A stretch of 64,000 nucleotides of DNA, taken from Sumerlaeia bacterium. Lineage in GTDB: Bacteria > Sumerlaeota > Sumerlaeia > SLMS01 > JAHLLQ01. Within the stretch, counting starts at the first letter, position 1, and the number at the start of each line of letters is the position of its first letter. This document shows positions 1 through 64,000 of this stretch, piece after piece. The DNA lies in NCBI GenBank assembly GCA_040219255.1, contig JAVJSW010000059.1:1-64000 (forward strand), read 5' to 3'. The notes below the pieces were generated by a model that was given only the letters and a program-made list of their open reading frames with translations, did no database searches and had not been told where the DNA came from. Made by a program: the position numbers and the translations under genes.

Positions 1-388
1 CCGAAATCGGCTAAAGATTCGACAGCAGTCAACATCCGCAAAAGACCAACGCGAGCGAAACGGTGGTTCCTCAGGCAAAGCGGGCTCAAGGCTCGTGGAG
101 ACGCTACGCCCTGCCACGGACGATGGCAAGGCCGCCGGGGACGTGGCTCAACTGACGCTTACCGCCAAGAGATAAACGATTGATAACTCAGGCCTTGTTC
201 GCGGCAGAAGGCGGCGGCCGAGAGTCCGCTCACCTCCTGCTGGTCGACAGCTGCCTGCCAGTCCGTTCGCTTCGCGCCGGATGTGAAGCCGGGGGTGTTG
301 TGTTCCATGACCTGCTCTCCTAGTATAAAATGAGGAGGCAGAATCGCACAGAGCCCCGGCGATGGTCAAGATGGGGCTCGTAGGACGT

Positions 389-862
389 TTACCTAACACC
401 TTCTGTCCATCTGCATATTTTCATACGCGCAACCTGAAGACAAACTATAATTTGAGACCCTACGCTTTGGATGGTACCCAACAAGGCTACCGCAAGGCAG
501 TTGGTCAACAAGGGAGTCCCAAAAACCTTTTTAACAGTTTGCCAATTTACAACGTTCAGATGCCATAAGTACCACATCGAGTACCTGTATTCACCCAAAA
601 CAAAAAAAACGTCTTTGCACAAGTTGGCTGAAAGAAAAAATTCCAGGGGCTTAGTCGACTTGCATCCTGATTGAAGAAGATGCTCTTTCAACTCTTCTAC
701 AGGATAATCATTCTTTACCCAAGATCTTAGCCATTCTTTATTCACGTGTTTACACAATGTTATATCTATTTGGGCAGCGAGAGAGGAGCACACCATATAT
801 TGCTTGCATATGTAGAGGCGCTCACGCCGAGTGAGACCATTAGAACTTTTTTCACGTTTCAT
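389..862 (-). CDS. hypothetical protein in AT-rich islet
   Basis: 157-aa ATG ORF in DNA visibly more AT-rich than the rest of the window; no motif recognised. Confidence 0.4.
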   Translation of the reverse strand: MKREKSSNGLTRRERLYICKQYMVCSSLAAQIDITLCKHVNKEWLRSWVKNDYPVEELKEHLLQSGCKSTKPLEFFLSANLCKDVFFVLGEYRYSMWYLWHLNVVNWQTVKKVFGTPLLTNCLAVALLGTIQSVGSQIIVCLQVARMKICRWTEGVR

Positions 863-1342
863 AGAACTTCTTCACCCTTTCGAAAACCCATTTCCTGAAC
901 TCGTGGAATTGGTTGAGTACGCGCTGCGATTCCAAAAAGCAGTGCATCCTTTCGTTGAGTCTAGTGCCTTTTTCCTTGTCCGGCAGGTCCCTGCCCCAGG
1001 TTGAAGATGGAGTCCGATGTACTCTCTCACGATACCGGCGGCGCTGGAACAAATTCAACCCGGTTCGCGATTTTTCTTTCCACGTTGGAGGAGAGCACGG
1101 CGGCCTGCCGAGATCGAGGTGTCCTGATCGGGCATCGACATAGCGGCAAATCCGGGGCGGCAAACTAATACAGCCTCGAAACAATGGCTTGCATTTGGCT
1201 GTCCTTGCGGTCAGAGATTGGGGTCGGCGGTGGGTTCTTCCTTGCCAGGCTGGCCCGGTCCGCGCATCTTCGGAACCGCCTGGAGGCTGGGCTTGTCCCA
1301 GGGGAAAGGCTCGCCCGAACGGGGGCAGAGGGAGTTTGACCG

Positions 1343-3295
1343 ATGGCTGAACTGGAACGAAAAGTCCGCGCGATCCGGCGCCGGCTGACGCTGTTTTTAT
1401 TTTTGGATACCCTGGTCAAATTGACGCTGATCGCGTTGGTTTTGGGCGTGGTGACGGTGCTGGCGCTGCGGTTGACGGGCGAGCCGGTGGAGCCTCTGAT
1501 TCCGGCGGCCGGGCTGGTGGCGCTGGCGTTTGTGGGGGCGTTGGGGTGGACGTACTCCAAGCGCCCGACGCTGGAGCGGGCCGCGTCGATCGCGGACGAC
1601 CGGCTGGGCCTGCGCGAGCGCCTTTCGAGCGCCATGCTGCTGAGCAAGTCGCCCCAGCGGGGCGAGGCCTTTGTGGCGCTGGAGCACGACGCCGAGCGCC
1701 ACGCCCAGGCCATCGATCCGGCCAAGGATTTCCGTTACCGGGCGCCGCGGACGCTGGTGCATTTGATGTGGCCGGCGGCGGCGCTGGTGGCGCTGTATGT
1801 TTTTCTGCCGCGCTACGATCTGCTGGCCGGGGCGCTTGGTCAGGACGAGGAAAAGGCGGCTCCGCCGGCCCCCGAGGTGGTGCAGGCCAAGCGCGCGGAG
1901 CAGGCCAAGGAGGTCTTGAATCTGGCCAAGGAGACGAAGAAGCTGGAAGAAGAGCTGGCCGATATGGGCGAGGGCATGGAGTTTTCGCGGGATCTCGAAC
2001 GGCTCTCGCGGGACCTGGAATACGGCATGAAGGACGAAAAGGCCGCCATCGCGGAAATGTCTCGCATGCAGGAAGACGTGAAGCAGGTCAAGAAGCAGCT
2101 CGAACGCAAGGCCCAGCCCTTCAAGCAGATCAGTGGCCTGCGCCGCGCCGAGCAGACCCAGGCGATGCAGCAGTCCCTGAAGGACCAGAACTTCGAGGAA
2201 GCGGCGGACATGATGCAGCAGATGGCTGAGCAGATCGCCAATGGCGAGATGGATGCCGAGCAGATGGAGCAGGCGGCGGAAGAGCTGAAGAATCTGGCCG
2301 AGGAAGTGAAGGAAAATCAACAGATGAGCGAGGCGATGAAGCAGGCCGCGGACGCCATGAAGCAAGCCGCCGAAGAGCAGAAGCGCCAGGAACAGCAACA
2401 ACAGCAACAGAACCAGGCCCAGCAGGACCAGCAACAGCAGCAGAATCAAGAAGGCGCTCAGCAAGGGCAGCAGGGCCAACAGGGTCAGCAGCAACAACAA
2501 CAGCAGTCCGGCGGCCAGCAGCAGCAACAGAACCAGGCGGGTCAACAGCCGCAGCAGAGCCAGGGCCAGCAAGGGCAGCAGGGACAACAAGGTCAGCAGG
2601 GTCAGCAGCAACAGCAGCAGCAGGGCCAGTCGCAGTCTCAGCAACAGGCGGCCCAGAGCGTCCAGCAGGCGGCTCAGCAAATGCAGCAGATGCAACAGAT
2701 GATGCAGCAGATGGAGCAGCTCGAGCAACTGCAGCAGAAGATGGGACAATGCCAGTCGGGCATGATGAACCAGCAGGGCCAGCAGTCGAACGCTGGCCAG
2801 CAGGGCCAAAGTGGCCAACAGCAATCCAGCCAGCAGCAATCCGGCCAGCAGGGTCAGCAAGGCCAAAGCGGTCAGCAGGGTCAGAGCGGCCAGCAGGGTG
2901 GCCAGCAGGGTCAGCAGGGGCAGAGCGGGGGCCAGAAACCGGGCCAGGGATCGGGCACGAGCCCCTGGCAGGAAGGCCAGAGCCAGCAGCAAGGCGAAGG
3001 CAGCGGCGGCCCCGGCCAGGGTGGCGGCTTGCCGCCGGACGCGGGCATCGTGGATGGCGTGCAGTTTGTCGACGAGCAGATCAAGGGGGCGAAGAACGAG
3101 GGGGAAATCCTGGCCGTGATCGAAATCGACGCCCCGGCGGAAAAGGGCGAGTCGAGCGTGGGCTATAGCGGCGACGTTCAGACCCGCATCCAGAAGAGCG
3201 CCGACAGCGTCAAGCAGTCGGAGATCCCACTGGGCTACCGCAACAACGTGCGCGACTACTTCGAAGCCATCAACCCGCAGGGCCGCCGGGAGTAG
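1343..3295 (+). CDS. membrane-anchored coiled-coil, Gln-rich protein (DUF4175-like, MoxR/vWA-locus associated)
   Basis: GGAG RBS; N-terminal TM helices; 'D.RLGLRERLSSA' motif; long Q/G low-complexity tract; C-terminal 'IPLGYRNNVRDYF'. Confidence 0.8.
   Translation: MAELERKVRAIRRRLTLFLFLDTLVKLTLIALVLGVVTVLALRLTGEPVEPLIPAAGLVALAFVGALGWTYSKRPTLERAASIADDRLGLRERLSSAMLLSKSPQRGEAFVALEHDAERHAQAIDPAKDFRYRAPRTLVHLMWPAAALVALYVFLPRYDLLAGALGQDEEKAAPPAPEVVQAKRAEQAKEVLNLAKETKKLEEELADMGEGMEFSRDLERLSRDLEYGMKDEKAAIAEMSRMQEDVKQVKKQLERKAQPFKQISGLRRAEQTQAMQQSLKDQNFEEAADMMQQMAEQIANGEMDAEQMEQAAEELKNLAEEVKENQQMSEAMKQAADAMKQAAEEQKRQEQQQQQQNQAQQDQQQQQNQEGAQQGQQGQQGQQQQQQQSGGQQQQQNQAGQQPQQSQGQQGQQGQQGQQGQQQQQQQGQSQSQQQAAQSVQQAAQQMQQMQQMMQQMEQLEQLQQKMGQCQSGMMNQQGQQSNAGQQGQSGQQQSSQQQSGQQGQQGQSGQQGQSGQQGGQQGQQGQSGGQKPGQGSGTSPWQEGQSQQQGEGSGGPGQGGGLPPDAGIVDGVQFVDEQIKGAKNEGEILAVIEIDAPAEKGESSVGYSGDVQTRIQKSADSVKQSEIPLGYRNNVRDYFEAINPQGRRE
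2385..3020 (+). repeat. coding low-complexity CAG/CAA-rich tract (poly-Q and QQG repeats)
   Basis: directly visible cagcagcaa and cagggccagcaa repeats. Confidence 0.9.
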
Positions 3296-3300
3296 AAATC

Positions 3301-3407
3301 ACCACGGAGGCACGGAGACACGAAGATTTGTTTCAGTGCCCCACAACGTGAGAGAATCCTTTTTTTGTTCCTGGAATTTGATCTCTGTGTCTCTGTGTCT
3401 CTGTGGT
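3301..3407. repeat. gene-less inverted-repeat hairpin element (GxxExxY-element type)
   Basis: arms 3301-3327 accacggaggcacggagacacgaagat and 3381-3407 atctctgtgtctctgtgtctctgtggt; 22/27 complementary. Confidence 0.85.
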
Positions 3408-4349
3408 AAAATCTTTCTACCGATCACGTTTGTCCTCCTCCTCGCTGGCTGCTCTCCCCAGCCCGGGGCGACGCCGCCTTCGGCGGTGCTGGGGCATCAG
3501 GGGCGGGCTCCGGGGGCGTTTTCCAAACCGCGCGCCATTGCGATCGATGGCCTGAATCGCCTCGCGGTGATCGATCGCACGGGCCGGATTCAGACGTTCG
3601 ACTTGCGGACTCTCGCTCTGCTCGAGGAATGGGAGCTTCCCAGCTACAGCAACGGCACGCCCACGGGCATGACGCTCGACCCCGTGGACGATACGATCTG
3701 GCTGGCCGATACGCATTATCAACGCATTCTGCATTACGGCTGGGATGGCACGTTGCTCGGCAGTTTCGGCGAGTCGGGCACCGGCCCGGGCCAGATGATC
3801 TTCCCCACCGATGTGGCGCTCGATCCGGACGGCGAGACCCTCTGGGTGGTCGAGTACGGGCACCGCGCCCGGTTGATGCAGTTCACCCGCGGCGGCGATT
3901 TCGTCCGCGAATGGACCACCGAACCCTACGAGTACACCGACGCCCAGCGCCCCCAGGCTCTCGCCATCGGAGAGGACGGCTTGATTTACGTGGCCGACGC
4001 GGGTGTGAATCGGGTTCTGGTGTTCAGCCGCGAGGGCGAGTTGCTGCGCTCCTGGGGCGAAGCGGGTAACGCGGCGGGCGAGCTTTGGTTTCCCTACGAC
4101 ATCGCCCTCGGTCCGGATCGGACGCTCTACATTTCGGAATGGGGCAACAGCCGCGTCAGCCATTTCACGCAAGAGGGCGAATTTCTGGGCTTCTGGGGCA
4201 TTCCCGGTCACGATCCGGGAATGCTCTGGCAGCCGTGGGGCGTCGCAATCGGCCCGGGCGGTCAATTGGCCGTTGCGGATACCGAGAATCATCGCGTTCA
4301 ATTAATCGATCGCCCCGAGAAAGACTTCACCAAGGGAACGCAAATCTAA
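3378..4349 (+). CDS. NHL-repeat beta-propeller lipoprotein (start uncertain: GTG 3336, TTG 3378 or GTG 3387)
   Basis: lipobox LLAGC; repeated 'F/P.DVAL', 'YVAD..N.RV..F...G' NHL blades. Confidence 0.85.
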   Translation: MISVSLCLCGKIFLPITFVLLLAGCSPQPGATPPSAVLGHQGRAPGAFSKPRAIAIDGLNRLAVIDRTGRIQTFDLRTLALLEEWELPSYSNGTPTGMTLDPVDDTIWLADTHYQRILHYGWDGTLLGSFGESGTGPGQMIFPTDVALDPDGETLWVVEYGHRARLMQFTRGGDFVREWTTEPYEYTDAQRPQALAIGEDGLIYVADAGVNRVLVFSREGELLRSWGEAGNAAGELWFPYDIALGPDRTLYISEWGNSRVSHFTQEGEFLGFWGIPGHDPGMLWQPWGVAIGPGGQLAVADTENHRVQLIDRPEKDFTKGTQI

Positions 4350-4358
4350 GCCTCGCTC

Positions 4359-7310
4359 ATGGCTCTTCACTTCGCCCGGCCCGAATATCTGCTCTTGCTT
4401 GTGCTGCTGCCCCTCGCCTGGCTGGTGGCGCGGCGGTTACGCACGCTGGGCGCGGGACGCAAAACCACCATTCTCGCCCTGCGCACGCTGATCCTCGCCC
4501 TTCTGGTCCTCGCCCTCGCCCAGCTCGAATGGCGCAGCCGCGCCAAGGATCTGACTGTTTATTTCCTGCTTGATCAATCCGACTCGATTCCGGCCGAGCT
4601 GGCCGAGCGCTCCACCGAACTCGTTCAGGAATTCATGCAGCGCAAAACCCCCGGCGACGAAGCCGGCATCATCGTCTTCGGCCGCGAACCGAGCGTCGAG
4701 ACCTACGCCTCCACCACCGCCGAATTCGACGGCAAGATCAACAGCACCGTCCAGGGCGTGCGCACCGATATTCAGCAGGCCGTTTCCCTCGCTCTCTCCG
4801 CCTTTCCCAACGACCGACTGAAACGCCTCGTGCTGTTCACCGACGGCAACGAGAACTCCGGTTCGTCGCTGGAAGTGGCCCGCCTCGCCCGCAACAGCAA
4901 CGTGGCGCTGGACCTGGTGCCGCTGCGCTACGACGAGCGTCAAGACGTCCAGATCGACAAGCTGATCGTCCCCCAGCAAATCGCCGCCGACACGCCCTTC
5001 GAAATCAAGGCGTTCCTCTCCAGCGCGACCAACACGTCGGGTCGGCTGCGGCTCTATCGCGATGGCGAACTGATCGTGGATCAGGAGGTCGAGGTCGCCG
5101 CCGGGCGCAATCCTCCCCTCATTATCCCGCAACGGCTCGAAGAAGGCGGTTTCCACAACTACCGCGCCACCTTCGAAGTCCCCGGCGACAGCCGCACGCA
5201 GAACAACCGCGCCGAAGCCTTTACCCACGTCAAGGACGAGCCCCGGGTGCTCTATGTGGAGGGCGATCAGACCAACCGCAATTACCTGACGGCGGCGCTG
5301 CGGGCCGAGAAAATCCAGGTCGATTTCGCGTCGGCGTCGGAAATTCCCTACTCGCTCAGCGAAATCCAGAGCTACGACTCGATCATCCTGTCAAACGTCC
5401 ACGCCAGCTCCATGAGCCGCGATCAGATGAAAATGTTCGAGCGCGCCGTCCACGATCTCGGTGTGGGTCTGGTGATGATCGGCGGCGAGGACAGCTTCGG
5501 CGCCGGCGGCTATCAGGACACGCCCATTGAGGACGCCCTGCCGGTGACGATGGACGTGAAACAGAAGAAGGTGCTGCCGAACGGCGCTCTGGCGATCATC
5601 CTGCACACGGCGGAAATTCCCCAGGGCAACGCCTGGGCGCGCGATATTTCCATCGCCGCGCTGGACGTGCTTTCCGCCCAGGACTACTTCGGGTTGATCT
5701 ACTATGGCCCCAAACCGGGCCAGGGTTTCGGCGGCGGCGCCGGCTCGATCGTCGAAACCTGGTCCTGGGAGCCCGGCATGCAGCAGACCGGCAACAAACG
5801 CGAAATGCGCTCGATCATTCGCGGCATCCAGCCCATGGACATGCAGGTCTTCGATCCCACCATGGAAATCGCTTACCAGGGCCTGAAAGACATCAAGGCC
5901 CAGGCCAAGCATATCATCATCATCAGCGACGGCGACCCGGCCCCGCCCAAGCAAACCCTGGCCAATGCCATTCGCGACGAGGGCATCACGATTTCGACCG
6001 TGGCCATCGCGCCCCACCACGGCCAGACGGTGGAAACGATGGAACGCCTGGCCTACTGGGGCGGCGGAGAATTCTACTATCCGAAATCCGCCACCGAACT
6101 GCCCCGCATCTTTATCAAGGAAGCCAGCATCGTCCGCCGCTCCTTGATTTACGAAGAACGCTTCGATCCCGTTTACGACGCCCCGAGCGAAATCACCGCC
6201 GGCTTTTTCGATCTCCCAGCGCTCGAGGGCTACGTCGTCACCAGCGATAAGGAACTGGCCACCATCGCCCTGCGCTCGCACAAGGACGATCCCCTCCTGG
6301 CGCATTGGCGCTATGGCCTGGGCAAGACCGTCGCCTTCACCAGCGACGCCAAGAACAAGTGGGCCTCCGATTGGGTGCAGTGGACCGGGTTTTCCAAGTA
6401 CTGGAGCCAACTCGTCCGCTGGTCCATGCGGGAAACGAGCAGCAGCAACTTCCAGGTCAACACCGAGCTGCGTGGCGGCAAGGGCATCGTCACACTGGAC
6501 GCCGTGGACATCGACGGCGATTTCCGCAACTTCCTGGAATTCAACGCCAACGTCATCGGTCCCGACATGGAGCCCCAGCCGCTGACCGTGCGCCAGGTGG
6601 CGCCGGGCCGCTACCAGGGCGAATTCGACGCCGACGAAGTGGGCACCTACATGCTTTCCATGCGCACCGGCGAGGACGAGCAGCCGGAGCTGATCACGAG
6701 CGGTGTGTCGCTGTCCTACTCGCCCGAGTACCAAGCCGTGCGCAGCAACGACGAGTTCATCGACCGCATCGCGAAAGAATCCAACGGCACCGTGGTCGGC
6801 AGCGGCTACAATCCCTTCGAGCGCAACCTGCCGCCGACCGAGCGCCCCCGCCCTCTTTGGCCGTGGCTGCTGCTGGCGGGGCTGCTGCTGGTGCCCGCCG
6901 ATGTGTTCGTGCGGCGCGTGTACCTGGACTGGGGCGACGTAGCCGCGGGAATCAGAAAGTACGCCGGCAGCGTTTTCGGCATCTTCCGCAAAGGCCCCGA
7001 CGTGGAGCAGCGCAGCGAGTCGATGGGCAGCCTCTTCGCCGCCAAGAGCCGCGCCAAGCAAACGGACGAAGAGCGCCAGGCCGCCGCCGCTCAGCAACAA
7101 GACCGCTCGGCCCTGCGCGAACGCCTGGCCCAGCAGGCCCAGGAAAAACAGGGCGAACCGAGCGTCTTCACCGAAGAAGGCCGAGGCCAAGCCCCCGCCC
7201 GCGTCCAAGGCAAACAAACCGTCTCGGCCAGCGACGCCAGCGAAGAGAAGCCGAGCGGCGGCCTGGCGGGGCTGAAGAAGGCGAAGGAACGGGCGAGGAA
7301 GAAGATGTGA
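4359..7310 (+). CDS. vWA-domain membrane protein with BatA-like N-terminus and GATase1-like domain
   Basis: 'F.RP.YLLLL' N-terminus; MIDAS 'LLDQSDS' and 'FTDGNEN'; 'GLVMIGGEDSFGAGGY'; 'WRYGLGKTVAFTSD'. Confidence 0.9.
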   Translation: MALHFARPEYLLLLVLLPLAWLVARRLRTLGAGRKTTILALRTLILALLVLALAQLEWRSRAKDLTVYFLLDQSDSIPAELAERSTELVQEFMQRKTPGDEAGIIVFGREPSVETYASTTAEFDGKINSTVQGVRTDIQQAVSLALSAFPNDRLKRLVLFTDGNENSGSSLEVARLARNSNVALDLVPLRYDERQDVQIDKLIVPQQIAADTPFEIKAFLSSATNTSGRLRLYRDGELIVDQEVEVAAGRNPPLIIPQRLEEGGFHNYRATFEVPGDSRTQNNRAEAFTHVKDEPRVLYVEGDQTNRNYLTAALRAEKIQVDFASASEIPYSLSEIQSYDSIILSNVHASSMSRDQMKMFERAVHDLGVGLVMIGGEDSFGAGGYQDTPIEDALPVTMDVKQKKVLPNGALAIILHTAEIPQGNAWARDISIAALDVLSAQDYFGLIYYGPKPGQGFGGGAGSIVETWSWEPGMQQTGNKREMRSIIRGIQPMDMQVFDPTMEIAYQGLKDIKAQAKHIIIISDGDPAPPKQTLANAIRDEGITISTVAIAPHHGQTVETMERLAYWGGGEFYYPKSATELPRIFIKEASIVRRSLIYEERFDPVYDAPSEITAGFFDLPALEGYVVTSDKELATIALRSHKDDPLLAHWRYGLGKTVAFTSDAKNKWASDWVQWTGFSKYWSQLVRWSMRETSSSNFQVNTELRGGKGIVTLDAVDIDGDFRNFLEFNANVIGPDMEPQPLTVRQVAPGRYQGEFDADEVGTYMLSMRTGEDEQPELITSGVSLSYSPEYQAVRSNDEFIDRIAKESNGTVVGSGYNPFERNLPPTERPRPLWPWLLLAGLLLVPADVFVRRVYLDWGDVAAGIRKYAGSVFGIFRKGPDVEQRSESMGSLFAAKSRAKQTDEERQAAAAQQQDRSALRERLAQQAQEKQGEPSVFTEEGRGQAPARVQGKQTVSASDASEEKPSGGLAGLKKAKERARKKM

Positions 7311-7768
7311 TGGGAGAGAAAGAAATTCACCGCAGAGGCGCGGAGAGCGCTGAGATGGAATGGGGAAATGACCGGCTGACCGGCGAAGTCATCGCCGCAG
7401 CGATCGAAGTGCATCGCTTCCTAGGGCCGGGCTTGCTGGAAAGCGCGTATCAGGGTTGTCTCGCCACTGAGTTGGATCTGAGGAGATTAGGCTATCGGAG
7501 AGAGGTCGAACTGCCCTTGATCTATAAGGGAAACGCGGTGGATTGCTCCTATCGGCTAGATTTTGTCGTCGAAGAGAAACTCGTTCTGGAACTCAAGTCG
7601 GTGACCTCCTTGGAACCCATCCATCACGCTCAGGTCCTGACTTATCTTCGATTGTCGTCTTACCACCGGGCTCTCTTGATAAACTTCAATGTCCCACTCC
7701 TGAAAGATGGCATCAAACGTATCGTCCTCTCCAACAAATCCTCAGCGCCCTCCGCGCCTCTGCGGTGA
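7310..7768 (+). CDS. GxxExxY protein (PD-(D/E)xK superfamily); alternative start 7355
   Basis: 'AAIEVHRFLGPGLLESAYQ', 'YRLDFVVE', 'LELKSV', 'HHAQVLTYLRLS', 'LLINFN'; ATG overlaps the vWA stop (TGATG); host-atypical codon usage. Confidence 0.93.
   Translation: MGEKEIHRRGAESAEMEWGNDRLTGEVIAAAIEVHRFLGPGLLESAYQGCLATELDLRRLGYRREVELPLIYKGNAVDCSYRLDFVVEEKLVLELKSVTSLEPIHHAQVLTYLRLSSYHRALLINFNVPLLKDGIKRIVLSNKSSAPSAPLR
7327..7768. mobile_element. putative inverted-repeat-bounded element carrying the GxxExxY gene
   Basis: arms 7327-7354 tcaccgcagaggcgcggagagcgctgag and 7741-7768 ctcagcgccctccgcgcctctgcggtga; 27/28 complementary; mobility is inferred. Confidence 0.65.
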
Positions 7769-7797
7769 TTTTTCTTCCCCCAAGGACCCCCCCTCCC

Positions 7798-8811
7798 ATG
7801 CCTGAAATGTCCATCGAGCAAGCCGCCGCCGCCTTTCGCCAGGAATACGAGGCGGTGTACAATGAAATCCAGAAGATGATCGTCGGTCAGGGCGATGTGA
7901 TCGAAGGCGTCTTGATGTGTCTGTTCTCGGGGGGCAACGTGCTCCTCGAGGGCGTGCCGGGGTTGGGCAAGACGATGCTGATCCGCACGCTGTCCGAGGT
8001 TCTCGACCTGCCCTTCTCGCGCATTCAATTCACCCCGGACCTGATGCCCGCCGACATCGTGGGCACGAATATCGTGCAGGAAAACCCCGAGACCGGCCGC
8101 CGCGAGATGGTGTTCCAGAACGGTCCGATCTTCAGCAGCCTGGTCCTCGCGGACGAAATCAACCGCGCCACCCCCAAAACTCAGTCCGCCATGCTGGAAG
8201 CGATGCAGGAGAAGCAGGTCACCGCCGGTGGCCAGCGCTATTTCCTCGAAAAGCCCTTCTTCGTCATGGCGACACAGAACCCGCTCGAGCAGGAAGGCAC
8301 CTATCCGTTGCCGGAAGCGCAGCTCGACCGCTTCCTCTACAAGCTGCTGGTACCCTTCCCGAACCGCGCCGAGCTGATCGAAATCCTCAACCGCACCACG
8401 ATGGAGCATTCTCCGGAAATCAACAAGGTCATGACGCGCGAACGGCTTGTGCAATGGATGACGTTCGTGCGCCGCATCGTCGTGGCGCCGCACGTCCAGG
8501 ACTACGCCGTGCGCCTGCTCCTCTCCACCCACCCGCAGAGCGAATTCGCCACCGACATCACGAAACGCTACGTGCGTTTCGGCGCCAGCCCCCGCGGCGC
8601 CCAGGCCCTTATCCTGACCGGCAAGATCAAAGCCCTGCGCGCCGAACGCTACAACGTCGCCTTCGCCGACGTCGCCGCCGTGGCGCTCAACACGCTGCGC
8701 CACCGCATCATCCTCAATTTCGAAGCCGAAGCCGAAGGCATCACCCCCGACATGGTGATCCAGCAACTCCTGAAGGACGTGCCGCGGGAAGTGGCCGGGG
8801 CGAAAGCGTGA
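7798..8811 (+). CDS. moxR: MoxR family AAA+ ATPase
   Basis: Walker A 'EGVPGLGKT'; 'RIQFTPDLMPADI'; 'LADEINRATPKTQSA'; 'EGTYPLPEAQLDRF'; 'GASPR'. Confidence 0.95.
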   Translation: MPEMSIEQAAAAFRQEYEAVYNEIQKMIVGQGDVIEGVLMCLFSGGNVLLEGVPGLGKTMLIRTLSEVLDLPFSRIQFTPDLMPADIVGTNIVQENPETGRREMVFQNGPIFSSLVLADEINRATPKTQSAMLEAMQEKQVTAGGQRYFLEKPFFVMATQNPLEQEGTYPLPEAQLDRFLYKLLVPFPNRAELIEILNRTTMEHSPEINKVMTRERLVQWMTFVRRIVVAPHVQDYAVRLLLSTHPQSEFATDITKRYVRFGASPRGAQALILTGKIKALRAERYNVAFADVAAVALNTLRHRIILNFEAEAEGITPDMVIQQLLKDVPREVAGAKA

Positions 8812-8872
8812 GCGCAGACGAGGGCGCGGATTCCGGCGTTCCCGCCTCTCACTCTCCCAGGGCTCGCCGCCC

Positions 8873-9724
8873 TCAGCCCTCCGCCGCCGGAGCCTCGCCC
8901 CCCGGCGCCATCTTCGCCGTTTCGGCCGCCGACTTCTTGTCCGGCGAAAGCGCGTATTTCTTCGGGTAGTACTGCTTGATAATGCGCAGGTTGATCAGCT
9001 CCACCATCAGCGCGAAGCCCATCGAAAAGTAGATCGTCTTCTTGCCGATGTGGCCGTCCAGGCCCTCGACGATGAGCACCACGCCGATCAGCATCAGGAA
9101 CGACAGCGCCAGAATCTTGATCGTCGGGTGGTTCTCGATGAACGAGGAAATCTTTCCGGCGAAGATGATCATCACACCCACCGCCATCAGCACCGCCACG
9201 ATCATGACCCACAGCGTATCCGCCATGCCGACCGCGGTGATGACGGAATCGAGGGAGAACACGGCGTCCATGCCGACGATGGTGGCCAGCGCGGCGCCAA
9301 AGGTGGTGGCCGCCTGCTTGGCCGGGTGGGTGGCCGAGGCTGGGCCTTCGATCTTGTCGTGGATTTCGTGAACGGCTTTGTAAAGCAGGAACAATCCGCC
9401 ACCGATCAGCACCAGGTCTTTGCCGCTGATTTCGTTGCCAAAGATTGTGAAGATCGGCGCCGTCAGTTTCATGATCCAACCGATGAACAGCAGCAGCACG
9501 ATGCGCATCAGCGCGGCCAGAAACAGACCGACGTTGCGGGCCTTTTTCTGCTGATGGGCTGGCAGCTTGGCCGTCACGATGGCGATGACGACAATGTTGT
9601 CGATGCCGAGAATGATCTCGAGGGCGGCGAGCGTCGCCAGCGCGATCAGGTTCTTCGTCAGGGTCGGGTCGGCACCCGCCTCGGCAAGCGCCGGCGCCGC
9701 GGCGGCAAGGAATTCCATCAGCAT
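8873..9724 (-). CDS. TerC family membrane protein
   Basis: 'LEIILGIDNIVVI'; 'DAVFSLDSVITAVG'; multiple TM segments. Confidence 0.93.
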   Translation of the reverse strand: MLMEFLAAAAPALAEAGADPTLTKNLIALATLAALEIILGIDNIVVIAIVTAKLPAHQQKKARNVGLFLAALMRIVLLLFIGWIMKLTAPIFTIFGNEISGKDLVLIGGGLFLLYKAVHEIHDKIEGPASATHPAKQAATTFGAALATIVGMDAVFSLDSVITAVGMADTLWVMIVAVLMAVGVMIIFAGKISSFIENHPTIKILALSFLMLIGVVLIVEGLDGHIGKKTIYFSMGFALMVELINLRIIKQYYPKKYALSPDKKSAAETAKMAPGGEAPAAEG

Positions 9725-9813
9725 CGGAAAGGCAAAGTCCTTCGTGGGGGTGTTGGGAAAATCGAAGCGGAAGATTCGGGCGCCGCCGCGGAGGCGGCAA
9801 GGTGGATTTCATT

Positions 9814-9864
9814 CCTCGCTTTTCTCCGGGCCTCGCTTTTCTCTGGGCCATACTTTTCTGTGGG
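9814..9864. repeat. 3 x 17-bp tandem repeat upstream of the TerC gene
   Basis: cctcgcttttctccggg / cctcgcttttctctggg / ccatacttttctgtggg. Confidence 0.75.
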
Positions 9865-9958
9865 CGCGCGAATCGGAAAAGCCGCCAAAACGATTCCCTC
9901 TGGCGGAGGGCTTTCGCTCTAGCGGCTGTAAGGAACCGGGTCTCGCAGCGGGGGCCGG

Positions 9959-11884
9959 TTAGTTGGCGATCACGTCCGCCACGTCCACCAGGCCGTCCTC
10001 GTTGGCGTCGCCGTTGGTGCCGCTGTCTTCCGTGATGATGTCGATGATTTCGTCATCCGTGATCACGGGGGTCGCGGTCGGCGTCGGTGTCGACGTCGCT
10101 GTTGGGGTTGGCGTCGCCGTGGGTGTAGGCGTCGCGGTACCGGTGGGGGTCGCGGTGCCGGTCGGTGTCGGCGTAGGCGTCGCGGTGCCGGTCGGTGTGG
10201 GTGTCGCCGTCAGGGTCGGCGAGGGAGTGGGCGTCGGAGTGACCGTCGGCGTCAGGGTCGGCGTGGGTGTGGCGGTCGAGGTCGGTGTGGGGGTGGGTGT
10301 CGGGGTCGAAGTCATCGTTGGCGTGGGGACGATATCGCCCTTGGGCTGGATGGCAAAGGCGCCGATGATGATGTCCAGGTCGATTTCCGTGGGGGTCGGG
10401 GGCGGTCCGCCCTTGGTGATGGTGCGATCGACGATCACCATTTGCGAGTCGCGCAGGTTCTGGGGGAACTCCACGCCGTCGATGCGGGTCACGAAGAACG
10501 TGTCGCTCGCCGCCATCAGGATCTGGCTCTCCGTCACGTTCATGACGACGGACACGGGCCGGTCGATGGTGGTCATGGGGAAGAGGCTGACGATGTTGTC
10601 GCCGCCACCGCCCTTCACGAGGGGAAGGGAATAGCCGTAGAGCACGGAAGTGTCGCGCACCGCCTCATAGCTGCGGGGCTCGGCGAGGAACCCGGCGGCG
10701 TCGGCGGCCGACGCGCTGCCCAGGTACATGCCGGTGCCTTGCGGGTCCATGATGCCCCAGGTGAGCACCAACCGGTCCGCGGCGTGATCGGGCGTGAACA
10801 GCGCGTCGGGCTGGTTGTTTGGCTTGATGACGGTCGTGCCGCCGGTGCTCGTGAAAAGGCTGCCGCCGGGCGTCTCGTAGGAATGCACCAGCGGCGGGAA
10901 GACTGTCTGGATATCCGTCGGCTCGACGGTCAGGAGCGGTGCACCGGCGTTGAGGAGTTCTTCCGTGGCCGTGTCCAGTTGGTAGATGTTGAAGGGGTCG
11001 TTGAGCACTTCGTCGGCCACGAAGGGGAACGTGAGAATGCCGCGGAAGCCGGTGTAGCCGCTGAAGATGCGCAGCACCGAGTCATCGGCTGGCGGCACGT
11101 CGGAGGGCGGCACGCTGGAAATCGGCGATCCGCCCGGGTAGGGAAAACCGCAGAAGAAGGACGGAATGGCCAGATCGGCATCGCCCACGGGGGGGGTAAC
11201 TGGCAGCGATTTCGTGATGGCTGGGGTTCCATCCGTCGAGATGATGTGGAGCTGCGCTCCGACCAGCATGTTCTCGTCCGGGTTGGTGCAGAAGTAGGCT
11301 TTGCTGCCGTCGGAATTGACCCAGACCGGGCTTGGCGTGGTGCCGGTCGGCAGAGCCGCGATTTCCGTCAGGGCTCCGTCGTCCTCGATCTGGAACACGA
11401 GCACCTGCTTGTCGTGGGCGTCGCTCAGGAAGGCGAACTTGCCCGTGGGAGCGATCGTGAAGCCGACCGGTTCGAAGGCGTCTTCGTCGCTCGATTCGAG
11501 AATCTCGACGTCGATCGGCGGCGGACCCTGCACCGGGCCCTTGCCGGAGAACGCCGTGATCACCGACCCGGTGCTGAAGACGGTGATGCGGCCGTTCGGT
11601 TCGTTAGCGTTGCCATCGCCACCATTGACCAGATAGACGATCGAACCGTCGGGGCTGAAGGCGGGGACGTTGGGGTCTGAACCGGCGCTCAGATCGGTGA
11701 AGTCCCAGCCGCCTACGGGAGTGATCACGCTGGCGGTTTCGACATCGACGATGACCACACGGTCACCGGTTTTGTTCTCGGTCAGAACGGTGGAACCGGG
11801 AAACCAGGCATAGGGCGCGGCTTGAACCCCCGCGGCGGCGGCCACCAACGCGGAGGCCAATACTAACGAAGTGCGCTGCGACAT
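9959..11884 (-). CDS. secreted beta-propeller protein with Pro/Thr linker and dockerin-like C-terminus
   Basis: signal peptide '[22 protein letters not shown]'; blades 'FSPDGSIVY', 'IAPTGKFAF', 'NSDGSKAY'; (TP)n tract; '[14 protein letters not shown]'. Confidence 0.8.
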
Positions 11885-12107
11885 GGAGCGTCCTCTTTCG
11901 ACTTGGGTCTGTCTCGACACCGAATTTTCGGATGGCAATCATTGCCCGTTGGCCACTTGGCCGGGGGCAAGATCTCTTTTCTCAACTGAGCCTGAATCCG
12001 GCACGGAGTTGCAGCAGATCAAGGAAAATCCCGAAGCCAATCCTGCGAAAGCGGGGACGAGAAGGTACCCGAAGTTCCGCACGCCCCCTTCTTTATTTCC
12101 GAATCAT

Positions 12108-12350
12108 TCAAGTGACGACCGGGTCCGACTTCTTCCCCGCCGCCAGACTTGGCAGAATCGGGCAGGGAAACGGCACCACCGTGCGCCCCGTTTCGAGCGC
12201 GTACTCCAGATAGGGCCCGCACAGGCCACAGTGGGTCGAGCAGCCTTGCCCCGCGGCCAGTTCCTCAAGTGTCGTGGCGCCGTTCTCGCGCGCCCAGGCA
12301 ATCAATTCCGCGAAGGATTTTCCCTCGCATAAGCAATGGGTCACAGGCAT
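12108..12350 (-). CDS. BFD-like (2Fe-2S)-binding protein
   Basis: C-x-C ... C-x2-C pattern ('HCLC', 'HCGLCGPY'); 80 aa; starts 1 bp after the PduO stop. Confidence 0.8.
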   Translation of the reverse strand: MPVTHCLCEGKSFAELIAWARENGATTLEELAAGQGCSTHCGLCGPYLEYALETGRTVVPFPCPILPSLAAGKKSDPVVT

Positions 12351-12351
12351 A

Positions 12352-13068
12352 TCAGGCCGTACCGCCCTCCTTCTCCGATGGCATCGGGGGTTCGGGCAGA
12401 TCGCGCCGCCAGATCGCCTCGCCCGCTTCCATGCGCTGATTCGCCCAGCGCGCCAGCACGAACAGCACGTCCGAGAGCCGGTTGATGTAGCTCTGCGCCG
12501 CGTCGCCCGTTTCTTCCACGTGCGAAAGCGCCACCACGCAGCGCTCGGCCCGGCGGCAAACGGTTCGCGCGTGCTGCAGGGTCGCTCCCGTCCGCGTTCC
12601 GCCCGCCAGAACGAAGTCTTTCAGCGGCGGCAACTGGCCGTTGAACGCGTCGCAGAGCCGCTCCAGGTAGCCGACGTGCTCCTCGGTAATCACCGGCATC
12701 AGCGGATGGCGGTCCTCTACCCGCGTCGCCAGATCGCCACCGAGCGTAAACAATTGATTCTGAATGAATTCCAGATGGCTCGCCAGCGTTTCCGCGTCCG
12801 TCGGCTCGGTGAAGCGGCACGTTTCGCGCTCCGCCTCCAGCCGCGCCAGGCCCAGCAGCGCGCTCAACTCGTCCACCGTCCCGTAAGCTTCAATACGCAC
12901 CGAGTCTTTCGAGACGCGCTGGCCACCCACCAGGCCCGTCAGGCCGCGATCGCCGCTGCGGGTATAGACGCGGGTGATGCGGTTGCCTTCCCGCTCGCGA
13001 GGCGGGGTTGGGGGGGAGGCGGAATCGGTCGCCATGGGGTTGGGCTCTCCGGTTTGGGGGTCAGTCAA
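12352..13068 (-). CDS. pduO: ATP:cob(I)alamin adenosyltransferase, PduO type
   Basis: 'VYTRSGDRGLTGL'; 'RIEAYGTVDEL'; 'ARTVCRRAER'; 'YINRLSDVLFVLAR'. Confidence 0.93.
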   Translation of the reverse strand: MTDPQTGEPNPMATDSASPPTPPREREGNRITRVYTRSGDRGLTGLVGGQRVSKDSVRIEAYGTVDELSALLGLARLEAERETCRFTEPTDAETLASHLEFIQNQLFTLGGDLATRVEDRHPLMPVITEEHVGYLERLCDAFNGQLPPLKDFVLAGGTRTGATLQHARTVCRRAERCVVALSHVEETGDAAQSYINRLSDVLFVLARWANQRMEAGEAIWRRDLPEPPMPSEKEGGTA

Positions 13069-14017
13069 AACGATATTTCCTTCTCAAAAACTCGCTGCCG
13101 CGGACGCTTTGCTCGCCCACCCGCGACGCCACTTTCTCCCCCGCAAGGCCCAAGCCGCAGGCCGGGCCGATGGTGCTCTGGCGGAGAATCGTCCGCGTCA
13201 TCGCGCCGCCAAAGCGGGCTTCGAGCCGCCGCGCCAGATCCGCCGCCAGCGCCTCTGGGTCCCCGGCCGAGCCATCCGCCGGAATCAGCCCCCAGCCCAC
13301 CATGCCGCCGGCCCGCACGAAATCGCCGAGCCAGGCGCCGGGCTCGAGCAGTGCGGACAGCGAGACCTCGCAGTCCACGTGGAGGTGCGCGCCGCCGGCC
13401 CGTGTCAGCTCTGGCCCCAGCGCGGACCAATCGGCCGCGCCGCAGCAGTGCACGCCGAGGGAGCCGGGCGCGGCGCGGGTTTCGTCCAGAGCGGCGGCCC
13501 ACAGCTTCCCCGCCAGCGCCGGGTCCACTCCGCCCGCCATCGGCTCGTCCAGGGTCAGCACCGGAAAAAATCCGGTCCGCCGCGAAATCAGTCCGCCCAG
13601 AGCGGCCATCGCCGCGCCGCACCATCGGGCCAGGCGGAGGGCCGCGTCGAGCCGCGCGATCACCGGTTCGCCGTCCGGAAAAAAAAGCCGCTGGGCCAGC
13701 GTCACGGGCCCCACCCGTTGATCCCGGAAGACCGCCGCCCCCGCGAAGTCGATCAAAGTTTCGTGGCGGAAGAATTCCTCTGCCGGGGCCAGGGGCAATG
13801 CCTCCGGCAGACGCAGCGACTCGCCCGGCACCTCCCATTGCCAAGGCCCGGTCCGGTGCCAGAGCTGGCCCTCCCAAGGAGCCAGCATCTCGGAAAGCAT
13901 GTCGCTGCGGTCGAAGGGCGGCAACTGGGGGCGGCCGGGCTGGGCGGGGGCGTAGTGGCGCAGGAACTCCATCGCCCGGCGCAATTCCGCGAAGGGCAGG
14001 CTGCCAGGGAACGCCAC
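13061..14017 (-). CDS. MetE C-terminal-like / MesB-like (URO-D/MetE fold) protein; true start may lie slightly upstream
   Basis: 'PGSLP', 'PQLP', 'GPVTL', 'LDEP', 'GVHCCGAADW', 'GWGLIP', 'PACGLG'. Confidence 0.7.
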   Translation of the reverse strand: MAFPGSLPFAELRRAMEFLRHYAPAQPGRPQLPPFDRSDMLSEMLAPWEGQLWHRTGPWQWEVPGESLRLPEALPLAPAEEFFRHETLIDFAGAAVFRDQRVGPVTLAQRLFFPDGEPVIARLDAALRLARWCGAAMAALGGLISRRTGFFPVLTLDEPMAGGVDPALAGKLWAAALDETRAAPGSLGVHCCGAADWSALGPELTRAGGAHLHVDCEVSLSALLEPGAWLGDFVRAGGMVGWGLIPADGSAGDPEALAADLARRLEARFGGAMTRTILRQSTIGPACGLGLAGEKVASRVGEQSVRGSEFLRRKYRFD

Positions 14018-14195
14018 GGCGCAGTCGGGTTGCCAGGCGGCCGGGTTGGCGTCGCGATGGAGTGCGGGGGACGAGGAAGTCAGGGGCGGGACGCTCCGTA
14101 AGGCGTTGCCCGCGAACGGAGGACAAGGTAGAAGCGGCGACCGGAACGGGGCGAAAGGGTGGCCTGGATGAAGGGCCCTCGCGCGGTGCCAGAAG

Positions 14196-14345
14196 CCCGC
14201 TCACCCCAAGTCCGCGAGGGTTCGCAAGCGCGTTGAAAACATCGGGAGAGCGGGCAGTATCGGGCTTCCGGGGTGAGGGAACCACCGGTTACCGTAGCGG
14301 GCCTGCGCCGGATTCTCACCGGTCTTCCTGTGGCGCGCTCCGTGT
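14196..14345 (-). promoter_or_regulatory. cobalamin riboswitch (compact, class-II-like)
   Basis: minus strand: AGGAAGACCGGTGAGAATCCGGCGCAGGCCCGCTACGGTAA...GGAAGCCCGATACTGCC (B12 box); closing pair gagcg/cgctc; downstream hairpin ccctcgcggacttgggg contains CTCGC, able to pair with L5 GTGAG; lies upstream of pduO. Confidence 0.85.
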
Positions 14346-14494
14346 TTTTCAATGCCATCACCGCCGAGCGGCGGCGCCTTGGCAAGGGCAAAGGCCCGGA
14401 TGCGGCGGTTTTGCCCATTGCATTGCCCCGCGCTCTGGCCGGATGCTTGCTTCCTTGAAACCCGATTCGCACCACCGAGGAGACGCTCCCTTTC

Positions 14495-15238
14495 ATGACC
14501 CACGATTCCGCCCGCCGAGAGCCCCCCATGCGCGTGGCCGCGCCCGCCTGGAAGTTCTTCGTTCCGCTCATGCTCGCGGGCCTCGCGGCCCTGGCGGCAG
14601 CCCTGCTACTGTCCATTCCGTCGCTCATCGCGGTCTTCGCCTTGCTCGCGATTCTGGCGCTCTATGTGCTCTATTTCTTTCGCGATCCCGGCCGCAAGCT
14701 CCCCGATGGAATCGCCGATGGCTACATCTGCCCCGCCGACGGCAAAGTGGTCAGCGTGATCGAGGTCCCGGAGGAGCGCCTGCCGGAAGGCCGCGCCCGC
14801 CGCGTCGCCATCTTCCTCAACGTCTTCAACGTCCACATCCAGCGCGCCCCCCACGCTGGCACGATCCGCGAAATCGTCCGCAAAGAGGGCAAGTTCATCA
14901 ACGCCCTGAACGAGAAGTGCAGTGAAGAAAACGAGCAGGTCACCCTGTGGCTCGATGGCGCCAACGGCCAGACCTACGGCATCCGCCAGATCGCCGGCGC
15001 CATCGCCCGCCGCATCGTGGTCTGGTTTCCCGAGGGCGAGAAAGTCGCGCAGAGCGAGCGTTACGGTCTGATCCAGTTTGGTTCTCGCGTCGAAATCTTC
15101 CTGCCCCTCGGCGCGGAGGTCCTCGTCAAACCGGGCCAGATCGTCCGCGGCGGAAGCACCCTGTTGGCGTCCGCGCCTAAGGCCGCCGCCGGCACCGCCC
15201 AGGGCGCCATCGAAACCGCCGAGCCTTCCACCGTTTAA
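14495..15238 (+). CDS. psd: phosphatidylserine decarboxylase
   Basis: 'YFFRDP', 'CPADGKV', 'IFLNVFNVH', 'QIAGAIARRI', self-cleavage 'FGSRV'. Confidence 0.93.
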   Translation: MTHDSARREPPMRVAAPAWKFFVPLMLAGLAALAAALLLSIPSLIAVFALLAILALYVLYFFRDPGRKLPDGIADGYICPADGKVVSVIEVPEERLPEGRARRVAIFLNVFNVHIQRAPHAGTIREIVRKEGKFINALNEKCSEENEQVTLWLDGANGQTYGIRQIAGAIARRIVVWFPEGEKVAQSERYGLIQFGSRVEIFLPLGAEVLVKPGQIVRGGSTLLASAPKAAAGTAQGAIETAEPSTV

Positions 15239-15243
15239 GCCTC

Positions 15244-16161
15244 ATGCCGAATCCCGCCGACAACCCCGCACTCTCGGATACGAACGGCGAGAAACAGCGC
15301 CGCCGCACCGTTTACGTTCTTCCGAACCTGATCACCAGCGGCAGCCTGTTCTCCGCCCTCTGCTCGCTCATCGCCACCAGCCATGGCGATTACGTGATGG
15401 GTTGCTATCTGATCCTGCTGTCCGCCGTGCTCGATGGACTCGACGGTCCCATCGCCCGGCTCACCCACACCCAAAGCCCCTTTGGCGTTCAGTACGATTC
15501 GCTGTGCGATTGCGTCGCCTTTGGCGTCGCGCCCGCTTTCCTGATGTACCACAAACTCGCCGAGATCAACGAAGAGGTCGCGCTCTATCGCTGGACCGAC
15601 GACATCTCCGTCGGGGTCTGCGGACTGTTCGCCGTTTGCGGGGCCATCCGGCTGGCGCGATTCAACCTCCAGATCAACGACGAAGAAAAGCTCTTCTTCA
15701 CCGGCCTCCCCATTCCCGCCGCCGCCGCCGCGGTGGTCAGCACCTTCCTGGTCATCGAGAGCTTTCTCACCGATTCCCGAATCCTTCACTGGATGATTCT
15801 CATCCTCATGCTGGTGTTGGCGTATCTGATGGTCAGCACCGTTCCCTTCGCCGGGCCCAAGGTCTTCCTGCGCCGGATGCGTGGCTCGATCCGGGGCCTG
15901 GTGACAGCCGTCTTCGCCATCTTCTTCACCGTGACGTTCCGCGAATTCTTCCCCATCATCGCCTTCGCCGTCATGATGAGCTACCTCGGCCTGGGCGTCG
16001 TCAAGGTCCTGCGCCAGAAACGCAAGGCCATGCGCGAGTACTCGCCCGGAGGCGACATCACCATCGACGACATGGTCGACGAGGAGGAAGAATCCGGCGA
16101 CGCGATCTCTCCCGAACCCAACAAAACCCCACCTCCCCCCGGAAGCTCGAGCCAAACCTGA
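15244..16161 (+). CDS. pssA: CDP-diacylglycerol--serine O-phosphatidyltransferase
   Basis: 'LPNLIT'; CDP-alcohol phosphotransferase motif 'DGLDG.IAR....S.FG..YDSLCD'; 'RLARFN'; adjacent to psd. Confidence 0.93.
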   Translation: MPNPADNPALSDTNGEKQRRRTVYVLPNLITSGSLFSALCSLIATSHGDYVMGCYLILLSAVLDGLDGPIARLTHTQSPFGVQYDSLCDCVAFGVAPAFLMYHKLAEINEEVALYRWTDDISVGVCGLFAVCGAIRLARFNLQINDEEKLFFTGLPIPAAAAAVVSTFLVIESFLTDSRILHWMILILMLVLAYLMVSTVPFAGPKVFLRRMRGSIRGLVTAVFAIFFTVTFREFFPIIAFAVMMSYLGLGVVKVLRQKRKAMREYSPGGDITIDDMVDEEEESGDAISPEPNKTPPPPGSSSQT

Positions 16162-17565
16162 ATGACCAAGCGCCCCCCGAAGTCTCAAGCGTCCCAACCC
16201 AAAGTCTACGCCCCCGCCACCGCTCGAAGCGCCGCCCTCGACGCGCTCCTGCGCGTCCGCGACGCGGCGGCCCCTGGCCTCGCCGAATGCCTTGTCGAGG
16301 TTGGTCTCGCCGATAGCCGCGACCTGGGCCTGGCGCGCGAAATCGCCTACGGCGTGGCGCGTCATGGCCGCTGGCTCGAGGAATCCCTCAAGCGCGCCCT
16401 GCGCGATTACCGCCCGCCCAACAAACGCGTCACCCGAATGGCCGTGATTTGCGCCGTTTATCAGCACGCCTTTCTCGACCGCATCCCGCCCCACGCCATT
16501 GTCAGCGAAGCGGTCGAGCTGATCAAGGCCCGCGATCACAACCCCCGCATCGCCGGCTGGGCCAATTCGATCCTGCGCCAGATGGCCAAGACACCACCCG
16601 AGCGCTTCCTTCCGGGCGAAGACCTTCCCTGGCCCCTGCGGTTTTCCGCGCCCGAGGAGTTGATTCCTTTCGTGGCGCGAGCGTTGGAGGACGACGGCGA
16701 ACAGGCGGCGTTTTGGGGCTCCGCCCAGGAAACCGCCCCCCTTGTCCTGCGGGGCCGTGGGCCTGAGAAGGACGCCATGCTCCCCCGGCTCGCCGAGCAA
16801 CTGGCCGGGCGCGCCAACGTCCGCCAGAGCCGGTGGCTGCCCGACGCCTACATCGTCGAGCAGGCTCCCGGATTGTCCCCCGCCGAGCTTCCCCTTTTTC
16901 GCGACGGCCAACTCACCGTCGAGGACGAAGGCGCCCAACTCGCCGTTTCCCTCGCTACGGCGGGCGACGTTCGGGGCCGGGTGCTGGACCTCTGTGCCGC
17001 CCCCGGCGGCAAGACGGCCTATCTCCTCGACCGCCACGGTGAGGGCGACCTCGCTCTGACCGCCACCGACGTGTCCGAAGCCAAACTCGAACGCCTGCGC
17101 GAGACGCTGGCGCGCTTTGGCCTGGAAGGCCGCGCCGGCCTTGGCATCGCCGAAGAAGTCCTAACCGAATCGCCCGAGGGCGATTTCCACCTTGTCCTCC
17201 TCGACGCCCCCTGTTCGGGTCTCGGTACGATCCGGCGCCATCCGGAAATCAAGGTGCGCCGCCACCCCGAGGACATCGCTCAACTCGCCCGCATCCAGAA
17301 AGCACTGCTTCATCGAGCCGCCCGGCTCGTCGAACCGGGCGGCCTGCTGGCCTATACGGTCTGCACCGTCACGCGCGAAGAAGGCGAAGAGGTCATCGAC
17401 GATTTCCTCGTCATGCACCCGGAATTCACCCTCGAACCCGCCCCCGCCGAGGCGCTGCCCTTCGATCCCGAACCCTTCCGCTGCGACAGCGGACTCTACC
17501 GCACCTGGACCCACCGCGACGGCTGCGATTGCTTCACGGCCGCCCGATTGCGGCGCCAATCGTAG
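16162..17565 (+). CDS. rsmB: 16S rRNA m5C967 methyltransferase RsmB/Sun (NusB-like + SAM domain)
   Basis: 'VLDLCAAPGGKT'; 'LLDAPCSGLGTIRRHPEIK'; 'YTVCT'. Confidence 0.92.
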   Translation: MTKRPPKSQASQPKVYAPATARSAALDALLRVRDAAAPGLAECLVEVGLADSRDLGLAREIAYGVARHGRWLEESLKRALRDYRPPNKRVTRMAVICAVYQHAFLDRIPPHAIVSEAVELIKARDHNPRIAGWANSILRQMAKTPPERFLPGEDLPWPLRFSAPEELIPFVARALEDDGEQAAFWGSAQETAPLVLRGRGPEKDAMLPRLAEQLAGRANVRQSRWLPDAYIVEQAPGLSPAELPLFRDGQLTVEDEGAQLAVSLATAGDVRGRVLDLCAAPGGKTAYLLDRHGEGDLALTATDVSEAKLERLRETLARFGLEGRAGLGIAEEVLTESPEGDFHLVLLDAPCSGLGTIRRHPEIKVRRHPEDIAQLARIQKALLHRAARLVEPGGLLAYTVCTVTREEGEEVIDDFLVMHPEFTLEPAPAEALPFDPEPFRCDSGLYRTWTHRDGCDCFTAARLRRQS

Positions 17566-17675
17566 AAGCTTCCTTGCGGTCGCTGGAACGGCCTGCTAGG
17601 TCTCAAGCCCATTCTCCACCCACGATGTGCTGCGGGGCTTGCTCAAAGCCCTGAGCGCTTTGGAGTTGACCGCCT

Positions 17676-18635
17676 GTGACCACGCCCCCGCCGATCCCTC
17701 CACCACCCCGGCATACACCCGGCGATGGCAATGTGCCCTCGGGCCACAAACCCCTGAAGAAAAAATTCGTCCGCCGCGAAGCGGGCGCCCAGGGCGAGAC
17801 CATCCGCTGCCAGTCCTGCGGATCGCCGCTCGAGCTGCGCGACCCCGCGCGGGCCCAACTGCTCACCTGCACCGCCTGCGGCGCGGTGCTCGATCTGTCT
17901 GGCGACGAACAGAAAATCCTGCGTAAGGTTCTTCTCGAACAGACCCCCTACTCGCCCCTCCCCCTTGGGTCGAAAGGCACCCTGAAGGGCGTCGAATGGG
18001 AAGTCATCGGCCGCCTCGTGATGAAGGGCAGCGACTCGGAGGAAACCTGGTTCTGGGACGAGTTTTTGCTTTTCTCTCCCACGCAAGGTTACGCGTGGCT
18101 GGAGGCTGGCGAGGGGGTCTGGAAGTTCCTGCGCAAAGCCCGCGGAAAACCCGGTTTCGACCCGCGCCACCTGGTGATAGGCTACCGGCCCTTCGGCCAT
18201 CAGGGCGAATCCTATCGTGTCACGGAACGCGATTTCGCCACCGTCGATTACATCCACGGCGAATTTCCCTACATCCCCGAAATCGGCGCCCGCTCGGAGT
18301 ATGTCGATACCCAATCGCGGACGGGACAGCTCCTTGTGGCGGAATGGACGGCCAACGAAGTCGAGTGGCTGACGGGAAAAATCTATTCGCCCCAGGAAAT
18401 TCAGAAGGCGTTCAACCTGAAAGAGATGCCGAAGACGACATCGGCGGGCGTGGGCGGATTTCTGAGCGGCGCGCGCAATTCTCAGAAGTCCGCCGAAACG
18501 AACCTCGCTGTGATCGTGATCGTTGTCATCATTGTCTTCTTCCTCTGCTGCTCCGGGGCAGGCTCCAGTGGCTCCGCCGGCGGCGGCAGCGTCCGCATCG
18601 GCAGCGGCGGCTTCAGCAGTTTCGGCGGAAAGTAG
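17676..18635 (+). CDS. DUF4178-domain protein with zinc ribbon
   Basis: CxxC..CxxC; 'WDEFLL...GYAWL'; 'GEFPY'; C-terminal TM plus Gly/Ser tail ending GGK. Confidence 0.75.
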   Translation: MTTPPPIPPPPRHTPGDGNVPSGHKPLKKKFVRREAGAQGETIRCQSCGSPLELRDPARAQLLTCTACGAVLDLSGDEQKILRKVLLEQTPYSPLPLGSKGTLKGVEWEVIGRLVMKGSDSEETWFWDEFLLFSPTQGYAWLEAGEGVWKFLRKARGKPGFDPRHLVIGYRPFGHQGESYRVTERDFATVDYIHGEFPYIPEIGARSEYVDTQSRTGQLLVAEWTANEVEWLTGKIYSPQEIQKAFNLKEMPKTTSAGVGGFLSGARNSQKSAETNLAVIVIVVIIVFFLCCSGAGSSGSAGGGSVRIGSGGFSSFGGK

Positions 18636-18636
18636 C

Positions 18637-19161
18637 TCACCCGCGCGGCTTGCCCACCCGGTCGTACCAACTGTCCGCCACCGTCGTCGCGAATCGCCCG
18701 GCGCGCAGCGGCTCCAGGTCCTCGATCAGGTGATCGAACACGCGGGTCGAATCGATGATCCGGCCCTCGGCGCGGCGGTTCTTGAATTCCAGGTTGTTGA
18801 GGAAAACGACGGCGCCATCCTGCTCCACGGCCAGGCGCGGCGCGTTGAGCATCCGCCGGCCGAGCTGGGTTTCGTAATGCAGCAGCGCGTGAGTCAGTCC
18901 GTCCTTGGTGCAGCCCGACAGGTCCCCGCCCGATGGCTCGTAAGCCACCGCCAGGAAGTAGAACCGCCCGCCCAGGTTGCCGGTCAACTCCACGGCGGCG
19001 TTGCGAGCGGCGCCTTTCTCGACCCACTGCGCGGCCATTTCCGACACCAGAGCCAGCAGCGGCGTCGCTTCGTCCCGCGTCAGGCCACCCTCGATGGGCA
19101 CGATGCGTACCTTGGCGGTGGCCGGCAGGGCTTGAAAGGTGGAGAGCGTTTCGGTCGTCAT
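18637..19161 (-). CDS. conserved hypothetical protein ('SGCTKD' motif)
   Basis: 174-aa ORF with host codon usage; 'SGC..D' and 'T.VFDHLI' motifs. Confidence 0.7.
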   Translation of the reverse strand: MTTETLSTFQALPATAKVRIVPIEGGLTRDEATPLLALVSEMAAQWVEKGAARNAAVELTGNLGGRFYFLAVAYEPSGGDLSGCTKDGLTHALLHYETQLGRRMLNAPRLAVEQDGAVVFLNNLEFKNRRAEGRIIDSTRVFDHLIEDLEPLRAGRFATTVADSWYDRVGKPRG

Positions 19162-19213
19162 GGGATGCGCGTCCTTGGGTCAGATGGAGGACTGTGAGGC
19201 AAACCTCGCGCCA

Positions 19214-19915
19214 TCAATAACGGATGTAAACCTTCACCGGCCCGCCGGCGTCGTCCACTTCGGCTTCGATCATACCGCTGCGGATGTCCAGGGGGCGGAT
19301 GCCCTTGTACTTGCGGCCGATGGAGAGTTCCTCGTCATCGATCAGCACCATCGAGTCGGCGCCGAGAATGAGCGCGCCCTTGATTTCGACACCCAGATCG
19401 GCGGGCGAGATGAGCTGATTTTCCGCGAAACGCGGGGTAGGCCGGGGCGTGATGCGCGGCGTTGGGCGAGGCGTCGCCGTGGGCCGGGCGGGGACTTCCA
19501 CGGCGGCCACGGGGGTTTGCGTCGGCATCGGTGTGGGCGAGGGTGTTGGGGTGGGCGTGATGGCCGGGGTTGGGGTCGGGCCGAGCGTGGGCGTCGCGGG
19601 CTTGATGGTGCCGCCTGTCATGTCGCTCGGCGCGTCCCGCGCACCCATCTGGTCCACGACGACAGAAGCCATTTCCTGAGGCCGGTCGTCCCGGCCCCGG
19701 CTCAGCAAGACACCGATCAGGACGACTCCTCCAAGCACCAGCACGCCAAAAAACGCAGCCCCCGCCAGGAGCGCCAAGCGCATCTGGCGCCGGTGCTTTT
19801 CCTCCATCTCGCGCAGCCGCCGCTCGCGCTCCTGCGCCAGCCGGTCTTCCGTCGAGCCGGCGCGGGCCTGCTTCGCTTTGCTGGCTTTTTCCAGCGCGTC
19901 CAGAATCGAACTCAT
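19214..19915 (-). CDS. exeB: ExeB/GspB-like protein
   Basis: 'MSSILDALEKA' N-terminus, single TM, Pro/Thr linker; overlaps the exeA stop. Confidence 0.75.
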   Translation of the reverse strand: MSSILDALEKASKAKQARAGSTEDRLAQERERRLREMEEKHRRQMRLALLAGAAFFGVLVLGGVVLIGVLLSRGRDDRPQEMASVVVDQMGARDAPSDMTGGTIKPATPTLGPTPTPAITPTPTPSPTPMPTQTPVAAVEVPARPTATPRPTPRITPRPTPRFAENQLISPADLGVEIKGALILGADSMVLIDDEELSIGRKYKGIRPLDIRSGMIEAEVDDAGGPVKVYIRY

Positions 19916-21945
19916 GGCTGGCCTCCCTGCTCTTTCGCGGTGTTGAGCAGAGCGAAAGCCAGCTCGGCGTTGGTGCTTTCTTCCTCCGGCAGCCCAATGG
20001 CGCGGCGCACGGCGCGCACGGCGTCGGCGGTGGCGGCGTCGTACTCGCCGCTCGGGGTCGATTGTAAATATCCGAGCGACGACAGACGATCCTGCAAGGC
20101 CTCCACATCGGGGCCCATGTCGCCGGGGCGCAGGTCCGCCAGCCCTTCCAGGTCGCGGAAGAGGCCGCTGAGACCGGCGAGGTGCGCTTCCAGCTCTTCG
20201 CGCGGCACCCGCACCCGGCCGTGGCGCGGGTCCGCCAGCACCGCTTCGCCCCCTTCCAATTCTTCGAGCACCGCCCACGGCCCAAAGCCCGAGGCGTCCA
20301 TATCGGCTTGAACCAGGAGCGGCAGGTGGCGCTGCTCGACAAAATCCAGCACGGCGGGCAGCCGCGCCTGGCGCAGGAACAGCGGCGGCTCGCCAGCCAA
20401 CTGCATCGGCGGCGAGTTCATGGTGCGCATCCCAGCCAGTTGCTCCTCTGTGAGGCGGTAGCCATGCCGGGCCAGCCAGGTCAGGACGCTGGCGGCGAAG
20501 GCCCCCGCCGGCTTCTCGACCCGCAGGATGCCGTCGCGGTAAACCCAGTCCGTGGGGGCGGCGGGCGTCGCGGCGGGGGTGGGGCTGGGCTCGGCAAGGG
20601 AGGCGGCGGCCAATGGCGCCGTGGCCGATTCGTCGTCCGGAACGGCCTGGGCCAAGGCCTCTGTCGTGGCATCGTCAATGGAGGGGGCAGCCTCCGCGAT
20701 GGCGGCCGGAAGCTGAGGCTCGGGCGCCGGCTCAGGCGTGGAAATCGGCGTCGCGGTGGGTTCGGGGGTTGCCGTTGCCGTCGGTTCCGGCGCGGGGGTC
20801 GGCGTTGGGGTGGCCGTGGCCTGCGCCAATTCCATCACGGCGCCGGGCGGGGGCTGCACCGCCGGGGCGCCGAGGCTTCCGAGGTCGTTCGCCAGAGGTT
20901 CGCTGTCCTTCGCGCCCAAGCCCCCGCCGCCCGCGTAGATCGCCAGCGCCACCAGCCCAAAGCCCAGCAGCATCGCCGCCGCCATCCAGCCGCCGGAGCC
21001 GCCACGGCGCTCGCTTGGCGCCGCTGCGGGCTGGGAATCTGCCACCGCCGCCGCCATCACAGGGACGTCCACCGCGCTCTGGCTCGCCAGGGCCTGCGCC
21101 GCCGCGGCTGCCTTGGGAGCATGCCGCCGCCGGCCCGCCACTTCCTCCACGGCTTTCTTCGCGATGGCCTCGCTCACCTCCAGCGTATCGCGCGAAAACG
21201 CGATCAGCAGCGCCCGGTCGCACACCACGTTGATTTTGCGCGGCACGCCGCCGCTGTGGGCATAGATCGCCTTCAGCGCCTTCTTGTGGAATTTCGGCCG
21301 GCGGTCGGGATTCGCCACCGCCACGCGATGAGCGATGTATTCGTCCACCTCGCCGAAGTCCAGCGGATCGATGTGGCAGCGGACCATGATGCGCTGATTG
21401 AGCTGCTCCAGCTCCGGCAGGTGCAGCACATCGTCCAGCTCGGGCTGGCCCACCAGAGCGATCTGGATCAGCTTCGTGTCTTCCGTCTCCAGGTTTGAAA
21501 TCAGCCGCACCTGCTCCAGCGCCGCGGGCGAGAGCCGCTGGCTCTCGTCGATCACCAGCACCGCGTTGTGGCCGGCGGCGTACTGCTCGAGCAGGAAGGC
21601 GTTCAGCGCCCCGAGCAGTTCGCGGCGCGACGCCGAGGCGTGCTCGATGCCGTACTCCGCGTTGATCGCCTGCAACAGCTCCACATCGTCGAGTTGCGGG
21701 TTCAGAATGAGCGCCAGCTTGATCGTCTCGCGGTCGAGCTGGCGGAGCAACTGGCGGCAGATCGTCGTCTTTCCGCTGCCGATTTCGCCGGTCAGGGCGA
21801 TGAACCCTTTGCGCTGCTCGATGCCATAGAGCAGCGCGGCGAGGGCTTCCTTGTGCCGCTGGGACAGATAGAGGAAGCGGGGGTTCGGCGTGATGGTGAA
21901 TGGCTCTTCGTCAAAGCCAAAGTGATCCAAGTACATGGGGGACAA
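19912..21945 (-). CDS. exeA: ExeA/GspA family AAA ATPase with C-terminal peptidoglycan-binding domain
   Basis: 'MYLDHFGFDEEPFTITPNPRFLY'; 'GEIGSGKT'; 'IDESQ'; 'GGVPRKINVVCDRALL'; 'LRPGDMGPDVEALQDRL'. Confidence 0.92.
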   Translation of the reverse strand: MSPMYLDHFGFDEEPFTITPNPRFLYLSQRHKEALAALLYGIEQRKGFIALTGEIGSGKTTICRQLLRQLDRETIKLALILNPQLDDVELLQAINAEYGIEHASASRRELLGALNAFLLEQYAAGHNAVLVIDESQRLSPAALEQVRLISNLETEDTKLIQIALVGQPELDDVLHLPELEQLNQRIMVRCHIDPLDFGEVDEYIAHRVAVANPDRRPKFHKKALKAIYAHSGGVPRKINVVCDRALLIAFSRDTLEVSEAIAKKAVEEVAGRRRHAPKAAAAAQALASQSAVDVPVMAAAVADSQPAAAPSERRGGSGGWMAAAMLLGFGLVALAIYAGGGGLGAKDSEPLANDLGSLGAPAVQPPPGAVMELAQATATPTPTPAPEPTATATPEPTATPISTPEPAPEPQLPAAIAEAAPSIDDATTEALAQAVPDDESATAPLAAASLAEPSPTPAATPAAPTDWVYRDGILRVEKPAGAFAASVLTWLARHGYRLTEEQLAGMRTMNSPPMQLAGEPPLFLRQARLPAVLDFVEQRHLPLLVQADMDASGFGPWAVLEELEGGEAVLADPRHGRVRVPREELEAHLAGLSGLFRDLEGLADLRPGDMGPDVEALQDRLSSLGYLQSTPSGEYDAATADAVRAVRRAIGLPEEESTNAELAFALLNTAKEQGGQP

Positions 21946-22105
21946 TTCAGAGCGGCAGGCGCGAGCCTCGCCGGAAACGTTTCGACATCTTCACGCTGAG
22001 GAGCCCAGCGCAAGCCCGTCAATGGGGGAATGCGCTGGCGGGACGTCTCGATCCGGGACGGCGAGAACGGGCGGCAAGGTGTTCGGCGGAGCCACGCGGC
22101 GGCGC

Positions 22106-22143
22106 AAAGAAAAGACGCCCCGCGACGAATCGCGAGGCGTCTT
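22106..22143 (-). terminator. intrinsic terminator
   Basis: minus strand aagacgcctcgcga-TTCG-tcgcggggcgtctt followed by ttcttt. Confidence 0.85.
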
Positions 22144-22310
22144 GACCTCCTGAGAGGCAGCCCCCTGTTCCCACCCTGCTCCGATGGAAACTTTGTCTAA
22201 TGAAGAGATCGCTTCCGTCCCCTGATGGTTTGCTGCGAAAGCACAGCTTTTGGCGGTTCGACCTCTTCGCTCGCCATCCCGGGATTCCCGCGTTGGCTCG
22301 CAAGCGATGA
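22141..22310 (-). ncRNA. unassigned structured RNA (6S-like rod or leader of exeA)
   Basis: nested stems gaagaggtcg/cgatctcttc and ccgggatgg/ccatcgg, hairpin cctc-tcag-gagg; no credible ORF; ends in a terminator. Confidence 0.4.
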
Positions 22311-22397
22311 CACAGCACACACCGTTCCAATTCTTCGGCGACAAAGAAAACCGTGGCTTTTCCGGTTCCTCTTCAGCTTCAGCGGCGAAGCGAAACC

Positions 22398-23207
22398 TCA
22401 GCCGCCACAGGGCTCTTTGCCCAAAACATCCACCATGGCGGCGTGAATGCGCCCGTTGCTGGCCACCAGCCGGGGGATGAAGGGATCGAACGATTCGTTC
22501 TCGAAATTACTCATTCGGCCCCCCGCTTCCTCCACCAGCAATGCACCGGCGCAACAGTCCCAGGGCTTCAAATTGAGTTCGTAAAAGCCATCGAGGTGCC
22601 CCGCCGCGACATTGGCCAGGTCCAGCGCCGCGCTGCCGAGCCGCACCACACCCTGCGTCTTCAGGAGAAACCGCCCGTAGGTCCCCATCAGCCAGTCGAT
22701 GTGGCGGTCGCGGTCATAGGGAAACCCCGTCACCAGCAGCGAATCCTCCAGCGTGTCGACCTTGGAGACGCCGATCCGCTGGCCATTGCGGGTCGCGCCC
22801 AGGCCCCGCCCGGCCAGATACATCTCGCCCAGCGCCGGGGCGAAAATCCCGCCCGCCACCGTCTCGCCATCCCGCTGCACGCCGACGCTGACGCTGAACA
22901 GCGGCAGGCCGTGGGCGAAGTTCGTCGTGCCATCCAGCGGATCGACGATCCACAGCCGCCCGCCGGCCGAGGCTTCGGCCCCGATCTCGCCCCCCTCCTC
23001 CGCCAGGATGCGGTCCTGGGGAAAACGGTGGCGGATGGCGGACGCAACGGCCGCCTCGGCCGCTTCGTCCGCCTCCGTCACCAAATCCTTCGCGCCCTTC
23101 TTTTCGTATTTGTCCAGCTTGCGCCAGTGCGCCAGATGGCAATCGCCAGCCAGTTCGCACAGGCGTGCGATGAAATCGAGCAGATCGCTTGGAGTGGTTT
23201 CGGACAT
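22398..23207 (-). CDS. suhB: inositol monophosphatase family protein
   Basis: 'DLVTEAD'; 'WIVDPLDGTTNFAHG'; 'GSAALDL'; 'PWDCCAG'. Confidence 0.93.
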   Translation of the reverse strand: MSETTPSDLLDFIARLCELAGDCHLAHWRKLDKYEKKGAKDLVTEADEAAEAAVASAIRHRFPQDRILAEEGGEIGAEASAGGRLWIVDPLDGTTNFAHGLPLFSVSVGVQRDGETVAGGIFAPALGEMYLAGRGLGATRNGQRIGVSKVDTLEDSLLVTGFPYDRDRHIDWLMGTYGRFLLKTQGVVRLGSAALDLANVAAGHLDGFYELNLKPWDCCAGALLVEEAGGRMSNFENESFDPFIPRLVASNGRIHAAMVDVLGKEPCGG

Positions 23208-23265
23208 GGCGGAACGGAGGAGGCCTTCAACCGGAGTGGCATTGGCGCCGACCCTCCACCGCGGC

Positions 23266-23745
23266 TTAGGGAGCCGTCAACGTCACTCCGAATTGCGCGA
23301 GGTGATGCTGCGTGTGGCGACCGTGAATCTTCGACCAGTAAGTCAGCGGCATGAGGCCGAAAATGGGATTGAGGGTTATTCGAGCCGGGTCCTTGTCGAG
23401 GGCCGAAAGGAAGCGCTCCATCGCCTCGAAGAGCCGTTCCCGCTCCGCCTGAACATCACCATCGGCGGCGGGGGTGAAATAGTCCGGCGCCTTGATCTTG
23501 CCTCGGGGGATGGGCATGACTTCGAACGCCATCCACCGCATCAGCGGAAGGCGGGTCACGAAGTTGCTTGTGTCCGTCACACCATCGACTTCTTCGAGGC
23601 TCACTTCGATGCTCCGGCTGAGATGGCGAAGCATCCCAGCCGGATCGAGGGTTCCAAAGCGGCGTTGGCTGTCGGGGTGGATTTGTTCCAGAGGAGCGGA
23701 AAAAAGAGACAAGGTGTCGCGCCGGAGAGGCACTGCCTTTGCCAT
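23266..23745 (-). CDS. DUF1569 / DinB-like protein
   Basis: 'RFGTLD...ML.HL'; 'NPIFG.M....W......H..HHL.QFG'. Confidence 0.75.
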   Translation of the reverse strand: MAKAVPLRRDTLSLFSAPLEQIHPDSQRRFGTLDPAGMLRHLSRSIEVSLEEVDGVTDTSNFVTRLPLMRWMAFEVMPIPRGKIKAPDYFTPAADGDVQAERERLFEAMERFLSALDKDPARITLNPIFGLMPLTYWSKIHGRHTQHHLAQFGVTLTAP

Positions 23746-23778
23746 GGTTATGTGTCCTAAGTGCAAGTTCGAGAAGGA

Positions 23779-24606
23779 TCAACCCAGCCGGGCTTTCTCC
23801 AGCTCTTCCTTGCACTTGACGCAAAGTTTGGCCCACGGCTTGGCGTGCAGCCGGCCCATCGGAATCCAATGGCCGCACCGGATGCAAATGCCATAGGTGC
23901 CGCGATCCATGCGTTCCAGCGCCTCCAGCACCAGCACAAGAAGTTCCTCGTGCTCGCGCCGCTGACGCAGAAGCGTCTCCAGAGAGGCGCTGTCCGAGGC
24001 CGCGTCCGCCTGATGGTTCGAGAAGGAGCGATTGCCAGAACGTTCCTCCTCGTTCATCGAGTCGACGAAGGCGATGTGGCGGCGCAGCGATTCCCGCTTG
24101 GAAACCAGCATGTCGCGCAGTTCGGCGATCTCCGACTTTTTGTAGGGACACTTGCTGCGCTTGGCGGCATCCTGGGCTTGGGCCGCCGCCGCACGAGCCG
24201 CCATGGCGCGCGCCGCCGCGGCGGAAAGCGCCGGAGCCGCCGCGGCGGCCGCTTTCTTCGAGGTGGCGGAACTCCGCTTCTTCGCCGGAGCGCCCGCCTC
24301 CTCACCGGTCTCCGCCCGTTTTTTCAGGATCTTGGCCAACAAGGCCTTTTTCGAGTCCGCGCTTTTCGCCGGCTTGGCGGACGTGTCGGCGGATGCGGAC
24401 CGGGTTTTCGATTTGGCCTTGGCCTTGGCCACGGCTTTCAGGGCGACGCTGCCGGACTTCTTCGTTTTCGAAGAAGCCGCTTCCTCCGCCTTGGCGGAGG
24501 TCTTGGCGCGGGCCGCGGGTTTTTCTTCGCCGCCGCCGGCCGGTTTCTTCGTCACCTTCTTGGCTGTGCTCGTGGTCTTCGTGATTCGCGTTCGGGGGGT
24601 GCTCAC
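23779..24606 (-). CDS. DksA/TraR C4 zinc-finger protein with Lys/Ala-rich N-terminal extension
   Basis: 'ALERMDRGTYGICIRCG..I...RL.A.PWAKLCVKCK'; GTG start with GAGGAG RBS, overlapping the ileS stop. Confidence 0.85.
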   Translation of the reverse strand: MSTPRTRITKTTSTAKKVTKKPAGGGEEKPAARAKTSAKAEEAASSKTKKSGSVALKAVAKAKAKSKTRSASADTSAKPAKSADSKKALLAKILKKRAETGEEAGAPAKKRSSATSKKAAAAAAPALSAAAARAMAARAAAAQAQDAAKRSKCPYKKSEIAELRDMLVSKRESLRRHIAFVDSMNEEERSGNRSFSNHQADAASDSASLETLLRQRREHEELLVLVLEALERMDRGTYGICIRCGHWIPMGRLHAKPWAKLCVKCKEELEKARLG

Positions 24607-27455
24607 TCGGCGATACTCCTCACAACAGATGCGCAGCGCGGGCAAAGGCTCGGGTGCTCGTGATCGCTTCCCACTTCAGGAGTCCAAGTCCAGCAACGCT
24701 CGCACTTGGCCCCTTCCGCATGATCGATCCGGATCGAGAGCTTCAGCCCCGCGCTTTCGAGGGCTTCGTTGGTGTCTCCACTCTCCTCCGCCTTCACGTC
24801 TACTTGAGAAACGATGAAGACACGCGGCAGAAGATGGGAGACCCCGGCAAGAAACGCAAGTGTTTCTTGATTTTTGGTGGCGAGCGTGACGCGCGCCTCC
24901 AGCGAGTTGCCGATGGTTTTGTCCCGGCGCAGCGGTTCGATGGCCTTTTGGACCTCGGAACGCAGTTCGAGAAGCCGCCGCCAGTCGGCCAGCAGCTTCT
25001 CCGATTCATGATCCCACGCCTCGAACGGACGCGGGAAATCCGCCAGGTGGACGCTTTCCAGCGCCTCACCACCGGCGGGCTTTGGCAAATAGTCCCAGGC
25101 CTCGTGGGCCGTGAAGGGCAACAAGGGAGCAATGATTTTCAGAAGACGGGATGCGATCGCGTGGATCGTGGCTTGGCAGGCGCGCCGCGCCGGATCGTCC
25201 GGAGCCCCGCAGTACATGCGGTCCTTCGCGCAATCCAGGTAAACGCCGCTCAGGTCGTTCACGCAAAATGCGTTCACCAAATGGTAAACCCGGTGGAATT
25301 CATAGGCGTCGTAGGCCGCCGTGGCCTTGCGCACCAGTTCGTTCGTCCGCGCCAGGATCCAGCGGTCGTCCTCCAGGAACGTGGCGCTCTCGGCCTCCGC
25401 GTCGGGGTGCTCGCCGATGCGGTAGTCGTCCAGATTACCCAGCAGGAAGCGGATCGTGTTGCGCACGCGGCGGTACACTTCGCTGACCTGCTTAAGGATG
25501 TTGTCGCTTACCGTCAGATCGCCGCGGTAATCTTCGCTCGCGACCCAGAGGCGCAGCACGTCCGCGCCGCTCTGCTCGATGACCTTCAGAGGAGCCACCA
25601 CGTTGCCGACGCTCTTGGACATCTTCACGCCCTTCTCGGCGAGGATGAACCCGTGCGTCAGGACCGCCTTGTAGGGCGCTGTTCCTTTGACGCCCATCGC
25701 CACCCACAAACTGCTCTGGAACCAGCCGCGATGCTGATCGCTGCCTTCCAGGTACAGGTCCGCCGGCCAGCGCAGATTCGCCCTCGCGTCCAGCACACCG
25801 AGATGGCTGGCGCCGCTGTCGAACCACACGTCCAGGACGTTCGATTCCTTGGTGTAGCGGCCCGGTTCTTTCTCCATCGTGTCTGGCACGAAATCCTCGG
25901 CCGGGCGCGTGAACCAGCAATCGGTGCCTTCCGTCGCCACGTAGGAAACGAACTTCTCCACGATTTCGCGCGACAGGACGCTCTCGCCGGTCTTCGTGTC
26001 GAAAAGCGACGGGATCGGCACGCCCCAGGCGCGCTGGCGCGACAGGCACCAATCCGGCCGCCCCGCCACCATGTTGTAGATGCGGTCGCGGCCCCACTTC
26101 GGGATCCACTCGACCTTATCGACTTCGGCGAGAGCCTTCTCGCGCAGGCCGTCTTTCTCCACCGCCATGAACCACTGTTCCGTGGCGCGCATGATGACCG
26201 GCTGCTTGCTGCGCCAGGAATAGGCGTAGCTGTGTTCGTAGGTGCCGGTCCAGATCAGGGTGCCTTCCGCGCGGAACTTCTCGATCAGCCGCTTGTTCGC
26301 GTCGAAGACCGACACGCCCTGCATTTCCGGATAGAGCGCCGTGTAGCGCCCCGCGCCATCGACCGGGTTGAAGACTTCCAGGCCGTATTCCTTGCCGATT
26401 TCAAAGTCCTCGACGCCGTGCGCCGGCGCCGTGTGGACGCAGCCCGTGCCCTGTTCGAGGGTCACGTGCTCGCCCAGCATCAGCAGCGACGGCTTCTCCG
26501 GGAACACCGGATGATGGGCGCGCTTGCGATCCAGGATTTCCGCGTTGAAGCGGCCGACCACTTCGCCGTCTTCCAGGCCCGTGGTCAGCTTGAACGCCGT
26601 CAGCAGGCCCTCCGCGATCAGCAGCGTTTCCTCATCCCCGCGGCGGTACATCACGTAGTCGAACTCGCGCGAGAGGCTGACGCCCATGTTCGCCGGCATC
26701 GTCCAGGGCGTCGTGGTCCAGATGACGATGGTCGGCTTCGGCAGACCCTTCAGCTCCTCCGGAACGTCCTCCGCATAGAGAGGGAAGCGCAGGTAGATCT
26801 GGGGCGAGACGTGGTTGTCGTTGTATTCGAGTTCGGCCTCGGCCAGCGCCGTTTCGTACACTGTGTCCCAGTGCACGGGCTTGAAGCCCTTGTAGATGTA
26901 GCCCTTGCCGACCAGCTCCGCGAAGCCCTGAAGGATCGCGACCTCGTACTCCGGGTCCATGGTGATGTAGGGATGCTCCCAGTCGCCGCCGATGCCGAGG
27001 CGCTGGAATTGGGTGCGCTGGGTGCCGACCCACTGGCGGGCCTCCTCGGCGCACAGGCGGCGGATTTCCAGGGGCTCCTTGCCCTCCAGCTGCTTCTTCT
27101 TGCGCAGGCGGTCGAGGACCTTCTGCTCGATCGGCAGGCCGTGGCAGTCCCAGCCGGGGACGTAGTCGGTCTTGAAACCGGCCATGGTCTTGTAGCGGAC
27201 CACGAAGTCCTTGAGGACTTTGTTCAGGGCGTGGCCGATGTGGATGTCGCCGTTGGCGTAGGGCGGGCCATCGTGCAGCACGTAATCGGGTGCGCCGGCG
27301 CGGCGGGCGGCGATCTTCTCGGACAGGCCCATGGCCTGCCACTCGTCGAGGATCGTGGGCTCTTTCTGGGCCAGACCCGCGCGCTGCGGGAAGTCCGTCT
27401 TCGGAGTGAGGACGGTTTTCTTGTAATCGGGGGCTGTGGTTTCTTGAGTCGTCAT
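24603..27455 (-). CDS. ileS: isoleucine--tRNA ligase
   Basis: 'HDGPPYANGDIHIGH'; 'GWDCHGLPIE'; 'KMSKS'; C-terminal 'KCERCW...CPRC'. Confidence 0.98.
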   Translation of the reverse strand: MTTQETTAPDYKKTVLTPKTDFPQRAGLAQKEPTILDEWQAMGLSEKIAARRAGAPDYVLHDGPPYANGDIHIGHALNKVLKDFVVRYKTMAGFKTDYVPGWDCHGLPIEQKVLDRLRKKKQLEGKEPLEIRRLCAEEARQWVGTQRTQFQRLGIGGDWEHPYITMDPEYEVAILQGFAELVGKGYIYKGFKPVHWDTVYETALAEAELEYNDNHVSPQIYLRFPLYAEDVPEELKGLPKPTIVIWTTTPWTMPANMGVSLSREFDYVMYRRGDEETLLIAEGLLTAFKLTTGLEDGEVVGRFNAEILDRKRAHHPVFPEKPSLLMLGEHVTLEQGTGCVHTAPAHGVEDFEIGKEYGLEVFNPVDGAGRYTALYPEMQGVSVFDANKRLIEKFRAEGTLIWTGTYEHSYAYSWRSKQPVIMRATEQWFMAVEKDGLREKALAEVDKVEWIPKWGRDRIYNMVAGRPDWCLSRQRAWGVPIPSLFDTKTGESVLSREIVEKFVSYVATEGTDCWFTRPAEDFVPDTMEKEPGRYTKESNVLDVWFDSGASHLGVLDARANLRWPADLYLEGSDQHRGWFQSSLWVAMGVKGTAPYKAVLTHGFILAEKGVKMSKSVGNVVAPLKVIEQSGADVLRLWVASEDYRGDLTVSDNILKQVSEVYRRVRNTIRFLLGNLDDYRIGEHPDAEAESATFLEDDRWILARTNELVRKATAAYDAYEFHRVYHLVNAFCVNDLSGVYLDCAKDRMYCGAPDDPARRACQATIHAIASRLLKIIAPLLPFTAHEAWDYLPKPAGGEALESVHLADFPRPFEAWDHESEKLLADWRRLLELRSEVQKAIEPLRRDKTIGNSLEARVTLATKNQETLAFLAGVSHLLPRVFIVSQVDVKAEESGDTNEALESAGLKLSIRIDHAEGAKCERCWTWTPEVGSDHEHPSLCPRCASVVRSIAE

Positions 27456-27612
27456 GCGTCGGTGAGCCTATTTTGCACGGGCGAAGGGTTGAGGTTTAGG
27501 GTCCGGCTGCTAAATTGACAACCGAATAATTCGCTCAATCCCTCCGATTCCTCGGCTTTTGGAGCGCTCAGCTCGTGTGTTCGGAAACAGGTGCGTCATG
27601 ACCTCGGGGTTC

Positions 27613-27903
27613 TCAGGTGGATTTGTGTTCGGCTTCCAACTCGGCCAAAACTTGGGGAAGAGCCTTTTCCAGCTCCTCATGAAACTTCTCGTCGCGCTCG
27701 CGGACATCGGCCCACGTCTCGCTGAAATGCACGGCCCGTTTGGCTTCGCCGAGGGAAACGACGTAGCGGCGGGACAGTTCAACGATCGAGCGGCCCTTGC
27801 CCATTCCCTGAACTCGCCAGGATTGCAGGAGGACTTCCAGTTGCGCTCCTTGTGGAGAGGGTCCGTTCGTGTCCCGGTTTGGATCGCGCTTGATGATTTT
27901 CAT
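27613..27903 (-). CDS. small hypothetical protein
   Basis: ATG with GGAG RBS, 2 bp after the upstream stop; 96 aa. Confidence 0.6.
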   Translation of the reverse strand: MKIIKRDPNRDTNGPSPQGAQLEVLLQSWRVQGMGKGRSIVELSRRYVVSLGEAKRAVHFSETWADVRERDEKFHEELEKALPQVLAELEAEHKST

Positions 27904-27905
27904 GG

Positions 27906-28223
27906 TCAGTCTCCTTCTGGACCTTCCAGGGGGATCGTCTCGTTGAGAAATCGGCCAGGGTTGGCGCCAGCGATGCGGTTCGCTGAAAGTCTCAATTCCC
28001 GAAATCCCCACTCCCACAGGTCCACACGAAATTGGCGCATTATTCTAAGCAACGGCCGCACCCCCACGTCAACAACTTCACCCGCTTCACCATACACTAG
28101 CAGTTCCAGGTGGATGAACTTTCCCCGGATTTCCAGCACCTTGGCGTAGAAGTTGACGGGTCCCGCCAAGGTCTCCACCGAGAGTTCTACGTATTCTCCA
28201 ACTTCGAAAGGATGCTCCGTCAT
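27906..28223 (-). CDS. hypothetical protein, NusG-KOW-like beta-barrel
   Basis: 'FEVGEYVEL...AGPVNFYAKVLEI....IHLELLVYG' resembles the NusG C-terminal domain; starts 4 bp after the PNP stop. Confidence 0.6.
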   Translation of the reverse strand: MTEHPFEVGEYVELSVETLAGPVNFYAKVLEIRGKFIHLELLVYGEAGEVVDVGVRPLLRIMRQFRVDLWEWGFRELRLSANRIAGANPGRFLNETIPLEGPEGD

Positions 28224-28227
28224 CGCC

Positions 28228-29046
28228 TCACAACCCCGCGATCACCCCCCGCACGATCGCCTGGCGGTCCGCTTCGCGGCTCATGGCAACCTCGATGATC
28301 TCGGAGACATCCACCGGTTTCAGCGCTTCCGGATAGCACTCGTCCGTAATCGTCGACAGAGCCATCACCTTCAGGCCCGTATGCACCGCCACGATGTTTT
28401 CCGGAATCGTGGACATCGTCACGATGTCGGCGCCGATGCGTTGGAACATGCGGTACTCGGCCCGCGTCTCCAGGTTCGGGCCTGTCACGGCCACGGCCAC
28501 GCCCCGCTCCACGCGAATCTTGTTCTCCAGCGCCACCGCCTCCGCCTTCGCCACCAGGTCCAGATTGTAAGGCTCGCTCATGTCCGGGAAGCGTGACCCG
28601 AGGCGTTCGTCGTTCGGCCCGATCAGTGGATTGTCGCCCATCAGGTTGATGTGATCCGTCACCAGCATCAGCGACCCGCGCTTGATCAGCGGGTTCACGC
28701 TGCCCACGGCGTTCATGATGATCAGCGTCTCCACGCCCAGCGCCTTCATCACCCGCACCGGAAAGGTCACCTGCTGCAGGCTGTAGCCCTCGTAGCGGTG
28801 GAAACGGCCCTGCATCACCACGGCCTGCTTGCCGGACAGTTTGCCGCAGCACAGGAAGCCATGGTGGCTCTCGACGGTCGAGACCGGAAAGTGGGGGATG
28901 TCGCCGTAGGGGATCTTGACCAGCCCCTCGGGCGCGTCGCCCAGCGCTCCCATGCCCGTCCCGCAGATCACGCCGACGGTCGGGCTGGCGCTCACTTTGC
29001 CCTGGATAAAGGCGGCGGCTTTCTGGATCTGATCGTAAAGGCTCAT
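28228..29046 (-). CDS. punA: purine-nucleoside phosphorylase (trimeric type)
   Basis: 'IPHFPVSTVESH'; 'QGRFHRYEG'; 'DHINLMG.NPLIG'; 'GPNLETRAE'; 'MSTIPE'. Confidence 0.93.
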   Translation of the reverse strand: MSLYDQIQKAAAFIQGKVSASPTVGVICGTGMGALGDAPEGLVKIPYGDIPHFPVSTVESHHGFLCCGKLSGKQAVVMQGRFHRYEGYSLQQVTFPVRVMKALGVETLIIMNAVGSVNPLIKRGSLMLVTDHINLMGDNPLIGPNDERLGSRFPDMSEPYNLDLVAKAEAVALENKIRVERGVAVAVTGPNLETRAEYRMFQRIGADIVTMSTIPENIVAVHTGLKVMALSTITDECYPEALKPVDVSEIIEVAMSREADRQAIVRGVIAGL

Positions 29047-29387
29047 GGGTTGACTTTCTGTTCGTTGTGGGATTCCGGTGTTGGGCCGAGGGGTACATTG
29101 AGGCCCCCCAGCCGGGAACGCAACACGTCTGGGGCCAATGGCGTCACGCTGACGGTTTTTTCACGAGATTTCTCGCCCCGATCAATAATCACCGAAGATT
29201 TCGAGACTCCGAAGAAATCGGCCAGGAACGCGACAAGCGCGGCGTTGGCTTTGCCATCGACGGCCGGAGCGGTCAGCGCGATTTTCAGCCGCTCCCCATG
29301 CAAACCCACGATGGAGGTCCGCTTGGCGTTGGGCTGGACCTTAACGCCAAAGCGGCATCCCGCGTCGGTTTCAGTCCAATCCAGCAT
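29043..29387 (-). CDS. DUF167 (YggU) family protein
   Basis: 'VKVQPNA'; 'APAVDGKANAAL'; 'G.KSREK'. Confidence 0.9.
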   Translation of the reverse strand: MLDWTETDAGCRFGVKVQPNAKRTSIVGLHGERLKIALTAPAVDGKANAALVAFLADFFGVSKSSVIIDRGEKSREKTVSVTPLAPDVLRSRLGGLNVPLGPTPESHNEQKVNP

Positions 29388-29672
29388 CGCCAGCGCCTCC
29401 TGTCGGAAATCTCAGGGGTTCCTCGCGCGAGGCGCAAAGATGGGAGGGGCCGGTGGCATGTCAAGGAGAATAGGGAAAAATCGCCCGGTCCCTGTCCGCC
29501 CCGTCGCCGAGCCCGATCGCGCGGAGCGATACGCCGCTTCAAGCAATTCCAGTCAGGCGGATGGTGGGCAGCGAGGAAGGCAAGTCTTTGCGAGACACTC
29601 ATTGTTTGCCTTGCGCTGCCCAGCTCCTCTCTTTACATCACTACTGAAACTATTTTTGCCGGGAGACCTTTC

Positions 29673-31352
29673 ATGGTTCGCCAACGCCATCTGGCGGGCA
29701 CGTCCACGCCCTTGCGGATTGCCCCTTTCACACGCACAACCATCCCGACCCTGACTTTGATTGTCTCGACTTTGACAACGCTGGCCGGGGCGGAAATCAT
29801 CAAGCTCAACGATCCGGTCCCCCAGACCATGGATCGAGGCATTGTCTCGTATGTCGTCAGTCCCGACGATCAAACCGCCGTCTATGTGATGGGGGAATTC
29901 ATCAGCAACGACATCGCCCAGACGGAAGTCTATAGCGTCCCCACCGCGGGCGGCACCTCGCCGACGCTGCTCAGTTCGGCGCCCTCCGGCGATGCCATCG
30001 GGCCGCTCGTGCTCGGCTCGCTCTATCCCCGCGTGTCCCAGGACGGTCAGCGGGTCGTGTACCTCTCCGACGCGCCGCGCGGGATGGAACTCGAAACCCT
30101 GCTCTACAGCGTGCCCATCACCGGCGGTGCCGAGACCCCCTTGTCCGCCCAGTTGCCCGCCAACGAAAAAGCGGGAAGCTTCAAGCTCGTCCCCGGCAGC
30201 GACCTTGTCGTATACCTGGGCGGAGACGAATCCAGCCCATCCACCACCTTCGATCTCTATTCCGTTCCCGTCGATGGATCGACCTCGCCGGTCAACCTGA
30301 CATCCACAGTCGCCACCCAGCCCCTTTCGAACTTCGAAATCACTCCTGATGGCTCGCGGGTGGTCTTTATTGTCTCCGACGGCGGCCGGAATCTCTTTTC
30401 CGTGCCTGTCGGTGGCGGCACGGTCGAACAGCTCACCACAAGCAACGATCTGGAAAGCTATGTCCAACTGCCGAACAGCGACACCGCCATCTATCAAACC
30501 CGAAATGGTACCACCTACGAACTGTACACGGTCGCCCTCGATGGCTCCAGCGCCCCCGTGCGGATGCACCCCCCTCTGGGAACCGACACCTCCGCGTTCC
30601 GCCCCGCCGTCGTTTCCAGCGATGGCACCATGGCCGCACTCCTCGTCCTGAATTTCGGCTCCGGCGCCAGCCAGACCTACATCGCCCAAACGGACGGCAG
30701 TGGCTTCAACCTCGCCCATCCCGGCACTTACGAAGGCGGCCTTCCCTTCGCCTTCACCCAGAACGACACGCGGCTCCTCACCAATCTCGAAACCCCGGGC
30801 GGCAATCAGCGGCCCCACCTCGTCGATGTGGACGGCACCGATCCGGAACTCCTCAGTTCGCCCATCGGCGACAGCAACTCGATCGGATCCGCCGGTGTTT
30901 CTACTGGCAACACCGGCGACTACCTGTTCTTCCTGGCGGATGTGCAGGGCGGCTCGGAGCGCGAACTGATCCGCTACAATCCCGCCGACGGCACCTTCGT
31001 CACGCCGATCATGGAGAACATGACCTTCGACACCGACGACCCCGTCCCCACCTACGACTTCAGCGCCGACGACAACGTGATCGCGTTCGTCGGGCAGACA
31101 GACTCCGCGGGCCCGTCGAACCTCTACACCTATTCCTTCACGGAAGACCGCTTGACCCGCATCAACCGCGACTTCCCCACCAACGGAAACCTGAGCTACA
31201 GCGAAGCTCTCGGCTTCGAGTTCATCAACAGCGACTCCGCCGTCATCTACGCCGCCGAGCAAGACGTCGATTTCGTGGCTGAACTCTACGTCAACACGCA
31301 GTCCGTCGCCCCGCCCGCGACCGCCCAAGAAATCTGGCAGCTCTATCCCTAA
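29673..31352 (+). CDS. secreted TolB/PD40-like beta-propeller protein
   Basis: repeated 'SPDDQTAVY', 'ITPDGSRVVF', 'LYSVP..GG' blades; hydrophobic leader; ends 'EIWQLYP'. Confidence 0.8.
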   Translation: MVRQRHLAGTSTPLRIAPFTRTTIPTLTLIVSTLTTLAGAEIIKLNDPVPQTMDRGIVSYVVSPDDQTAVYVMGEFISNDIAQTEVYSVPTAGGTSPTLLSSAPSGDAIGPLVLGSLYPRVSQDGQRVVYLSDAPRGMELETLLYSVPITGGAETPLSAQLPANEKAGSFKLVPGSDLVVYLGGDESSPSTTFDLYSVPVDGSTSPVNLTSTVATQPLSNFEITPDGSRVVFIVSDGGRNLFSVPVGGGTVEQLTTSNDLESYVQLPNSDTAIYQTRNGTTYELYTVALDGSSAPVRMHPPLGTDTSAFRPAVVSSDGTMAALLVLNFGSGASQTYIAQTDGSGFNLAHPGTYEGGLPFAFTQNDTRLLTNLETPGGNQRPHLVDVDGTDPELLSSPIGDSNSIGSAGVSTGNTGDYLFFLADVQGGSERELIRYNPADGTFVTPIMENMTFDTDDPVPTYDFSADDNVIAFVGQTDSAGPSNLYTYSFTEDRLTRINRDFPTNGNLSYSEALGFEFINSDSAVIYAAEQDVDFVAELYVNTQSVAPPATAQEIWQLYP

Positions 31353-31373
31353 CCGACGGGAATCGCCCCTCCC

Positions 31374-33683
31374 TCACTCCACCTTCGTCAAGGGCGCGAA
31401 CTTGACCATCAGGTCCAGGTTGTAGCCCTCGTCGAACTGCACCTTCACCCGTTCGGCGCCGAAGCCGCCTTTCACCTCCAGCACCGTGCCCTGGCCGAAC
31501 TTCTTGTGTTCGACACGGTCGCCGGGTGAGTAGGGGGTTTTGTCGGCGGGTTTGAAGGTGCTTTTCGGCCGGCGCTGGCTGGCCATGGCCTGATTGGCGG
31601 CGTCGCTGCCGAGGCGGGCGCCGAAGAGCCGGTTCTCGTAGCTGCGGCCCGCCGGCGCCGCCTGGCCCGTGGCGGTGCCCCGTCCGTAGCCCTTCATACC
31701 CCGCAGGCCCAGCTTTTCGCGGTCGCGGTCGCTGAGCAGTTCGTCGGGAATTTCCCGCAGGAACACCGACGGCTCGGTGTAATCGTAGGCTCCGTACATC
31801 AGGCGCCGGCTCGCCCGCGAAAGGTAGAGCTTCTGGCGCGCCCGCGTCAGCGCCACATAGAACAGCCGCCGTTCCTCCTCGAACTGCGCCGGGTTGTCCA
31901 TCGTGCGGCTGTTGGGGAAAAGCCCTTGGTCGAGGCCCACGACGAAGACGTAGTCGAATTCCAGCCCCTTGGCGTTGTGCACCGTCATCAGGCTCACCTT
32001 CGGTTTGCCGTCGTCCTCGTCGCGTTGGCCGTCCAGGCTCATGGCCTCCAGGAAATCGGTCACCGTGTGTTCGCCCTGCACTTCTTGCTCGAACTGCACG
32101 ACGACGTTTTCCAGCTCCTCGACGTTTTCGATTTTCACCCGCGCGTCCAGGTTGTCCGGGTCACCGAAGTTCGTTTCCTTGTACTCGGTGTCCTTCAGGA
32201 TTTGCGTCAGCACCTCGCGAACGGTGCTTGTCTTCGCCATCGTGAACCACTTTGTCACCATGGCGATAAACGATTCCAAGCCCTTCTTGGCTTTGCCTTT
32301 GATCTCGCCCTCGTCCAGGAGCTGTTGCGTCGCGGTGAACTGGCTGACGCCCCGGAAGGCCGCCCGGCGGATGATGTCGCCGTGGGTTTTCTTGCCCACG
32401 CCCCGGGTGGGGACGTTGACGACGCGCTCGAACGCGAGGTCGTTGTGCGGAATCACGGCGAGGCGCAGGAAGCTCAGCACGTCCTTGATTTCCGCCCGGT
32501 CATAGAAGCGCACCGAACCAACCAGGCGATAGGGCAGGCGATACTTGCGCAGGCCATCTTCGAAGGCGCGGCTGAGGCGATGGCTGCGATAAAAAATCGC
32601 GATTTCCTCGGGCGGAATGCCATCGTTCTCGATCAGGCCCGCGATGGTTCCCGCCACCTGCTCGGCCTCGTCCGTGTCGTCCACGCCGCCGATGCCGCGC
32701 AGCACTTCGCCGTCTTCCTTCTCGGTCCAGAGGCTCTTGCCGATGCGCATCGTGTTGTTCTTGATGACGGTTTCGGCGGCCTTGAGCACGTTGCCGACGG
32801 AGCGATAATTCTGCTCGAGCCGCACCAACTTGGCGTCGGGATACGTCTTGTTGAAATCCAGCAGGTTCGTGACCTCCGCCCCGCGCCAGGAATAGATCGA
32901 CTGGTCTTCGTCGCCGACGACGCAGATGTGGCGGTCTTCGCCGACGAGGAGCTTCACCAGTTCGAACTGCGAGTGGTTCGTGTCCTGGAACTCATCGACC
33001 AGCACATAGCGGTACTTTTCGTTCCAGCGCCGCCGGACGTCCTCGTGATCGCGCAGGAGCAGGACGGTCTTGAAAATCAGGTCCTCGAAATCCAGCGAGT
33101 TGTTCTTGTGCAGCAGCTTTTCGTACTCCGCATAGACATCGGCGTAGGGCAGTTCGTCGTGGTCGAAGGCCTCCTTGCACTCGGCGGGGGTCAGGAGGCG
33201 CATCTTCGCCATGTTGATAAAGTGCTGGCACTGGGCCGGTTTCGCGCGCTTCTCGCTCAGGTTGGCGGCTTCCATGGCCTTCTTCACGGCGGTCACTTGA
33301 TCGCGGTCGTCGATGATGGCAAAGGACCGGTCGATCCCGGCGGCGTCGGCTTCCCGGCGCAGGATCAGCGCGCAACGGCTGTGGAAGGTCCCAATGGGTA
33401 GCGTGTGGGTTTGTTCGTGGCCGAGGAGCCGGCCGATGCGCTCGCGCATTTCGCGGGCGGCCTTGTTTGTGAAGGTCACCGCCAGAATCTGCCACAGCGG
33501 AATGCCGATCACGTGCGACAGGTACGCGATGCGGTGGGTGATGACGCGGGTTTTGCCGCTGCCCGCGCCCGCGATGATGAGCAGCGGCGACCCGATGTGC
33601 TCGACGGCTTCTCGTTGCTGCGGGTTCAGGCCCGAGAGGATTTGGCTTTCCAGGTCGTTGCTGGCGAAATCGGCGGCGGTCAT
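31374..33683 (-). CDS. uvrD: ATP-dependent DNA helicase UvrD/PcrA
   Basis: 'AGAGSGKT'; 'TFTNKAAREM'; 'VDEFQDTN'; 'HNAKGLEF'; 'EERRLFYVALTRA'; C-terminal Tudor-like domain. Confidence 0.97.
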   Translation of the reverse strand: MTAADFASNDLESQILSGLNPQQREAVEHIGSPLLIIAGAGSGKTRVITHRIAYLSHVIGIPLWQILAVTFTNKAAREMRERIGRLLGHEQTHTLPIGTFHSRCALILRREADAAGIDRSFAIIDDRDQVTAVKKAMEAANLSEKRAKPAQCQHFINMAKMRLLTPAECKEAFDHDELPYADVYAEYEKLLHKNNSLDFEDLIFKTVLLLRDHEDVRRRWNEKYRYVLVDEFQDTNHSQFELVKLLVGEDRHICVVGDEDQSIYSWRGAEVTNLLDFNKTYPDAKLVRLEQNYRSVGNVLKAAETVIKNNTMRIGKSLWTEKEDGEVLRGIGGVDDTDEAEQVAGTIAGLIENDGIPPEEIAIFYRSHRLSRAFEDGLRKYRLPYRLVGSVRFYDRAEIKDVLSFLRLAVIPHNDLAFERVVNVPTRGVGKKTHGDIIRRAAFRGVSQFTATQQLLDEGEIKGKAKKGLESFIAMVTKWFTMAKTSTVREVLTQILKDTEYKETNFGDPDNLDARVKIENVEELENVVVQFEQEVQGEHTVTDFLEAMSLDGQRDEDDGKPKVSLMTVHNAKGLEFDYVFVVGLDQGLFPNSRTMDNPAQFEEERRLFYVALTRARQKLYLSRASRRLMYGAYDYTEPSVFLREIPDELLSDRDREKLGLRGMKGYGRGTATGQAAPAGRSYENRLFGARLGSDAANQAMASQRRPKSTFKPADKTPYSPGDRVEHKKFGQGTVLEVKGGFGAERVKVQFDEGYNLDLMVKFAPLTKVE

Positions 33684-33787
33684 GGGAACGGGCGGGAACT
33701 CCGGGAGCGGAAAAATCGCGAGTCCGGCGACTCGGCCCGCGAGGGTGCCACGCCCCCCCGCCGCCGTTCAAGGGAGGTTGTGCGGCT

Positions 33788-34573
33788 TTATCCCGCCGCG
33801 GGCTCCACCAGGCCGTGGCGCTCGGCGGCTTCCGCCATCCGTTCTTCGGCCTCATCGGAACGCAGGGCCTCGCGGACTTCCGCCAGGCGATGGTCGCGGT
33901 GCTGATAGAAATCCTCGGCCACCTTGGCGAAACCCTCCATCGTCCGCAGGTTCAGCCCGGCCCCCAGCGCCATGCCGACACCAAAGGGCACCATCCGCCC
34001 CGCCGTCTTACCGACGCGCTTGCCGGCGTAGGATGCCATCAGCTTCGTCGCGATCTTGCGGTTCACGCGCTGCACCACGGTTTTCGGCGCCGCGCGAAGC
34101 TGCTTGGCCACCGTTCGCGTCGCGGTGCGGGCTAGACTGGTTTGGCCCGTGTGTTTCAGCGCCCCCGTCCACAGAGCGATAGATGACATCGTGTCCTCAA
34201 GCCGCGCCTCGCGGTCCTTGACATCCAGCCCCCAGACGTGGGCCATGGCGAAACACAGCAGTGCCTGGTGCCTCAGCATCATCTGCAAATCCACGCCAAT
34301 GGTGGCGACTTCGACACCGATCTGCATCAGCGTCCCGATGCCTGGAATGGAACCGGGCAGGGCCATCATGGCGCCCTGCTTGGCGTACTTGCGGGAAAGT
34401 GCCCGGGCCATGGCCTGGGCCAACTGATCGCGGCTCGCGTCGGCGGGCACGTCCTCGCGCACCTTGCGCAGGAATGCCAGGACGTCGCTCTCCGATGGCG
34501 CCGCCTTGCGCAGGCGCGGCATCAGCCAGTTTCGGCTCAGCAGAAATCCCGTGGTGTTGGACGTGTTGGGCAT
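33788..34573 (-). CDS. EcsC-like protein
   Basis: 'LPGSIPGIGT'; 'GRMVPFGVGMALGAGLN'. Confidence 0.65.
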   Translation of the reverse strand: MPNTSNTTGFLLSRNWLMPRLRKAAPSESDVLAFLRKVREDVPADASRDQLAQAMARALSRKYAKQGAMMALPGSIPGIGTLMQIGVEVATIGVDLQMMLRHQALLCFAMAHVWGLDVKDREARLEDTMSSIALWTGALKHTGQTSLARTATRTVAKQLRAAPKTVVQRVNRKIATKLMASYAGKRVGKTAGRMVPFGVGMALGAGLNLRTMEGFAKVAEDFYQHRDHRLAEVREALRSDEAEERMAEAAERHGLVEPAAG

Positions 34574-34660
34574 AGCGAACAAGGCTCCTTCGGGGCATCG
34601 CGCCGGGGGCGCTGCCATGTCTCTACGCAAGAGCCCGGCCCATATTCACCGCGACGGCGC

Positions 34661-35365
34661 TTACTCCGCGAAGAGCCTCGCCGGGCGGGCGAAGGTGCTG
34701 CTCTTCGCGGTGCCGTCGGTACCTTCCGCGGCGAAGGCACCAACGGTGGCATTCTGGGACTTGAGAAGGCGCGCGGTGGCTTTCAGCGATTCGTAGCTCA
34801 CGGTCGAACTGTCACCGATCACCGGAGCACTGGCGCCAAAGGCTTTGCGCGCCGCGGTGGCGAGTTTCTCGACATCCAGGCCGTTCGTCAGCGTGCGATT
34901 CGCGTGGCCGTTGCGGGCGATCAGTTGGCCCGACTTAGGATCGCGAACGAGACGGTAGGCGCCCTGATCCAGACCCACCGGGGCTCGGAACGGCGAGCCA
35001 TCGGCGGCGTTGTAGAGGAACACGGCGATGTCCTGGCCCGGGTGGAACTCCGGCATGCTGGGCAGGCGTAGATCCTCGGCGAGGCGAACTTGCCGCCAAG
35101 TCACCGTGGTGGCGCTATCGTCGAGGCCGAAAATCGGATCGGTCACGGCCACGGTGATTTCCTCGGCCCAGCGCCCATGGGCTTGCACCACCTCGACCGA
35201 GGCAACGGTGCCGGCGAAGGCCTGGCCGGTGTTCTGCACCGTTTCCACGATGTTCATGGGCTTGACCGTGGTGGCGGGGGCGATCCCTGCGGGAACCATC
35301 AAGGCGGCGGCCATCGCGGCCAGTATCGTCACGCGCCGCAATGGCGCCGGAATGCTCGATCGCAT
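34661..35365 (-). CDS. secreted hypothetical protein, partner of the upstream protease
   Basis: signal peptide ending APA; 'MPEFHPGQDIAVFL...PVGLDQGAYR'; 4 bp after the protease stop. Confidence 0.75.
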   Translation of the reverse strand: MRSSIPAPLRRVTILAAMAAALMVPAGIAPATTVKPMNIVETVQNTGQAFAGTVASVEVVQAHGRWAEEITVAVTDPIFGLDDSATTVTWRQVRLAEDLRLPSMPEFHPGQDIAVFLYNAADGSPFRAPVGLDQGAYRLVRDPKSGQLIARNGHANRTLTNGLDVEKLATAARKAFGASAPVIGDSSTVSYESLKATARLLKSQNATVGAFAAEGTDGTAKSSTFARPARLFAE

Positions 35366-35369
35366 CGTC

Positions 35370-37646
35370 TTATTCTCCCAAAACCTGCCAGAAGCTGACG
35401 CGGCTGACCGCGTTGATCAGGGTGGTTTCCGTCGAGGTGTCGTTGGAGGCCACATTGTCGGTGACATCGCCCGAGACGGTGGCCTCGTTCGACACCGTGA
35501 TGGTCGTGGTCGTGGCCGGGGCTTCGACCGTCAGTTCCAGCGTCACCGTCGTCGATGCGCTCAGCGTTCCGATGTCCCAAAAGTCGAGCGTATCGTCGTA
35601 GATGCCTTGCGACGGCGAAGTGGCGACCGACACATAGCTCACTTCCGAGGGCACGAGGCCGCTGACGGAAACGAGTGGTGCATCGTTCGATCCATCGTTG
35701 AAGACCGTGTAAAGGTAGTTGAATTTCATGCCCGCGGCCACCGGGTCGCTACTATCGGCGACGATGATCCCCAGGTCCGTTTCCGGGGCGCCGGTTTGCA
35801 GCGAAGCGCTCATCCGCCCGCCGTAGGAACCACCCGCCGTGGAGTTCACCACCTGGATCATGACAGGATTGGTGAAGCCGCCGGGGGCCGAGGTTCCGAC
35901 CTCGATTTCCGTGGGGCTGATAAACGTCAGGCCCGTGCTGGTGATCGCGGGGTCGGAGAAAGTCACGACCGGTCCGCCGCCCGCCGCGGAGAAGTTCCGC
36001 CCGCTGATCGTCAGCGTTCCCGGCACGGTGCCGCTGACGCCCGCGATGGCCAGCGCCGCGTTGTCGGAAACCGCTGAGTCGATGCGCAGCGTATAGGTCC
36101 CCGGCGATTGCGCCTCCTTCACCGTGATGCCGATGAAGATGTCGCTGCCGTTGTAAATGTCCGACGAGAGGTACTCGTCAAGAACCTCGGCCGTGTTGCT
36201 CGTGGTGGCGAAAGAGGAATCGGTGAAGGTCAGGTCCGAGCGGCCGATGACGATGTCCTGGTCGTTGGAGGGGGTGAACGTGAAGCGCTGCACTTCGATG
36301 CCCGCGGGCACCGCGATACGCAGCCAGTCCTCGATGTCGTCACCGCTAATGTTCAGGTCGCCTGTTTCCGCCGGATCGATGGTGCCGCTGACGATCAGAG
36401 GCACGCCGGGTGTCGGCGTGATAGGCGTGGCGGTGGCCTGGGTGGCGCCGTTGTCCACTTCCGCCACCACCTCCGGCGACGGCAGAGGGTTCAGCCGCAA
36501 GTCCACGCCGCTCAGCGTTGTGCCACTGGTCGAGGGCGAGAAGAAGGTCGTGCTGATGCGCACGTCATCGCTGTCGCTCTCGAAGGCGGCGTCGTTGATG
36601 AACTCCGGCGGAGACACGGCCAGCAATTCCACCGGCGGGTCCTCGCCGCCGACGCTGGTGAAGGCGAAGATCGACTGCGGGATTTGCTCGAAATCCAGGA
36701 CGTAGGGCTCGTTGAGGGGAAGCGAGGGAATCAGGTAGGTGCCAGTCAAGCGGCTGGCGCCGCGGCTCAGATAGCCGGACACGCAGGAGATCGCCTGACG
36801 CGGGTCGCTCAGCGGGCGCGCCACCACGTTGACGCCGTCCTGCAAAGCGCCCGCCGCGTTGCGCGTCGTCCCCCGGATCGAGGTAAGATTGGCGGCCGCC
36901 TCGGGCGTTGGGTAGAGGAACGTGATCCAGGCGATGTCGTCCGCTTCTTGACTCGCGATGTCGTCGTGCTTGAACGGATACATCGTGGGATAGCCGGTGA
37001 AATCCAGATTGTTGACGTAGGAATCGTTGAACTGGGAGTGATCGAGACTGAGCAGATGGCCGATTTCGTGGGCGATCACGCCCTCATACTCGGAGAAGGA
37101 GAACTCGGGATTGGACGAGGTGTTCACGCCATCGATGAAGCGGCCATTCATAACGGCTTGGGCGTCCGTGATGGTCAGACCGGAAGCCGCCATGGGGCCG
37201 GCGAAGCCGAGGATATCGTTCTCCGCTCCAGCCCCGAAGACGGCCGAAGTCAGGCTGCCATCCGAATCGTAAATCACGGCGACGAGACCGTCGGAATTGA
37301 CCCCGTACTGAGGAGCGTTCGTGCTCAGCGGCGCGGGACCTTCGTTATCCACGGGCAATTCCGCTCCGAAAACGAAATCCACCGCACTCGTGGCGATCAC
37401 GCGACTCGACCAACTCGTCAGCGCCTGCGACGTCAGAGCGTCGGCTTCCGCGTTGCTCAGCATTCCCAACGTTCCCTGATCGGGATTGATGGTCACGGGA
37501 GCTGCCGTGCTCCAGGCGCGCGGATTGCCGCCGCCGGAAATCCACAGCGGCCCCCCGGCAAAAGCCGGGACGCAAGCGAGGGCGGCAAACCAGACTCCGA
37601 GCCGCGACAATTCGCGGACGAAGAGGAGGCATTTACGGGTTTTCAT
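35370..37646 (-). CDS. secreted metzincin (matrixin-like) metalloprotease with DUF11-like domain
   Basis: signal peptide; 'HEIGHLLSLDH' zinc motif; Met-turn 'PTMYP'; 'DPVAAG...Y.YTV.N.G...A'; ends 'SFWQVLGE'. Confidence 0.85.
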   Translation of the reverse strand: MKTRKCLLFVRELSRLGVWFAALACVPAFAGGPLWISGGGNPRAWSTAAPVTINPDQGTLGMLSNAEADALTSQALTSWSSRVIATSAVDFVFGAELPVDNEGPAPLSTNAPQYGVNSDGLVAVIYDSDGSLTSAVFGAGAENDILGFAGPMAASGLTITDAQAVMNGRFIDGVNTSSNPEFSFSEYEGVIAHEIGHLLSLDHSQFNDSYVNNLDFTGYPTMYPFKHDDIASQEADDIAWITFLYPTPEAAANLTSIRGTTRNAAGALQDGVNVVARPLSDPRQAISCVSGYLSRGASRLTGTYLIPSLPLNEPYVLDFEQIPQSIFAFTSVGGEDPPVELLAVSPPEFINDAAFESDSDDVRISTTFFSPSTSGTTLSGVDLRLNPLPSPEVVAEVDNGATQATATPITPTPGVPLIVSGTIDPAETGDLNISGDDIEDWLRIAVPAGIEVQRFTFTPSNDQDIVIGRSDLTFTDSSFATTSNTAEVLDEYLSSDIYNGSDIFIGITVKEAQSPGTYTLRIDSAVSDNAALAIAGVSGTVPGTLTISGRNFSAAGGGPVVTFSDPAITSTGLTFISPTEIEVGTSAPGGFTNPVMIQVVNSTAGGSYGGRMSASLQTGAPETDLGIIVADSSDPVAAGMKFNYLYTVFNDGSNDAPLVSVSGLVPSEVSYVSVATSPSQGIYDDTLDFWDIGTLSASTTVTLELTVEAPATTTTITVSNEATVSGDVTDNVASNDTSTETTLINAVSRVSFWQVLGE

Positions 37647-37924
37647 CGTGATGGAAACCTGGGAAAATGAAAGAGTCGAGCGCCCGGGAGCGCATCGCAT
37701 GGCAACGGTAGAGACTCCGGGCCGTTTGTCAATCCCATCCCCCGGCTATGTCCCCATTCCCAATGAATCGCATGATTAGTAAATCACGATGGCGCTGGGC
37801 TCCGATCCGATTTCGCCGATTTTCCGGAATAGCCGAAATTCAGACCCGTACAATCGGGGGGCACGAATCGGGCTAATGCAACCACCCGAGGAGCCCCGCA
37901 CCTCTCTGTTCGGGGGATCGAACG

Positions 37925-38302
37925 ATGCCGTTTAGTGTGATGACAGCTTTGGTTTTTGGAGTGGCCTTTGGCTTGGTCTTCGTGGCCGAGTACTTGCCGC
38001 GCGAATCCTGCGCCGCCGCCCTGAGCGCCAAGTCCGCCGGATACCGCGCCTGGAAAAGCTCACCCGCCCCCATCCGCAAGACCATTTCGTTCGTCCTGGG
38101 GTTCAGCACCATTCTGGTGGGGCTCGTGATGCTTGTCACGCCCGGCCCGGCGGTGGTGGTCGTTCCGCTCGGACTGGCGATTCTGGCGGCGGAGTTCCTC
38201 TGGGCGAAAAGGCTTCTGATCTGGCTGAAAACCAAGGGCCTGTCGTTTTTCCGCAAGGACCCCAACACGACTGAACCGTCGCCGAAAGAGGGCGCCACCT
38301 AG
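37925..38302 (+). CDS. PGPGW-domain membrane protein
   Basis: 'LVTPGPAVVVVPLGLAILAAEFLWA'. Confidence 0.75.
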   Translation: MPFSVMTALVFGVAFGLVFVAEYLPRESCAAALSAKSAGYRAWKSSPAPIRKTISFVLGFSTILVGLVMLVTPGPAVVVVPLGLAILAAEFLWAKRLLIWLKTKGLSFFRKDPNTTEPSPKEGAT

Positions 38303-39900
38303 CCCGCCGCGCCCGAAGCCTTTCCGGGCGCTTCTCTTTGGGCGGTGGCCTCCGGGCGGCGGTAGCGCCGTTCGCCCCCGACCCAGGTTTCCCGCACCAC
38401 GACCTCGTGCAGGCGCTCGGCGCCGACCTCAAAAGGGTCGCCATCCAGGATCACGAAATCGGCCCACTTGCCGGGCTCCAACGTCCCGCGGTTCGCCTCG
38501 TCGCCGCTCGCCTCCGCCCCGCCGAGGGTGTATCCGCGGAGCGCCTCCTCCAGCGTCAGCGCCTGCTCCGGCGCCAGGGTCTCGCCGCCGCCCGCCGCGC
38601 GGCGCGTCACCGCCGCCTGCATCGACAGGATCGGGTTGTCGTCGCGCACCACGGGGGCGTCGCTGCTAAGCGCCACCGTGATCCCCGCGTCTACCATGGC
38701 CCGCAGCGGATAGGCGCGGCCGAGCCAGCCGTCCGGCAGGTAGCGCCGGAAATTGCCCGCCAGCTCGCGCAGGAACGTCGGCTGGGACACCGCCATAGCG
38801 CCCAGCGCGGCGGCGCGGTGCAGGTGATCGGCGTTGGGCAGGCCAAAGTGCTCGATGCGGTGGCGCGGGCCGGAGCCGAGGCGCTCGTAGAGAGCAAGGA
38901 CCTGTTCGATGGCGCGGTCGCCGATGGCGTGGATTCCGATGCGAAGGCCGTGCTCGTGGGCGGGCCGGGCCAAGGCGAACAGCTCGTCGTCCTCAAAACG
39001 CAAAATCCCCCGCGTCGGCGCGTGGCGATAATCCACGGAAAGGGCCGCCGTGGCGCCACTCAGACCGCCGTCGGCAAAGAACTTGACTCCGGCGATGCGC
39101 AGGAAATCACTCCCGTACTCCTCCGGCAGCGGGAACGTTTCCGTGCCTCCATCGGGGCGGCGGATGGCGAGCAAGTTGTGGCGATTGAGCAGTTCGCCCC
39201 GCGCGTCCAAGGCGCGATAGGCCGCCATCAGGGCGGGCGTCACGGCGGGATCCGTGGCGCTGGTGATGCCGACGGAAAGCTGATGCTCCTGGCCAGCGCG
39301 GATCATGGCTTCCAGGTCAGCCTGGGTGGGCGGGGGCATGACGCGCTGCACGAGGCCCAAGGCCGTTTCGTGCAGCAAGCCGTTCGGTTCGCCGGAGGCG
39401 TCCTTCTCGATGTGCCCGCCGGGCGGAGCCACGGTGTCGCGGGTGATTCCGGCCAACTCCAGCGCCCGCGAATTCGCCACCGCGATGTGCGCGCAGGTGC
39501 GGATCGAAAAGACCGGCCGGTCCGGCAACACCCGGTCCAGGTCCGCGCGCGTCGGCATCCGGCCTTCGGCCAGCGTGGCTTCGTTCCAGCCGCGCGATTG
39601 CACCCAGGCCCCAGGGGCGAGACCCGTGGCGAATTCCGCGAGGCGGTCGGACATGTTCCCCAAAGAGGCGCAGCCCCTCAGGTCGATCATCGTTGTGCGC
39701 AGATGCCCAACCTTCCATGTGTGCACGTGAGCATCATTGAACCCCGGCAAAATCGTCCGGCCGCCGCAGTCGACCTCCTCCGCGCCGGGAGGCAACGCGA
39801 CGCGGCAGTGATCCACGCTGCCAATGACGGCGATGCGGCCGCCGCGGATGGCGAGGGCGGTGGCGGGTGTGGGGAGCTGGGCGTTGTGGAATAACTTCAT
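38299..39900 (-). CDS. amidohydrolase 3 (YtcJ/NfdA-like)
   Basis: 'PGFNDAHVH'; 'KFFADG'; 'HAIGDRA'; 'HRIEH'; 'SSDAP'; 'GKWADFVIL'. Confidence 0.92.
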   Translation of the reverse strand: MKLFHNAQLPTPATALAIRGGRIAVIGSVDHCRVALPPGAEEVDCGGRTILPGFNDAHVHTWKVGHLRTTMIDLRGCASLGNMSDRLAEFATGLAPGAWVQSRGWNEATLAEGRMPTRADLDRVLPDRPVFSIRTCAHIAVANSRALELAGITRDTVAPPGGHIEKDASGEPNGLLHETALGLVQRVMPPPTQADLEAMIRAGQEHQLSVGITSATDPAVTPALMAAYRALDARGELLNRHNLLAIRRPDGGTETFPLPEEYGSDFLRIAGVKFFADGGLSGATAALSVDYRHAPTRGILRFEDDELFALARPAHEHGLRIGIHAIGDRAIEQVLALYERLGSGPRHRIEHFGLPNADHLHRAAALGAMAVSQPTFLRELAGNFRRYLPDGWLGRAYPLRAMVDAGITVALSSDAPVVRDDNPILSMQAAVTRRAAGGGETLAPEQALTLEEALRGYTLGGAEASGDEANRGTLEPGKWADFVILDGDPFEVGAERLHEVVVRETWVGGERRYRRPEATAQREAPGKASGAAG

Positions 39901-39905
39901 TTTAA

Positions 39906-40021
39906 CCGCAGATAAATAGGATAAATAAGATGACGTTCAATCCACGGGATTGGCGAGAGCCAGTGATTTCTTAGGAAGCGTCGCAAAGCAGAAACATCCT
40001 GTTCATCCTATTCATCGGCGG
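39906..40021. repeat. gene-less inverted-repeat hairpin element (GxxExxY-element type)
   Basis: arms 39906-39932 ccgcagataaataggataaataagatg and 39995-40021 catcctgttcatcctattcatcggcgg; 22/27 complementary. Confidence 0.85.
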
Positions 40022-40030
40022 CCAATTCCT

Positions 40031-41386
40031 TTACCCTGCGGTGGCGAAGACCTCCCCGTTCACCTCGGCCAGCGCCGCCTCCAGGATTTCGAAGGCTTCG
40101 TCCAACTGCTCGTCCGTGATGACCAGCGGCGGCAGGAAGCGGATGCCATTGCTGTAGAGCCCGGCGCGGATCAGGATGAGGCCTTTGGCGGAGGCGCGCT
40201 TGATGATTTCCAGGGTTTGCTGGGGGGCCGGTTCTTTGGTCTTTCGATCCAGCACGAACTCCACCAGCAGCATCGCCCCCAGCCCGCGCACGTCGCCCAC
40301 CAGTTCGTACTTCCCGGCCCAGCGGTCGAGGTGCGCGCGCATGCGGTCGCCGATGGCGTTGGTGCGGGCCTGGAACTCGGGCTGGCGGATGATCTGGATG
40401 CTTTCCCGCGCGGCCACGCAAGCCAGCGGCGCGCCGCCATAGGTGCCGCCGGCGCCGCCCACGTGGGGCGCGTCCATGATCTCGGCTTTGCCGGTCACGG
40501 CGGCGATGGGCATGCCGCTGCCGAGCGACTTGCCGCTGACGATCAGGTCCGGCACGACGCCGCTGTGCTCGATGGCCCACAGCTTACCCGTCCGGCCCAT
40601 GCCGCACTGGATTTCGTCGGCGATCATGACGACGCCGTGGGCGTCGCAGAGGGTGCGGATTTTCTTCAGATACTCCGCCGGAATCGGCACAAAGCCCGCC
40701 TCGCCCTGCACCGGCTCGATCACGATGGCGGCCAGAGCGCTCGGGTCCACCTGCGAGATCATCGCGTTGTCCAACTGATCCATCATGTGGCACAGGTATT
40801 CGCCGGGATTCATGCACGCCGGGCGGCGGTACATGTTCGGCGCGGGGATGCGGTAGATTTCGGAGGCATAGGGCCCGAAGCCCTTCTTGAAGAGTCCGTA
40901 TTTGCTCGTCATCGACAGCGTCAGCAGCGTGCGGCCGTGGTAGCCGCCTTCGAAGACCAGCACGCCCGCGCGTCCCGTGGCGCAGCGCGCGGCCTTCACG
41001 GCGTTTTCGACCGCTTCCGAGCCGCTGTTACAGAGGATGGTTTTCTTGGGAAAATCGCCGGGGGTGACTTCGATCAGCAGTTCGCAAAGTTCCACATAGG
41101 GCTCGTAGGTGCCGACGATCAGGCAAAGGTGCAGGAGCTTTTCCGCCTGCTCGCGCATGGCTTCCACCACCGGGCCGGGGCAATGGCCCGCCGCCAGCAT
41201 GCCGATACCGCCGGCCAGATCGATAAGGACGTTGCCGTCCACATCCGTAACCAGGGCGCCTTCGGCCTTTTCCGCCACAACCTGGGTGGCTTTGGCCACG
41301 GCGTTGGTGACGGCTTTGGCGCGGCGTTCGAGGATCGCCTGGCTCTTCGGGCCGGGAATGGGGGTCTTCAACTGGATCGTGCCCAT
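40031..41386 (-). CDS. gabT: 4-aminobutyrate aminotransferase-like class III aminotransferase
   Basis: 'NSGSEAVENAVK'; 'YHGRT'; 'EPVQGEAG'; 'ADEIQCGMGRTG'; PLP lysine in 'GKSL'. Confidence 0.88.
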   Translation of the reverse strand: MGTIQLKTPIPGPKSQAILERRAKAVTNAVAKATQVVAEKAEGALVTDVDGNVLIDLAGGIGMLAAGHCPGPVVEAMREQAEKLLHLCLIVGTYEPYVELCELLIEVTPGDFPKKTILCNSGSEAVENAVKAARCATGRAGVLVFEGGYHGRTLLTLSMTSKYGLFKKGFGPYASEIYRIPAPNMYRRPACMNPGEYLCHMMDQLDNAMISQVDPSALAAIVIEPVQGEAGFVPIPAEYLKKIRTLCDAHGVVMIADEIQCGMGRTGKLWAIEHSGVVPDLIVSGKSLGSGMPIAAVTGKAEIMDAPHVGGAGGTYGGAPLACVAARESIQIIRQPEFQARTNAIGDRMRAHLDRWAGKYELVGDVRGLGAMLLVEFVLDRKTKEPAPQQTLEIIKRASAKGLILIRAGLYSNGIRFLPPLVITDEQLDEAFEILEAALAEVNGEVFATAG

Positions 41387-41815
41387 GGCGTCTGGTTCCA
41401 TCCTGATCGGGGGAAAGAGTCGTGGCGCGTGCCGCCGGGTGAAGAGGAGCGCGCCGCTGCGTTGTTGTGGGGCGAAGTCCTGCCACGGGGCGGGCGGGAA
41501 AATCAAACAGGAACTTGTTGCAGCGATCTTGTTTCATCCAGAAGAGGCGACGCCCGATTCGGAAAATCACGCGAAATAATCGCGCGGCTTTCGCTATGAC
41601 GGGCACGGTAGAAGACCATGGTTGCGCGACTTAGAGCGCAAGACCCAGGGGAACCGGTTGCAGGCTTCCCGTTTCCCCTTTACTTCCGAAAAACCACACT
41701 CATAATTGAATGACAAGAGATGTTTCGAAACCGCCCGGTTCAACTTCGATTTTAGAACGGATTTTCGATCTGGGCCGTTGCCGCCACGTCATCGATCCAA
41801 TCAGGGAGGGATCCG

Positions 41816-44800
41816 ATGCTTCGCCCCAAGGTTCTCGCTCAAGCGATTCTCGTGTCTGTTCTGCTTTTCGGCCCGCCCATGGCGGCCTCCGCCGATGTGG
41901 TGGTGCTGTCGAACGGCAACCGCCTCGAAGGCATGATCGTTTCCGAAACCGATCAGTTCGTCACGCTCGACACGGAAGGCTCACAACTCAAGCTTTCGCG
42001 CTCGAACATCCGGGCCATCGAGCGCGGCCCCAGCGTCGCGTTCCTGGCGGGGCGCGCCAGCCGCGCCTTGGAAGCGGCCAGCCGTCAGCTTTCCTCGGGC
42101 CGGCGCCAGGATGCCCTGAAGACCGTGGAGGAAGCCCTGCACGATCTGGAAGTGGGCATGCGGGAGGTGGACGGCGAAGCGCCCGAACTCAAGGACAAGC
42201 GCCGCGAACTGGCTGAGTTGCGCCGCAAAGCCCTGCCGCCGGACCCGAAAAAGATCGAAGCGGACCGGCTTCTGGAAGAAGCGATGGAGCACGTCAATTT
42301 CGTCCGGCTGGAGGAAGCCTTTCAGACCCTGCAGAAGGCCGCCGCTCTGGACGAGACGAGCGCCGCGATCCATTACCATCTCGCGAAGGCCGCTCTGGCG
42401 GTGCAGCGCGAAGAGGTGGCCACGAAAGCCTACGGCCAGGTCATCCGGCTGGAAGCGGACACCTACTACACGGAAGTCAGCGACACCTATCTGGACCTGC
42501 TGCACAAGCAGGGCAGGCAACTGCTGCGTGACCGGCGGTCCGACGAGGCGCTGGCGGTCTACGAGGAGATCTTGCTGTTGCAAGCCAACGGCGAGGACGA
42601 AGCCCCGATCGCGGTGGGCGATTTCCTGGCCCGCCGCGCCACCCGCGGCAGCCAGCCCCGGGAGGAGGTCCTGAAGGAAGTCTATCGCTATGCCGACTCG
42701 GAAGATCTGATCGATCTGGCGTTTGTCTCGGTTTCCGAGCTTCAACGCCTCGATCCGGAAAACGAAGAATTCAAGCGGCTGGCCGAGGAAGATGGCTTTC
42801 TGGCGCGCTTCAACCGGGCTATGGAGGGCGGCAAGCTCGAGGAAGCGTCGGGCCTGATCGGTCAGGCTGGCGACTTGCTCAAGCGCCCCCGGGTGGCCGC
42901 CAAGGTCAAGGAACTGGCCGGCGATCGAGCCCGCGAACTGGAAGCGTCACGCATCGCCGAATCCATGCGCGAAGCCATGAAGTCCGAGGACTTCGCGCGG
43001 GCGGCGAATCTGGCGAAGCGGGTTCTGCGCGATTACGCCGACATGGCCGTGGCGCGCGAGGCGGGCTCGATCCTGAAGCAGGCGGAGCTGGAAATTCCCG
43101 TCAAGACCGAGGTGGACAAAGCCCGCGCCGCCATCGCCGACGCCCGCGACGACGACGCGGAGGCCGCTCTGAAAGGCGTGGCGGAAACCGCCACGGCGAT
43201 CGCCAGCGTTCAGCTCCCCGCGATCAAGAAACTGATGGCCCAGATCCCCCGCGAACGCCGCGCCGACGAACTCTGGCTGCTGGCCGATGCGGACCTGGAA
43301 TCGGAGAGGTTCAACGAAGCCCTGGAGCGGCTCGAGGAGCTGGAGTCGGACTTCGCCGACACCCGGTCCGGTGGCCGGGCCGTGGGCTGGCTGAACGATT
43401 ATCGCGCCCGCCTGCGGGCCGAAACGCAGCGCTATCGCCCCCGCGACACGGACTTCTTGCTCGCCATCACGGACCCAAACCTCTGGCGCGCCGCCGCTTA
43501 CGAATCCGGAGGCAATGGCCGCCGGGAATTGGGCGCCGTGGTCAGCGAAGGCCGCAGTCAAGCCCTCGCCTCCTTCCGCGGTCTGATGAGGGCCGACGCC
43601 GGCGCCGTCGTCGATCCGCGCCCGGGATGGATGCATGTCGGTTTGCCTCTAGGTCTCGGAGGATTGGTGCTGCTGGGCTTGCTGTTCACGCTGGCCAAGC
43701 CCGGCTCGGGTCAGTACGCGGAGGTGATCGAGGACGATGCGCCGCCGGAGCCAGGCGAGGAAGGCAGCGCGGCCTCGCGTATGATCCTCTCCTGCCGCGC
43801 CTGTGGCCAGGCCAGCCCCGCCAAGGAGCCGCGTTGCCCCGCTTGCGGCACGGCCCGCGCCATGACGGAGGACGAGCAAATCCGCAGCGAGGACGAGAAG
43901 CGCCGCGCCGATTTCGACCCGTGGAAGCTGCGCGTGTCGTCGTCCGTGGAATTCAACAAATTCAACGAGTACTATGAGAAGGCCCGCGAGCTGTCCGAAA
44001 CCAGCGACGTGCAGGCGGCCCTCGAAAACTGCCGCGCGGCGCTGCGGGAAAACCCACACAGTTCGCTCGGTTACGAGCTGCTGGCCACACTGTACGAACG
44101 CATGGGCAAACAGGATGATGCGATCCTGTGCTATCGCGAGATCCTTTTGCTGAACCCCACGGACCAGATGGTGCGTCAGAAGCTGGAAAGTCTCTCCGCC
44201 GTGCCGCCGCTCGATTCGTCGAAGATCTCCCTCTGGCTCGCGGCGCTGCTGTGGTGGTTCGTTTACTTCCTGATGATCGGGGTCGATCCGGGAAGCTATG
44301 TTTTGCGTGCGATCGCATGCCTGGCGGGCTTTGGCCTCACCTTCGCCCTGTTCAAATCCATGCAGAAACACAGCAGGCTGCCGCGCGTTTCGCGCGATCA
44401 CGCGGGCGCCATCGACGTGATGCGCCCCCTGCCCAAACAGACGCTCTCATGGGCCGAGCAGAACAAACAGGCCCGCGTGCTGGCCGACGCCATCCTGCAC
44501 CATACTGGTGTCGAGGTGCCGGTGCTGTCGGTGTGGCGGCTGGTCTGGGCGTTGGCGCTGTCGCTGCTGATGCTGGTGGTGCTGGTGGCCGTTGCCTGGG
44601 TCCAGAGCGCGCCTTGGGTGCTGCTGGCATGGCCGGCGGGGGCGTTGCTGCTCGTCTGGGTGTTCGAACTGGCGCCCCGCGCCCTCACGGCCCACGTGCT
44701 GCTGCGCCATTTTCAGGAAGAAACCCTCTCCCCCTGGAGCGACCCTCATCGCCCCTTCCAACCGGCCGCCTCGAAGACGCCGCCCATCGGCGAATTCCTC

Positions 44801-45724
44801 CTCGAATCGCCCACGCTGCTGCCACTCCGCTGGACGTTCCGGCCCTTCCCGTATTCCAAGTCTCGCCAGGGCGTCCTGAACAACATCCAGCAGGTGCTCA
44901 ACCGCCATTGGGAATTCCACCGCTTCTACCATGAGGCCCGCGTCGTCCGGGATTTGGAAATCCCGCTGCCGGCCTACTCCAAGCCCATGAACTACGCCTG
45001 CGGTCTGCTGATCGTGTTGGCGCTGGCTGGGGCCCTGACAGCGTATTGGGGTCAACGGAGCGCCGCCGCCCGCTACGACGAGTCGATGCAACTCGGCTAC
45101 GTTTACCTGCTCGATGGCGACGTGCCGGAAGCGCTGCGCTACTTCCAGGAAGCCCAGAGTCTGCAACCGAGCCGCGTGGCACCGCACCTCTATATGGGCC
45201 ACACCTTCGCGGCGAAACGTCTCGCCAAAGGGGCGGAGCGAAATTTCAAGCTGGCCTCGGAAAAGAACCCCGGCATCGCGGCGGTCGAGAACGATTACGC
45301 CAACTTCCTGCAGCGCGAAGGCCGCCTGCGGGAGGCGGCGGAGGCTTACCTGGCGGCCCTCGAAATCGAGCCCACCAATCCCGACATCCTGAACAACGCC
45401 GGGTCGGCGTTCTACAAACTGGAAGACTACGCCCGCGCCGTCGAACTCCTCAAACGCGCCGTCGCCGTCGATCCCGAGCACAGCCGCGCCCACACGACTC
45501 TCGGGCTGGCCTACGAGGGCCTCGGCGACCGAGACGCCGCCCGCCAGGCCTATGAAAAGGCCGTCGCGGTGGCACCGGAACTCTCCTACACCCAGGTCGC
45601 CCGCAACCGTCTCGACCTCGATCTGGCGCCCATTGATGCGACGCCGTTGCGGCTGGAAGTGGCCTCCGCCGCCGATTCCGCGCTAGCGCCAGCGCCCACC
45701 GAAGGGACCGCGGCCTCCCCATGA
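41816..45724 (+). CDS. large multi-pass membrane TPR protein with zinc ribbon
   Basis: signal peptide; three TPR clusters; CxxC..CxxC; several TM segments. Confidence 0.85.
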   Translation: MLRPKVLAQAILVSVLLFGPPMAASADVVVLSNGNRLEGMIVSETDQFVTLDTEGSQLKLSRSNIRAIERGPSVAFLAGRASRALEAASRQLSSGRRQDALKTVEEALHDLEVGMREVDGEAPELKDKRRELAELRRKALPPDPKKIEADRLLEEAMEHVNFVRLEEAFQTLQKAAALDETSAAIHYHLAKAALAVQREEVATKAYGQVIRLEADTYYTEVSDTYLDLLHKQGRQLLRDRRSDEALAVYEEILLLQANGEDEAPIAVGDFLARRATRGSQPREEVLKEVYRYADSEDLIDLAFVSVSELQRLDPENEEFKRLAEEDGFLARFNRAMEGGKLEEASGLIGQAGDLLKRPRVAAKVKELAGDRARELEASRIAESMREAMKSEDFARAANLAKRVLRDYADMAVAREAGSILKQAELEIPVKTEVDKARAAIADARDDDAEAALKGVAETATAIASVQLPAIKKLMAQIPRERRADELWLLADADLESERFNEALERLEELESDFADTRSGGRAVGWLNDYRARLRAETQRYRPRDTDFLLAITDPNLWRAAAYESGGNGRRELGAVVSEGRSQALASFRGLMRADAGAVVDPRPGWMHVGLPLGLGGLVLLGLLFTLAKPGSGQYAEVIEDDAPPEPGEEGSAASRMILSCRACGQASPAKEPRCPACGTARAMTEDEQIRSEDEKRRADFDPWKLRVSSSVEFNKFNEYYEKARELSETSDVQAALENCRAALRENPHSSLGYELLATLYERMGKQDDAILCYREILLLNPTDQMVRQKLESLSAVPPLDSSKISLWLAALLWWFVYFLMIGVDPGSYVLRAIACLAGFGLTFALFKSMQKHSRLPRVSRDHAGAIDVMRPLPKQTLSWAEQNKQARVLADAILHHTGVEVPVLSVWRLVWALALSLLMLVVLVAVAWVQSAPWVLLAWPAGALLLVWVFELAPRALTAHVLLRHFQEETLSPWSDPHRPFQPAASKTPPIGEFLLESPTLLPLRWTFRPFPYSKSRQGVLNNIQQVLNRHWEFHRFYHEARVVRDLEIPLPAYSKPMNYACGLLIVLALAGALTAYWGQRSAAARYDESMQLGYVYLLDGDVPEALRYFQEAQSLQPSRVAPHLYMGHTFAAKRLAKGAERNFKLASEKNPGIAAVENDYANFLQREGRLREAAEAYLAALEIEPTNPDILNNAGSAFYKLEDYARAVELLKRAVAVDPEHSRAHTTLGLAYEGLGDRDAARQAYEKAVAVAPELSYTQVARNRLDLDLAPIDATPLRLEVASAADSALAPAPTEGTAASP

Positions 45725-47523
45725 CCTCGTCCTCCGGCGACAATCCGACCCGCATCCTGTCCGCCGCCGCGCGCGACAAGACACCGCCCCAGATGATCGG
45801 GCCCTATCGCGTCATCCGGCGCCTGGGAGAAGGCGGCATGGGCGAGGTCCTGCTCGCCGAGGACGCCAAGCTCGGCCGCCATGTCGCCATCAAACTGATC
45901 CGCCGCGAGCTCGTCACGGCGCCCCAGTTCCTCGAACGCTTCGAGCGCGAGGCCAAACTCTGCGCCCGCCTCAACCACCCCCGCGTCGTCAGCCTCTATC
46001 AGGTCGGCGAGGTGGACGGAAACCCCTACCAGGTCCTGGAGTATGTCAAGGGCATGACTCTGCGCGAGCTGCTGCGAACCCCGCCGCCGCTGCCGCTGGC
46101 CAAGGTCTGCGAGTTCTTCGCCCAGGCCGCCGAAGGCCTCGAGGCGGCCCGCGCCGCCGGCATCATCCACCGCGATATCAAACCCGGCAACATCATGGTG
46201 CGCGACGACGGTCTGGTCAAGGTCATGGACTTTGGCCTCTCCAAAGGCCAGGACATGGACGGCCTGACCCAGACCCAGGCCGCCCTCGGCACGCCGGAAT
46301 ACATGGCGCCGGAGCAGGCCGAAGGCAAACCGCTGGACCATCGCGCGGACATCTATGCCCTGGGCATTTCCCTCTTCCAGTGCGTCACCGGCTACCTGCC
46401 CTTTCGCGCCAGCTCCGCCGTCAGCACCATGATGAAGCAGGTCCACGAGCCCCTGCCCGCCGACCCTAAACTGCAAGCCATCGCCGGCGGCCGGCTCGAC
46501 GGTCTGATCCGCCGCATGACGGCCAAGGACCCGGCGGACCGGCCCTGGCGCTATATCGATGTGATCGAGGAGCTGCGCCTTCTGGCGGCCCTTCTGGCGG
46601 AGGACGGACAGCTCTCCGCCGCCGAGGTGGACTTGGTGCCATCGCCCCGGGGAAACGGCCGCACACCCAAACCCGCCTACGATCCCCAGCGCGCTTCCGG
46701 CACGCCGCCGGTCGGCTACCTGGCGCCCGCGCCCGCCAAACGGCGCAGCTCCTCCTCGGTCCAGATCGGGCGCCAGCGCCGCCGTCTGCAAACGCTGACC
46801 TACGCCGGGGTGGGTCTGCTACTGCTGGGGGCCTTGGTGGGCGGCGGGCTTTGGGCCACGGGCGGTTTCCCGGGAAAGAGCGCTGCCGCGCCGGATTCCA
46901 AGGCCCAACCCGTGCCGGGCGGCGACGCCGCCAAGCCGGCCGTGACGCCCACGCCCGCACCCACGCCTGATGATGGCCGCATGCGCATCACGCTGCGCAG
47001 CTCCGGCCGCACCGCCACATTGGCGGACCTGCTCGGCGGCCTCCAGGCCCACGGCGTGAACTTTGTCGTCCGCGATCAGATCGATCCCCGCGCCTATCCC
47101 GCCTCCTTCGTGTTCGAACAAACCCCGCCCGACGACATCGTCCGCGCTGTAACCACCGGCGCGGGCTGGAGCACCGAGGACCAGGGCGGCATACTGTTCC
47201 TCGCGCGCGGCGCCGCACCCCCCCAGCAATCCGTCCGCGCCGCCCGCGCGGGCCAAGACACCACCGGCCTCCCCAACGTCAGCCTCCGCGCCATGAGCAA
47301 CCCCGTCACGCTTCTGGAAGCCTGTGAGGGCTTTCGTTACGAAGCCGGCGTCGATTACCTCATCCTCGGCGAAGGCCTCACCCGATGGCCCATCACCAAC
47401 GTCGGCCTGACCAACGCCAACCTGGGCACCGTGATGACGTTACTGCTGCAAAACGGCGCCCCGATGGAGTGGGCTATGGTGGGAAACACGCTGGTGATCG
47501 TGCCGAAGGGGACGCGGAACTAG
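45721..47523 (+). CDS. Hanks-type Ser/Thr protein kinase with TM and extracytoplasmic domain
   Basis: 'LGEGGMGEV'; 'VAIK'; 'HRDIKPGN'; 'DFG'; 'GTPEYMAPE'; ATGA overlap with the TPR gene. Confidence 0.95.
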   Translation: MTSSSGDNPTRILSAAARDKTPPQMIGPYRVIRRLGEGGMGEVLLAEDAKLGRHVAIKLIRRELVTAPQFLERFEREAKLCARLNHPRVVSLYQVGEVDGNPYQVLEYVKGMTLRELLRTPPPLPLAKVCEFFAQAAEGLEAARAAGIIHRDIKPGNIMVRDDGLVKVMDFGLSKGQDMDGLTQTQAALGTPEYMAPEQAEGKPLDHRADIYALGISLFQCVTGYLPFRASSAVSTMMKQVHEPLPADPKLQAIAGGRLDGLIRRMTAKDPADRPWRYIDVIEELRLLAALLAEDGQLSAAEVDLVPSPRGNGRTPKPAYDPQRASGTPPVGYLAPAPAKRRSSSSVQIGRQRRRLQTLTYAGVGLLLLGALVGGGLWATGGFPGKSAAAPDSKAQPVPGGDAAKPAVTPTPAPTPDDGRMRITLRSSGRTATLADLLGGLQAHGVNFVVRDQIDPRAYPASFVFEQTPPDDIVRAVTTGAGWSTEDQGGILFLARGAAPPQQSVRAARAGQDTTGLPNVSLRAMSNPVTLLEACEGFRYEAGVDYLILGEGLTRWPITNVGLTNANLGTVMTLLLQNGAPMEWAMVGNTLVIVPKGTRN

Positions 47524-48488
47524 ACAGCCGCCACCTGCGCCTCGGCGTTACGCTTGATGCTCCGCAGCACTCGGCCATGGATGCGGTGGATGATCGCGTC
47601 GGTCCACGGACGCCAGTAGAACCCCGGCGACAGCGATTGCCGGTACCACGTCGTGCCCTCGACGCGGGTCGTGCCGTCGGGCTGGCGGATCAGGAGAAAC
47701 TGCCCCCGTTCGCTGCGAAACGAATCGTGCACGTGCGCTGGCGAGATGTCGTGAAAGGGGTTCCACTCCTCCATCACCGGCGGCGTCTCGATCACGGAAA
47801 ACGCCAGAAGGCGCGGCTCGTCCCAGGTGGTGATGGGTTCGACGAAGGTGCCCGTCGAGAAGTCACAATAGCGGATGGCGCCTCGGCCCTCGCCCCGGAT
47901 GCGGGCGCGGATCGGATAGGCGAGGCCCTGGCGGAAGAAGAATCCCGGATCCTCCTCGATTTCGCTGAACGCCACGATCTGGTCCCACACGACGTCCGGC
48001 GGCGCGGCGATGTGCATGGGCGTAGTGACGGAAACCAATTCGCCGCGCGGCTCGCGCAGCACCGCCTCGGCGCCCATAATCGCGGGCGAGAGCGCCAGCA
48101 GGCCCACGAGCATCGAGCGCTCGGCGCAGCCAGAGGCCGCTTCCCCCATCCGATACACGATGTAGCAGCCCAGAAACGTCAGCGGAATCACGATGGGGGC
48201 CGCCATCAGGATACAGATCACCCCTTCCTGGGCGAAGGCCAACAGCCCCGCGCTGATCGTCACGCCCAGCGAAGCCGTGGCTGAAACGACGTCCCCAATG
48301 GTTCCAGCGGATCCCCGCAGCACCAACGTCATCTGGAGCACCCCGGCCAGCACCGGTAGCACCACGAAAAGGTAAACCCCGTAGGATTGGAGGACGTGGG
48401 CGCCGAGGAAGACGCTCAGCAGCACGAAGAAGGAGGTCAGGATGGTGGGGACGCCGAAGCGTTTGGTGAAGAGGAATGCGTTACTCAT
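47520..48488 (-). CDS. membrane protein with SRPBCC/START-like domain
   Basis: N-terminal TMs, 'EGVICILMAAP'; 'IAAPPDVVW'; 'FSTGTFVEPITTWD'. Confidence 0.8.
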   Translation of the reverse strand: MSNAFLFTKRFGVPTILTSFFVLLSVFLGAHVLQSYGVYLFVVLPVLAGVLQMTLVLRGSAGTIGDVVSATASLGVTISAGLLAFAQEGVICILMAAPIVIPLTFLGCYIVYRMGEAASGCAERSMLVGLLALSPAIMGAEAVLREPRGELVSVTTPMHIAAPPDVVWDQIVAFSEIEEDPGFFFRQGLAYPIRARIRGEGRGAIRYCDFSTGTFVEPITTWDEPRLLAFSVIETPPVMEEWNPFHDISPAHVHDSFRSERGQFLLIRQPDGTTRVEGTTWYRQSLSPGFYWRPWTDAIIHRIHGRVLRSIKRNAEAQVAAV

Positions 48489-48503
48489 CAGAAAGATTTG
48501 TCC

Positions 48504-48521
48504 TTTCAGAAATTTTTGAAA
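48504..48521. promoter_or_regulatory. putative operator of the GbsR/MarR regulator (copy 2)
   Basis: palindrome TTTCAGAAATTTTTGAAA; 17/18 identical to 49086-49103. Confidence 0.7.
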
Positions 48522-48542
48522 CACAAGGTCGCAAAGAAAACT

Positions 48543-49070
48543 TCACTTCCCCGCCAGATCGATCAGGAATCGGTTCAGCCGCTCGCTCATCTGGGCCAAG
48601 CGCCGCAGCGTGGCCGTCGGCATGCGGTCGAGTTGCTCGTAGGCGGCGGTCATTTGCTCCATGAAATCCAGCATCGGGGCGATTTTTTCGGCGGTCGCGG
48701 CGTCGCCATCTTCCTGGGCTTCCATTGCGCACTGGCGCAGCATCGTTAGTGTCGGGTCGATTTCGCGCTTCTTCCGCTCGGCCAGGATGCGCCGGAACAT
48801 TTCCCAGATATCGTCGAGCGTGGTGAAGTAATCGCGCCGGTCTCCGAGCCGCTGCTCGACCCGCACGATGCCCCAGCTTTGCAGTTCCTTGAGCGACATG
48901 CTCACGTTCGACCGCGCGATCTGCAGCGTGGCGGCGATTTCCTCGGCGTGGATGGGCTCGGGCGACAGGTACAGCAGCGCATGAATCTGAGCCACCGTCC
49001 GATTGATCCCCCACTTGGTCCCCATCTCGCCCCAGTGGAGGATGAGTTTACGCTGTGTATCGGTGAGCAT
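48543..49070 (-). CDS. GbsR/MarR family transcriptional regulator
   Basis: 'ILHWGEMGTKWGINRTVAQIHALL'; 'ARSNVSMSLKEL..WG'; 'GDRRDYF'. Confidence 0.92.
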   Translation of the reverse strand: MLTDTQRKLILHWGEMGTKWGINRTVAQIHALLYLSPEPIHAEEIAATLQIARSNVSMSLKELQSWGIVRVEQRLGDRRDYFTTLDDIWEMFRRILAERKKREIDPTLTMLRQCAMEAQEDGDAATAEKIAPMLDFMEQMTAAYEQLDRMPTATLRRLAQMSERLNRFLIDLAGK

Positions 49071-49085
49071 GAGTGGCTTCTCCTG

Positions 49086-49103
49086 TTTCAGTAATTTTTG
49101 AAA
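49086..49103. promoter_or_regulatory. putative operator of the GbsR/MarR regulator (copy 1)
   Basis: palindrome TTTCAGTAATTTTTGAAA just upstream of the regulator's RBS. Confidence 0.75.
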
Positions 49104-49176
49104 TACGAGAAGTGTATGTGCGCGTCAAGGGCGAATCGACGATGGCTACAAGCGCTCGCTGACACCTCGGAAATCG

Positions 49177-49286
49177 GCCACGGATGAGCACGGATAGCAA
49201 ACCGGATACAAGGAAGACATTCGTTCATGCCAAACTAGCCTTAGAGACAGAGAACAATCCGAATCCTATCCGTGCCAATCCGTGGC
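49177..49286. repeat. gene-less inverted-repeat hairpin element (GxxExxY-element type)
   Basis: arms 49177-49197 gccacggatgagcacggatag and 49266-49286 ctatccgtgccaatccgtggc; 19/21 complementary. Confidence 0.85.
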
Positions 49287-50285
49287 GTTTTCCCCCACCC
49301 GCTCCGGGTACAAACTCGGTTCCGCCTCGCGCGCCAGGTCCACCAGCAGCCTCCGCAGCCGTCCCGGCCGGGCCGAGGCGCGTTCGATGCGGCGGGCGCC
49401 ACGGTCTCGCAGGTGCTGCCTCACGCGGGCGATTTCTTTGCGCGAGGCGCTTTTCGTTCCCAGCAGCAGAGCGCTCCACGGGCGCGCGGCCAGGTCCGTC
49501 AGAAGCTCGCCCAGCCGCCGCGCCCGCGCGTCGAAGAGCCGCTCGCCGCCTCGCCCGTCCGCCAGGCTCCACAGCACCAGCGCCGCGTCCGCCTCCAGCG
49601 GCACGGACTCGAAGGCCAGGCAGGCGTCCAGGTCCGCGGCTTCGCGCCGCACCAGGTAGGCGAGCGGCACGCCATCGAGCGTCGCCACGTGCTCGGCCAT
49701 GTCCGTCTCGGACTTATCGAGGTCGTGGAAATCGTAGAGGCGCCAAGGCTGGCCGGCGGTGCGCTGGCGTTCGCGCTCGACGCCGCGAAAGACGATAAAG
49801 GGATCGAAGGTCTCGGCCAGCCCCAGCGCCACCGCGGCGATCTGGCAGCGTGGTGCGCCGAACCGCCGCACCGCGTCCCAGAGCGTCCGCTTGAGCCATT
49901 CGCGTTCGTCCAGGGTGAAGCGGGCTACATGGAGGCGGGCGCGCTCCTCGCCTCCCTGGCGCATAAGCATGTGCGGCCCATGGCTGTCGAAGCCCCAGGC
50001 CAGCTCGTCCAGTTCGCGCCATTTCAGGGCGATGTGATCTTCGATGGCGCTGGCCGCGCGGCCCTTGATGGCCAGTTCCTGCGGCGTACCCCGCAGCGTC
50101 AGGTACGGTGGCCGGTTCGGAAACAGGAGCGTCTCCGCCGCCACCCAGGCCTTCACGGCCAGGTTGCCGCCGCGCGCGCGGCTGCGGATCAGGACGTGGC
50201 CATTGTCGTTGGCCCGCACCTCGAACGCGTCCGGTGGATCCGTCTCGAACAGCCAGCGCGCCTGGGGCGGCACGGGGCGGCTCAT
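49266..50285 (-). CDS. hypothetical protein
   Basis: 339-aa ORF; ATGA overlap with the upstream gene; host codon usage. Confidence 0.7.
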   Translation of the reverse strand: MSRPVPPQARWLFETDPPDAFEVRANDNGHVLIRSRARGGNLAVKAWVAAETLLFPNRPPYLTLRGTPQELAIKGRAASAIEDHIALKWRELDELAWGFDSHGPHMLMRQGGEERARLHVARFTLDEREWLKRTLWDAVRRFGAPRCQIAAVALGLAETFDPFIVFRGVERERQRTAGQPWRLYDFHDLDKSETDMAEHVATLDGVPLAYLVRREAADLDACLAFESVPLEADAALVLWSLADGRGGERLFDARARRLGELLTDLAARPWSALLLGTKSASRKEIARVRQHLRDRGARRIERASARPGRLRRLLVDLAREAEPSLYPERVGENATDWHG

Positions 50286-51265
50286 GGTTCGCGGTCGGCC
50301 GAGGCCAGTGCGTCCTGCAACGCCGCGAACACCAGCGGGATCATTATTTCATGATGGCCCGTCAGGCTGTAGCCCCGCCCGCCGCCGGTACGCGTGGGGC
50401 GGCTGACGACGTTCATGTTCGCGCGATAATGCTGGATCATATCGAAATTGACGGCGGTGAAGTTCTCGACCCGGTGGCCGAGATTCCGCGCCACCGTCAG
50501 AGCCTTCAGGAAAACCTCGGGCAGCAGCACGGCGCTGCCCAGATTCACCACCACGCCGCCATCGTCCAGGTCCGCGAGCTGACCGGCCAGGAGCTGGAAA
50601 TCGCGGAAGGAGGCCTCGCCCATCAGGGCGCCGTCGGCGCTTGGCTGCTGGTGGATAATATCCGTCCCCACAGCGATATGCACCGTGGCGGGGGTGCTGG
50701 TCTCGGCGCAGGCGGCCAGCAGCGACAGCCCCCGATGGGGCGCGCCGGAGCGGGCGATGGCCTGGCCGATGGCGGCCCCCGCGCCCAGGCCGCTGCCCTC
50801 CAGACCGGCCCGCATGGCGGCGAAGATTCCCTCCGCCGTCTCCCGCGCCATGCCAAAGGTCCCATCGGCCAGACCGGCCTCGACGTCTTCGCTCGTGTGG
50901 CCGAAGTTCGCGATTTCGAAATCGTGGATGGCCCCCGCGCCGTTCAGGCAAAGCGTCGTGATCCACCCGCGGCGGATCATCTCGCACAGCAGCGGCGACA
51001 ACCCGCACTTGATCGGATGCGCCCCCATCATCCACACGACAGCCCGCCGCCGCCGCACGGCCCCGGCCAAGGCCTCGACCACCGCCCGCAAATCCGCCGC
51101 CTTCAGGATATCCGGCAACGTCTCCAGAAACCCCGCCAACCCCACCCCCGGCTCGGGCACGCGGGCCAGCAGCTCAGGCCGCACCTTGCTCTGGCGCGTC
51201 GCGATGTCGATGGTCTTCACACGCGACAGATCGGCGGGCGGTCGGGGCGGGAGGCGGTCGGGCAT
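50282..51265 (-). CDS. deoxyhypusine-synthase-like (DHS-like NAD-binding fold) protein
   Basis: 'MGAHPIKCGLSP'; 'NGAGAIHDFE'; 'TVHIAVGTDIIH'; 'GSAVLLPEVFLKA'; 'GHHEIMIP'. Confidence 0.7.
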   Translation of the reverse strand: MPDRLPPRPPADLSRVKTIDIATRQSKVRPELLARVPEPGVGLAGFLETLPDILKAADLRAVVEALAGAVRRRRAVVWMMGAHPIKCGLSPLLCEMIRRGWITTLCLNGAGAIHDFEIANFGHTSEDVEAGLADGTFGMARETAEGIFAAMRAGLEGSGLGAGAAIGQAIARSGAPHRGLSLLAACAETSTPATVHIAVGTDIIHQQPSADGALMGEASFRDFQLLAGQLADLDDGGVVVNLGSAVLLPEVFLKALTVARNLGHRVENFTAVNFDMIQHYRANMNVVSRPTRTGGGRGYSLTGHHEIMIPLVFAALQDALASADREP

Positions 51266-51419
51266 GGGCGGGGGGGTCTTTCTCCAGAGCTGAACCTCTA
51301 CCGAAAGCCACGGCGCCGCCGGGGGAAAGGCGAAAGCGGAGCGACGGTTTGGGTTGGCTCGATCCGGACCAGGCCGTAGAGAAGAAGCCTGAATCCGCCA
51401 GCAGAATCAGAGAACACCT

Positions 51420-52916
51420 ATGGACAAGGCCACCAAAGCCCTCTTCGCCGCCGCCGCCTCCGGCAATCTCGCCGCGCTGCGCGAGGCCATCGACGCCGGG
51501 GCGGATTTGGAGGCGACGACGGGCGTGACCGAGGCCACGCCGTTGTTCCGCGCTGTGCAGAAGAACCAAAGCCTTCCGGCGGAGGCGTTATTGAAGGCCG
51601 GTGCCAACCCGAGGCATGAATGCCGTCTTTCGGGTTATTCAATTTCCGTGCTGAACTACGCGCTCTATCTGCAAAACACCGGCGTGGCCGAGGCATTGCT
51701 GAATCACGATGGGGCGTTAGTGAACGAACCCGACGGCTGCGGTTGGCGACCGCTCCATCTGGCGGTCCATAAAGATGAGCCGGACCTGATCGCATTGTTG
51801 TTGGCAAGTGGTGCGGACCCGGCGCTGGGGCGCGGCGGCATGACATCGAACGGCCCATTCGAATATCTGAGCTTTACCACGTCGAGCCGATTGGCGGCGG
51901 ACATGACGCCCCTGATGGGTGCGGTGGGGTGGAAGAAGCTGAAGTCGATGAGAGCGTTGGTTGCGGCGGGAGTCCGCCTGGATGCGCGGACGCCAGCGGG
52001 GAATTCGGCGCTTGTTCTTGGGGAGGGCTACCAGCCCAGGCGGCGCGGGGCGCCCTTGACGAAAACGAGCTATCAGGTGGTGGCCTATCTGTTGGCGTGG
52101 CTCGAGCTATTCCCGCCGACGGCCGATTTGGAAGGTCAGCTAACCTGGCGAAACAATCCAGTGCTGATGCGGACGACGGAGCCGTTGCTGGCGGCGGCCC
52201 GCAAACAATTGGCAAAGGACCTGAAGGGGGACGCCAAGCCATCGAAGAGCAACAAGTCCGACGAGGAAGCGGCAAAACGGGCTTTGGAAGCGGCCTCAAT
52301 GGCCGGCGACGTGGCGGGCCTGCGCGCCGCCCGGGCTGAGGGACTGAGCCTCGCCGAACCGCTCAACAAGAAACTCGAAACGCCCCTGCACCTCGCAGCC
52401 CGCGGCGGCCACAGGCTCGCGGTCGAGTATCTGCTTCAGGCGGGCGCCGATCCGCTTGCTGAAAACAAGTTTCAATTCCGGCCCTTGGCCGAGGCGGTGC
52501 GGGCGTGGAAGCGCAACCTGGATACGATCCGACTCCTGGCGCCGTTGACGCCGATGGACGAGCTCCTGACCGATGGGTGTACGCCCCTCGTTTATGCGGC
52601 CAGCGTAGGGAGTCTGGAGTTGATCGAAATCTTTGTCGAGGCGGGCGCGCCCCTCGATCAGCACGAACTGCATGGCCAGATCCTCGAATATCCCGTTTTC
52701 GCTGTCCTTTGCTCGGGAATGAGCGGCAACCGCATGACGCAAGCGCTGAGGATTCTCTTCGATCGTGGCGCGCCGCTGGAGTACGAAGACCTCTATATCG
52801 GATATAGATTCCGGGAAGCTTGGGAGAAAACGATTCCCAAAATCGCCAAGCACTTTCCTGACGTCGTCATCCGCGACCGAGACGACAATGTCTATGTATT
52901 CCGCTCCCTCCTCTAA
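51420..52916 (+). CDS. ankyrin repeat protein
   Basis: 'TPLFRAV', 'PLHLAV', 'TPLHLAARGGH', 'GADP' repeats. Confidence 0.9.
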   Translation: MDKATKALFAAAASGNLAALREAIDAGADLEATTGVTEATPLFRAVQKNQSLPAEALLKAGANPRHECRLSGYSISVLNYALYLQNTGVAEALLNHDGALVNEPDGCGWRPLHLAVHKDEPDLIALLLASGADPALGRGGMTSNGPFEYLSFTTSSRLAADMTPLMGAVGWKKLKSMRALVAAGVRLDARTPAGNSALVLGEGYQPRRRGAPLTKTSYQVVAYLLAWLELFPPTADLEGQLTWRNNPVLMRTTEPLLAAARKQLAKDLKGDAKPSKSNKSDEEAAKRALEAASMAGDVAGLRAARAEGLSLAEPLNKKLETPLHLAARGGHRLAVEYLLQAGADPLAENKFQFRPLAEAVRAWKRNLDTIRLLAPLTPMDELLTDGCTPLVYAASVGSLELIEIFVEAGAPLDQHELHGQILEYPVFAVLCSGMSGNRMTQALRILFDRGAPLEYEDLYIGYRFREAWEKTIPKIAKHFPDVVIRDRDDNVYVFRSLL

Positions 52917-52924
52917 GGCCACCG

Positions 52925-54511
52925 ATGCGCGACCCTGCCCTTGACAGCCTCCTCGCCCAAGCCGCCCGCCGGGGCGATGTGGCGGAGATGGAGACTTTGG
53001 TCTCGCAAGGCGCCGATCCGCGGGCGGTGGGGGTGCTCTTTGCCGCGGCGCAGGAGGGGCAGGTGCTCAGCGTGGATTGGCTGATCGAACGCGGGGCGGA
53101 CCCCTCGGCGCGCGATGGAGAGGGGCGCAACGTCCTGGAAGCCGCGATGCTGCGAAACCGGGCGGCGTTGGTCAAAGCGCTGCTCGACCGGGGTCTTTTC
53201 GCCGAACCGGACGAGCGCGGGTTTCTGCCGATCCACATGGCGGCGCTCTGTGGGAATCAGTCGATTGTGGAGACGGTGCTGGATTGCGGCGGCGACATCG
53301 AAGGACCCGCCGGAAAGGCAGAGGCTAATGGTTTGCAGAAGTGGTTTCTCAGAAGATTCTTTGACGTGCTGAGCGCTCCCACAGAATTGGAGGATGCCCG
53401 CCCACTTCACATTGCGGTTTTGGCCTCAAACTTGAGTGCTGTGAAGGTGCTTCTCAAATTTGGAGCCTCTGTTCACTCATTAGACGCGCACGGACGAACG
53501 CCGCTGCACTATGATGTCGGAGACAGCTTTGAACCTCACAGGCTGATATTTGCATGCGGCGGAAGCATGCGTGAAATGGACAGTAGCGGCAAGCCCCCAA
53601 CCTACTTCTTGGAACACCAGGACGAAGTGTGGGTTCGGGGACTGCTCCGCCAGGAGCACGCCTCCCTGATCCGAGCACGCGAGAAGGTCCTTTCCGGCGG
53701 CCCCAGGCCAAAATTCAAGCCTAAGTCCGCCAGCAAGAAGCTCTCAGCCGAACTCCTGACGCGGATGGAGCAGGCGGCGATCAGCGGCGACATCGGCGGA
53801 TTGCGGTCTGCCATCGGCCAGGGCGTTGCCGTGGACCAGCGCCTTCGCAGGGGCAAGACACGGGCGATTCATCTCGCGGCGGAGTACGGCCACAGCCTCG
53901 CCATCGAATACCTGATCCAGGCCGGGGCCGATCCGCTGGCTCTGGACGGCGGAGGCAAGTCGCCGATCCACCGCGCGGCGGCTTCGGGCCGGGCCGAAGC
54001 GGTTCGTGTGCTCCTGGACCATGGAACGCCACCGGAACACATGGACAGGTCCGAACGCACACCGCTCGTGGCCGCCGCCGAGCGCGACGGCAACGCCGAG
54101 ACCATCCGCGTCCTGATCGAGGGCGGCGCGGCCGTGGACCAGGCGATGACCAAGAATTACTACGCGGGCCAGACGGCGTTGTTCTTTGCCGTGGCGCGGC
54201 TCAGAGACGACGTGGTCGAAGCACTCCTGGAATGCGGCGCCAACGCCAACCATCGCGATCATCAAGATCGAACGCCGCTGCTGTGGATGGCGGAATTGGC
54301 GGCCTATCAGGTGGAAATGGGACCAACCTCGCCCAGCCGCCGCGTGGCCGAACTCCTGCTCGAGGCTGGCTGCGACCCCAACCTCAAAAACCGCCGAGGC
54401 TACACCATCCACGACGCGGATTACTCGTTCCTGAATCGCGAATTCGCGACGTTTCTTTCGCAGACCGTCCGGCAATTCGAGTCGCGCCAGCGCAAGGCGA
54501 AGAAATCATAA
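52925..54511 (+). CDS. ankyrin repeat protein
   Basis: 'PIHMAA', 'GRTPLHY', 'IHLAAEYGH', 'RTPLVAAA'. Confidence 0.9.
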   Translation: MRDPALDSLLAQAARRGDVAEMETLVSQGADPRAVGVLFAAAQEGQVLSVDWLIERGADPSARDGEGRNVLEAAMLRNRAALVKALLDRGLFAEPDERGFLPIHMAALCGNQSIVETVLDCGGDIEGPAGKAEANGLQKWFLRRFFDVLSAPTELEDARPLHIAVLASNLSAVKVLLKFGASVHSLDAHGRTPLHYDVGDSFEPHRLIFACGGSMREMDSSGKPPTYFLEHQDEVWVRGLLRQEHASLIRAREKVLSGGPRPKFKPKSASKKLSAELLTRMEQAAISGDIGGLRSAIGQGVAVDQRLRRGKTRAIHLAAEYGHSLAIEYLIQAGADPLALDGGGKSPIHRAAASGRAEAVRVLLDHGTPPEHMDRSERTPLVAAAERDGNAETIRVLIEGGAAVDQAMTKNYYAGQTALFFAVARLRDDVVEALLECGANANHRDHQDRTPLLWMAELAAYQVEMGPTSPSRRVAELLLEAGCDPNLKNRRGYTIHDADYSFLNREFATFLSQTVRQFESRQRKAKKS

Positions 54512-54569
54512 GCCTTGTCTTTACAGTCTTTAAACAGTTAGGGATCAAAGGACGGAAGCTTTTTGAAGG

Positions 54570-55256
54570 TCATGGAAATCGCCACGGATCCCCATATCTA
54601 TCCGTGCCAATCCGTGGCTTTACCTCGCCCACCAACCGCCCCCAATCCGGCTCCCCGCCCAGCACCACCGTCTTCCACGCATCCTCGGCCCCGTCGGCCT
54701 CCAGCAACCGCTCCTCCGTCACCGCCAGGATATCCGCGTCGCCGATGATTTCCTGGGCCCGGCGGCGGATGACGCGCGGGTTGGTCTTTGCCTTGGTCGG
54801 GTCTTCGGCGAGCACCACCACCAGCCGCCCGGCCTGGAATTGACGGATCAGGTGCGCCGCCTCGAAGCCGAGCACGACCAGCACATCCGCCCGCTCAAAG
54901 CCCGCCTCGCGCACGATGTCTCCGGCGCGGGGGCGGCTGAAAAGTTCATTGCCGTTCCAGGTTCCATTGCTGTCGAACAGCGGCCACCGCCGCACCGGCA
55001 GCCACGTCCAGGGCGTGAAGACAAAGAGGCCCTCGCACGGATAATGACCCGCCGCCGACTCGCTCCGGCGCGCCGTGCGCCCCGCCCGCCGCGTACCCGC
55101 CAGAGCATCCCACGGCGACACCGGCGGCGCCACATAGGCCACGCGTTGGCCCTCAGCAAGAAGAAACCGCGCGAGGCCACTGGCCCGCGAACCCTCGCCC
55201 CCCCAAGGCCCATCCGCCAGAATCCCCCAGCGTTCCAGCTCCCCGGCGCCGATCAT
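54570..55256 (-). CDS. glycosyltransferase (GT-B) N-terminal-domain-like protein, possibly truncated
   Basis: 'V.YVAPPVSPW', 'FTPWTWLP', 'ADILAVT'; only 228 aa; last residues are encoded by the hairpin element. Confidence 0.5.
   Translation of the reverse strand: MIGAGELERWGILADGPWGGEGSRASGLARFLLAEGQRVAYVAPPVSPWDALAGTRRAGRTARRSESAAGHYPCEGLFVFTPWTWLPVRRWPLFDSNGTWNGNELFSRPRAGDIVREAGFERADVLVVLGFEAAHLIRQFQAGRLVVVLAEDPTKAKTNPRVIRRRAQEIIGDADILAVTEERLLEADGAEDAWKTVVLGGEPDWGRLVGEVKPRIGTDRYGDPWRFP
54581..54618. repeat. internally deleted copy of the 49177-49286 hairpin element
   Basis: gccacggat-ccccatat-ctatccgtgccaatccgtggc; 54598-54618 is identical to 49266-49286. Confidence 0.85.
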
Positions 55257-55270
55257 CGCCCCTCACCACC

Positions 55271-55298
55271 CACGCAGCACGCAGCACGCAGAACGAAG
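55271..55298. repeat. heptamer tandem repeat (CACGCAG)x3 plus a degenerate copy
   Basis: cacgcag cacgcag cacgcag aacgaag in a 52-bp intergenic gap. Confidence 0.85.
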
Positions 55299-55308
55299 CA
55301 TGCTTGCA

Positions 55309-56232
55309 TCAAAACGTCTCGATTTCGATATCGATTACGCCCAGGTCCCACTCGCGGTTCTGGTTCACCACGACGCCGAATTCCACGCGCCGGATGCGTG
55401 AGCGGCGCGGATCGAAGTCGCGCTCCATCAGCGCCTGCGTTTCCAGCGACGCCATGCGGCTGATCGCCAGCGTCGAGAGAATGAAGACGTCCGCCACCCC
55501 CTCGGTCAACTGGTCCGTGAAGGTCCCGCCAGAAGTGGTCGCGGCGTTCAGAAACCCTGACTTCATCTGTGGATTCGTGCCGGAGACGTAGCGGGTCGTC
55601 ATGCGGATATCATAGCGTTGCATCACGCTCAGGGCCGCTTCCTCCCCGACGGAGTCCAGGTTCAGCGTCCGGATCACGCCCTGCGCGGCGCCGTCGCTGG
55701 CGAGCTTGAACGCCCGCCCGGCGGTCTCGACCCGAAGCCGGTGGGCCTGCACCTCCAGGGACTCCAGCTCCTGGCGCATCTGCGATTTTTGCTGCTCCAT
55801 GCGCGAACTGAGGGCTCGCACCGCCGCGTAGTCGGCCTGTGAACGGGGGCGCCAATCGGCGATGGAGGCGGGCGAGGGGCGCGACTCTTCCAGCAGCTCC
55901 ACCATCTCCGAGACCGCTTCGGGCTGAGGTTCCTGGATCGGCCGGTCCGTCGGATCGACCGCCGTGGCGGCGGTTTCCGCGACGAACTGGGGCGCTGGGG
56001 GCTGGAGCGGGGAAGTGTCCAAAACCATGCGCAGACTCGGCGGTTCGGCGCGCGCGGCCTGCTTCGACTCGATCGTGTGAGTCAGAGAAAAAACCAGCGC
56101 CAGCATCCCCGCGCAGGCGGCCAGAATGGTGCCCGCGTGGCGCTCGGCCCAGTGCTCCGGGCGGCTCGGCGCGAAAATGGCTCCCCAGGTGTGTCCATCC
56201 CCAGGGGCCGTCTGGCGATCAGCCCCGTCCAT
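55309..56232 (-). CDS. single-pass membrane hypothetical protein with coiled coil
   Basis: N-terminal TM, Pro-rich linker; GGAG RBS; follows the FecR-like gene. Confidence 0.7.
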   Translation of the reverse strand: MDGADRQTAPGDGHTWGAIFAPSRPEHWAERHAGTILAACAGMLALVFSLTHTIESKQAARAEPPSLRMVLDTSPLQPPAPQFVAETAATAVDPTDRPIQEPQPEAVSEMVELLEESRPSPASIADWRPRSQADYAAVRALSSRMEQQKSQMRQELESLEVQAHRLRVETAGRAFKLASDGAAQGVIRTLNLDSVGEEAALSVMQRYDIRMTTRYVSGTNPQMKSGFLNAATTSGGTFTDQLTEGVADVFILSTLAISRMASLETQALMERDFDPRRSRIRRVEFGVVVNQNREWDLGVIDIEIETF

Positions 56233-56250
56233 TCGTCTGCACTCGCTCCG

Positions 56251-57900
56251 TTACAGGGTGCCTGGCTGGCCCGCCGCCCGCTGCTCTTGCGGGATGGCTT
56301 CCAACAGGGTCTGCGCGTCGTAATCCGGGTTTTCCTGAATCGACTCGATCTGCTTGAACGCGATGATGCTTGGCATGTCCAGCGGCTCCTTGCCCCGGTT
56401 GTCCTGGGCGTCCTCGCCAAGACTGTAAACCACGCCGTACACGTTGCCCGAGTGGGGGGAGACCTGCGCCAGGTAACGCAGCGGTCGGTTCCACGCGTCG
56501 CGCGGAGGAATTTCGCCGTCCCAATAGGGACCGTTCCAGCCCGGCTTGTCCGCCGAATTCTGGCGCAACACCCCGAAGCCCATCTCCGTCGTCGGCACGT
56601 GGCCCGTGTCGGCGGCGTAGCTCTTGAACGCGTTGGCGATCTGGTCGATGAAATCGCGCATGTTGTTGATCTGGATTTGGCGGTTCGTCGTCTGCACGAT
56701 CGCCGTGTATTCCTTTTGCTGCTGCACGTTTTGGCTCACGATGCTTTGGATCGCGGCGCCGCCGGCGCCACCGCCGATGCCGCCCAGGCCCGCGATCGTC
56801 TCAGCGCCCCAGCGATCCCACTGCTCCCACTCGGCCCGAATCGAAGCGTCCAGGTCCTGCACCGTCCCCAGCACACCGTCCGGCGCCACGCTGATCATCT
56901 TGCCACCGGGCACCCGCTGGCTCGCCTGCGTCTTCAACGACGCCACGTCCACCTGGCCTTCGAGCACAGCGATGTTGTAACCCAGGGGGCCCTCGTCGCT
57001 GACGCGGAACACCGTGCCCACCACACCGGCGGTCACCACTGGGGTGCGAACTTCGAAATCTTTGCCGCTGTTCACCTCGCTCCAAATCGCACCGGTCATC
57101 AATTCGATGGTCACTTTGTCATCGGACACCTCGACCAACTCGACTTCCGTGCGCTCCGGCAGACGCACCGTGTCCTGGCCGCCTCGGAGAACCATCCGGG
57201 CGCGCGCATCCGAATCGGTCTTCACGTTGCTGCCCAGCAGCAGGTTCGTCGCCTCGCGGTCCGCCGGCGCATAGTCCTCGTCCTCAGTCGCTCGGACCTG
57301 CACGACGCCCTCGCCCGCCTTGCCGAACAGCACGCCGTCGATGCCCTGGGGCACCGCCGGAATCACGATCTCCTCGATTTCCAGGGCCGGCGCCCCGGTC
57401 GCTCCGGGGGCGAAGGGCGAAGCATCGCCCGCGTCCGCCAGCACCGTCGCCGAGAAGGGATTGAAACCGCCAGCGGCCTCATCGTCCCCGCCAAAGCCGC
57501 CGAAGGGCTCGGCCCCACCGGCGTCGCCGCCGCCGCCAAAGAGCGCGCTCACATCGTCGCCGCCATCGCCCGAGCCCAGCCCGAACGGATTCGTATCCGC
57601 GGCGAAGCCAAACGGATCCTCCGGTTGATTCATCGATACCTGCGGGTCTTCCACCTTGGCCGTTTCGCCACTGCCGCGGATGATCTGCTTCAAGTTCATC
57701 TTGAAGAACCGCAACTCGCCGTAGCGTTCCGTACGCAGCCGAATGACCTCATCGTCTTCGTAGACGATTTCCCCCTCCACGCGGTTGTCTCTCACCGTCA
57801 GCACACCGTCGGCGAAAGCCTGACCGGCGGGGCAGGCGAGCGCCAGCAAAGTGGCCAGGGAAAGAAAAGGGGAGATCCGGCGGCGGGGTTTGGCGGTCAC
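56251..57900 (-). CDS. secreted FecR-domain / GspG pseudopilin C-terminal-domain fusion
   Basis: signal peptide ending AFA; FecR 'FEVRTPVVTAGVVGTVFRV...VLEGQVDV'; T2SSG-like 'GWNGPY....PRDAWNRPLRY...YSLGED'. Confidence 0.75.
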   Translation of the reverse strand: MTAKPRRRISPFLSLATLLALACPAGQAFADGVLTVRDNRVEGEIVYEDDEVIRLRTERYGELRFFKMNLKQIIRGSGETAKVEDPQVSMNQPEDPFGFAADTNPFGLGSGDGGDDVSALFGGGGDAGGAEPFGGFGGDDEAAGGFNPFSATVLADAGDASPFAPGATGAPALEIEEIVIPAVPQGIDGVLFGKAGEGVVQVRATEDEDYAPADREATNLLLGSNVKTDSDARARMVLRGGQDTVRLPERTEVELVEVSDDKVTIELMTGAIWSEVNSGKDFEVRTPVVTAGVVGTVFRVSDEGPLGYNIAVLEGQVDVASLKTQASQRVPGGKMISVAPDGVLGTVQDLDASIRAEWEQWDRWGAETIAGLGGIGGGAGGAAIQSIVSQNVQQQKEYTAIVQTTNRQIQINNMRDFIDQIANAFKSYAADTGHVPTTEMGFGVLRQNSADKPGWNGPYWDGEIPPRDAWNRPLRYLAQVSPHSGNVYGVVYSLGEDAQDNRGKEPLDMPSIIAFKQIESIQENPDYDAQTLLEAIPQEQRAAGQPGTL

Positions 57901-57989
57901 GGCGATCAGTCCTTATAAGTCGGTAACAACTCCTCGCGGCCGCGTTCCACGGCCCCAGAGGATTACGGTGTTTTGATGGGCGATGGTCT

Positions 57990-58040
57990 TTGCCGTCAAG
58001 CGAAGGCAAGACAAAAAGCCTTGCCGTCGCCTCAGGGCAA
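57990..58040. promoter_or_regulatory. two TTGCC-N10-GGCAA palindromes 31 bp apart
   Basis: 57990-58009 ttgccgtcaagcgaaggcaa; 58021-58040 ttgccgtcgcctcagggcaa. Confidence 0.55.
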
Positions 58041-58093
58041 AGCGTTCCGGAAGCGGCGCGGTCGCCAATCTCCGGAACGCCTGTGGCCCGATC

Positions 58094-58861
58094 TCACTCG
58101 CTCGGCTTCGTCGTCGGTTGCGTCGAAGGGGCTGAATCCGGCTGGCTCGCCGGTTCGCCACCCATCGAATCGTCCTCGCCGCCAGAGGCTGCCGCCCAAG
58201 GCTTCTGCTCCGCCGGCGTGCCCGCCGGAACCTTCGCCACGGTCACCTTCTCCATCACGATCTTCTCGCTCGGCTTTTGAGTGCGCGCATTGCCGACCGC
58301 CTCGATCGCGTCCACCACGTCCTTGCCTTCGACCACTTTGCCGAAGACCGTGAAATCCCCATCCAGGTGAGCCGGATGGCTGCCCTTCGTGGTGATGAAG
58401 AACTGCGAGCCGCTGTTGCCCGCCGCGCTGCGAGCCATCGACAGCGCGTAATCGAAGTCCTTGAAGGAGTAGTCGTTGTCCTCGTCATCGAGACGGAAGC
58501 CGGGGCCACCGGTGCCGGTGCCCAGCGGATCGCCGCCCTGAATCACGAAACCGGGCACCACGCGGTGGAAGGTCAGTCCGTCGAAGAAGGGCTTCTTTTC
58601 CTTCTGGCCCGTCCGCGGGTCCACGGACACCTTCGTGCCCTCGATCAGGTTCACGAAGTTCTGGGTCAGGATCGGGCTCTCCTTGCCGAACAGTTCGATC
58701 ACGATCTGTCCCTTGTTGGTGTCCATCACCACGTAATGGTCTTTCGTCTGATCCAGTGCGGGTCCGTCCACTTTCTCGTTTCCTTGTGCGGGAGTCACGG
58801 CCGGGGCGGACGCCAGAAGCACCGCCGAAGCCAGAGTGAGGAGTTTGTTCCAAAGGCGCAT
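58094..58861 (-). CDS. cyclophilin-type peptidyl-prolyl isomerase, exported
   Basis: signal peptide; 'FHRVVPGFVIQGGDP'; 'SGSQFFIT'; 'HLDGDFTVFGKV'. Confidence 0.95.
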   Translation of the reverse strand: MRLWNKLLTLASAVLLASAPAVTPAQGNEKVDGPALDQTKDHYVVMDTNKGQIVIELFGKESPILTQNFVNLIEGTKVSVDPRTGQKEKKPFFDGLTFHRVVPGFVIQGGDPLGTGTGGPGFRLDDEDNDYSFKDFDYALSMARSAAGNSGSQFFITTKGSHPAHLDGDFTVFGKVVEGKDVVDAIEAVGNARTQKPSEKIVMEKVTVAKVPAGTPAEQKPWAAASGGEDDSMGGEPASQPDSAPSTQPTTKPSE

Positions 58862-59067
58862 GAGTTCGTAGGGTTCCTTTTCGTCTCCAGAGAATTTCAT
58901 TCGCTACAGACCACTCCTACCCGCCCCGTGTTCCCGGCCACAACGAAGATTTTCGTGGGCGGGAAGGGGGAGATGGGGCGAGAGCGGGGGAGGCTTCTTG
59001 CCAGCAGCCAAGGGCCGCCGTCTTTGAAGGAGCGGACCACCGTCGCACTTGGATACGGCCGATCCGC

Positions 59068-60204
59068 CTACTTAGGATTCGAGAAGAGGTTCAGATATGG
59101 GGCATAGGAATAGACTCGATTTCTCTTCTGGTTATTGATTTCAGTCAGTAAGCCAAGGGATTCCAAGTCTTTGACAAGCTTGTTCGCGGTCACGTAAGCG
59201 CAACCTATGGCTGCTTGCAGCGTTCGAATCGTCGTGATGGGGTGAGTGAACAAGTGGTCCAGAACCCGCGTGGCGTAGAGGTGGCTCGGTAGCTGTGAGT
59301 TCACGAGTTCCAAGTGGTGAGTTCTCAAGCTGATGATTTCTTGAGTCTTGCCGACAGCTTCCGTTCCGACTTCGATGACGCCTCGCAGAAAGTAATCGAT
59401 CCAGCCTTCCCAATCACCCTTCTGCCGAATCGCCATCAGGCGGTCGTAATACTCCTGACGGTTGCGCTTGAAAAAGTGCGACAGATAAAGGACCGGGCGC
59501 TGAAGCACTCCCCTCTCGCAGAGCAAGAGCGTGATCAACAGGCGGCCGACTCTTCCGTTTCCATCAAGGAAGGGGTGGATCGTCTCGAACTGTGCGTGCG
59601 CCAATCCGGCGTGGATAAGTACCGGAAGCTCCTTGTCGTGGAGAAACTTCTCCAAATCCCCCATGGCTTCCACCATGACTGGCACTGTGGGGGGAACGAA
59701 GGCGGCGGAACGGATGTCCGCACCCGCTGGGCCGATCCAGTTCTGAATTCTCCGAAACTGCCCCGGCGTCGAATTCTGACCTCTGCCGGATTTCAACAGG
59801 ACCCCGTGGATTTCACACAGAAGACGATTGGAGGGAGGAAGCCGGCTGAGATTCTCCAGCCCGTAATTCATCGCGCCGACGTAGTTCACCACCTCTTCCA
59901 CATCGAGCAATCCATGACCTCCGCCCGTGGTCGCTTCAAAGCGCAACACGTCTTCCAGCGTACTCTGTGTTCCCTCGATTTGCGATGACAGCACGGCCTC
60001 TTGCCTCACGTACATCCCGACAAAAAGGTCCGGGTTGGGAAGCACTTCGGTGATCATGTCCAGTCTGCCGACGACTCGATCCGCTTTCGAAAGTTTCCCC
60101 AGGATCTCCGATGTCAGCCCCAGCGCGGGTTCGGGCGGCAGAGCGGCGGGCACGAAGGACTCGTACCCGCCCGGTTGTTTTGCAAAATGGCCACTTCGCG
60201 ACAT
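59068..60204 (-). CDS. Fic family protein (class II-like, C-terminal winged HTH)
   Basis: 'HPFLDGNGRVGR'; N-terminal inhibitory 'SSQIEG'; lower GC than its flanks. Confidence 0.93.
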   Translation of the reverse strand: MSRSGHFAKQPGGYESFVPAALPPEPALGLTSEILGKLSKADRVVGRLDMITEVLPNPDLFVGMYVRQEAVLSSQIEGTQSTLEDVLRFEATTGGGHGLLDVEEVVNYVGAMNYGLENLSRLPPSNRLLCEIHGVLLKSGRGQNSTPGQFRRIQNWIGPAGADIRSAAFVPPTVPVMVEAMGDLEKFLHDKELPVLIHAGLAHAQFETIHPFLDGNGRVGRLLITLLLCERGVLQRPVLYLSHFFKRNRQEYYDRLMAIRQKGDWEGWIDYFLRGVIEVGTEAVGKTQEIISLRTHHLELVNSQLPSHLYATRVLDHLFTHPITTIRTLQAAIGCAYVTANKLVKDLESLGLLTEINNQKRNRVYSYAPYLNLFSNPK

Positions 60205-60224
60205 AAGCGGTGCGGGACTCCTCC

Positions 60225-60303
60225 CTTATTACAGCCGGGCGTAATAAGAAGCGAAATCACCAGGCCTTATTACGCCAAAACGAGGTTCGCTGAAATAAGA
60301 AGG
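60225..60303. promoter_or_regulatory. CTTATTACGCC direct and inverted repeat cluster between fic and asnS
   Basis: 60225-60236 cttattacagcc; 60238-60248 ggcgtaataag; 60266-60276 cttattacgcc; aataagaag occurs twice. Confidence 0.55.
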
Positions 60304-60431
60304 GATCCGCAAGCCTTTCCCTTCCCCTCCTCGCCGGGCTTGCTGGTATGCCGCTGGCATTGCTAGACTCCGCGCGTCTCGCACGGAGCGGGACACGCCG
60401 TCCACTTCCCACGCCAAAGTCTGATGCTCCC

Positions 60432-61847
60432 ATGAACCCCATTCCGCCCAACCAACGCCTCAAAGCCCTCCTCCAGTCCACCGCCCCCGGCACCCGCGTC
60501 ACCGTGCGCGGGTGGGTCAAGACCCGCCGCGACTCCAAAGCCGGGCTCTCCTTCGTGCAGATCAACGACGGCTCCTGCTTCGCCGATTTGCAGATCGTCG
60601 CCCCGGCGAACCTGCCCAACTACGAGAGCGACGTCTTGCGCCTCGTCACCGGCTGCTGCGTCGAAGCCGACGGCGAACTCGTCGAATCCCAAGGAAAAGG
60701 CCAGAACGTCGAACTCCACGCCACTGCCATCCGAGTCCTGGGGTGGGTCGAGGACCCGGAGACCTATCCGCTCCAGAAAAAGCGCCACACCCTCGAACAC
60801 CTGCGCGAGGTCGCCCACCTGCGCCCCCGCAGCAACACCATCGGAGCGGCCGCCCGCGTGCGAAACTGCCTGGCCTACGCGACGCACCGCTTCTTCCAGG
60901 AGCGCGGCTTCCTCTATCTTCATTCGCCCATTATCACCGCCTCGGACTGCGAAGGCGCCGGCGAAATGTTCCAGGTCACGACGCTGGACCTGGCCAACGC
61001 GCCCCGCAGCGAAGGCGGCGCCATCGATTACGCTCGCGATTTCTTCGGCCGCCAGGCCCACCTCACCGTCAGCGGCCAGCTCGCTGGGGAAACCTACGCC
61101 TGCGCCCTGACCAACATCTACACCTTCGGCCCCACCTTCCGCGCCGAAAACAGTCACACCAGCCGCCACCTCGCCGAGTTCTGGATGATCGAACCGGAAA
61201 TGGCCTTCTGCGATCTTCAGGGCGATGCCGACCTGGCGGAGGATTTCCTCAAGGCCCTCCTCCGCGCCGCCCTCGAGGAATGCCCCGAAGACCTCGCCTT
61301 CTTCAACCAGCTCTACGACAAGACCCTCATCGAAACCCTCGAGCACATCGTCGCCTCGCCCTTCGAACGCATCACCTACACGGAGGCCGTCGCGCTCTTG
61401 AATAACGTCCCGAAGAGCGTCCAATTCGAGTATCCGCCCCACTGGGGCGCGGACTTGCAGAGCGAGCACGAACGCTACCTGACCGAGCAGCATTTCCGCC
61501 GGCCCGCCATCGTGACCGATTACCCCAAGGAGATCAAAGCCTTCTACATGCGCGGCAACGACGACGGCCGCACCGTGGCGGCGATGGACGTCCTGGTGCC
61601 GAAGGTGGGCGAGATTATCGGCGGCAGCCAACGCGAGGAACGGCGCGACGTGCTCGAAGCGCGACTTGCCGAGTTGGGCCTCAACGCCGCCGACTACTGG
61701 TGGTACCTGGACCTGCGGCGCTACGGAACGGTGCCCCACGCGGGGTTCGGATTGGGTTTCGAAAGAGCGGTCCAATTCACAACGGGGCTCGGAAATATCC
61801 GCGATGTCATTCCCTTTCCGCGAGCCGCGGGAAGCGCGGAGTTTTAG
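60432..61847 (+). CDS. asnS: asparagine--tRNA ligase
   Basis: 'INDGSC'; 'EGAGEMF'; 'LTVSGQL'; '[23 protein letters not shown]'; '[11 protein letters not shown]'. Confidence 0.97.
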
Positions 61848-62039
61848 AGGTCTATATGACACGTAATTATCGAATTCTGAGTCGTTTGGATCGCAAGACG
61901 GCGATTGGGATCGCTTCAAAAATTTGCGAAAAAAAAGCGGACATAACGAACGTTTCCTTACAAATTCCTGAAACCATTCGACTTTGGACCGCGAAAACGA
62001 AACTTTTCCTTTGCATGAACGAAAAGAACCTGCAAGCCT

Positions 62040-62062
62040 TGCTATAATTTCCATGCAAGGAG
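62040..62062 (+). promoter_or_regulatory. extended -10 promoter and RBS of the prepilin gene
   Basis: TGcTATAAT at 62040-62048; AAGGAG at 62057-62062; AT-rich upstream DNA. Confidence 0.6.
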
Positions 62063-62075
62063 TTGCCATCCCCAC

Positions 62076-62786
62076 ATGCAACGAAGCAAAGCATTTACTC
62101 TGATCGAGCTGCTGATCGTCGTCGCGATCATCGCCATCCTCGCGGCCATTGCCGTCCCCAACTTCCTCGAAGCCCAGGTCCGTTCGAAAGTCAGCCGCGT
62201 GAAGTCCGACATTCGTTCGCTGGCCACCGCCATCGAAGCCTACGCCGTCGATCACAACAACGTGCCCCCCGGCTCCGGCGAACACCCCACCAACCCCCCC
62301 AACACCCCCGGTGGCAACGTCGTCATCGATGGCGTCGTTCTCACCGGAACGCTCGGCCCATGGATCACCACGCCCATCGCCTACTTCACCAAGTGGGATA
62401 TTCAGGACCCCTTCATCCCCGCCGGAGCCCCCGCCGATACCCGCACCTTCACCTACCAGACCTACACTTGGCGCTGGGCCAAGGTGAAGAACTCCGCAGG
62501 CGTTTTCAGCCGTCCCGACACCGCCGCCATCGGCTTCAATGAAGGCGCCGCCCTCAACGGCGAGTGGTTCAAGCGTTTCTACGGCAGCTACCGTCTGCTG
62601 TCCCTCGGGCCGGACCAGAGTTTCAGCAACAATCCCGCCATTACAGCCCCAGGTGGCGTTGGGCCCGGCAACATCGGCCTGCCCTACGATGCGACCAACG
62701 GCACCGTGAGTTTTGGCAATATCCTCCGTTCCCAATCCGAGTCCGAGCAGAAGTCTTTCAACGGCAATTACCCGGCCCTGCCGTAG
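62076..62786 (+). CDS. prepilin-type N-terminal cleavage/methylation protein (GspG-like pseudopilin)
   Basis: 'KAFTLIELLIVVAIIAILAAIAVPNF'; 'DPF'; 'LLSLGPD'; 'YDATNGTVS.G'. Confidence 0.92.
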   Translation: MQRSKAFTLIELLIVVAIIAILAAIAVPNFLEAQVRSKVSRVKSDIRSLATAIEAYAVDHNNVPPGSGEHPTNPPNTPGGNVVIDGVVLTGTLGPWITTPIAYFTKWDIQDPFIPAGAPADTRTFTYQTYTWRWAKVKNSAGVFSRPDTAAIGFNEGAALNGEWFKRFYGSYRLLSLGPDQSFSNNPAITAPGGVGPGNIGLPYDATNGTVSFGNILRSQSESEQKSFNGNYPALP

Positions 62787-62815
62787 CCTGACCTGAACGA
62801 CCGATCAAGACACCA

Positions 62816-62850
62816 GCCCCCGGACCTTTTCGTTCGGGGGCCTTTTTTTT
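62816..62850 (+). terminator. intrinsic terminator
   Basis: gcccccggac-cttttc-gttcgggggc followed by c and T8. Confidence 0.85.
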
Positions 62851-62978
62851 GAAGCCGGCAGGATTGAACCGCCCAGACCCGCGCCACTTCCGGGAACCAG
62901 AGTTGACACCCGCGCGACGAATCTCCTCCCCTGTCGGCCAGATAATTTATCGACTACGGAAAGCGGGAAACGCCAGGA

Positions 62979-64000
62979 ATGCTCGATTTGTTGGTCAAGG
63001 GAGCCACCATTGTCACCGATGGGGTGGAATTTCGCGCCGACCTCGGCGTCAGCAACGGGCGCGTTTCGCACCTCGGCTCTCTGTCCGAAGACAGCGCCTC
63101 CGAGGTCATCGATGCCTCCGGCAAGGTGCTCCTTCCGGGATTCGTCGAGCTCGCCGTTTCTCCCCTCGAGGACGCCCCCTACGCCCCCGCCGCCCCGGGC
63201 CAGGATCTTGCCGCTCTCACCGCCCAGGCCGCCCTCGGCGGCGTCACCAGCCTCATCGTGGCCCGGGCCTGGAACGCCTCCCGCCCCTTCGCCGACGAAC
63301 TGGCCGAGGTCCGCGAGCGCGACGCCGCCCGCGCCGCCGTCGATTTCGGCTATCACTACTTCATTTCCGACTGGTCTGCCGACCGCCGCCGGCATCTGCG
63401 CCTCGCCCTCACCGCCGGCGTCCCCTCCGTCTGGATCCCCCGGGCCGGCGTCGAGGCCGCCCCCGCGGCCGCCCTCCACTACGCCGTGCTGCGCGATCTT
63501 CCCGCCAACTGTCTCGCCGTGACCACGCTCTCCGATCCCGGCCTCGAGGCCTTCCTGCGCTCCGAACTCAAGGCCAACGGCCAGCTCGCCGCCGCCCATC
63601 ACGGAGCCATCTTTCCCGAATGGCTCGAAACGGAAGCCCTCCGCCGGCTCGACGCCGTCGCCCGGGGTGCTCGCGCCCGCCTCCTCGTCGCCGGTCTCAC
63701 CTGTCCCCGCTCCCTCGCCGAATTCGCCGCCCTGCGCGATGCCAACGGCGTCCTCTGCGGCGCCGCCTCCCTCGCTCACTTGTGCTTCAATCTCGATCAG
63801 ATGGAGGAGGAAACGACCCCCCGCCTGCCTTTCGCCTGGCCTCCCCTTCGGCCCCGCTCCGCCCAGCAGGCTCTCTGGAACGCCCTCGACGACGGCCTTC
63901 TCCAGGTCGCCACCTCGCTCCACCGCCCAGTCGCCGCCTCGGCCTACGCGGCGTCCCTCAAAGACGCCAGCACCGCCCTCGATGGCTCCTCCGCCCTTCC
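62979..64000 (+). CDS. dihydropyrimidinase/dihydroorotase-like protein lacking metal ligands; runs off the window end
   Basis: manually translated: 'MLDLLVKGATIVT..RADLGV.NG....IDASGKVLLPGFVE', 'AALGGVTS', 'AVDFGYH', 'WPPLR....QQALW.AL.DG'; absent from the ORF track because no stop is reached. Confidence 0.85.
   Translation, partial: MLDLLVKGATIVTDGVEFRADLGVSNGRVSHLGSLSEDSASEVIDASGKVLLPGFVELAVSPLEDAPYAPAAPGQDLAALTAQAALGGVTSLIVARAWNASRPFADELAEVRERDAARAAVDFGYHYFISDWSADRRRHLRLALTAGVPSVWIPRAGVEAAPAAALHYAVLRDLPANCLAVTTLSDPGLEAFLRSELKANGQLAAAHHGAIFPEWLETEALRRLDAVARGARARLLVAGLTCPRSLAEFAALRDANGVLCGAASLAHLCFNLDQMEEETTPRLPFAWPPLRPRSAQQALWNALDDGLLQVATSLHRPVAASAYAASLKDASTALDGSSAL

Follow-up and report, generated by a model that had tools for sequence, protein, structure and literature searches.

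What are the short hairpins that lie at gene ends in this genome of a Sumerlaeia bacterium, and how are they related to a GxxExxY gene that sits between arms of the same design? Our best explanation for the five elements found in the window (the whole stretch of 64,000 nucleotides that was analysed), to which we would give an even chance, is a DNA-level insertion family, termed here hairpin-armed cassettes, in which GxxExxY would act on its own arms. The features concerned are the following:

3301-3407, no strand assigned: gene-less hairpin element, class A; 107 nt, 27-nt arms of CACGGAG/CACAGAG 8-nt units
7329-7766, plus strand: gene-carrying cassette, class C; arms of GCGCNGAG units around the GxxExxY gene
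7355-7768, plus strand: GxxExxY gene, 137 aa, PD-(D/E)XK nuclease superfamily; TIGR04256, PF13366 (PDDEXK_3)
39905-40022, no strand assigned: gene-less hairpin element, class B; 118 nt, 28-nt arms of GATAAATAG-type 9-nt units
49177-49286, no strand assigned: gene-less hairpin element, class B; 110 nt, 21-nt arms of CACGGATRG 10-nt units
54581-54618, no strand assigned: truncated class B element; 38 nt, read directly from the sequence

Hairpin elements at gene ends

All five elements proposed by the initial annotation were found again, only 39906-40021 being adjusted to 39905-40022. The class A element has its arms at 3301-3327 and 3381-3407, around a 53-nt interior of 42% G+C, with weaker inverted complementarity extending outward to about 3296-3412; the arms at 39905-39932 and 39995-40022 belong to an element with a minus-strand gene on either side; and those at 49177-49197 and 49266-49286 form an inverted repeat (I9) of 21 nt and 90%. 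In the 38-nt element, 9 nt of left arm are separated by 9 nt of filler from a complete right arm of 20-21 nt that is identical to 49266-49286, and this partial left and full right arm fit the internal deletion that had been proposed for it. In the gene-carrying cassette, the arms are 26 nt each (left 7329-7354, right 7741-7766), the inverted repeat reaches outward to 7314-7781 (I1: 37 nt, 89% complementary), and the gene begins immediately past the left arm, with its final codons and stop within the right arm. The RNA-fold z-scores of the gene-less elements are -6.65 (3301), -4.04 (39905), -5.41 (49177) and -4.48 (54581), with 0 of 200 shuffles folding as strongly in each of the four cases, and the interiors of the window elements have a G+C content of 42-50% vs. 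64% for the whole window. Judged by our own, crude gene calls, the four gene-less elements lie at stop or start codons, as had been claimed: the 3301 element begins 5 nt past a TAG stop; the 39905 element has a start codon 4 nt away and a stop codon 8 nt away; the minus-strand ORF 49266-50285 takes its final six codons and its TAG stop from the right arm of the 49177 element; and the minus-strand ORF 54570-55256 has the truncated element among its last 16 codons.

The view of the hairpins as a dispersed family sharing the design of the GxxExxY arms is borne out when the arm motif is considered in pairs. Taken singly, the 8-mer RCCRCRGA is no commoner in the window than expected (29 matches vs. 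35.3); motif-anchored inverted-repeat pairs number 89 in the whole genome vs. 15 in the reversed-sequence control, and three-unit arms 195 vs. 11, so the density of paired motifs is above random expectation. Our curated set comprises at least 67 paired elements, every one intergenic (28 of class A, 29 of class B, 7 of class C and 3 of class D, counts that take in three gene-bearing elements). In general, two to four units of 8-10 nt, spaced about one helical turn apart, make up each end; the two arrays are in inverted orientation, with a conserved (A/T)-rich terminus followed by RCCRC, around long, AT-rich interiors of 50-230 nt. Among 66 element contexts, 38 are in same-strand gene strings, at a median of 7.5 nt past the stop codon, 16 between convergent genes and 12 between divergent genes; in the genome, too, the elements are neighbours of stop codons. 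Elements within operons rewrite gene ends, as at 49266-50285 and 54570-55256, and break assemblies; annotation, and perhaps operon expression, is therefore affected.

Arms and GxxExxY proteins

The protein encoded at 7355-7768 matches TIGR04256 at 2.4e-41 (140.7 bits; curated cut-off 35) and PF13366 at 4.2e-40 (137.2 bits; curated cut-off 22), the latter being entered as ‘Unknown’ in the relevant part of the only survey that we found (PMC3424549). Eight residues are invariant in 27 GxxExxY sequences (G24, G26, E29, Y32, D69, E79, K81 and Q93), including those of the GxxExxY motif (G26, E29, Y32) and the catalytic D69, E79 and K81. The top neighbours of the structure model (pLDDT 92) are all PD-(D/E)XK nucleases and all weak (Z at most 7.4), the best being the BpuSI nuclease domain and the Cas4 protein SSO0001 (both Z 7.4), with Hjc at Z 5.8; the top Foldseek match, 4ic1 (E 3.3e-3), is weak as well and the remaining Foldseek matches are worse. 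No structural match stands out (all Z <8), and we found no solved structure related to the protein by sequence.

Four of the five GxxExxY genes of the genome sit exactly between hairpin arms. When all 72 GxxExxY genes with enough flank were considered (5 own and 67 from 28 relatives), 46 were bracketed by an inverted repeat that beat all 100 shuffles, usually with the left arm ending 0-30 nt 5' of the ATG and the right arm starting 0-25 nt past the stop; detectable arms were absent at 26, including a divergent subclade with the genome's fifth copy. The terminus TTCACCACAGAGGAC also flanks a GxxExxY gene on both sides in a Bacteroides finegoldii plasmid record. Further, arm type and protein co-segregate. 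The tree of 68 GxxExxY proteins has a deep split (support 100/97), with the true GAT/AAT-ending arm sets falling within one clade (11/11) and all GAG/AAG-ending sets (14 class A, 9 class C) within the other, and the Sumerlaeia genome has both clades, each with its own arm type. Arm labels require 31 changes on this tree vs. 39.0 when shuffled, a value reached in 0 of 200 shuffles, in agreement with the idea of GxxExxY-element subtypes. The related expectation that the gene-less arms match the flanks of resident genes stands at the level of classes A-D, which are the classes of the four armed genes, but not for the finer arm subtypes: for these, the ones of 49177 and 54581 among them, none of the resident genes has arms that match, in a genome that is 92% complete. 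In several cassettes the same unit cores recur in permuted order between the two arms, which looks like an arrangement of putative protein-binding sites.

The check set beforehand, co-occurrence of arms and gene across genomes, came out in favor of the association. Where a GxxExxY gene has class A arms (13 genomes), the class A arm pattern has 8-81 matches; the remaining 18 genomes have 0-12 each, apart from a single outlier with 46 (Mann-Whitney p 1e-5, shared ancestry ignored). A generic arm pattern, surveyed in 44 genomes that are each at least 90% complete, has a median of 76 matches (4-428) in the 36 genomes with a GxxExxY gene vs. 0-25 in the 8 without, with a Spearman rho of 0.72 (shared ancestry again ignored); the totals are 4097 matches vs. 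252 for the backwards control. There are three exceptions: the one-contig genome G055 has 25 arm matches and no GxxExxY gene, G032 has 13 (control 7), and G012 has 46 class A matches and only a broken GxxExxY gene.

Insertion, interiors and the proposed role of the nuclease

Comparison of sites among relatives revealed the presence/absence variation that had been anticipated. None of 10 syntenic relatives has the 3301-3407 element. The site of the cassette at 7329-7766 is empty in G001, which has a 30-nt spacer there, and is otherwise filled in G007, G010, G005 and G002, with a four-helix-bundle cassette with different arms in G007; at the position of the 39905-40022 element, G005 and G010 have an extra ORF instead. 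One duplication is unit-wise: G025 has a nearly identical cassette of ~460 nt at two loci, with homology running from one arm end to 14 nt past the other and with unalignable flanks. No target-site duplication was found at these two copies or, by eye, in 67 flank pairs. Three elements are fully nested, and A/C units flank 5 of the 29 class B elements on both sides, vs. 18 of 1914 control windows. Class A arms are 93-100% identical to those of relatives, and flanking genes about 70%.

These data bear on two readings in which the hairpins are not primarily DNA elements. Neither an RNA-level stem nor an ordinary terminator was supported when tested for. It is very improbable, in our view, that the hairpins are ordinary host structures maintained for gene expression (e.g., REP-like stabilisers, or terminators of the intrinsic or bidirectional type), as their position past stop codons, the 16 of 66 contexts between convergent genes and the stability of the predicted stems might suggest. 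The absence of the 3301 element from all ten syntenic relatives argues strongly against this reading, and TTTT occurs within 14 nt past the stem in only 13 of 71 downstream contexts; in addition, elements are nested and in tandem, their interiors are long and AT-rich, and their abundance tracks a nuclease gene. That the hairpins are not conserved terminators is thus well founded.

An action mainly as RNA, like that of 23S rRNA intervening sequences (IVS), appears quite unlikely to us as well. Under this reading, the arms of a read-through transcript would form a long stem that is cut by RNase III, separating or destabilising operon mRNAs, the ribosome-binding site of the cargo would be hidden, and the arms would be maintained by selection on RNA pairing. 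The build is that of the Coxiella 23S IVS as described in the pertinent part of its report (28-bp terminal stem, tandem heptamers, small ORF, RNase III excision; PMC4990558), predicted RNA folds are strong, 38 of 66 contexts are just past stop codons in same-strand gene strings, and the units are purine-rich with GGAG/AGGA just 5' of the cargo ATG. However, mismatches on the transcribed strand show no excess of G-U over A-C (56 vs. 63 in same-strand contexts), and in 36 gene-bearing cassettes wobble positions number 30 sense vs. 39 antisense, with 58 transversion mismatches. Moreover, 12 of 66 elements lie between divergent genes, linkers between units are often non-complementary, elements are not kept at syntenic sites, there is no Rfam family match, and the genome's own 23S rRNA (G000:C56:103441-106372; 2932 nt for a 2925-position model) has no insertion. 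RNase III cutting could be a by-product of a DNA element, so the RNA and DNA readings are compatible.

The interiors speak to the origin of the gene-less copies. In the Sumerlaeia genome they are mutually unrelated, even where arms are 41/42 identical, as for 49177-49286 and the element at G000:C60:144973-145091, and 0 of 64 exceeded the 99th percentile of shuffles with the GxxExxY profile, a test that could miss very short or decayed remnants. The proposal that the gene-less hairpins are deletion derivatives of GxxExxY elements is therefore not upheld, nor are they copy-and-paste MITE/REPIN copies in this genome; the exception is G025, which has a multi-copy, gene-less composite of ~250 nt with a conserved interior. 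Plain copy-and-paste does not predict unrelated interiors, which is a point against a mobile-cassette explanation.

Alternatively, the cassettes might be mobile or recombining with GxxExxY only as cargo (e.g., a defence, addiction or repair gene), the arms being moved by something else, such as host recombination or replication at hairpins or another enzyme. We consider this rather unlikely. Among the four-helix-bundle (TIGR02436) genes of relatives, 18 of 24 sit in the same arm architecture without the nuclease, and mobility may therefore not need GxxExxY; such a cassette occupies the very site of the window cassette in G007. The unrelated gene-less interiors without gene remnant and the 25 arm matches retained by G055 are in line with this alternative, as is the coupling of GACAGAT units with an S23p ORF in the Coxiella IVS, according to the relevant portion of its description (PMC4990558), and arms and cargo co-inherited as one unit would yield the same clade pattern. 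On the other hand, GxxExxY and four-helix-bundle cassettes differ in arm unit type in the genomes compared here, arm type tracks protein clade within GxxExxY, arm counts follow GxxExxY presence, the nuclease triad is invariant, and we found no TIGR02436 (S23p/four-helix-bundle) gene in the Sumerlaeia genome and, by eye, no such arms.

Hence, we favor the hairpin-armed cassette explanation. Its architecture, the association, co-segregation and co-occurrence of arms and gene, the insertion polymorphism, the one unit-wise duplication and the nesting are observed; recognition and cutting of the units by the nuclease, and its part in their spread, are inferred. In its full form, a cassette would enclose a single gene, that of the GxxExxY PD-(D/E)XK nuclease, with a precise fit to both arms, and the gene-less hairpins would be partner elements with the same arm classes. 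GxxExxY subunits would attach to the repeated units of the arm type that goes with them and may cleave the extruded hairpin or the DNA at or close to the ends of the arms. Through repair or recombination by the host, the sequence enclosed by two arms would then be copied, moved or exchanged, with gene-less arm pairs acted on in trans. This proposal would account for the uniformity of the arms around differing interiors, for the match between arm type and protein clade, and for the abundance of arms only in genomes with the gene. Counting against GxxExxY-driven mobility, we know of no strand-transfer activity for a 125-aa nuclease. That GxxExxY proteins are the enzymes of an unrecognised class of mobile DNA, reading 8-10-nt arrays and cutting them while the host copies, moves or swaps the interior, is a tentative proposal, possible and on balance doubtful.

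Comparison with known systems

REP/REPIN sequences and their RAYT genes are intergenic palindromes near gene ends with a master gene flanked by its own inverted repeats; each repeat class goes together with its own gene across genomes, that gene encodes an HUH Y1 (IS200/IS605-like) transposase, and the repeats have a GTAG/CGTC tag. Similarly, GxxExxY genes are flanked by their own inverted repeats (4/5 here, 46/72 overall), and the arm class co-occurs with the gene across genomes (shared ancestry ignored; G055, G032 and G012 excepted). In contrast, the enzyme between the arms is a PF13366 PD-(D/E)XK nuclease, no hairpin arms lie within 500-700 nt of either of the genome's two Y1_Tnp genes, the arms consist of arrayed 8-10-nt units that lack the GTAG/CGTC tag, and, unlike in REPIN doublets, the spacer is not conserved in the Sumerlaeia genome, only in the G025 composite. 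The analogy to REPINs with a different enzyme, drawn in the initial annotation, is thus apt for the enzyme and the gene-arm logic but not for the interiors. MITEs are short, gene-less and dispersed, with terminal inverted repeats, as the hairpins are; the latter differ in lacking a target-site duplication and a remnant of an autonomous element, and in having unique interiors in this genome. The GxxExxY protein may share the restriction-endonuclease-like fold of homing endonucleases and Cas4/RecB-type PD-(D/E)XK nucleases, to judge from weak model matches, and, unlike homing-endonuclease genes, its gene has no intron or intein context.

The build of the cassettes recurs in the 23S IVS. In Coxiella burnetii, the IVS is 428 nt long with an S23p four-helix-bundle ORF and a ~28-bp stem of terminal inverted repeats, and the arm ahead of the ORF consists of tandem 7-nt GACAGAT units in strain-dependent number; its authors consider it selfish and of unclear origin, the origin of rRNA intervening sequences having been disputed since 1990 (all from the IVS sections of PMC4990558). 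Both systems have a small ORF enclosed by a terminal inverted-repeat stem of tandem short units, and in relatives of the Sumerlaeia genome this design also encloses four-helix-bundle genes that lie outside rRNA. Unlike the IVS, the hairpin-armed elements lie between protein genes and not in 23S rRNA (helix 25 or 45), they enclose either the gene of a PD-(D/E)XK nuclease or no gene at all, and gene-less copies are many.

Short-unit repeats of this kind have been catalogued in genome papers and never explained. Geobacter bemidjiensis has nonanucleotide repeats, TTT[WCCTCTGTG..]nGTGAG, and octanucleotide repeats, YTT[TCTTTGCG]3TGAGG (supplementary file 12), in the repeat catalogue of PMC2996986, and Xanthomonas has GGGAATC heptamer arrays at 70-75 convergent pairs, according to the relevant part of PMC4692102. 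The unit cores (CACAGAGG, CGCAAAGA) are identical to those of our arms, and the repeats are intergenic and often in inverted pairs; the relevant sections of the two papers treat them as multicopy sequences or G-quadruplex candidates (PMC2996986, PMC4692102). We found no link to GxxExxY or to cassettes in those sections, the words ‘inverted’ and ‘hairpin’ are absent from 12 of the 15 Geobacter supplementary files (files 13-15 being outside the scope of this search), and we found no paper in the literature tying hairpin arms to GxxExxY. If our model is true, it would provide a function for a large protein family, PF13366, and an explanation for the catalogued intergenic repeats (PMC2996986, PMC4692102), which would be tied to rRNA intervening sequences; the hepta- to nonanucleotide repeats of bacterial genomes, long without an explanation, would then be covered by the GxxExxY and the four-helix-bundle (IVS) cassettes between them. 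The GxxExxY cassette family would then span many phyla, with gene-less dependants and a second tier of parasitism in the form of class B elements inside class A hairpins, and would represent a nuclease-based counterpart of the REPIN/RAYT model for domesticated or selfish repeats. The closest known systems are the ORF-bearing 23S IVS, which has the same build, and REPIN/RAYT, which follows the same logic with a different enzyme.

Elements of the window and the genome-wide family

Five elements lie in the window where the initial annotation had placed them, and arms of tandem units can be read in the sequence of each. One is a cassette, i.e., two inverted arms of short tandem units around a gene, in this case a member of the GxxExxY family of small PD-(D/E)XK nucleases; the other four are gene-less hairpins:

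Hairpin and cassette elements of the window
3301-3407: gene-less hairpin, intact, 27-nt arms, read from the sequence
39905-40022: gene-less hairpin, intact, 28-nt arms, read from the sequence
49177-49286: gene-less hairpin, intact, 21-nt arms, read from the sequence
54581-54618: gene-less hairpin, partial; 9 nt of the left arm and the whole right arm, identical to 49266-49286
7329-7766: gene-carrying element; gene 7355-7768 is GxxExxY by profile matches (TIGR04256, 2.4e-41; PF13366, 4.2e-40)

The arms of the three intact gene-less hairpins are built of tandem 8-10-nt units. Fold z-scores of the four gene-less elements range from -4.0 to -6.7 (0 of 200 shuffles as good). The 8-mer RCCRCRGA alone is not enriched in the window (29 matches vs. 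35.3 expected); that is, the signal is pairing plus unit arrays rather than the 8-mer itself. At 49266-50285 (minus strand) a hairpin arm is the source of the last codons and the TAG stop of the predicted gene, and at 54570-55256 (minus strand) of the last codons; hence, insertions at gene ends have rewritten C-termini. Ordinary terminators are a very unlikely reading: across the genome, a T run follows the stem in only 13 of 71 downstream contexts.

The proposal that such hairpins form a dispersed family held across the studied genome (G000; a draft of 5.35 Mb in 83 contigs, 92% complete), where inverted repeats were sought from their terminal motifs, giving 89 pairs vs. 15 in the reversed sequence. 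The window is C59:1-64000 of this assembly. Motif-anchored pairing was adopted because a fixed-period filter for arm self-similarity was swamped by codon periodicity and lost real arms of varying unit length. We removed 22 of the 89 pairs by eye, namely 18 put down to chance or to artefacts at contig ends (15 would be expected from the reversed control), three register-shifted duplicates and one outer pairing of tandem elements, which left 67 elements, three of them gene-bearing, in four classes of arm unit:

Arm classes of the 67 elements
Class A: CACNGAG units, 28 elements
Class B: units ending GAT, 29 elements
Class C: GCGCNGAG units, 7 elements
Class D: GCAAAG units, 3 elements

Since only 66 of the 195 three-unit arms found across the genome (11 in the control) fall within these pairs, the family has at least 67 members. 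All 67 are intergenic or touch a gene end only, according to crude gene calls made in this analysis (3956 genes, 86% coding). Among the 66 with two neighbours, 38 lie between same-strand genes, 16 between convergent and 12 between divergent ones; for the same-strand group the median distance is 7.5 nt from the upstream stop and 69 nt to the next start.

A few other repeats were encountered in the same genome. Exactly at the ends of contigs C1, C12, C14, C38, C48, C53, C65 and C74 the sequence folds back perfectly or nearly so over 94-139 nt; these foldbacks are most likely assembly artefacts, and one of them (C1:78-216) holds class C arms. Inverted repeats of another family, unrelated to the first and of the form GGTAACACGGGCGTC..GCCCGTGACC, occur at C6:7548-7676, C60:331674-331790, C16:46382-46497 and C68:157998-158138; GTAACACGG occurs 23 times, not beside the two Y1_Tnp genes. 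A CRISPR-like array with repeat GTTTCAATCCACGCCTTCGCAGGAAGGCGAATG occupies the start of contig C49 (1-820), partly folded back on itself.

Arm type, protein clade and gene presence

Four of the five GxxExxY genes of the studied genome are directly bracketed by arms, one gene each for classes A, B, C and D; the class B paralogue lies on contig C35 at about 23.8 kb. The fifth (C49:77714-78049) has no arms, nor does any of the three members of its long-branched subclade (support 100/100; see also loci L087 and L089); it may have settled as a form that is not a cassette. The association extends beyond this genome: 76 GxxExxY genes were located in it and 28 relatives, four of them at contig edges, and in 46 of the 72 usable cases the bracketing inverted repeat was better than in 100 of 100 shuffles. 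The arms are always built as unit arrays (7-11 nt per unit), with many kinds of unit, and adjoin the start and stop codons. In several cassettes the two arms have the same unit cores but not in the same order, which, judged from sequence, looks more like a row of binding sites for a protein than like a stem.

Arm type and protein clade co-segregate. The deepest split in a maximum-likelihood tree of 68 GxxExxY proteins (four rows were left out for length or non-letters) is supported at 100/97. Of the 12 rows labelled class B by rule, 11 fall in one clade (28 rows) and the twelfth (L056), with CGCAGAG units, was mislabelled; the other clade (40 rows) holds 14 of 14 class A and 9 of 9 class C rows. 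Both clades are present in the studied genome, each with its own arm type. Arm labels change 31 times on the tree, compared to 39.0 when shuffled (0 of 200 shuffles as low).

Arms and genes also co-occur, in comparisons among relatives that are not independent samples. The class A arm pattern matched 0-81 times per genome (0-4 in the backwards control), with 8-81 matches in the 13 genomes that have a class-A-armed gene vs. 0-12 in the 18 that do not, apart from an outlier at 46 (G012) whose sole GxxExxY gene is broken. A generic three-unit pattern was counted across a sample of the phylum: among 44 genomes of at least 90% completeness, the 36 with a GxxExxY gene had a median of 76 matches (4-428), while the eight without one had 0, 1, 3, 3, 4, 5, 13 and 25 (Mann-Whitney p 3.6e-5, Spearman rho 0.72, shared ancestry ignored). 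The genome with 25 matches and no gene is G055. Within one genus, a pair of genomes was discordant in the expected direction, one (G002) with the gene and 12 matches and the other (G007) with neither.

Several positions of the protein do not vary: G24, G26, E29, Y32, D69, E79, K81, Q93, N110, F111 and R122 are invariant in an alignment of 27 proteins, and its structure is predicted (pLDDT 92) to be a generic PD-(D/E)XK fold. The closest structural neighbours, the BpuSI nuclease domain and Cas4 SSO0001 (both Z 7.4), do not stand out, and a sequence search of solved structures found no relative. A protein search of phage records gave no match at E 1e-5. Eight plasmid records matched, all typed non-mobilizable, and named ones add to the evidence for insertion: in one from Bacteroides finegoldii the GxxExxY gene, armed with TTCACCACAGAGGAC..., has radA and an FAD-protein gene as its neighbours, and in one from Sphingomonas parapaucimobilis it is located between fabD and fabG.

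Insertion, nesting and unrelated interiors

The site of the window's cassette is polymorphic for insertion. G001 has an empty site, with only a 30-nt spacer; G007 has a four-helix-bundle gene there (TIGR02436, 9.7e-35), flanked by GTTGTTAGTG/GTTGG arms of another unit type; and other ORFs fill the site in G010, G005 and G002. This variable spot (loci L013-L018) corresponds to window 7311-7806, the spacer between genes 4359-7310 and 7807-8811; the ORF of G010 and G005 is about 850 nt long with a DPPFN motif and looks, by eye, like a DNA methyltransferase, and G002 has more DNA there. At the 3301 site, the spacers of all 10 syntenic relatives are G+C-rich and contain no two-unit arm, and at the 39905, 49177 and 54581 sites relatives have another ORF or align on just one side. 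In G005 and G010 the same two genes enclose an additional ORF, about 750 nt long, at the 39905 site (window 39901-40030; loci L019 and L020). Contigs from three metagenome runs of one study, compared to 37001-57000, were short low-depth pieces with no joints and none across the elements.

Movement is also indicated by an almost identical cassette at two loci of G025, where homology starts at one arm end (TGAACACGAAT...) and ends 14 nt past the other arm (...CACCTAG). The flanks of the two copies could not be aligned, and target duplication is absent. Class A arms share 93-100% identity with those of relatives over 26-32 nt, compared to about 70% for flanking genes. In the studied genome three elements lie wholly within others and two are in tandem. 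Nesting is directional, class B inside class A/C arms: 5 of 29 class B elements are flanked externally by A/C units at both ends vs. 18 of 1914 control windows, and the reverse holds for 1 of 28 class A elements (the class B elements of this analysis include C2:24337-24512, C54:20294-20438, C77:175589-175697, C18:69835-69953 and C30:47987-48096). G025 has tandem arrays of two-layer composites (L137-L139).

The initial annotation read the gene-less hairpins as non-autonomous derivatives of GxxExxY elements. The co-occurrence that it had named as a test was seen, but none of 64 interiors holds a trace of the gene, which does not support derivation by internal deletion. The interiors are mutually unrelated by blastn, save nested self-matches and one short motif, even where 41 of 42 arm bases are identical (49177-49286 vs. 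C60:144973-145091). Six short hairpins of G030 behave likewise; by contrast, G025 has a multi-copy gene-less composite with a conserved interior. In several elements, belonging to different classes, the short motif GGGTGGTTGGCGGGG (13-15 nt) or its complement adjoins the arms on their inner side (e.g., C12:126877, C60:147042, C46:64722 and other intergenic sites); as a shared interior motif it was rejected, not being enriched in the genome (124 matches vs. 141 in the control). The observation behind the initial annotation is confirmed and its interpretation supported in part.

A proposed DNA-level model and known systems

We propose that the cassettes are DNA-level, hairpin-ended elements whose arms would offer the cassette's own protein a series of putative binding sites at a spacing of about one helical turn. 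If the arms are cut and the host then repairs or recombines the DNA, the inter-arm sequence would be copied or exchanged, which would explain why arms are uniform while interiors differ, as well as why arm type follows protein clade and arm abundance follows gene presence. We give an even chance to GxxExxY itself recognizing the arms, cleaving them and mobilizing elements in trans. The main rival reading, less likely but worth keeping in mind, retains the cassettes and makes GxxExxY a passenger. Four-helix-bundle genes also have cassette architecture, in 18 of 24 cases and with other unit types; the joint segregation of arm type and GxxExxY clade speaks against this rival, although inheritance of arms and cargo as one unit would have the same effect.

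An RNA-level role like that of 23S rRNA intervening sequences (IVSs), which could coexist as a side effect, appears improbable. Selection for RNA pairing predicts more G-U than A-C on the transcribed strand, and this is not seen: same-strand contexts have 56 G-U vs. 63 A-C, and 36 gene-bearing cassettes have 30 in the sense vs. 39 in the antisense direction, plus 58 transversion mismatches; individual elements do show a skew (overdispersion p 0.007). No element matches Rfam, the window's sole match being a cobalamin riboswitch (RF00174, 14235-14393, minus strand; 37 bits vs. a gathering score of 31.5), and the genome's own 23S rRNA has no insertion.

In build, the DNA-level cassettes proposed here are the same as the ORF-bearing 23S rRNA IVS of Coxiella, which, in the relevant passages of PMC4990558, has a terminal stem of 28 bp, GACAGAT heptamers repeated in tandem a variable number of times and a small ORF, and is excised by RNase III. 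Such arms are also on record from Geobacter bemidjiensis, under the names 'nonanucleotide' and 'octanucleotide' repeats (in the pertinent part of PMC2996986), and related heptamer arrays were described as inverted pairs in Xanthomonas (likewise, PMC4692102); the passages on repeats in these three papers draw no link to GxxExxY. In the corresponding section of a PD-(D/E)XK survey PF13366 is listed as 'Unknown' (PMC3424549), the papers found to name GxxExxY did not concern repeats, and those found on MITEs (miniature inverted-repeat transposable elements), hairpins and Verrucomicrobia described no such cassettes by title or abstract. The analogy with REPINs and their transposase RAYT, drawn at the outset, stands for the overall logic, whereas enzyme, repeat structure and spacer behaviour differ from those of such systems. 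The interiors, the permuted unit cores, the four-helix-bundle cassettes and G055 do not fit a simple REPIN or MITE account. The elements described here are IVS-like or REP-like hairpin repeats with a different associated enzyme and with ends that stay uniform while their middles differ.

What the first reader, a model, noticed from the sequence alone, without database searches (positions are those of the whole stretch)
7310..7770. GxxExxY nuclease-fold gene boxed by 28-bp inverted repeats, inserted in a MoxR-vWA operon: candidate autonomous element
Seen: the gene is bounded by arms 7327-7354 and 7741-7768 (27/28 complementary), built from 8-9-nt sub-repeats (cgcagagg/cgcggagag/cgctgag). The right arm supplies the TGA stop. 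An ATG overlaps the vWA stop, and moxR starts 30 bp after the element, so the operon is not disrupted. Codon usage is atypical for this genome. Known: GxxExxY proteins belong to the PD-(D/E)xK superfamily and have no established function. Inference: a minimal (about 440 bp) mobile unit, or one excised at the RNA level, that uses a non-transposase nuclease acting on its own hairpin.
Basis: partly seen in the sequence, partly recalled or inferred. Interest (0 to 1): 0.85.

Follow-up and report, generated by a model that had tools for sequence, protein, structure and literature searches.

The report
Nuclease gene inside a mobile hairpin
A small nuclease gene wrapped in a long DNA hairpin has been inserted between two genes of an operon, and the same hairpin design is scattered through this genome and through very distant microbes, which points to a widespread and apparently little-described kind of selfish DNA.

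Summary
Window 7318-7777 is a 460-bp cassette. An intact GxxExxY (PD-(D/E)xK) nuclease gene lies in the loop of a 37-nt, 89% complementary inverted repeat. Each arm is a TCACC terminus followed by three 8-9-nt units.

It is an insertion. Of the 18 relatives' loci (G000 included) that held both genes, 10 have an empty vWA-moxR junction. Two carry a hairpin-boxed 23S-IVS-type four-helix-bundle gene at the same junction.

The boxing is a family trait:
- 4 of 5 copies in this genome are boxed.
- 48 of 80 copies in relatives are boxed.
- 53 of 76 copies in other phyla are boxed, against 1 of 1000 random places.
- The same TCACCAC + CAC(A/G)GAG arm design recurs across phyla, including an archaeon.

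This genome holds 173 such arm arrays (1 in a shuffled genome), mostly gene-less hairpins with unique loops. Across 44 genomes the array count follows GxxExxY copy number (Spearman 0.74). Protein clades match arm types.

Best reading: a selfish hairpin-repeat family with GxxExxY as its own nuclease, by REPIN-RAYT-like logic. In RNA it folds like a 23S IVS stem or a terminator. The insertion and the family-wide anatomy are shown. The enzyme's role and any RNA cutting are inferred.

Verdict: a new variant of known kinds, of high interest.

The parts
7318..7777 (+). The whole inserted cassette (460 bp): left arm, gene, right arm
   Evidence: Limits of the inverted repeat. Removing it leaves a 27-nt vWA-moxR spacer, like the 4-57-nt spacers of 10 empty junctions in relatives.
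7318..7354 (.). Left arm: A/T-rich outer end, TCACC terminus, then the units CGCAGAGG, CGCGGAGAG, CGCTGAG
   Evidence: The same design occurs in 48/80 and 53/76 other GxxExxY loci.
7741..7777 (.). Right arm, the reverse complement of the left arm; it holds the ORF's TGA (7766-7768) and is followed by a T-rich run
7355..7768 (+). GxxExxY / PD-(D/E)xK nuclease ORF, 137 aa from the likelier start ATG 7355 (152 aa if it starts at ATG 7310). Motif residues, numbered from 7310: G41, E44, Y47, D84, E94, K96
   Evidence: NCBIfam and Pfam matches. D, E.K and GxxExxY columns are invariant or nearly so in 20 sequences. AlphaFold2 pLDDT 97.7. Fold matches to Cas4 and RecB-type nucleases. Start-codon survey.
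7341..7346 (+). GGAGAG inside the left arm, 9-14 nt before ATG 7355: a likely ribosome-binding site
   Evidence: Read. The position is typical in the family. That it acts as a ribosome-binding site is inferred.
7752..7775 (+). Small terminator-like hairpin plus T run at the outer end of the right arm. Its mirror image lies on the minus strand at 7343-7330, with its T run running on towards 7320.
   Evidence: Consensus scan: 4 sites found against 0.9 expected. A pattern match only.
4359..7310 (+). Host gene upstream: 983-aa vWA / GATase1-like (BatA-like) protein
   Evidence: Pfam; orthologues in 35 of 41 genomes searched.
7798..8811 (+). Host gene downstream: MoxR AAA+ ATPase
   Evidence: Pfam AAA_3, E 1.3e-61.

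Best explanation
Window 7318-7777 is one gene-carrying member of a very widespread family of hairpin-bounded insertion elements. The cis part is a pair of inverted arrays. Each array is a TCACC(A/G)C terminus followed by three or four 8-10-nt units such as CAC(A/G)GAG. The cargo, lying entirely in the loop, is a minimal PD-(D/E)xK nuclease, GxxExxY. Shown: the cassette is an insertion; gene and arms travel together between phyla; the arrays are dispersed about 170 times in this genome, mostly without a gene; array numbers and array types follow the GxxExxY genes of a genome. Inferred: GxxExxY is the family's own enzyme. It would recognise or cut the arrays, as extruded hairpin or single strand, and so drive their spread or maintenance in intergenic DNA just past stop codons. 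This is the logic of a RAYT gene flanked by its REPINs, but with a different enzyme. Also inferred: when the host operon is transcribed, the arms close a stem of about 37 bp followed by a U-rich run. That stem would end the transcript or be cut by RNase III, as in 23S rRNA intervening sequences of the same anatomy. Either outcome keeps the insertion tolerable. The last unit of the 5' arm would serve as the ribosome-binding site for the loop ORF.
For: Insertion: 10 of the 18 loci (G000 included) that hold both genes have a 4-57-nt vWA-moxR spacer. A second filled/empty pair exists between the congeners G002 and G007. Family trait: 4/5 copies in G000 are boxed; 48/80 in relatives have IR score >=14, against 1/1000 random places; 53/76 are boxed in Acidobacteriota, Chloroflexota, Planctomycetota, Cyanobacteria, Bacteroidota, Bacillota, Gammaproteobacteria, an archaeon and others, all with the same TCACCAC + CAC(A/G)GAG arms. 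Horizontal spread: the closest homologues (51-64% identity) come from many phyla, and phyla are intermixed on the tree. Dispersal: 173 arrays in G000 against 1 in a shuffled genome, and 36 clean hairpins, 34 of them gene-less. Link between gene and arrays: across 44 genomes, Spearman 0.74; the median is 3 arrays in the 8 genomes without the gene and 67 in the 36 with it. AAG-type arrays occur in 6/6 genomes that have an AAG-armed gene. A deep protein split (support 97) separates all 11 ..AT-armed genes from all 70 GAG/AAG-armed genes. Distant genomes that carry the gene hold 58-566 arrays, against 0-11 for the control pattern. Enzyme: catalytic E, D and ExK are conserved; the model has pLDDT 97.7 and matches Cas4/RecB-type nucleases. 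RNA side: the arms pair in the minimum-free-energy fold, z = -3.9; terminator-like ends; hairpins sit mostly within about 25 nt of a stop codon, with 6 between convergent genes against 1 between divergent genes. The Coxiella 23S IVS has a 28-bp terminal stem and tandem heptamers before its ORF, and RNase III cuts it (PMC4990558, passages read).
Against: No biochemistry exists for any GxxExxY protein. A lone PD-(D/E)xK nuclease can cut DNA but is not known to join strands. I saw no consistent target duplication by eye in 21 elements. The loops of the 34 gene-less hairpins are unique, so whole hairpins are not visibly copied and pasted. 83 of 173 arrays have no recognisable partner. PF05635 four-helix-bundle genes, which are not nucleases, sit in the same architecture (18/25), so the hairpin need not be the substrate of its cargo. 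G036 has 25 arrays and no GxxExxY match. The correlations are across related genomes and could simply reflect gene-less hairpins decaying from gene-bearing ones. The GAG-type test was only marginal (p 0.055). Against RNA-level selection: G:U-type and A:C-type mismatches are equal, 40 against 44. An archaeal genome with 165 arrays gave no RNase III match.
Confidence: 0.45

Rival explanations
1. The element is only of the IVS type. The arms act solely in RNA, as a long stem that RNase III cuts or that terminates transcription. The hairpins spread by some host or unknown route, and GxxExxY is merely cargo, for instance an addiction or defence gene, with no part in mobility.
For: Its anatomy matches the Coxiella 23S IVS: a 28-bp terminal stem, tandem heptamers and an ORF in the loop, cut by RNase III. 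A non-nuclease ORF (PF05635) occupies equivalent hairpins, twice at this very junction. The arms pair in the RNA fold. The ends look like terminators and the elements lie behind stop codons. G000 encodes RNase III.
Against: Arm mismatches show no G:U excess (40 against 44). Arm sequence, not just pairing, is conserved across phyla for GxxExxY elements. Array numbers and types follow the gene. An archaeal genome with 165 arrays has no RNase III match. The protein matches no PADLOC or PHROGs family.
Confidence: 0.25
2. GxxExxY is a free-standing homing-type endonuclease gene. It invades hairpin repeats that already exist, so the arms belong to the target and not to the gene.
For: Hairpins nest and cluster: C2:24302-24563 holds a second hairpin, and C46:30217-30541 is similar. 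In G025 the gene lies between complete tight hairpins in the atpD-atpC spacer. PD-(D/E)xK homing endonucleases exist; I-Bth0305I is a fold match at rank 10, E 0.021. Loop sizes are bimodal, either 53-230 nt or a whole gene.
Against: I found no orthologous site that has the same hairpin with the gene in one genome and without it in another. The empty junctions lack the hairpin as well. Gene and arm type have co-diverged since the deepest split of the family, which fits a single unit as well as it fits homing.
Confidence: 0.15
3. The gene is an ordinary, vertically inherited operon gene, and its flanking repeat is a local regulatory stem or a chance feature.
For: The ORF is intact, co-oriented with the operon, and its possible ATG overlaps the vWA stop.
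Against: Ten empty junctions in relatives. Only 1 of 1000 random places reaches even half the repeat's score. The same arms occur in other phyla. GC3 is 0.64 against 0.84-0.85 in the neighbours.
Confidence: 0.02

Closest known systems
23S rRNA intervening sequences that carry an S23p / PF05635 ORF (Coxiella burnetii, Leptospira)
   Same: About 430-460 nt long. Terminal inverted repeats form a stem of about 28-37 bp. Tandem 7-9-nt units lie just before the ORF start. A small ORF sits in the loop. They have been regarded as selfish and possibly once mobile (PMC4990558, passages read). In relatives a PF05635 gene with such arms sits at this same vWA-moxR junction.
   Different: This element lies in an mRNA spacer, not in helix 25 or 45 of 23S rRNA. 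Its ORF is a PD-(D/E)xK nuclease, not a four-helix bundle. Its arm sequence is conserved across phyla, whereas the PF05635 arms I saw use many different 7-nt units. RNase III cutting has not been tested here.
REPIN-RAYT systems (REP sequences and their tyrosine transposase)
   Same: Dispersed extragenic hairpin repeats. One gene is flanked by the repeats in inverted orientation. Repeat abundance is tied to presence of the gene, and each gene lineage has its own repeat type (PMC3337134, abstract in the search listing only; my).
   Different: The enzyme is a PD-(D/E)xK nuclease, not a HUH/Y1 transposase. The arms are arrays of tandem units rather than single palindromes. Loops are 53-230 nt and unique. 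Several paralogues occur per genome. Inheritance looks strongly horizontal, whereas REPIN-RAYT systems are described as mostly vertical (10.1101/2022.05.22.493013, abstract in the listing).
Correia repeat enclosed elements (NEMIS) of Neisseria, and other bacterial MITEs
   Same: Short intergenic elements with terminal inverted repeats. They are co-transcribed with neighbouring genes, form hairpins that RNase III binds or cuts, and can affect neighbouring genes (PMC2649163, abstract in the search listing only).
   Different: Correia elements have a conserved core and no ORF. Here the loops are unique, some members carry a nuclease gene, and the family spans many phyla.
Short tandemly repeated repetitive (STRR) heptamers of heterocystous cyanobacteria
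   Same: Tandem 7-nt units in intergenic DNA and inside structured RNAs. The arrays flanking PF05635 genes here look alike.
   Different: The link is recalled from memory (Mazel et al. 1990; Vioque 1997), not read. only listed papers that contain the phrase. Whether STRRs are arms of such cassettes was not tested.

Membership tests
GxxExxY protein family (TIGR04256 / PF13366 PDDEXK_3) | Profile score above the curated cut-off | tested here: met
   140.3 bits against a cut-off of 35; 136.7 bits against 22.
GxxExxY protein family (TIGR04256 / PF13366 PDDEXK_3) | N-terminal G-x-x-E-x-x-Y motif and the D...E-x-K catalytic core of PD-(D/E)xK nucleases | tested here: met
   G41, E44, Y47, D84, E94 and K96 are present. 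These columns are invariant or >=90% conserved in 20 sequences.
GxxExxY protein family (TIGR04256 / PF13366 PDDEXK_3) | Restriction-endonuclease-like alpha/beta fold | tested here: met
   AlphaFold2 pLDDT 97.7. The best Foldseek match is Cas4 SSO0001 (4ic1), E 8.9e-4, followed by RecB-type nuclease domains, Hjc and I-Bth0305I.
23S rRNA intervening sequence (IVS) element | Inserted in helix 25 or 45 of a 23S rRNA gene | tested here: not met
   It lies between two protein genes, and there is no Rfam match in 7200-7900.
23S rRNA intervening sequence (IVS) element | Terminal inverted repeats that close a long stem around the insert, with short tandem repeats next to the ORF | tested here: met
   compared with PMC4990558.
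23S rRNA intervening sequence (IVS) element | Excised from the transcript by RNase III | not testable with these tools
   No RNA run holds the stretch. G000 does encode RNase III.
REPIN-RAYT system | Dispersed extragenic hairpin repeats plus a gene flanked by them in inverted orientation | tested here: met
   173 arrays and 36 clean hairpins; the gene is boxed by the same arms.
REPIN-RAYT system | The flanked gene is a RAYT (HUH / Y1 transposase) | tested here: not met
   Pfam and NCBIfam give only PDDEXK_3 / GxxExxY.
REPIN-RAYT system | Repeats occur where the gene occurs | tested here: met
   Spearman 0.74 over 44 genomes; median 3 against 67 arrays. One exception, G036, has 25 arrays and no gene. 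The genomes are related, so the test overstates.
MITE / insertion sequence | Target-site duplication at the ends | tested here: inconclusive
   I saw no consistent direct repeat by eye at 21 elements. No empty site close enough in sequence was found to fix the ends to the base.
MITE / insertion sequence | Many near-identical copies, including the interior | tested here: not met
   The loops of the 36 hairpins share no similarity beyond one nested pair, two weak matches and the two genes.
MITE / insertion sequence | A recognised transposase (DDE, HUH, serine or tyrosine recombinase) in the autonomous member | tested here: not met
   The single ORF has PDDEXK_3 only.
Known anti-phage defence or phage gene families | Match to a PADLOC or PHROGs profile | tested here: not met
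   No family at E <= 0.01 in either library. No tblastn match in 50,697 phage records.

The most novel reading that the evidence does not exclude
GxxExxY proteins are the dedicated nucleases of a pan-prokaryotic system of self-propagating hairpin repeats made of inverted octamer arrays. It would be a second, independent invention of the REPIN-RAYT way of life, built on a PD-(D/E)xK nuclease. The classical ORF-bearing 23S rRNA intervening sequences and their S23p genes would be a sister branch of the same class of hairpin cassette. This would give the large GxxExxY family, which has no assigned function, its first one.
Probability: 0.3. Interest if true: 0.85.

Novelty: new variant of a known kind. 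Interest (0 to 1): 0.72.

Why it matters
GxxExxY (PF13366/TIGR04256) is a large family across bacteria and archaea with no known function; the 2012 superfamily survey lists it as 'Unknown' (PMC3424549). Here the gene almost always comes wrapped in a conserved hairpin. That hairpin is also a high-copy repeat in the same genomes, and gene and repeat rise and fall together. This turns 'function unknown' into a testable proposal: a nuclease that acts on defined 8-nt arrays. Cultured organisms are available for the test, for example Pelotalea chapellei DSM 13688, with 85 arrays and 6 gene copies. The finding also offers an origin for the long-puzzling ORF-bearing intervening sequences of 23S rRNA, as members of a general class of hairpin cassettes that land in any transcribed spacer. 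For annotation, it explains odd N- and C-terminal extensions of such genes, and assembly breaks and small insertions inside conserved operons (vWA-moxR, atpD-atpC).

Tried and rejected
- Rfam: no family matched in 7200-7900 at E <= 1.
- Sequencing runs: no RNA holder was listed. Contigs of three DNA runs from one study were laid on the stretch. No contig bridged an empty site. One contig joins arm to arm with unknown content between, and summed contig depth rises only over the two arms. I read both as other hairpins in the same metagenome, not as excision.
- PDB by sequence: no match at E <= 1.
I used the single protein instead.
- Exact ends and target duplication: four congener comparisons ended in contig breaks, rearranged flanks or different large inserts. 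Only G002 against G007 gave a usable filled/empty pair, and it is too diverged to place the ends to the base.
- The idea that gene-less hairpins are decayed genes: hmmsearch --max at E <= 1 found GxxExxY remnants only in the two gene-bearing loops out of 36. This is not supported in G000, although partial and stop-containing copies exist in relatives.
- I first read some loci as having the gene 'flipped' relative to the arms. I rejected this: an inverted repeat reads the same on both strands. Those cases are genes lying between two separate hairpins.
- Plasmids and phages as vehicles: 8 of 72,556 plasmid records match, mostly very large replicons, and 0 of 50,697 phage records.
- Literature: 'GxxExxY' occurs in 3 papers of the library, none about repeats. 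A search for five family names and accessions (TIGR02436, TIGR04256, '23S rRNA-intervening sequence protein', PF05635, PF13366) found 7 papers. Six arm motifs occur in 0 papers. Subscription journals and closed supplements were not searched, so a prior description cannot be excluded.
- The careful tree search did not finish in time; the quick tree was used.
Full report
THE OBSERVATION

- The arms 7327-7354 and 7741-7768 are 27/28 complementary. The repeat finder extends them to 7318-7354 / 7741-7777, 37 nt at 89%.
- Each arm is an A/T-rich outer end, a TCACC terminus, and three units: CGCAGAGG, CGCGGAGAG, CGCTGAG.
- The ORF 7310-7768 is a GxxExxY protein: TIGR04256 at E 3.4e-41 and PF13366 PDDEXK_3 at E 5.9e-40.
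- It lies between a 983-aa vWA/GATase1-like gene (4359-7310) and moxR (7798-8811).
- Gene GC is 54% against 63.6% for the genome. GC3 is 0.64 against 0.84-0.85 in the neighbours.
- On my ungapped scale the repeat scores 26. Of 1000 random places in this genome with the same geometry, one reached 14 and the maximum was 21.
- Folded as RNA, 7300-7800 pairs the two arms: -194 kcal/mol, z = -3.9, and 0 of 100 shuffles fold as well.

IT IS AN INSERTION

I searched 40 relatives for the vWA protein and fetched 30 loci, G000's own among them.
- 18 loci, G000 included, held both vWA and moxR.
- 10 of these have a spacer of only 4-57 nt. The other 8 have 487-876 nt between the genes.
- Removing 7318-7777 from the window leaves 27 nt, which is like the empty sites.
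- The other 12 loci had no moxR in the 0-1497 nt of DNA fetched downstream and are not counted.

The filled junctions hold different things, confirmed by Pfam:
- PF05635, the '23S rRNA-intervening sequence protein', in G006 and G007.
- An N6/N4 DNA methylase in G005. G010 holds a near-identical 297-aa ORF, not itself scanned.
- A ParE/ParD pair, an ORF6N protein, and an Rce1-like protease.

The two PF05635 genes are themselves boxed by inverted repeats built of short tandem units. A second filled/empty pair was seen between the congeners G002 and G007, where a boxed GxxExxY gene separates two convergent genes that abut in G007.

THE BOXING IS A TRAIT OF THE FAMILY

G000 has five GxxExxY copies. 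Four have their own flanking repeats, with scores 26, 26, 23 and 14; the fifth scores 8.

In 40 relatives I located 101 domain hits. I dropped partial copies, duplicates of the same DNA, and copies less than 220 nt from a contig end, which left 80.
- 48 of 80 score >=14, and 52 score >=12.
- 8 of 300 mismatched flank pairs reach 14. That control is inflated because arms of different elements resemble each other.
- 1 of 1000 random places reaches 14.

The 80 closest homologues found in a collection of species-representative genomes are 51-64% identical. They come from Acidobacteriota, Chloroflexota, Planctomycetota, Verrucomicrobiota, Cyanobacteria, Bacteroidota, Gemmatimonadota, Cloacimonadota, Bacillota, Proteobacteria, Thermodesulfobacteriota and two archaea. 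Of the 76 far enough from a contig end, 53 score >=14.

The arms are not only complementary. They share a design across phyla: (T)TCACCAC followed by units CAC(A/G)GAG plus one or two bases, with the variants CGCAGAG, CACGAAG, CACGAAT and CGCAGATGA.

An inverted repeat reads the same on both strands, so TCACC is always outermost. The few 'flipped' cases are genes lying between two separate hairpins.

WHERE THE GENE SITS

In 41 of 48 boxed elements the stop codon lies before the right arm. In 4, including the window, it lies in the arm. In 30 of 47 the first in-frame start lies within -2 to +16 nt of the inner end of the left arm.

In the window that start is ATG 7355, with GGAGAG 9-14 nt upstream. 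So the ORF normally occupies just the loop, and the last purine-rich unit is placed like a ribosome-binding site. The latter role is an inference.

THE ARMS ARE A HIGH-COPY REPEAT

A pattern of three or more units finds 173 arrays in G000, against 1 in a block-shuffled genome.
- 57 arrays have a clear inverted partner within 1.2 kb, 33 a marginal one, and 83 none. The same arms tested against random DNA give 2, 12 and 159.
- 36 clean hairpins were paired. 34 have loops of 53-230 nt with median GC 0.47 and no detectable GxxExxY remnant. Two hold whole genes.
- The loops are unique, and only the arms are shared. This is unlike ordinary MITEs, and I cannot explain it.
- The hairpins are intergenic and usually within about 25 nt of a stop codon. 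Six lie between convergent genes and one between divergent genes.
- They are flanked by an A-rich run on one side and a T-rich run on the other.
- The consensus scan finds a small terminator-like hairpin plus a T run at each outer end of the window's element.
- Two more gene-less hairpins lie in the window, at 3296-3412 (directly after a stop codon in the same gene row) and at about 49176-49287.

GENE AND REPEAT GO TOGETHER

The phylum-wide search kept 44 genomes of at least 90% completeness, all from the window's class. Over these, array count and GxxExxY copy number correlate with Spearman 0.74.
- The 8 genomes without the gene have 0-25 arrays, median 3.
- The 36 genomes with it have 1-314 arrays, median 67.
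- The reversed control pattern gave 211 matches in all, against 3709 for the real pattern.
- The control pattern also correlates weakly with gene number (0.41), and the genomes are related, so the p-values overstate.
- G036, with 25 arrays and no gene, is an exception.

By arm type:
- G000 has 64 GAG-type and 0 AAG-type arrays, and its two typed genes are GAG-armed.
- G001 has 0 GAG-type and 9 AAG-type arrays; of its two typed genes one is AAG-armed, the other a mixed GAG/AAG arm that my rule scored as GAG.
- All 6 genomes with an AAG-armed gene have AAG arrays (7-128), against 9 zeros among 19 others (p 0.007).
- The GAG-type test was marginal (p 0.055).

On a quick maximum-likelihood tree of 98 boxed proteins, the deepest split (support 97) puts all 11 ..AT-armed genes on one side and all 70 GAG/AAG-armed genes on the other. 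Phyla are intermixed throughout.

Five distant genomes that carry the gene hold these numbers of arrays, against 0-11 for the control pattern, with 1-6 gene copies each:
- Pelotalea chapellei: 85
- Cuspidothrix: 58
- a Prochloron MAG: 566
- a Methanotrichaceae archaeon MAG: 165
- a Chloracidobacterium MAG: 148

THE PROTEIN

The catalytic set of a PD-(D/E)xK nuclease is intact and conserved: E44, D84, E94 and K96, counted from 7310. The AlphaFold2 model is very confident, with pLDDT 97.7. Its best structural match is Cas4 SSO0001 (E 8.9e-4), followed by RecB-type nuclease domains, Bax1, lambda exonuclease, I-Bth0305I and Hjc. Nothing matches by sequence in the PDB, PADLOC or PHROGs.

HOW IT MOST LIKELY WORKS

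Shown: the cassette is inserted and horizontally mobile; gene and arms co-travel; the arms are a dispersed repeat whose number and type follow the gene.

Inferred: GxxExxY is the repeat family's own nuclease, acting on the arrays by REPIN-RAYT-like logic. The transcript stem plus U run insulates the host operon, as in 23S rRNA intervening sequences. The Coxiella example has a 28-bp terminal stem, three tandem GACAGAT heptamers before the S23p start, and RNase III cuts in the stem (PMC4990558, passages read).

Against the enzyme inference:
- Unrelated PF05635 genes sit in the same architecture (18 of 25 score >=14, with many different 7-nt units).
- The loops are unique.
- No target duplication was seen.
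- A lone nuclease cannot by itself join strands; this rests on general knowledge.

Against RNA-level selection:
- Arm mismatches give 40 G:U-type against 44 A:C-type.
- An archaeal carrier has no RNase III match.

WHAT IS KNOWN

The 2012 superfamily survey lists PDDEXK_3 as 'Unknown', in prokaryotes and viruses, with multiple transfers (PMC3424549, passage read). In the library searched, 'GxxExxY' occurs in 3 papers, none about repeats. The arm motifs occur in none.

REPIN-RAYT and Correia elements are cited from abstracts shown in search listings only. The STRR heptamers of cyanobacteria are recalled, not read. Closed supplements and subscription journals were not seen, so a prior description cannot be ruled out.

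VERDICT

Its mechanistic half, a nuclease acting on its own hairpin or excision at the RNA level, remains an inference. I file it as a new variant of known kinds: an IVS-like anatomy with REPIN-RAYT-like genomics and a different enzyme.

Noticed in passing
window 3296-3412: A gene-less hairpin of the same family: TCACCAC + CACGGAG units, a loop of about 55 nt, and a CTCTGTG-type right arm. It starts directly after the TAG of ORF 1343-3295 in the same gene row. The GTG start listed for the NHL ORF (3336) falls inside its loop, so that start is doubtful.
   Followed up: partly
window about 49176-49287: A third hairpin of the family, of the CACGGATG-unit type, with a loop of about 70 nt.
   Followed up: no
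L003, L005, L006, L007, L015, L022, L023 (vWA-moxR junction in relatives): The same junction is an insertion hot spot in relatives. It holds PF05635 genes with their own tandem-unit inverted repeats (twice), an N6/N4 DNA methylase in G005 (G010's near-identical ORF was not scanned), a ParE/ParD pair, an ORF6N protein and an Rce1-like protease.
   Followed up: partly
L066 (G025:C4, atpD-atpC spacer), compared with L242 and L243: In G025 a GxxExxY gene lies between several complete tight hairpins (12-nt loops) in the spacer between ATP synthase beta and epsilon. I named those two genes by eye from the ORF translations, not from a family scan. Two congeners have about 4 kb of unrelated genes there instead, with no arrays; in one of them two ORFs look by eye like a nucleotidyltransferase/HEPN-type pair, also unscanned.
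   Followed up: partly
G000:C49:1-820 (outside the window): A CRISPR-like array: evenly spaced copies of a repeat of about 33-36 nt at a contig start.
   Followed up: no
G000 contig ends (C1:1-293, C12:2-350, C14:1-242, C38:14940-15223, C48:33983-34299, C53:43118-43441, C65:121789-122058, C74:1-206): Perfect or near-perfect 80-140-nt inverted duplications with gaps of about 40-70 nt at contig ends. These are most likely assembly artefacts.
   Followed up: no
G000, for example C53:11079-12006, C12:95213-95345, C49:49757-49897, C60:331674-331790: Two other short palindromic repeat families, a GTAGTCCCGCCTTCAGGCGG type and a CACGGGCGGGACGCCCGTG type, recur in the genome. They are REP-like and unrelated to the arrays studied here.
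   Followed up: no
G062:C1:259000-315000 (Methanotrichaceae archaeon MAG): A stretch of about 55 kb is very dense in arrays and holds all 4 GxxExxY matches of that genome, two of them with stop codons.
   Followed up: no
L020 (G012, downstream of the vWA gene): Inverted arrays of GGTTGTG-like heptamers around a loop of about 200 nt with no family gene. This looks like a gene-less hairpin of the PF05635-type design at the same junction.
   Followed up: no
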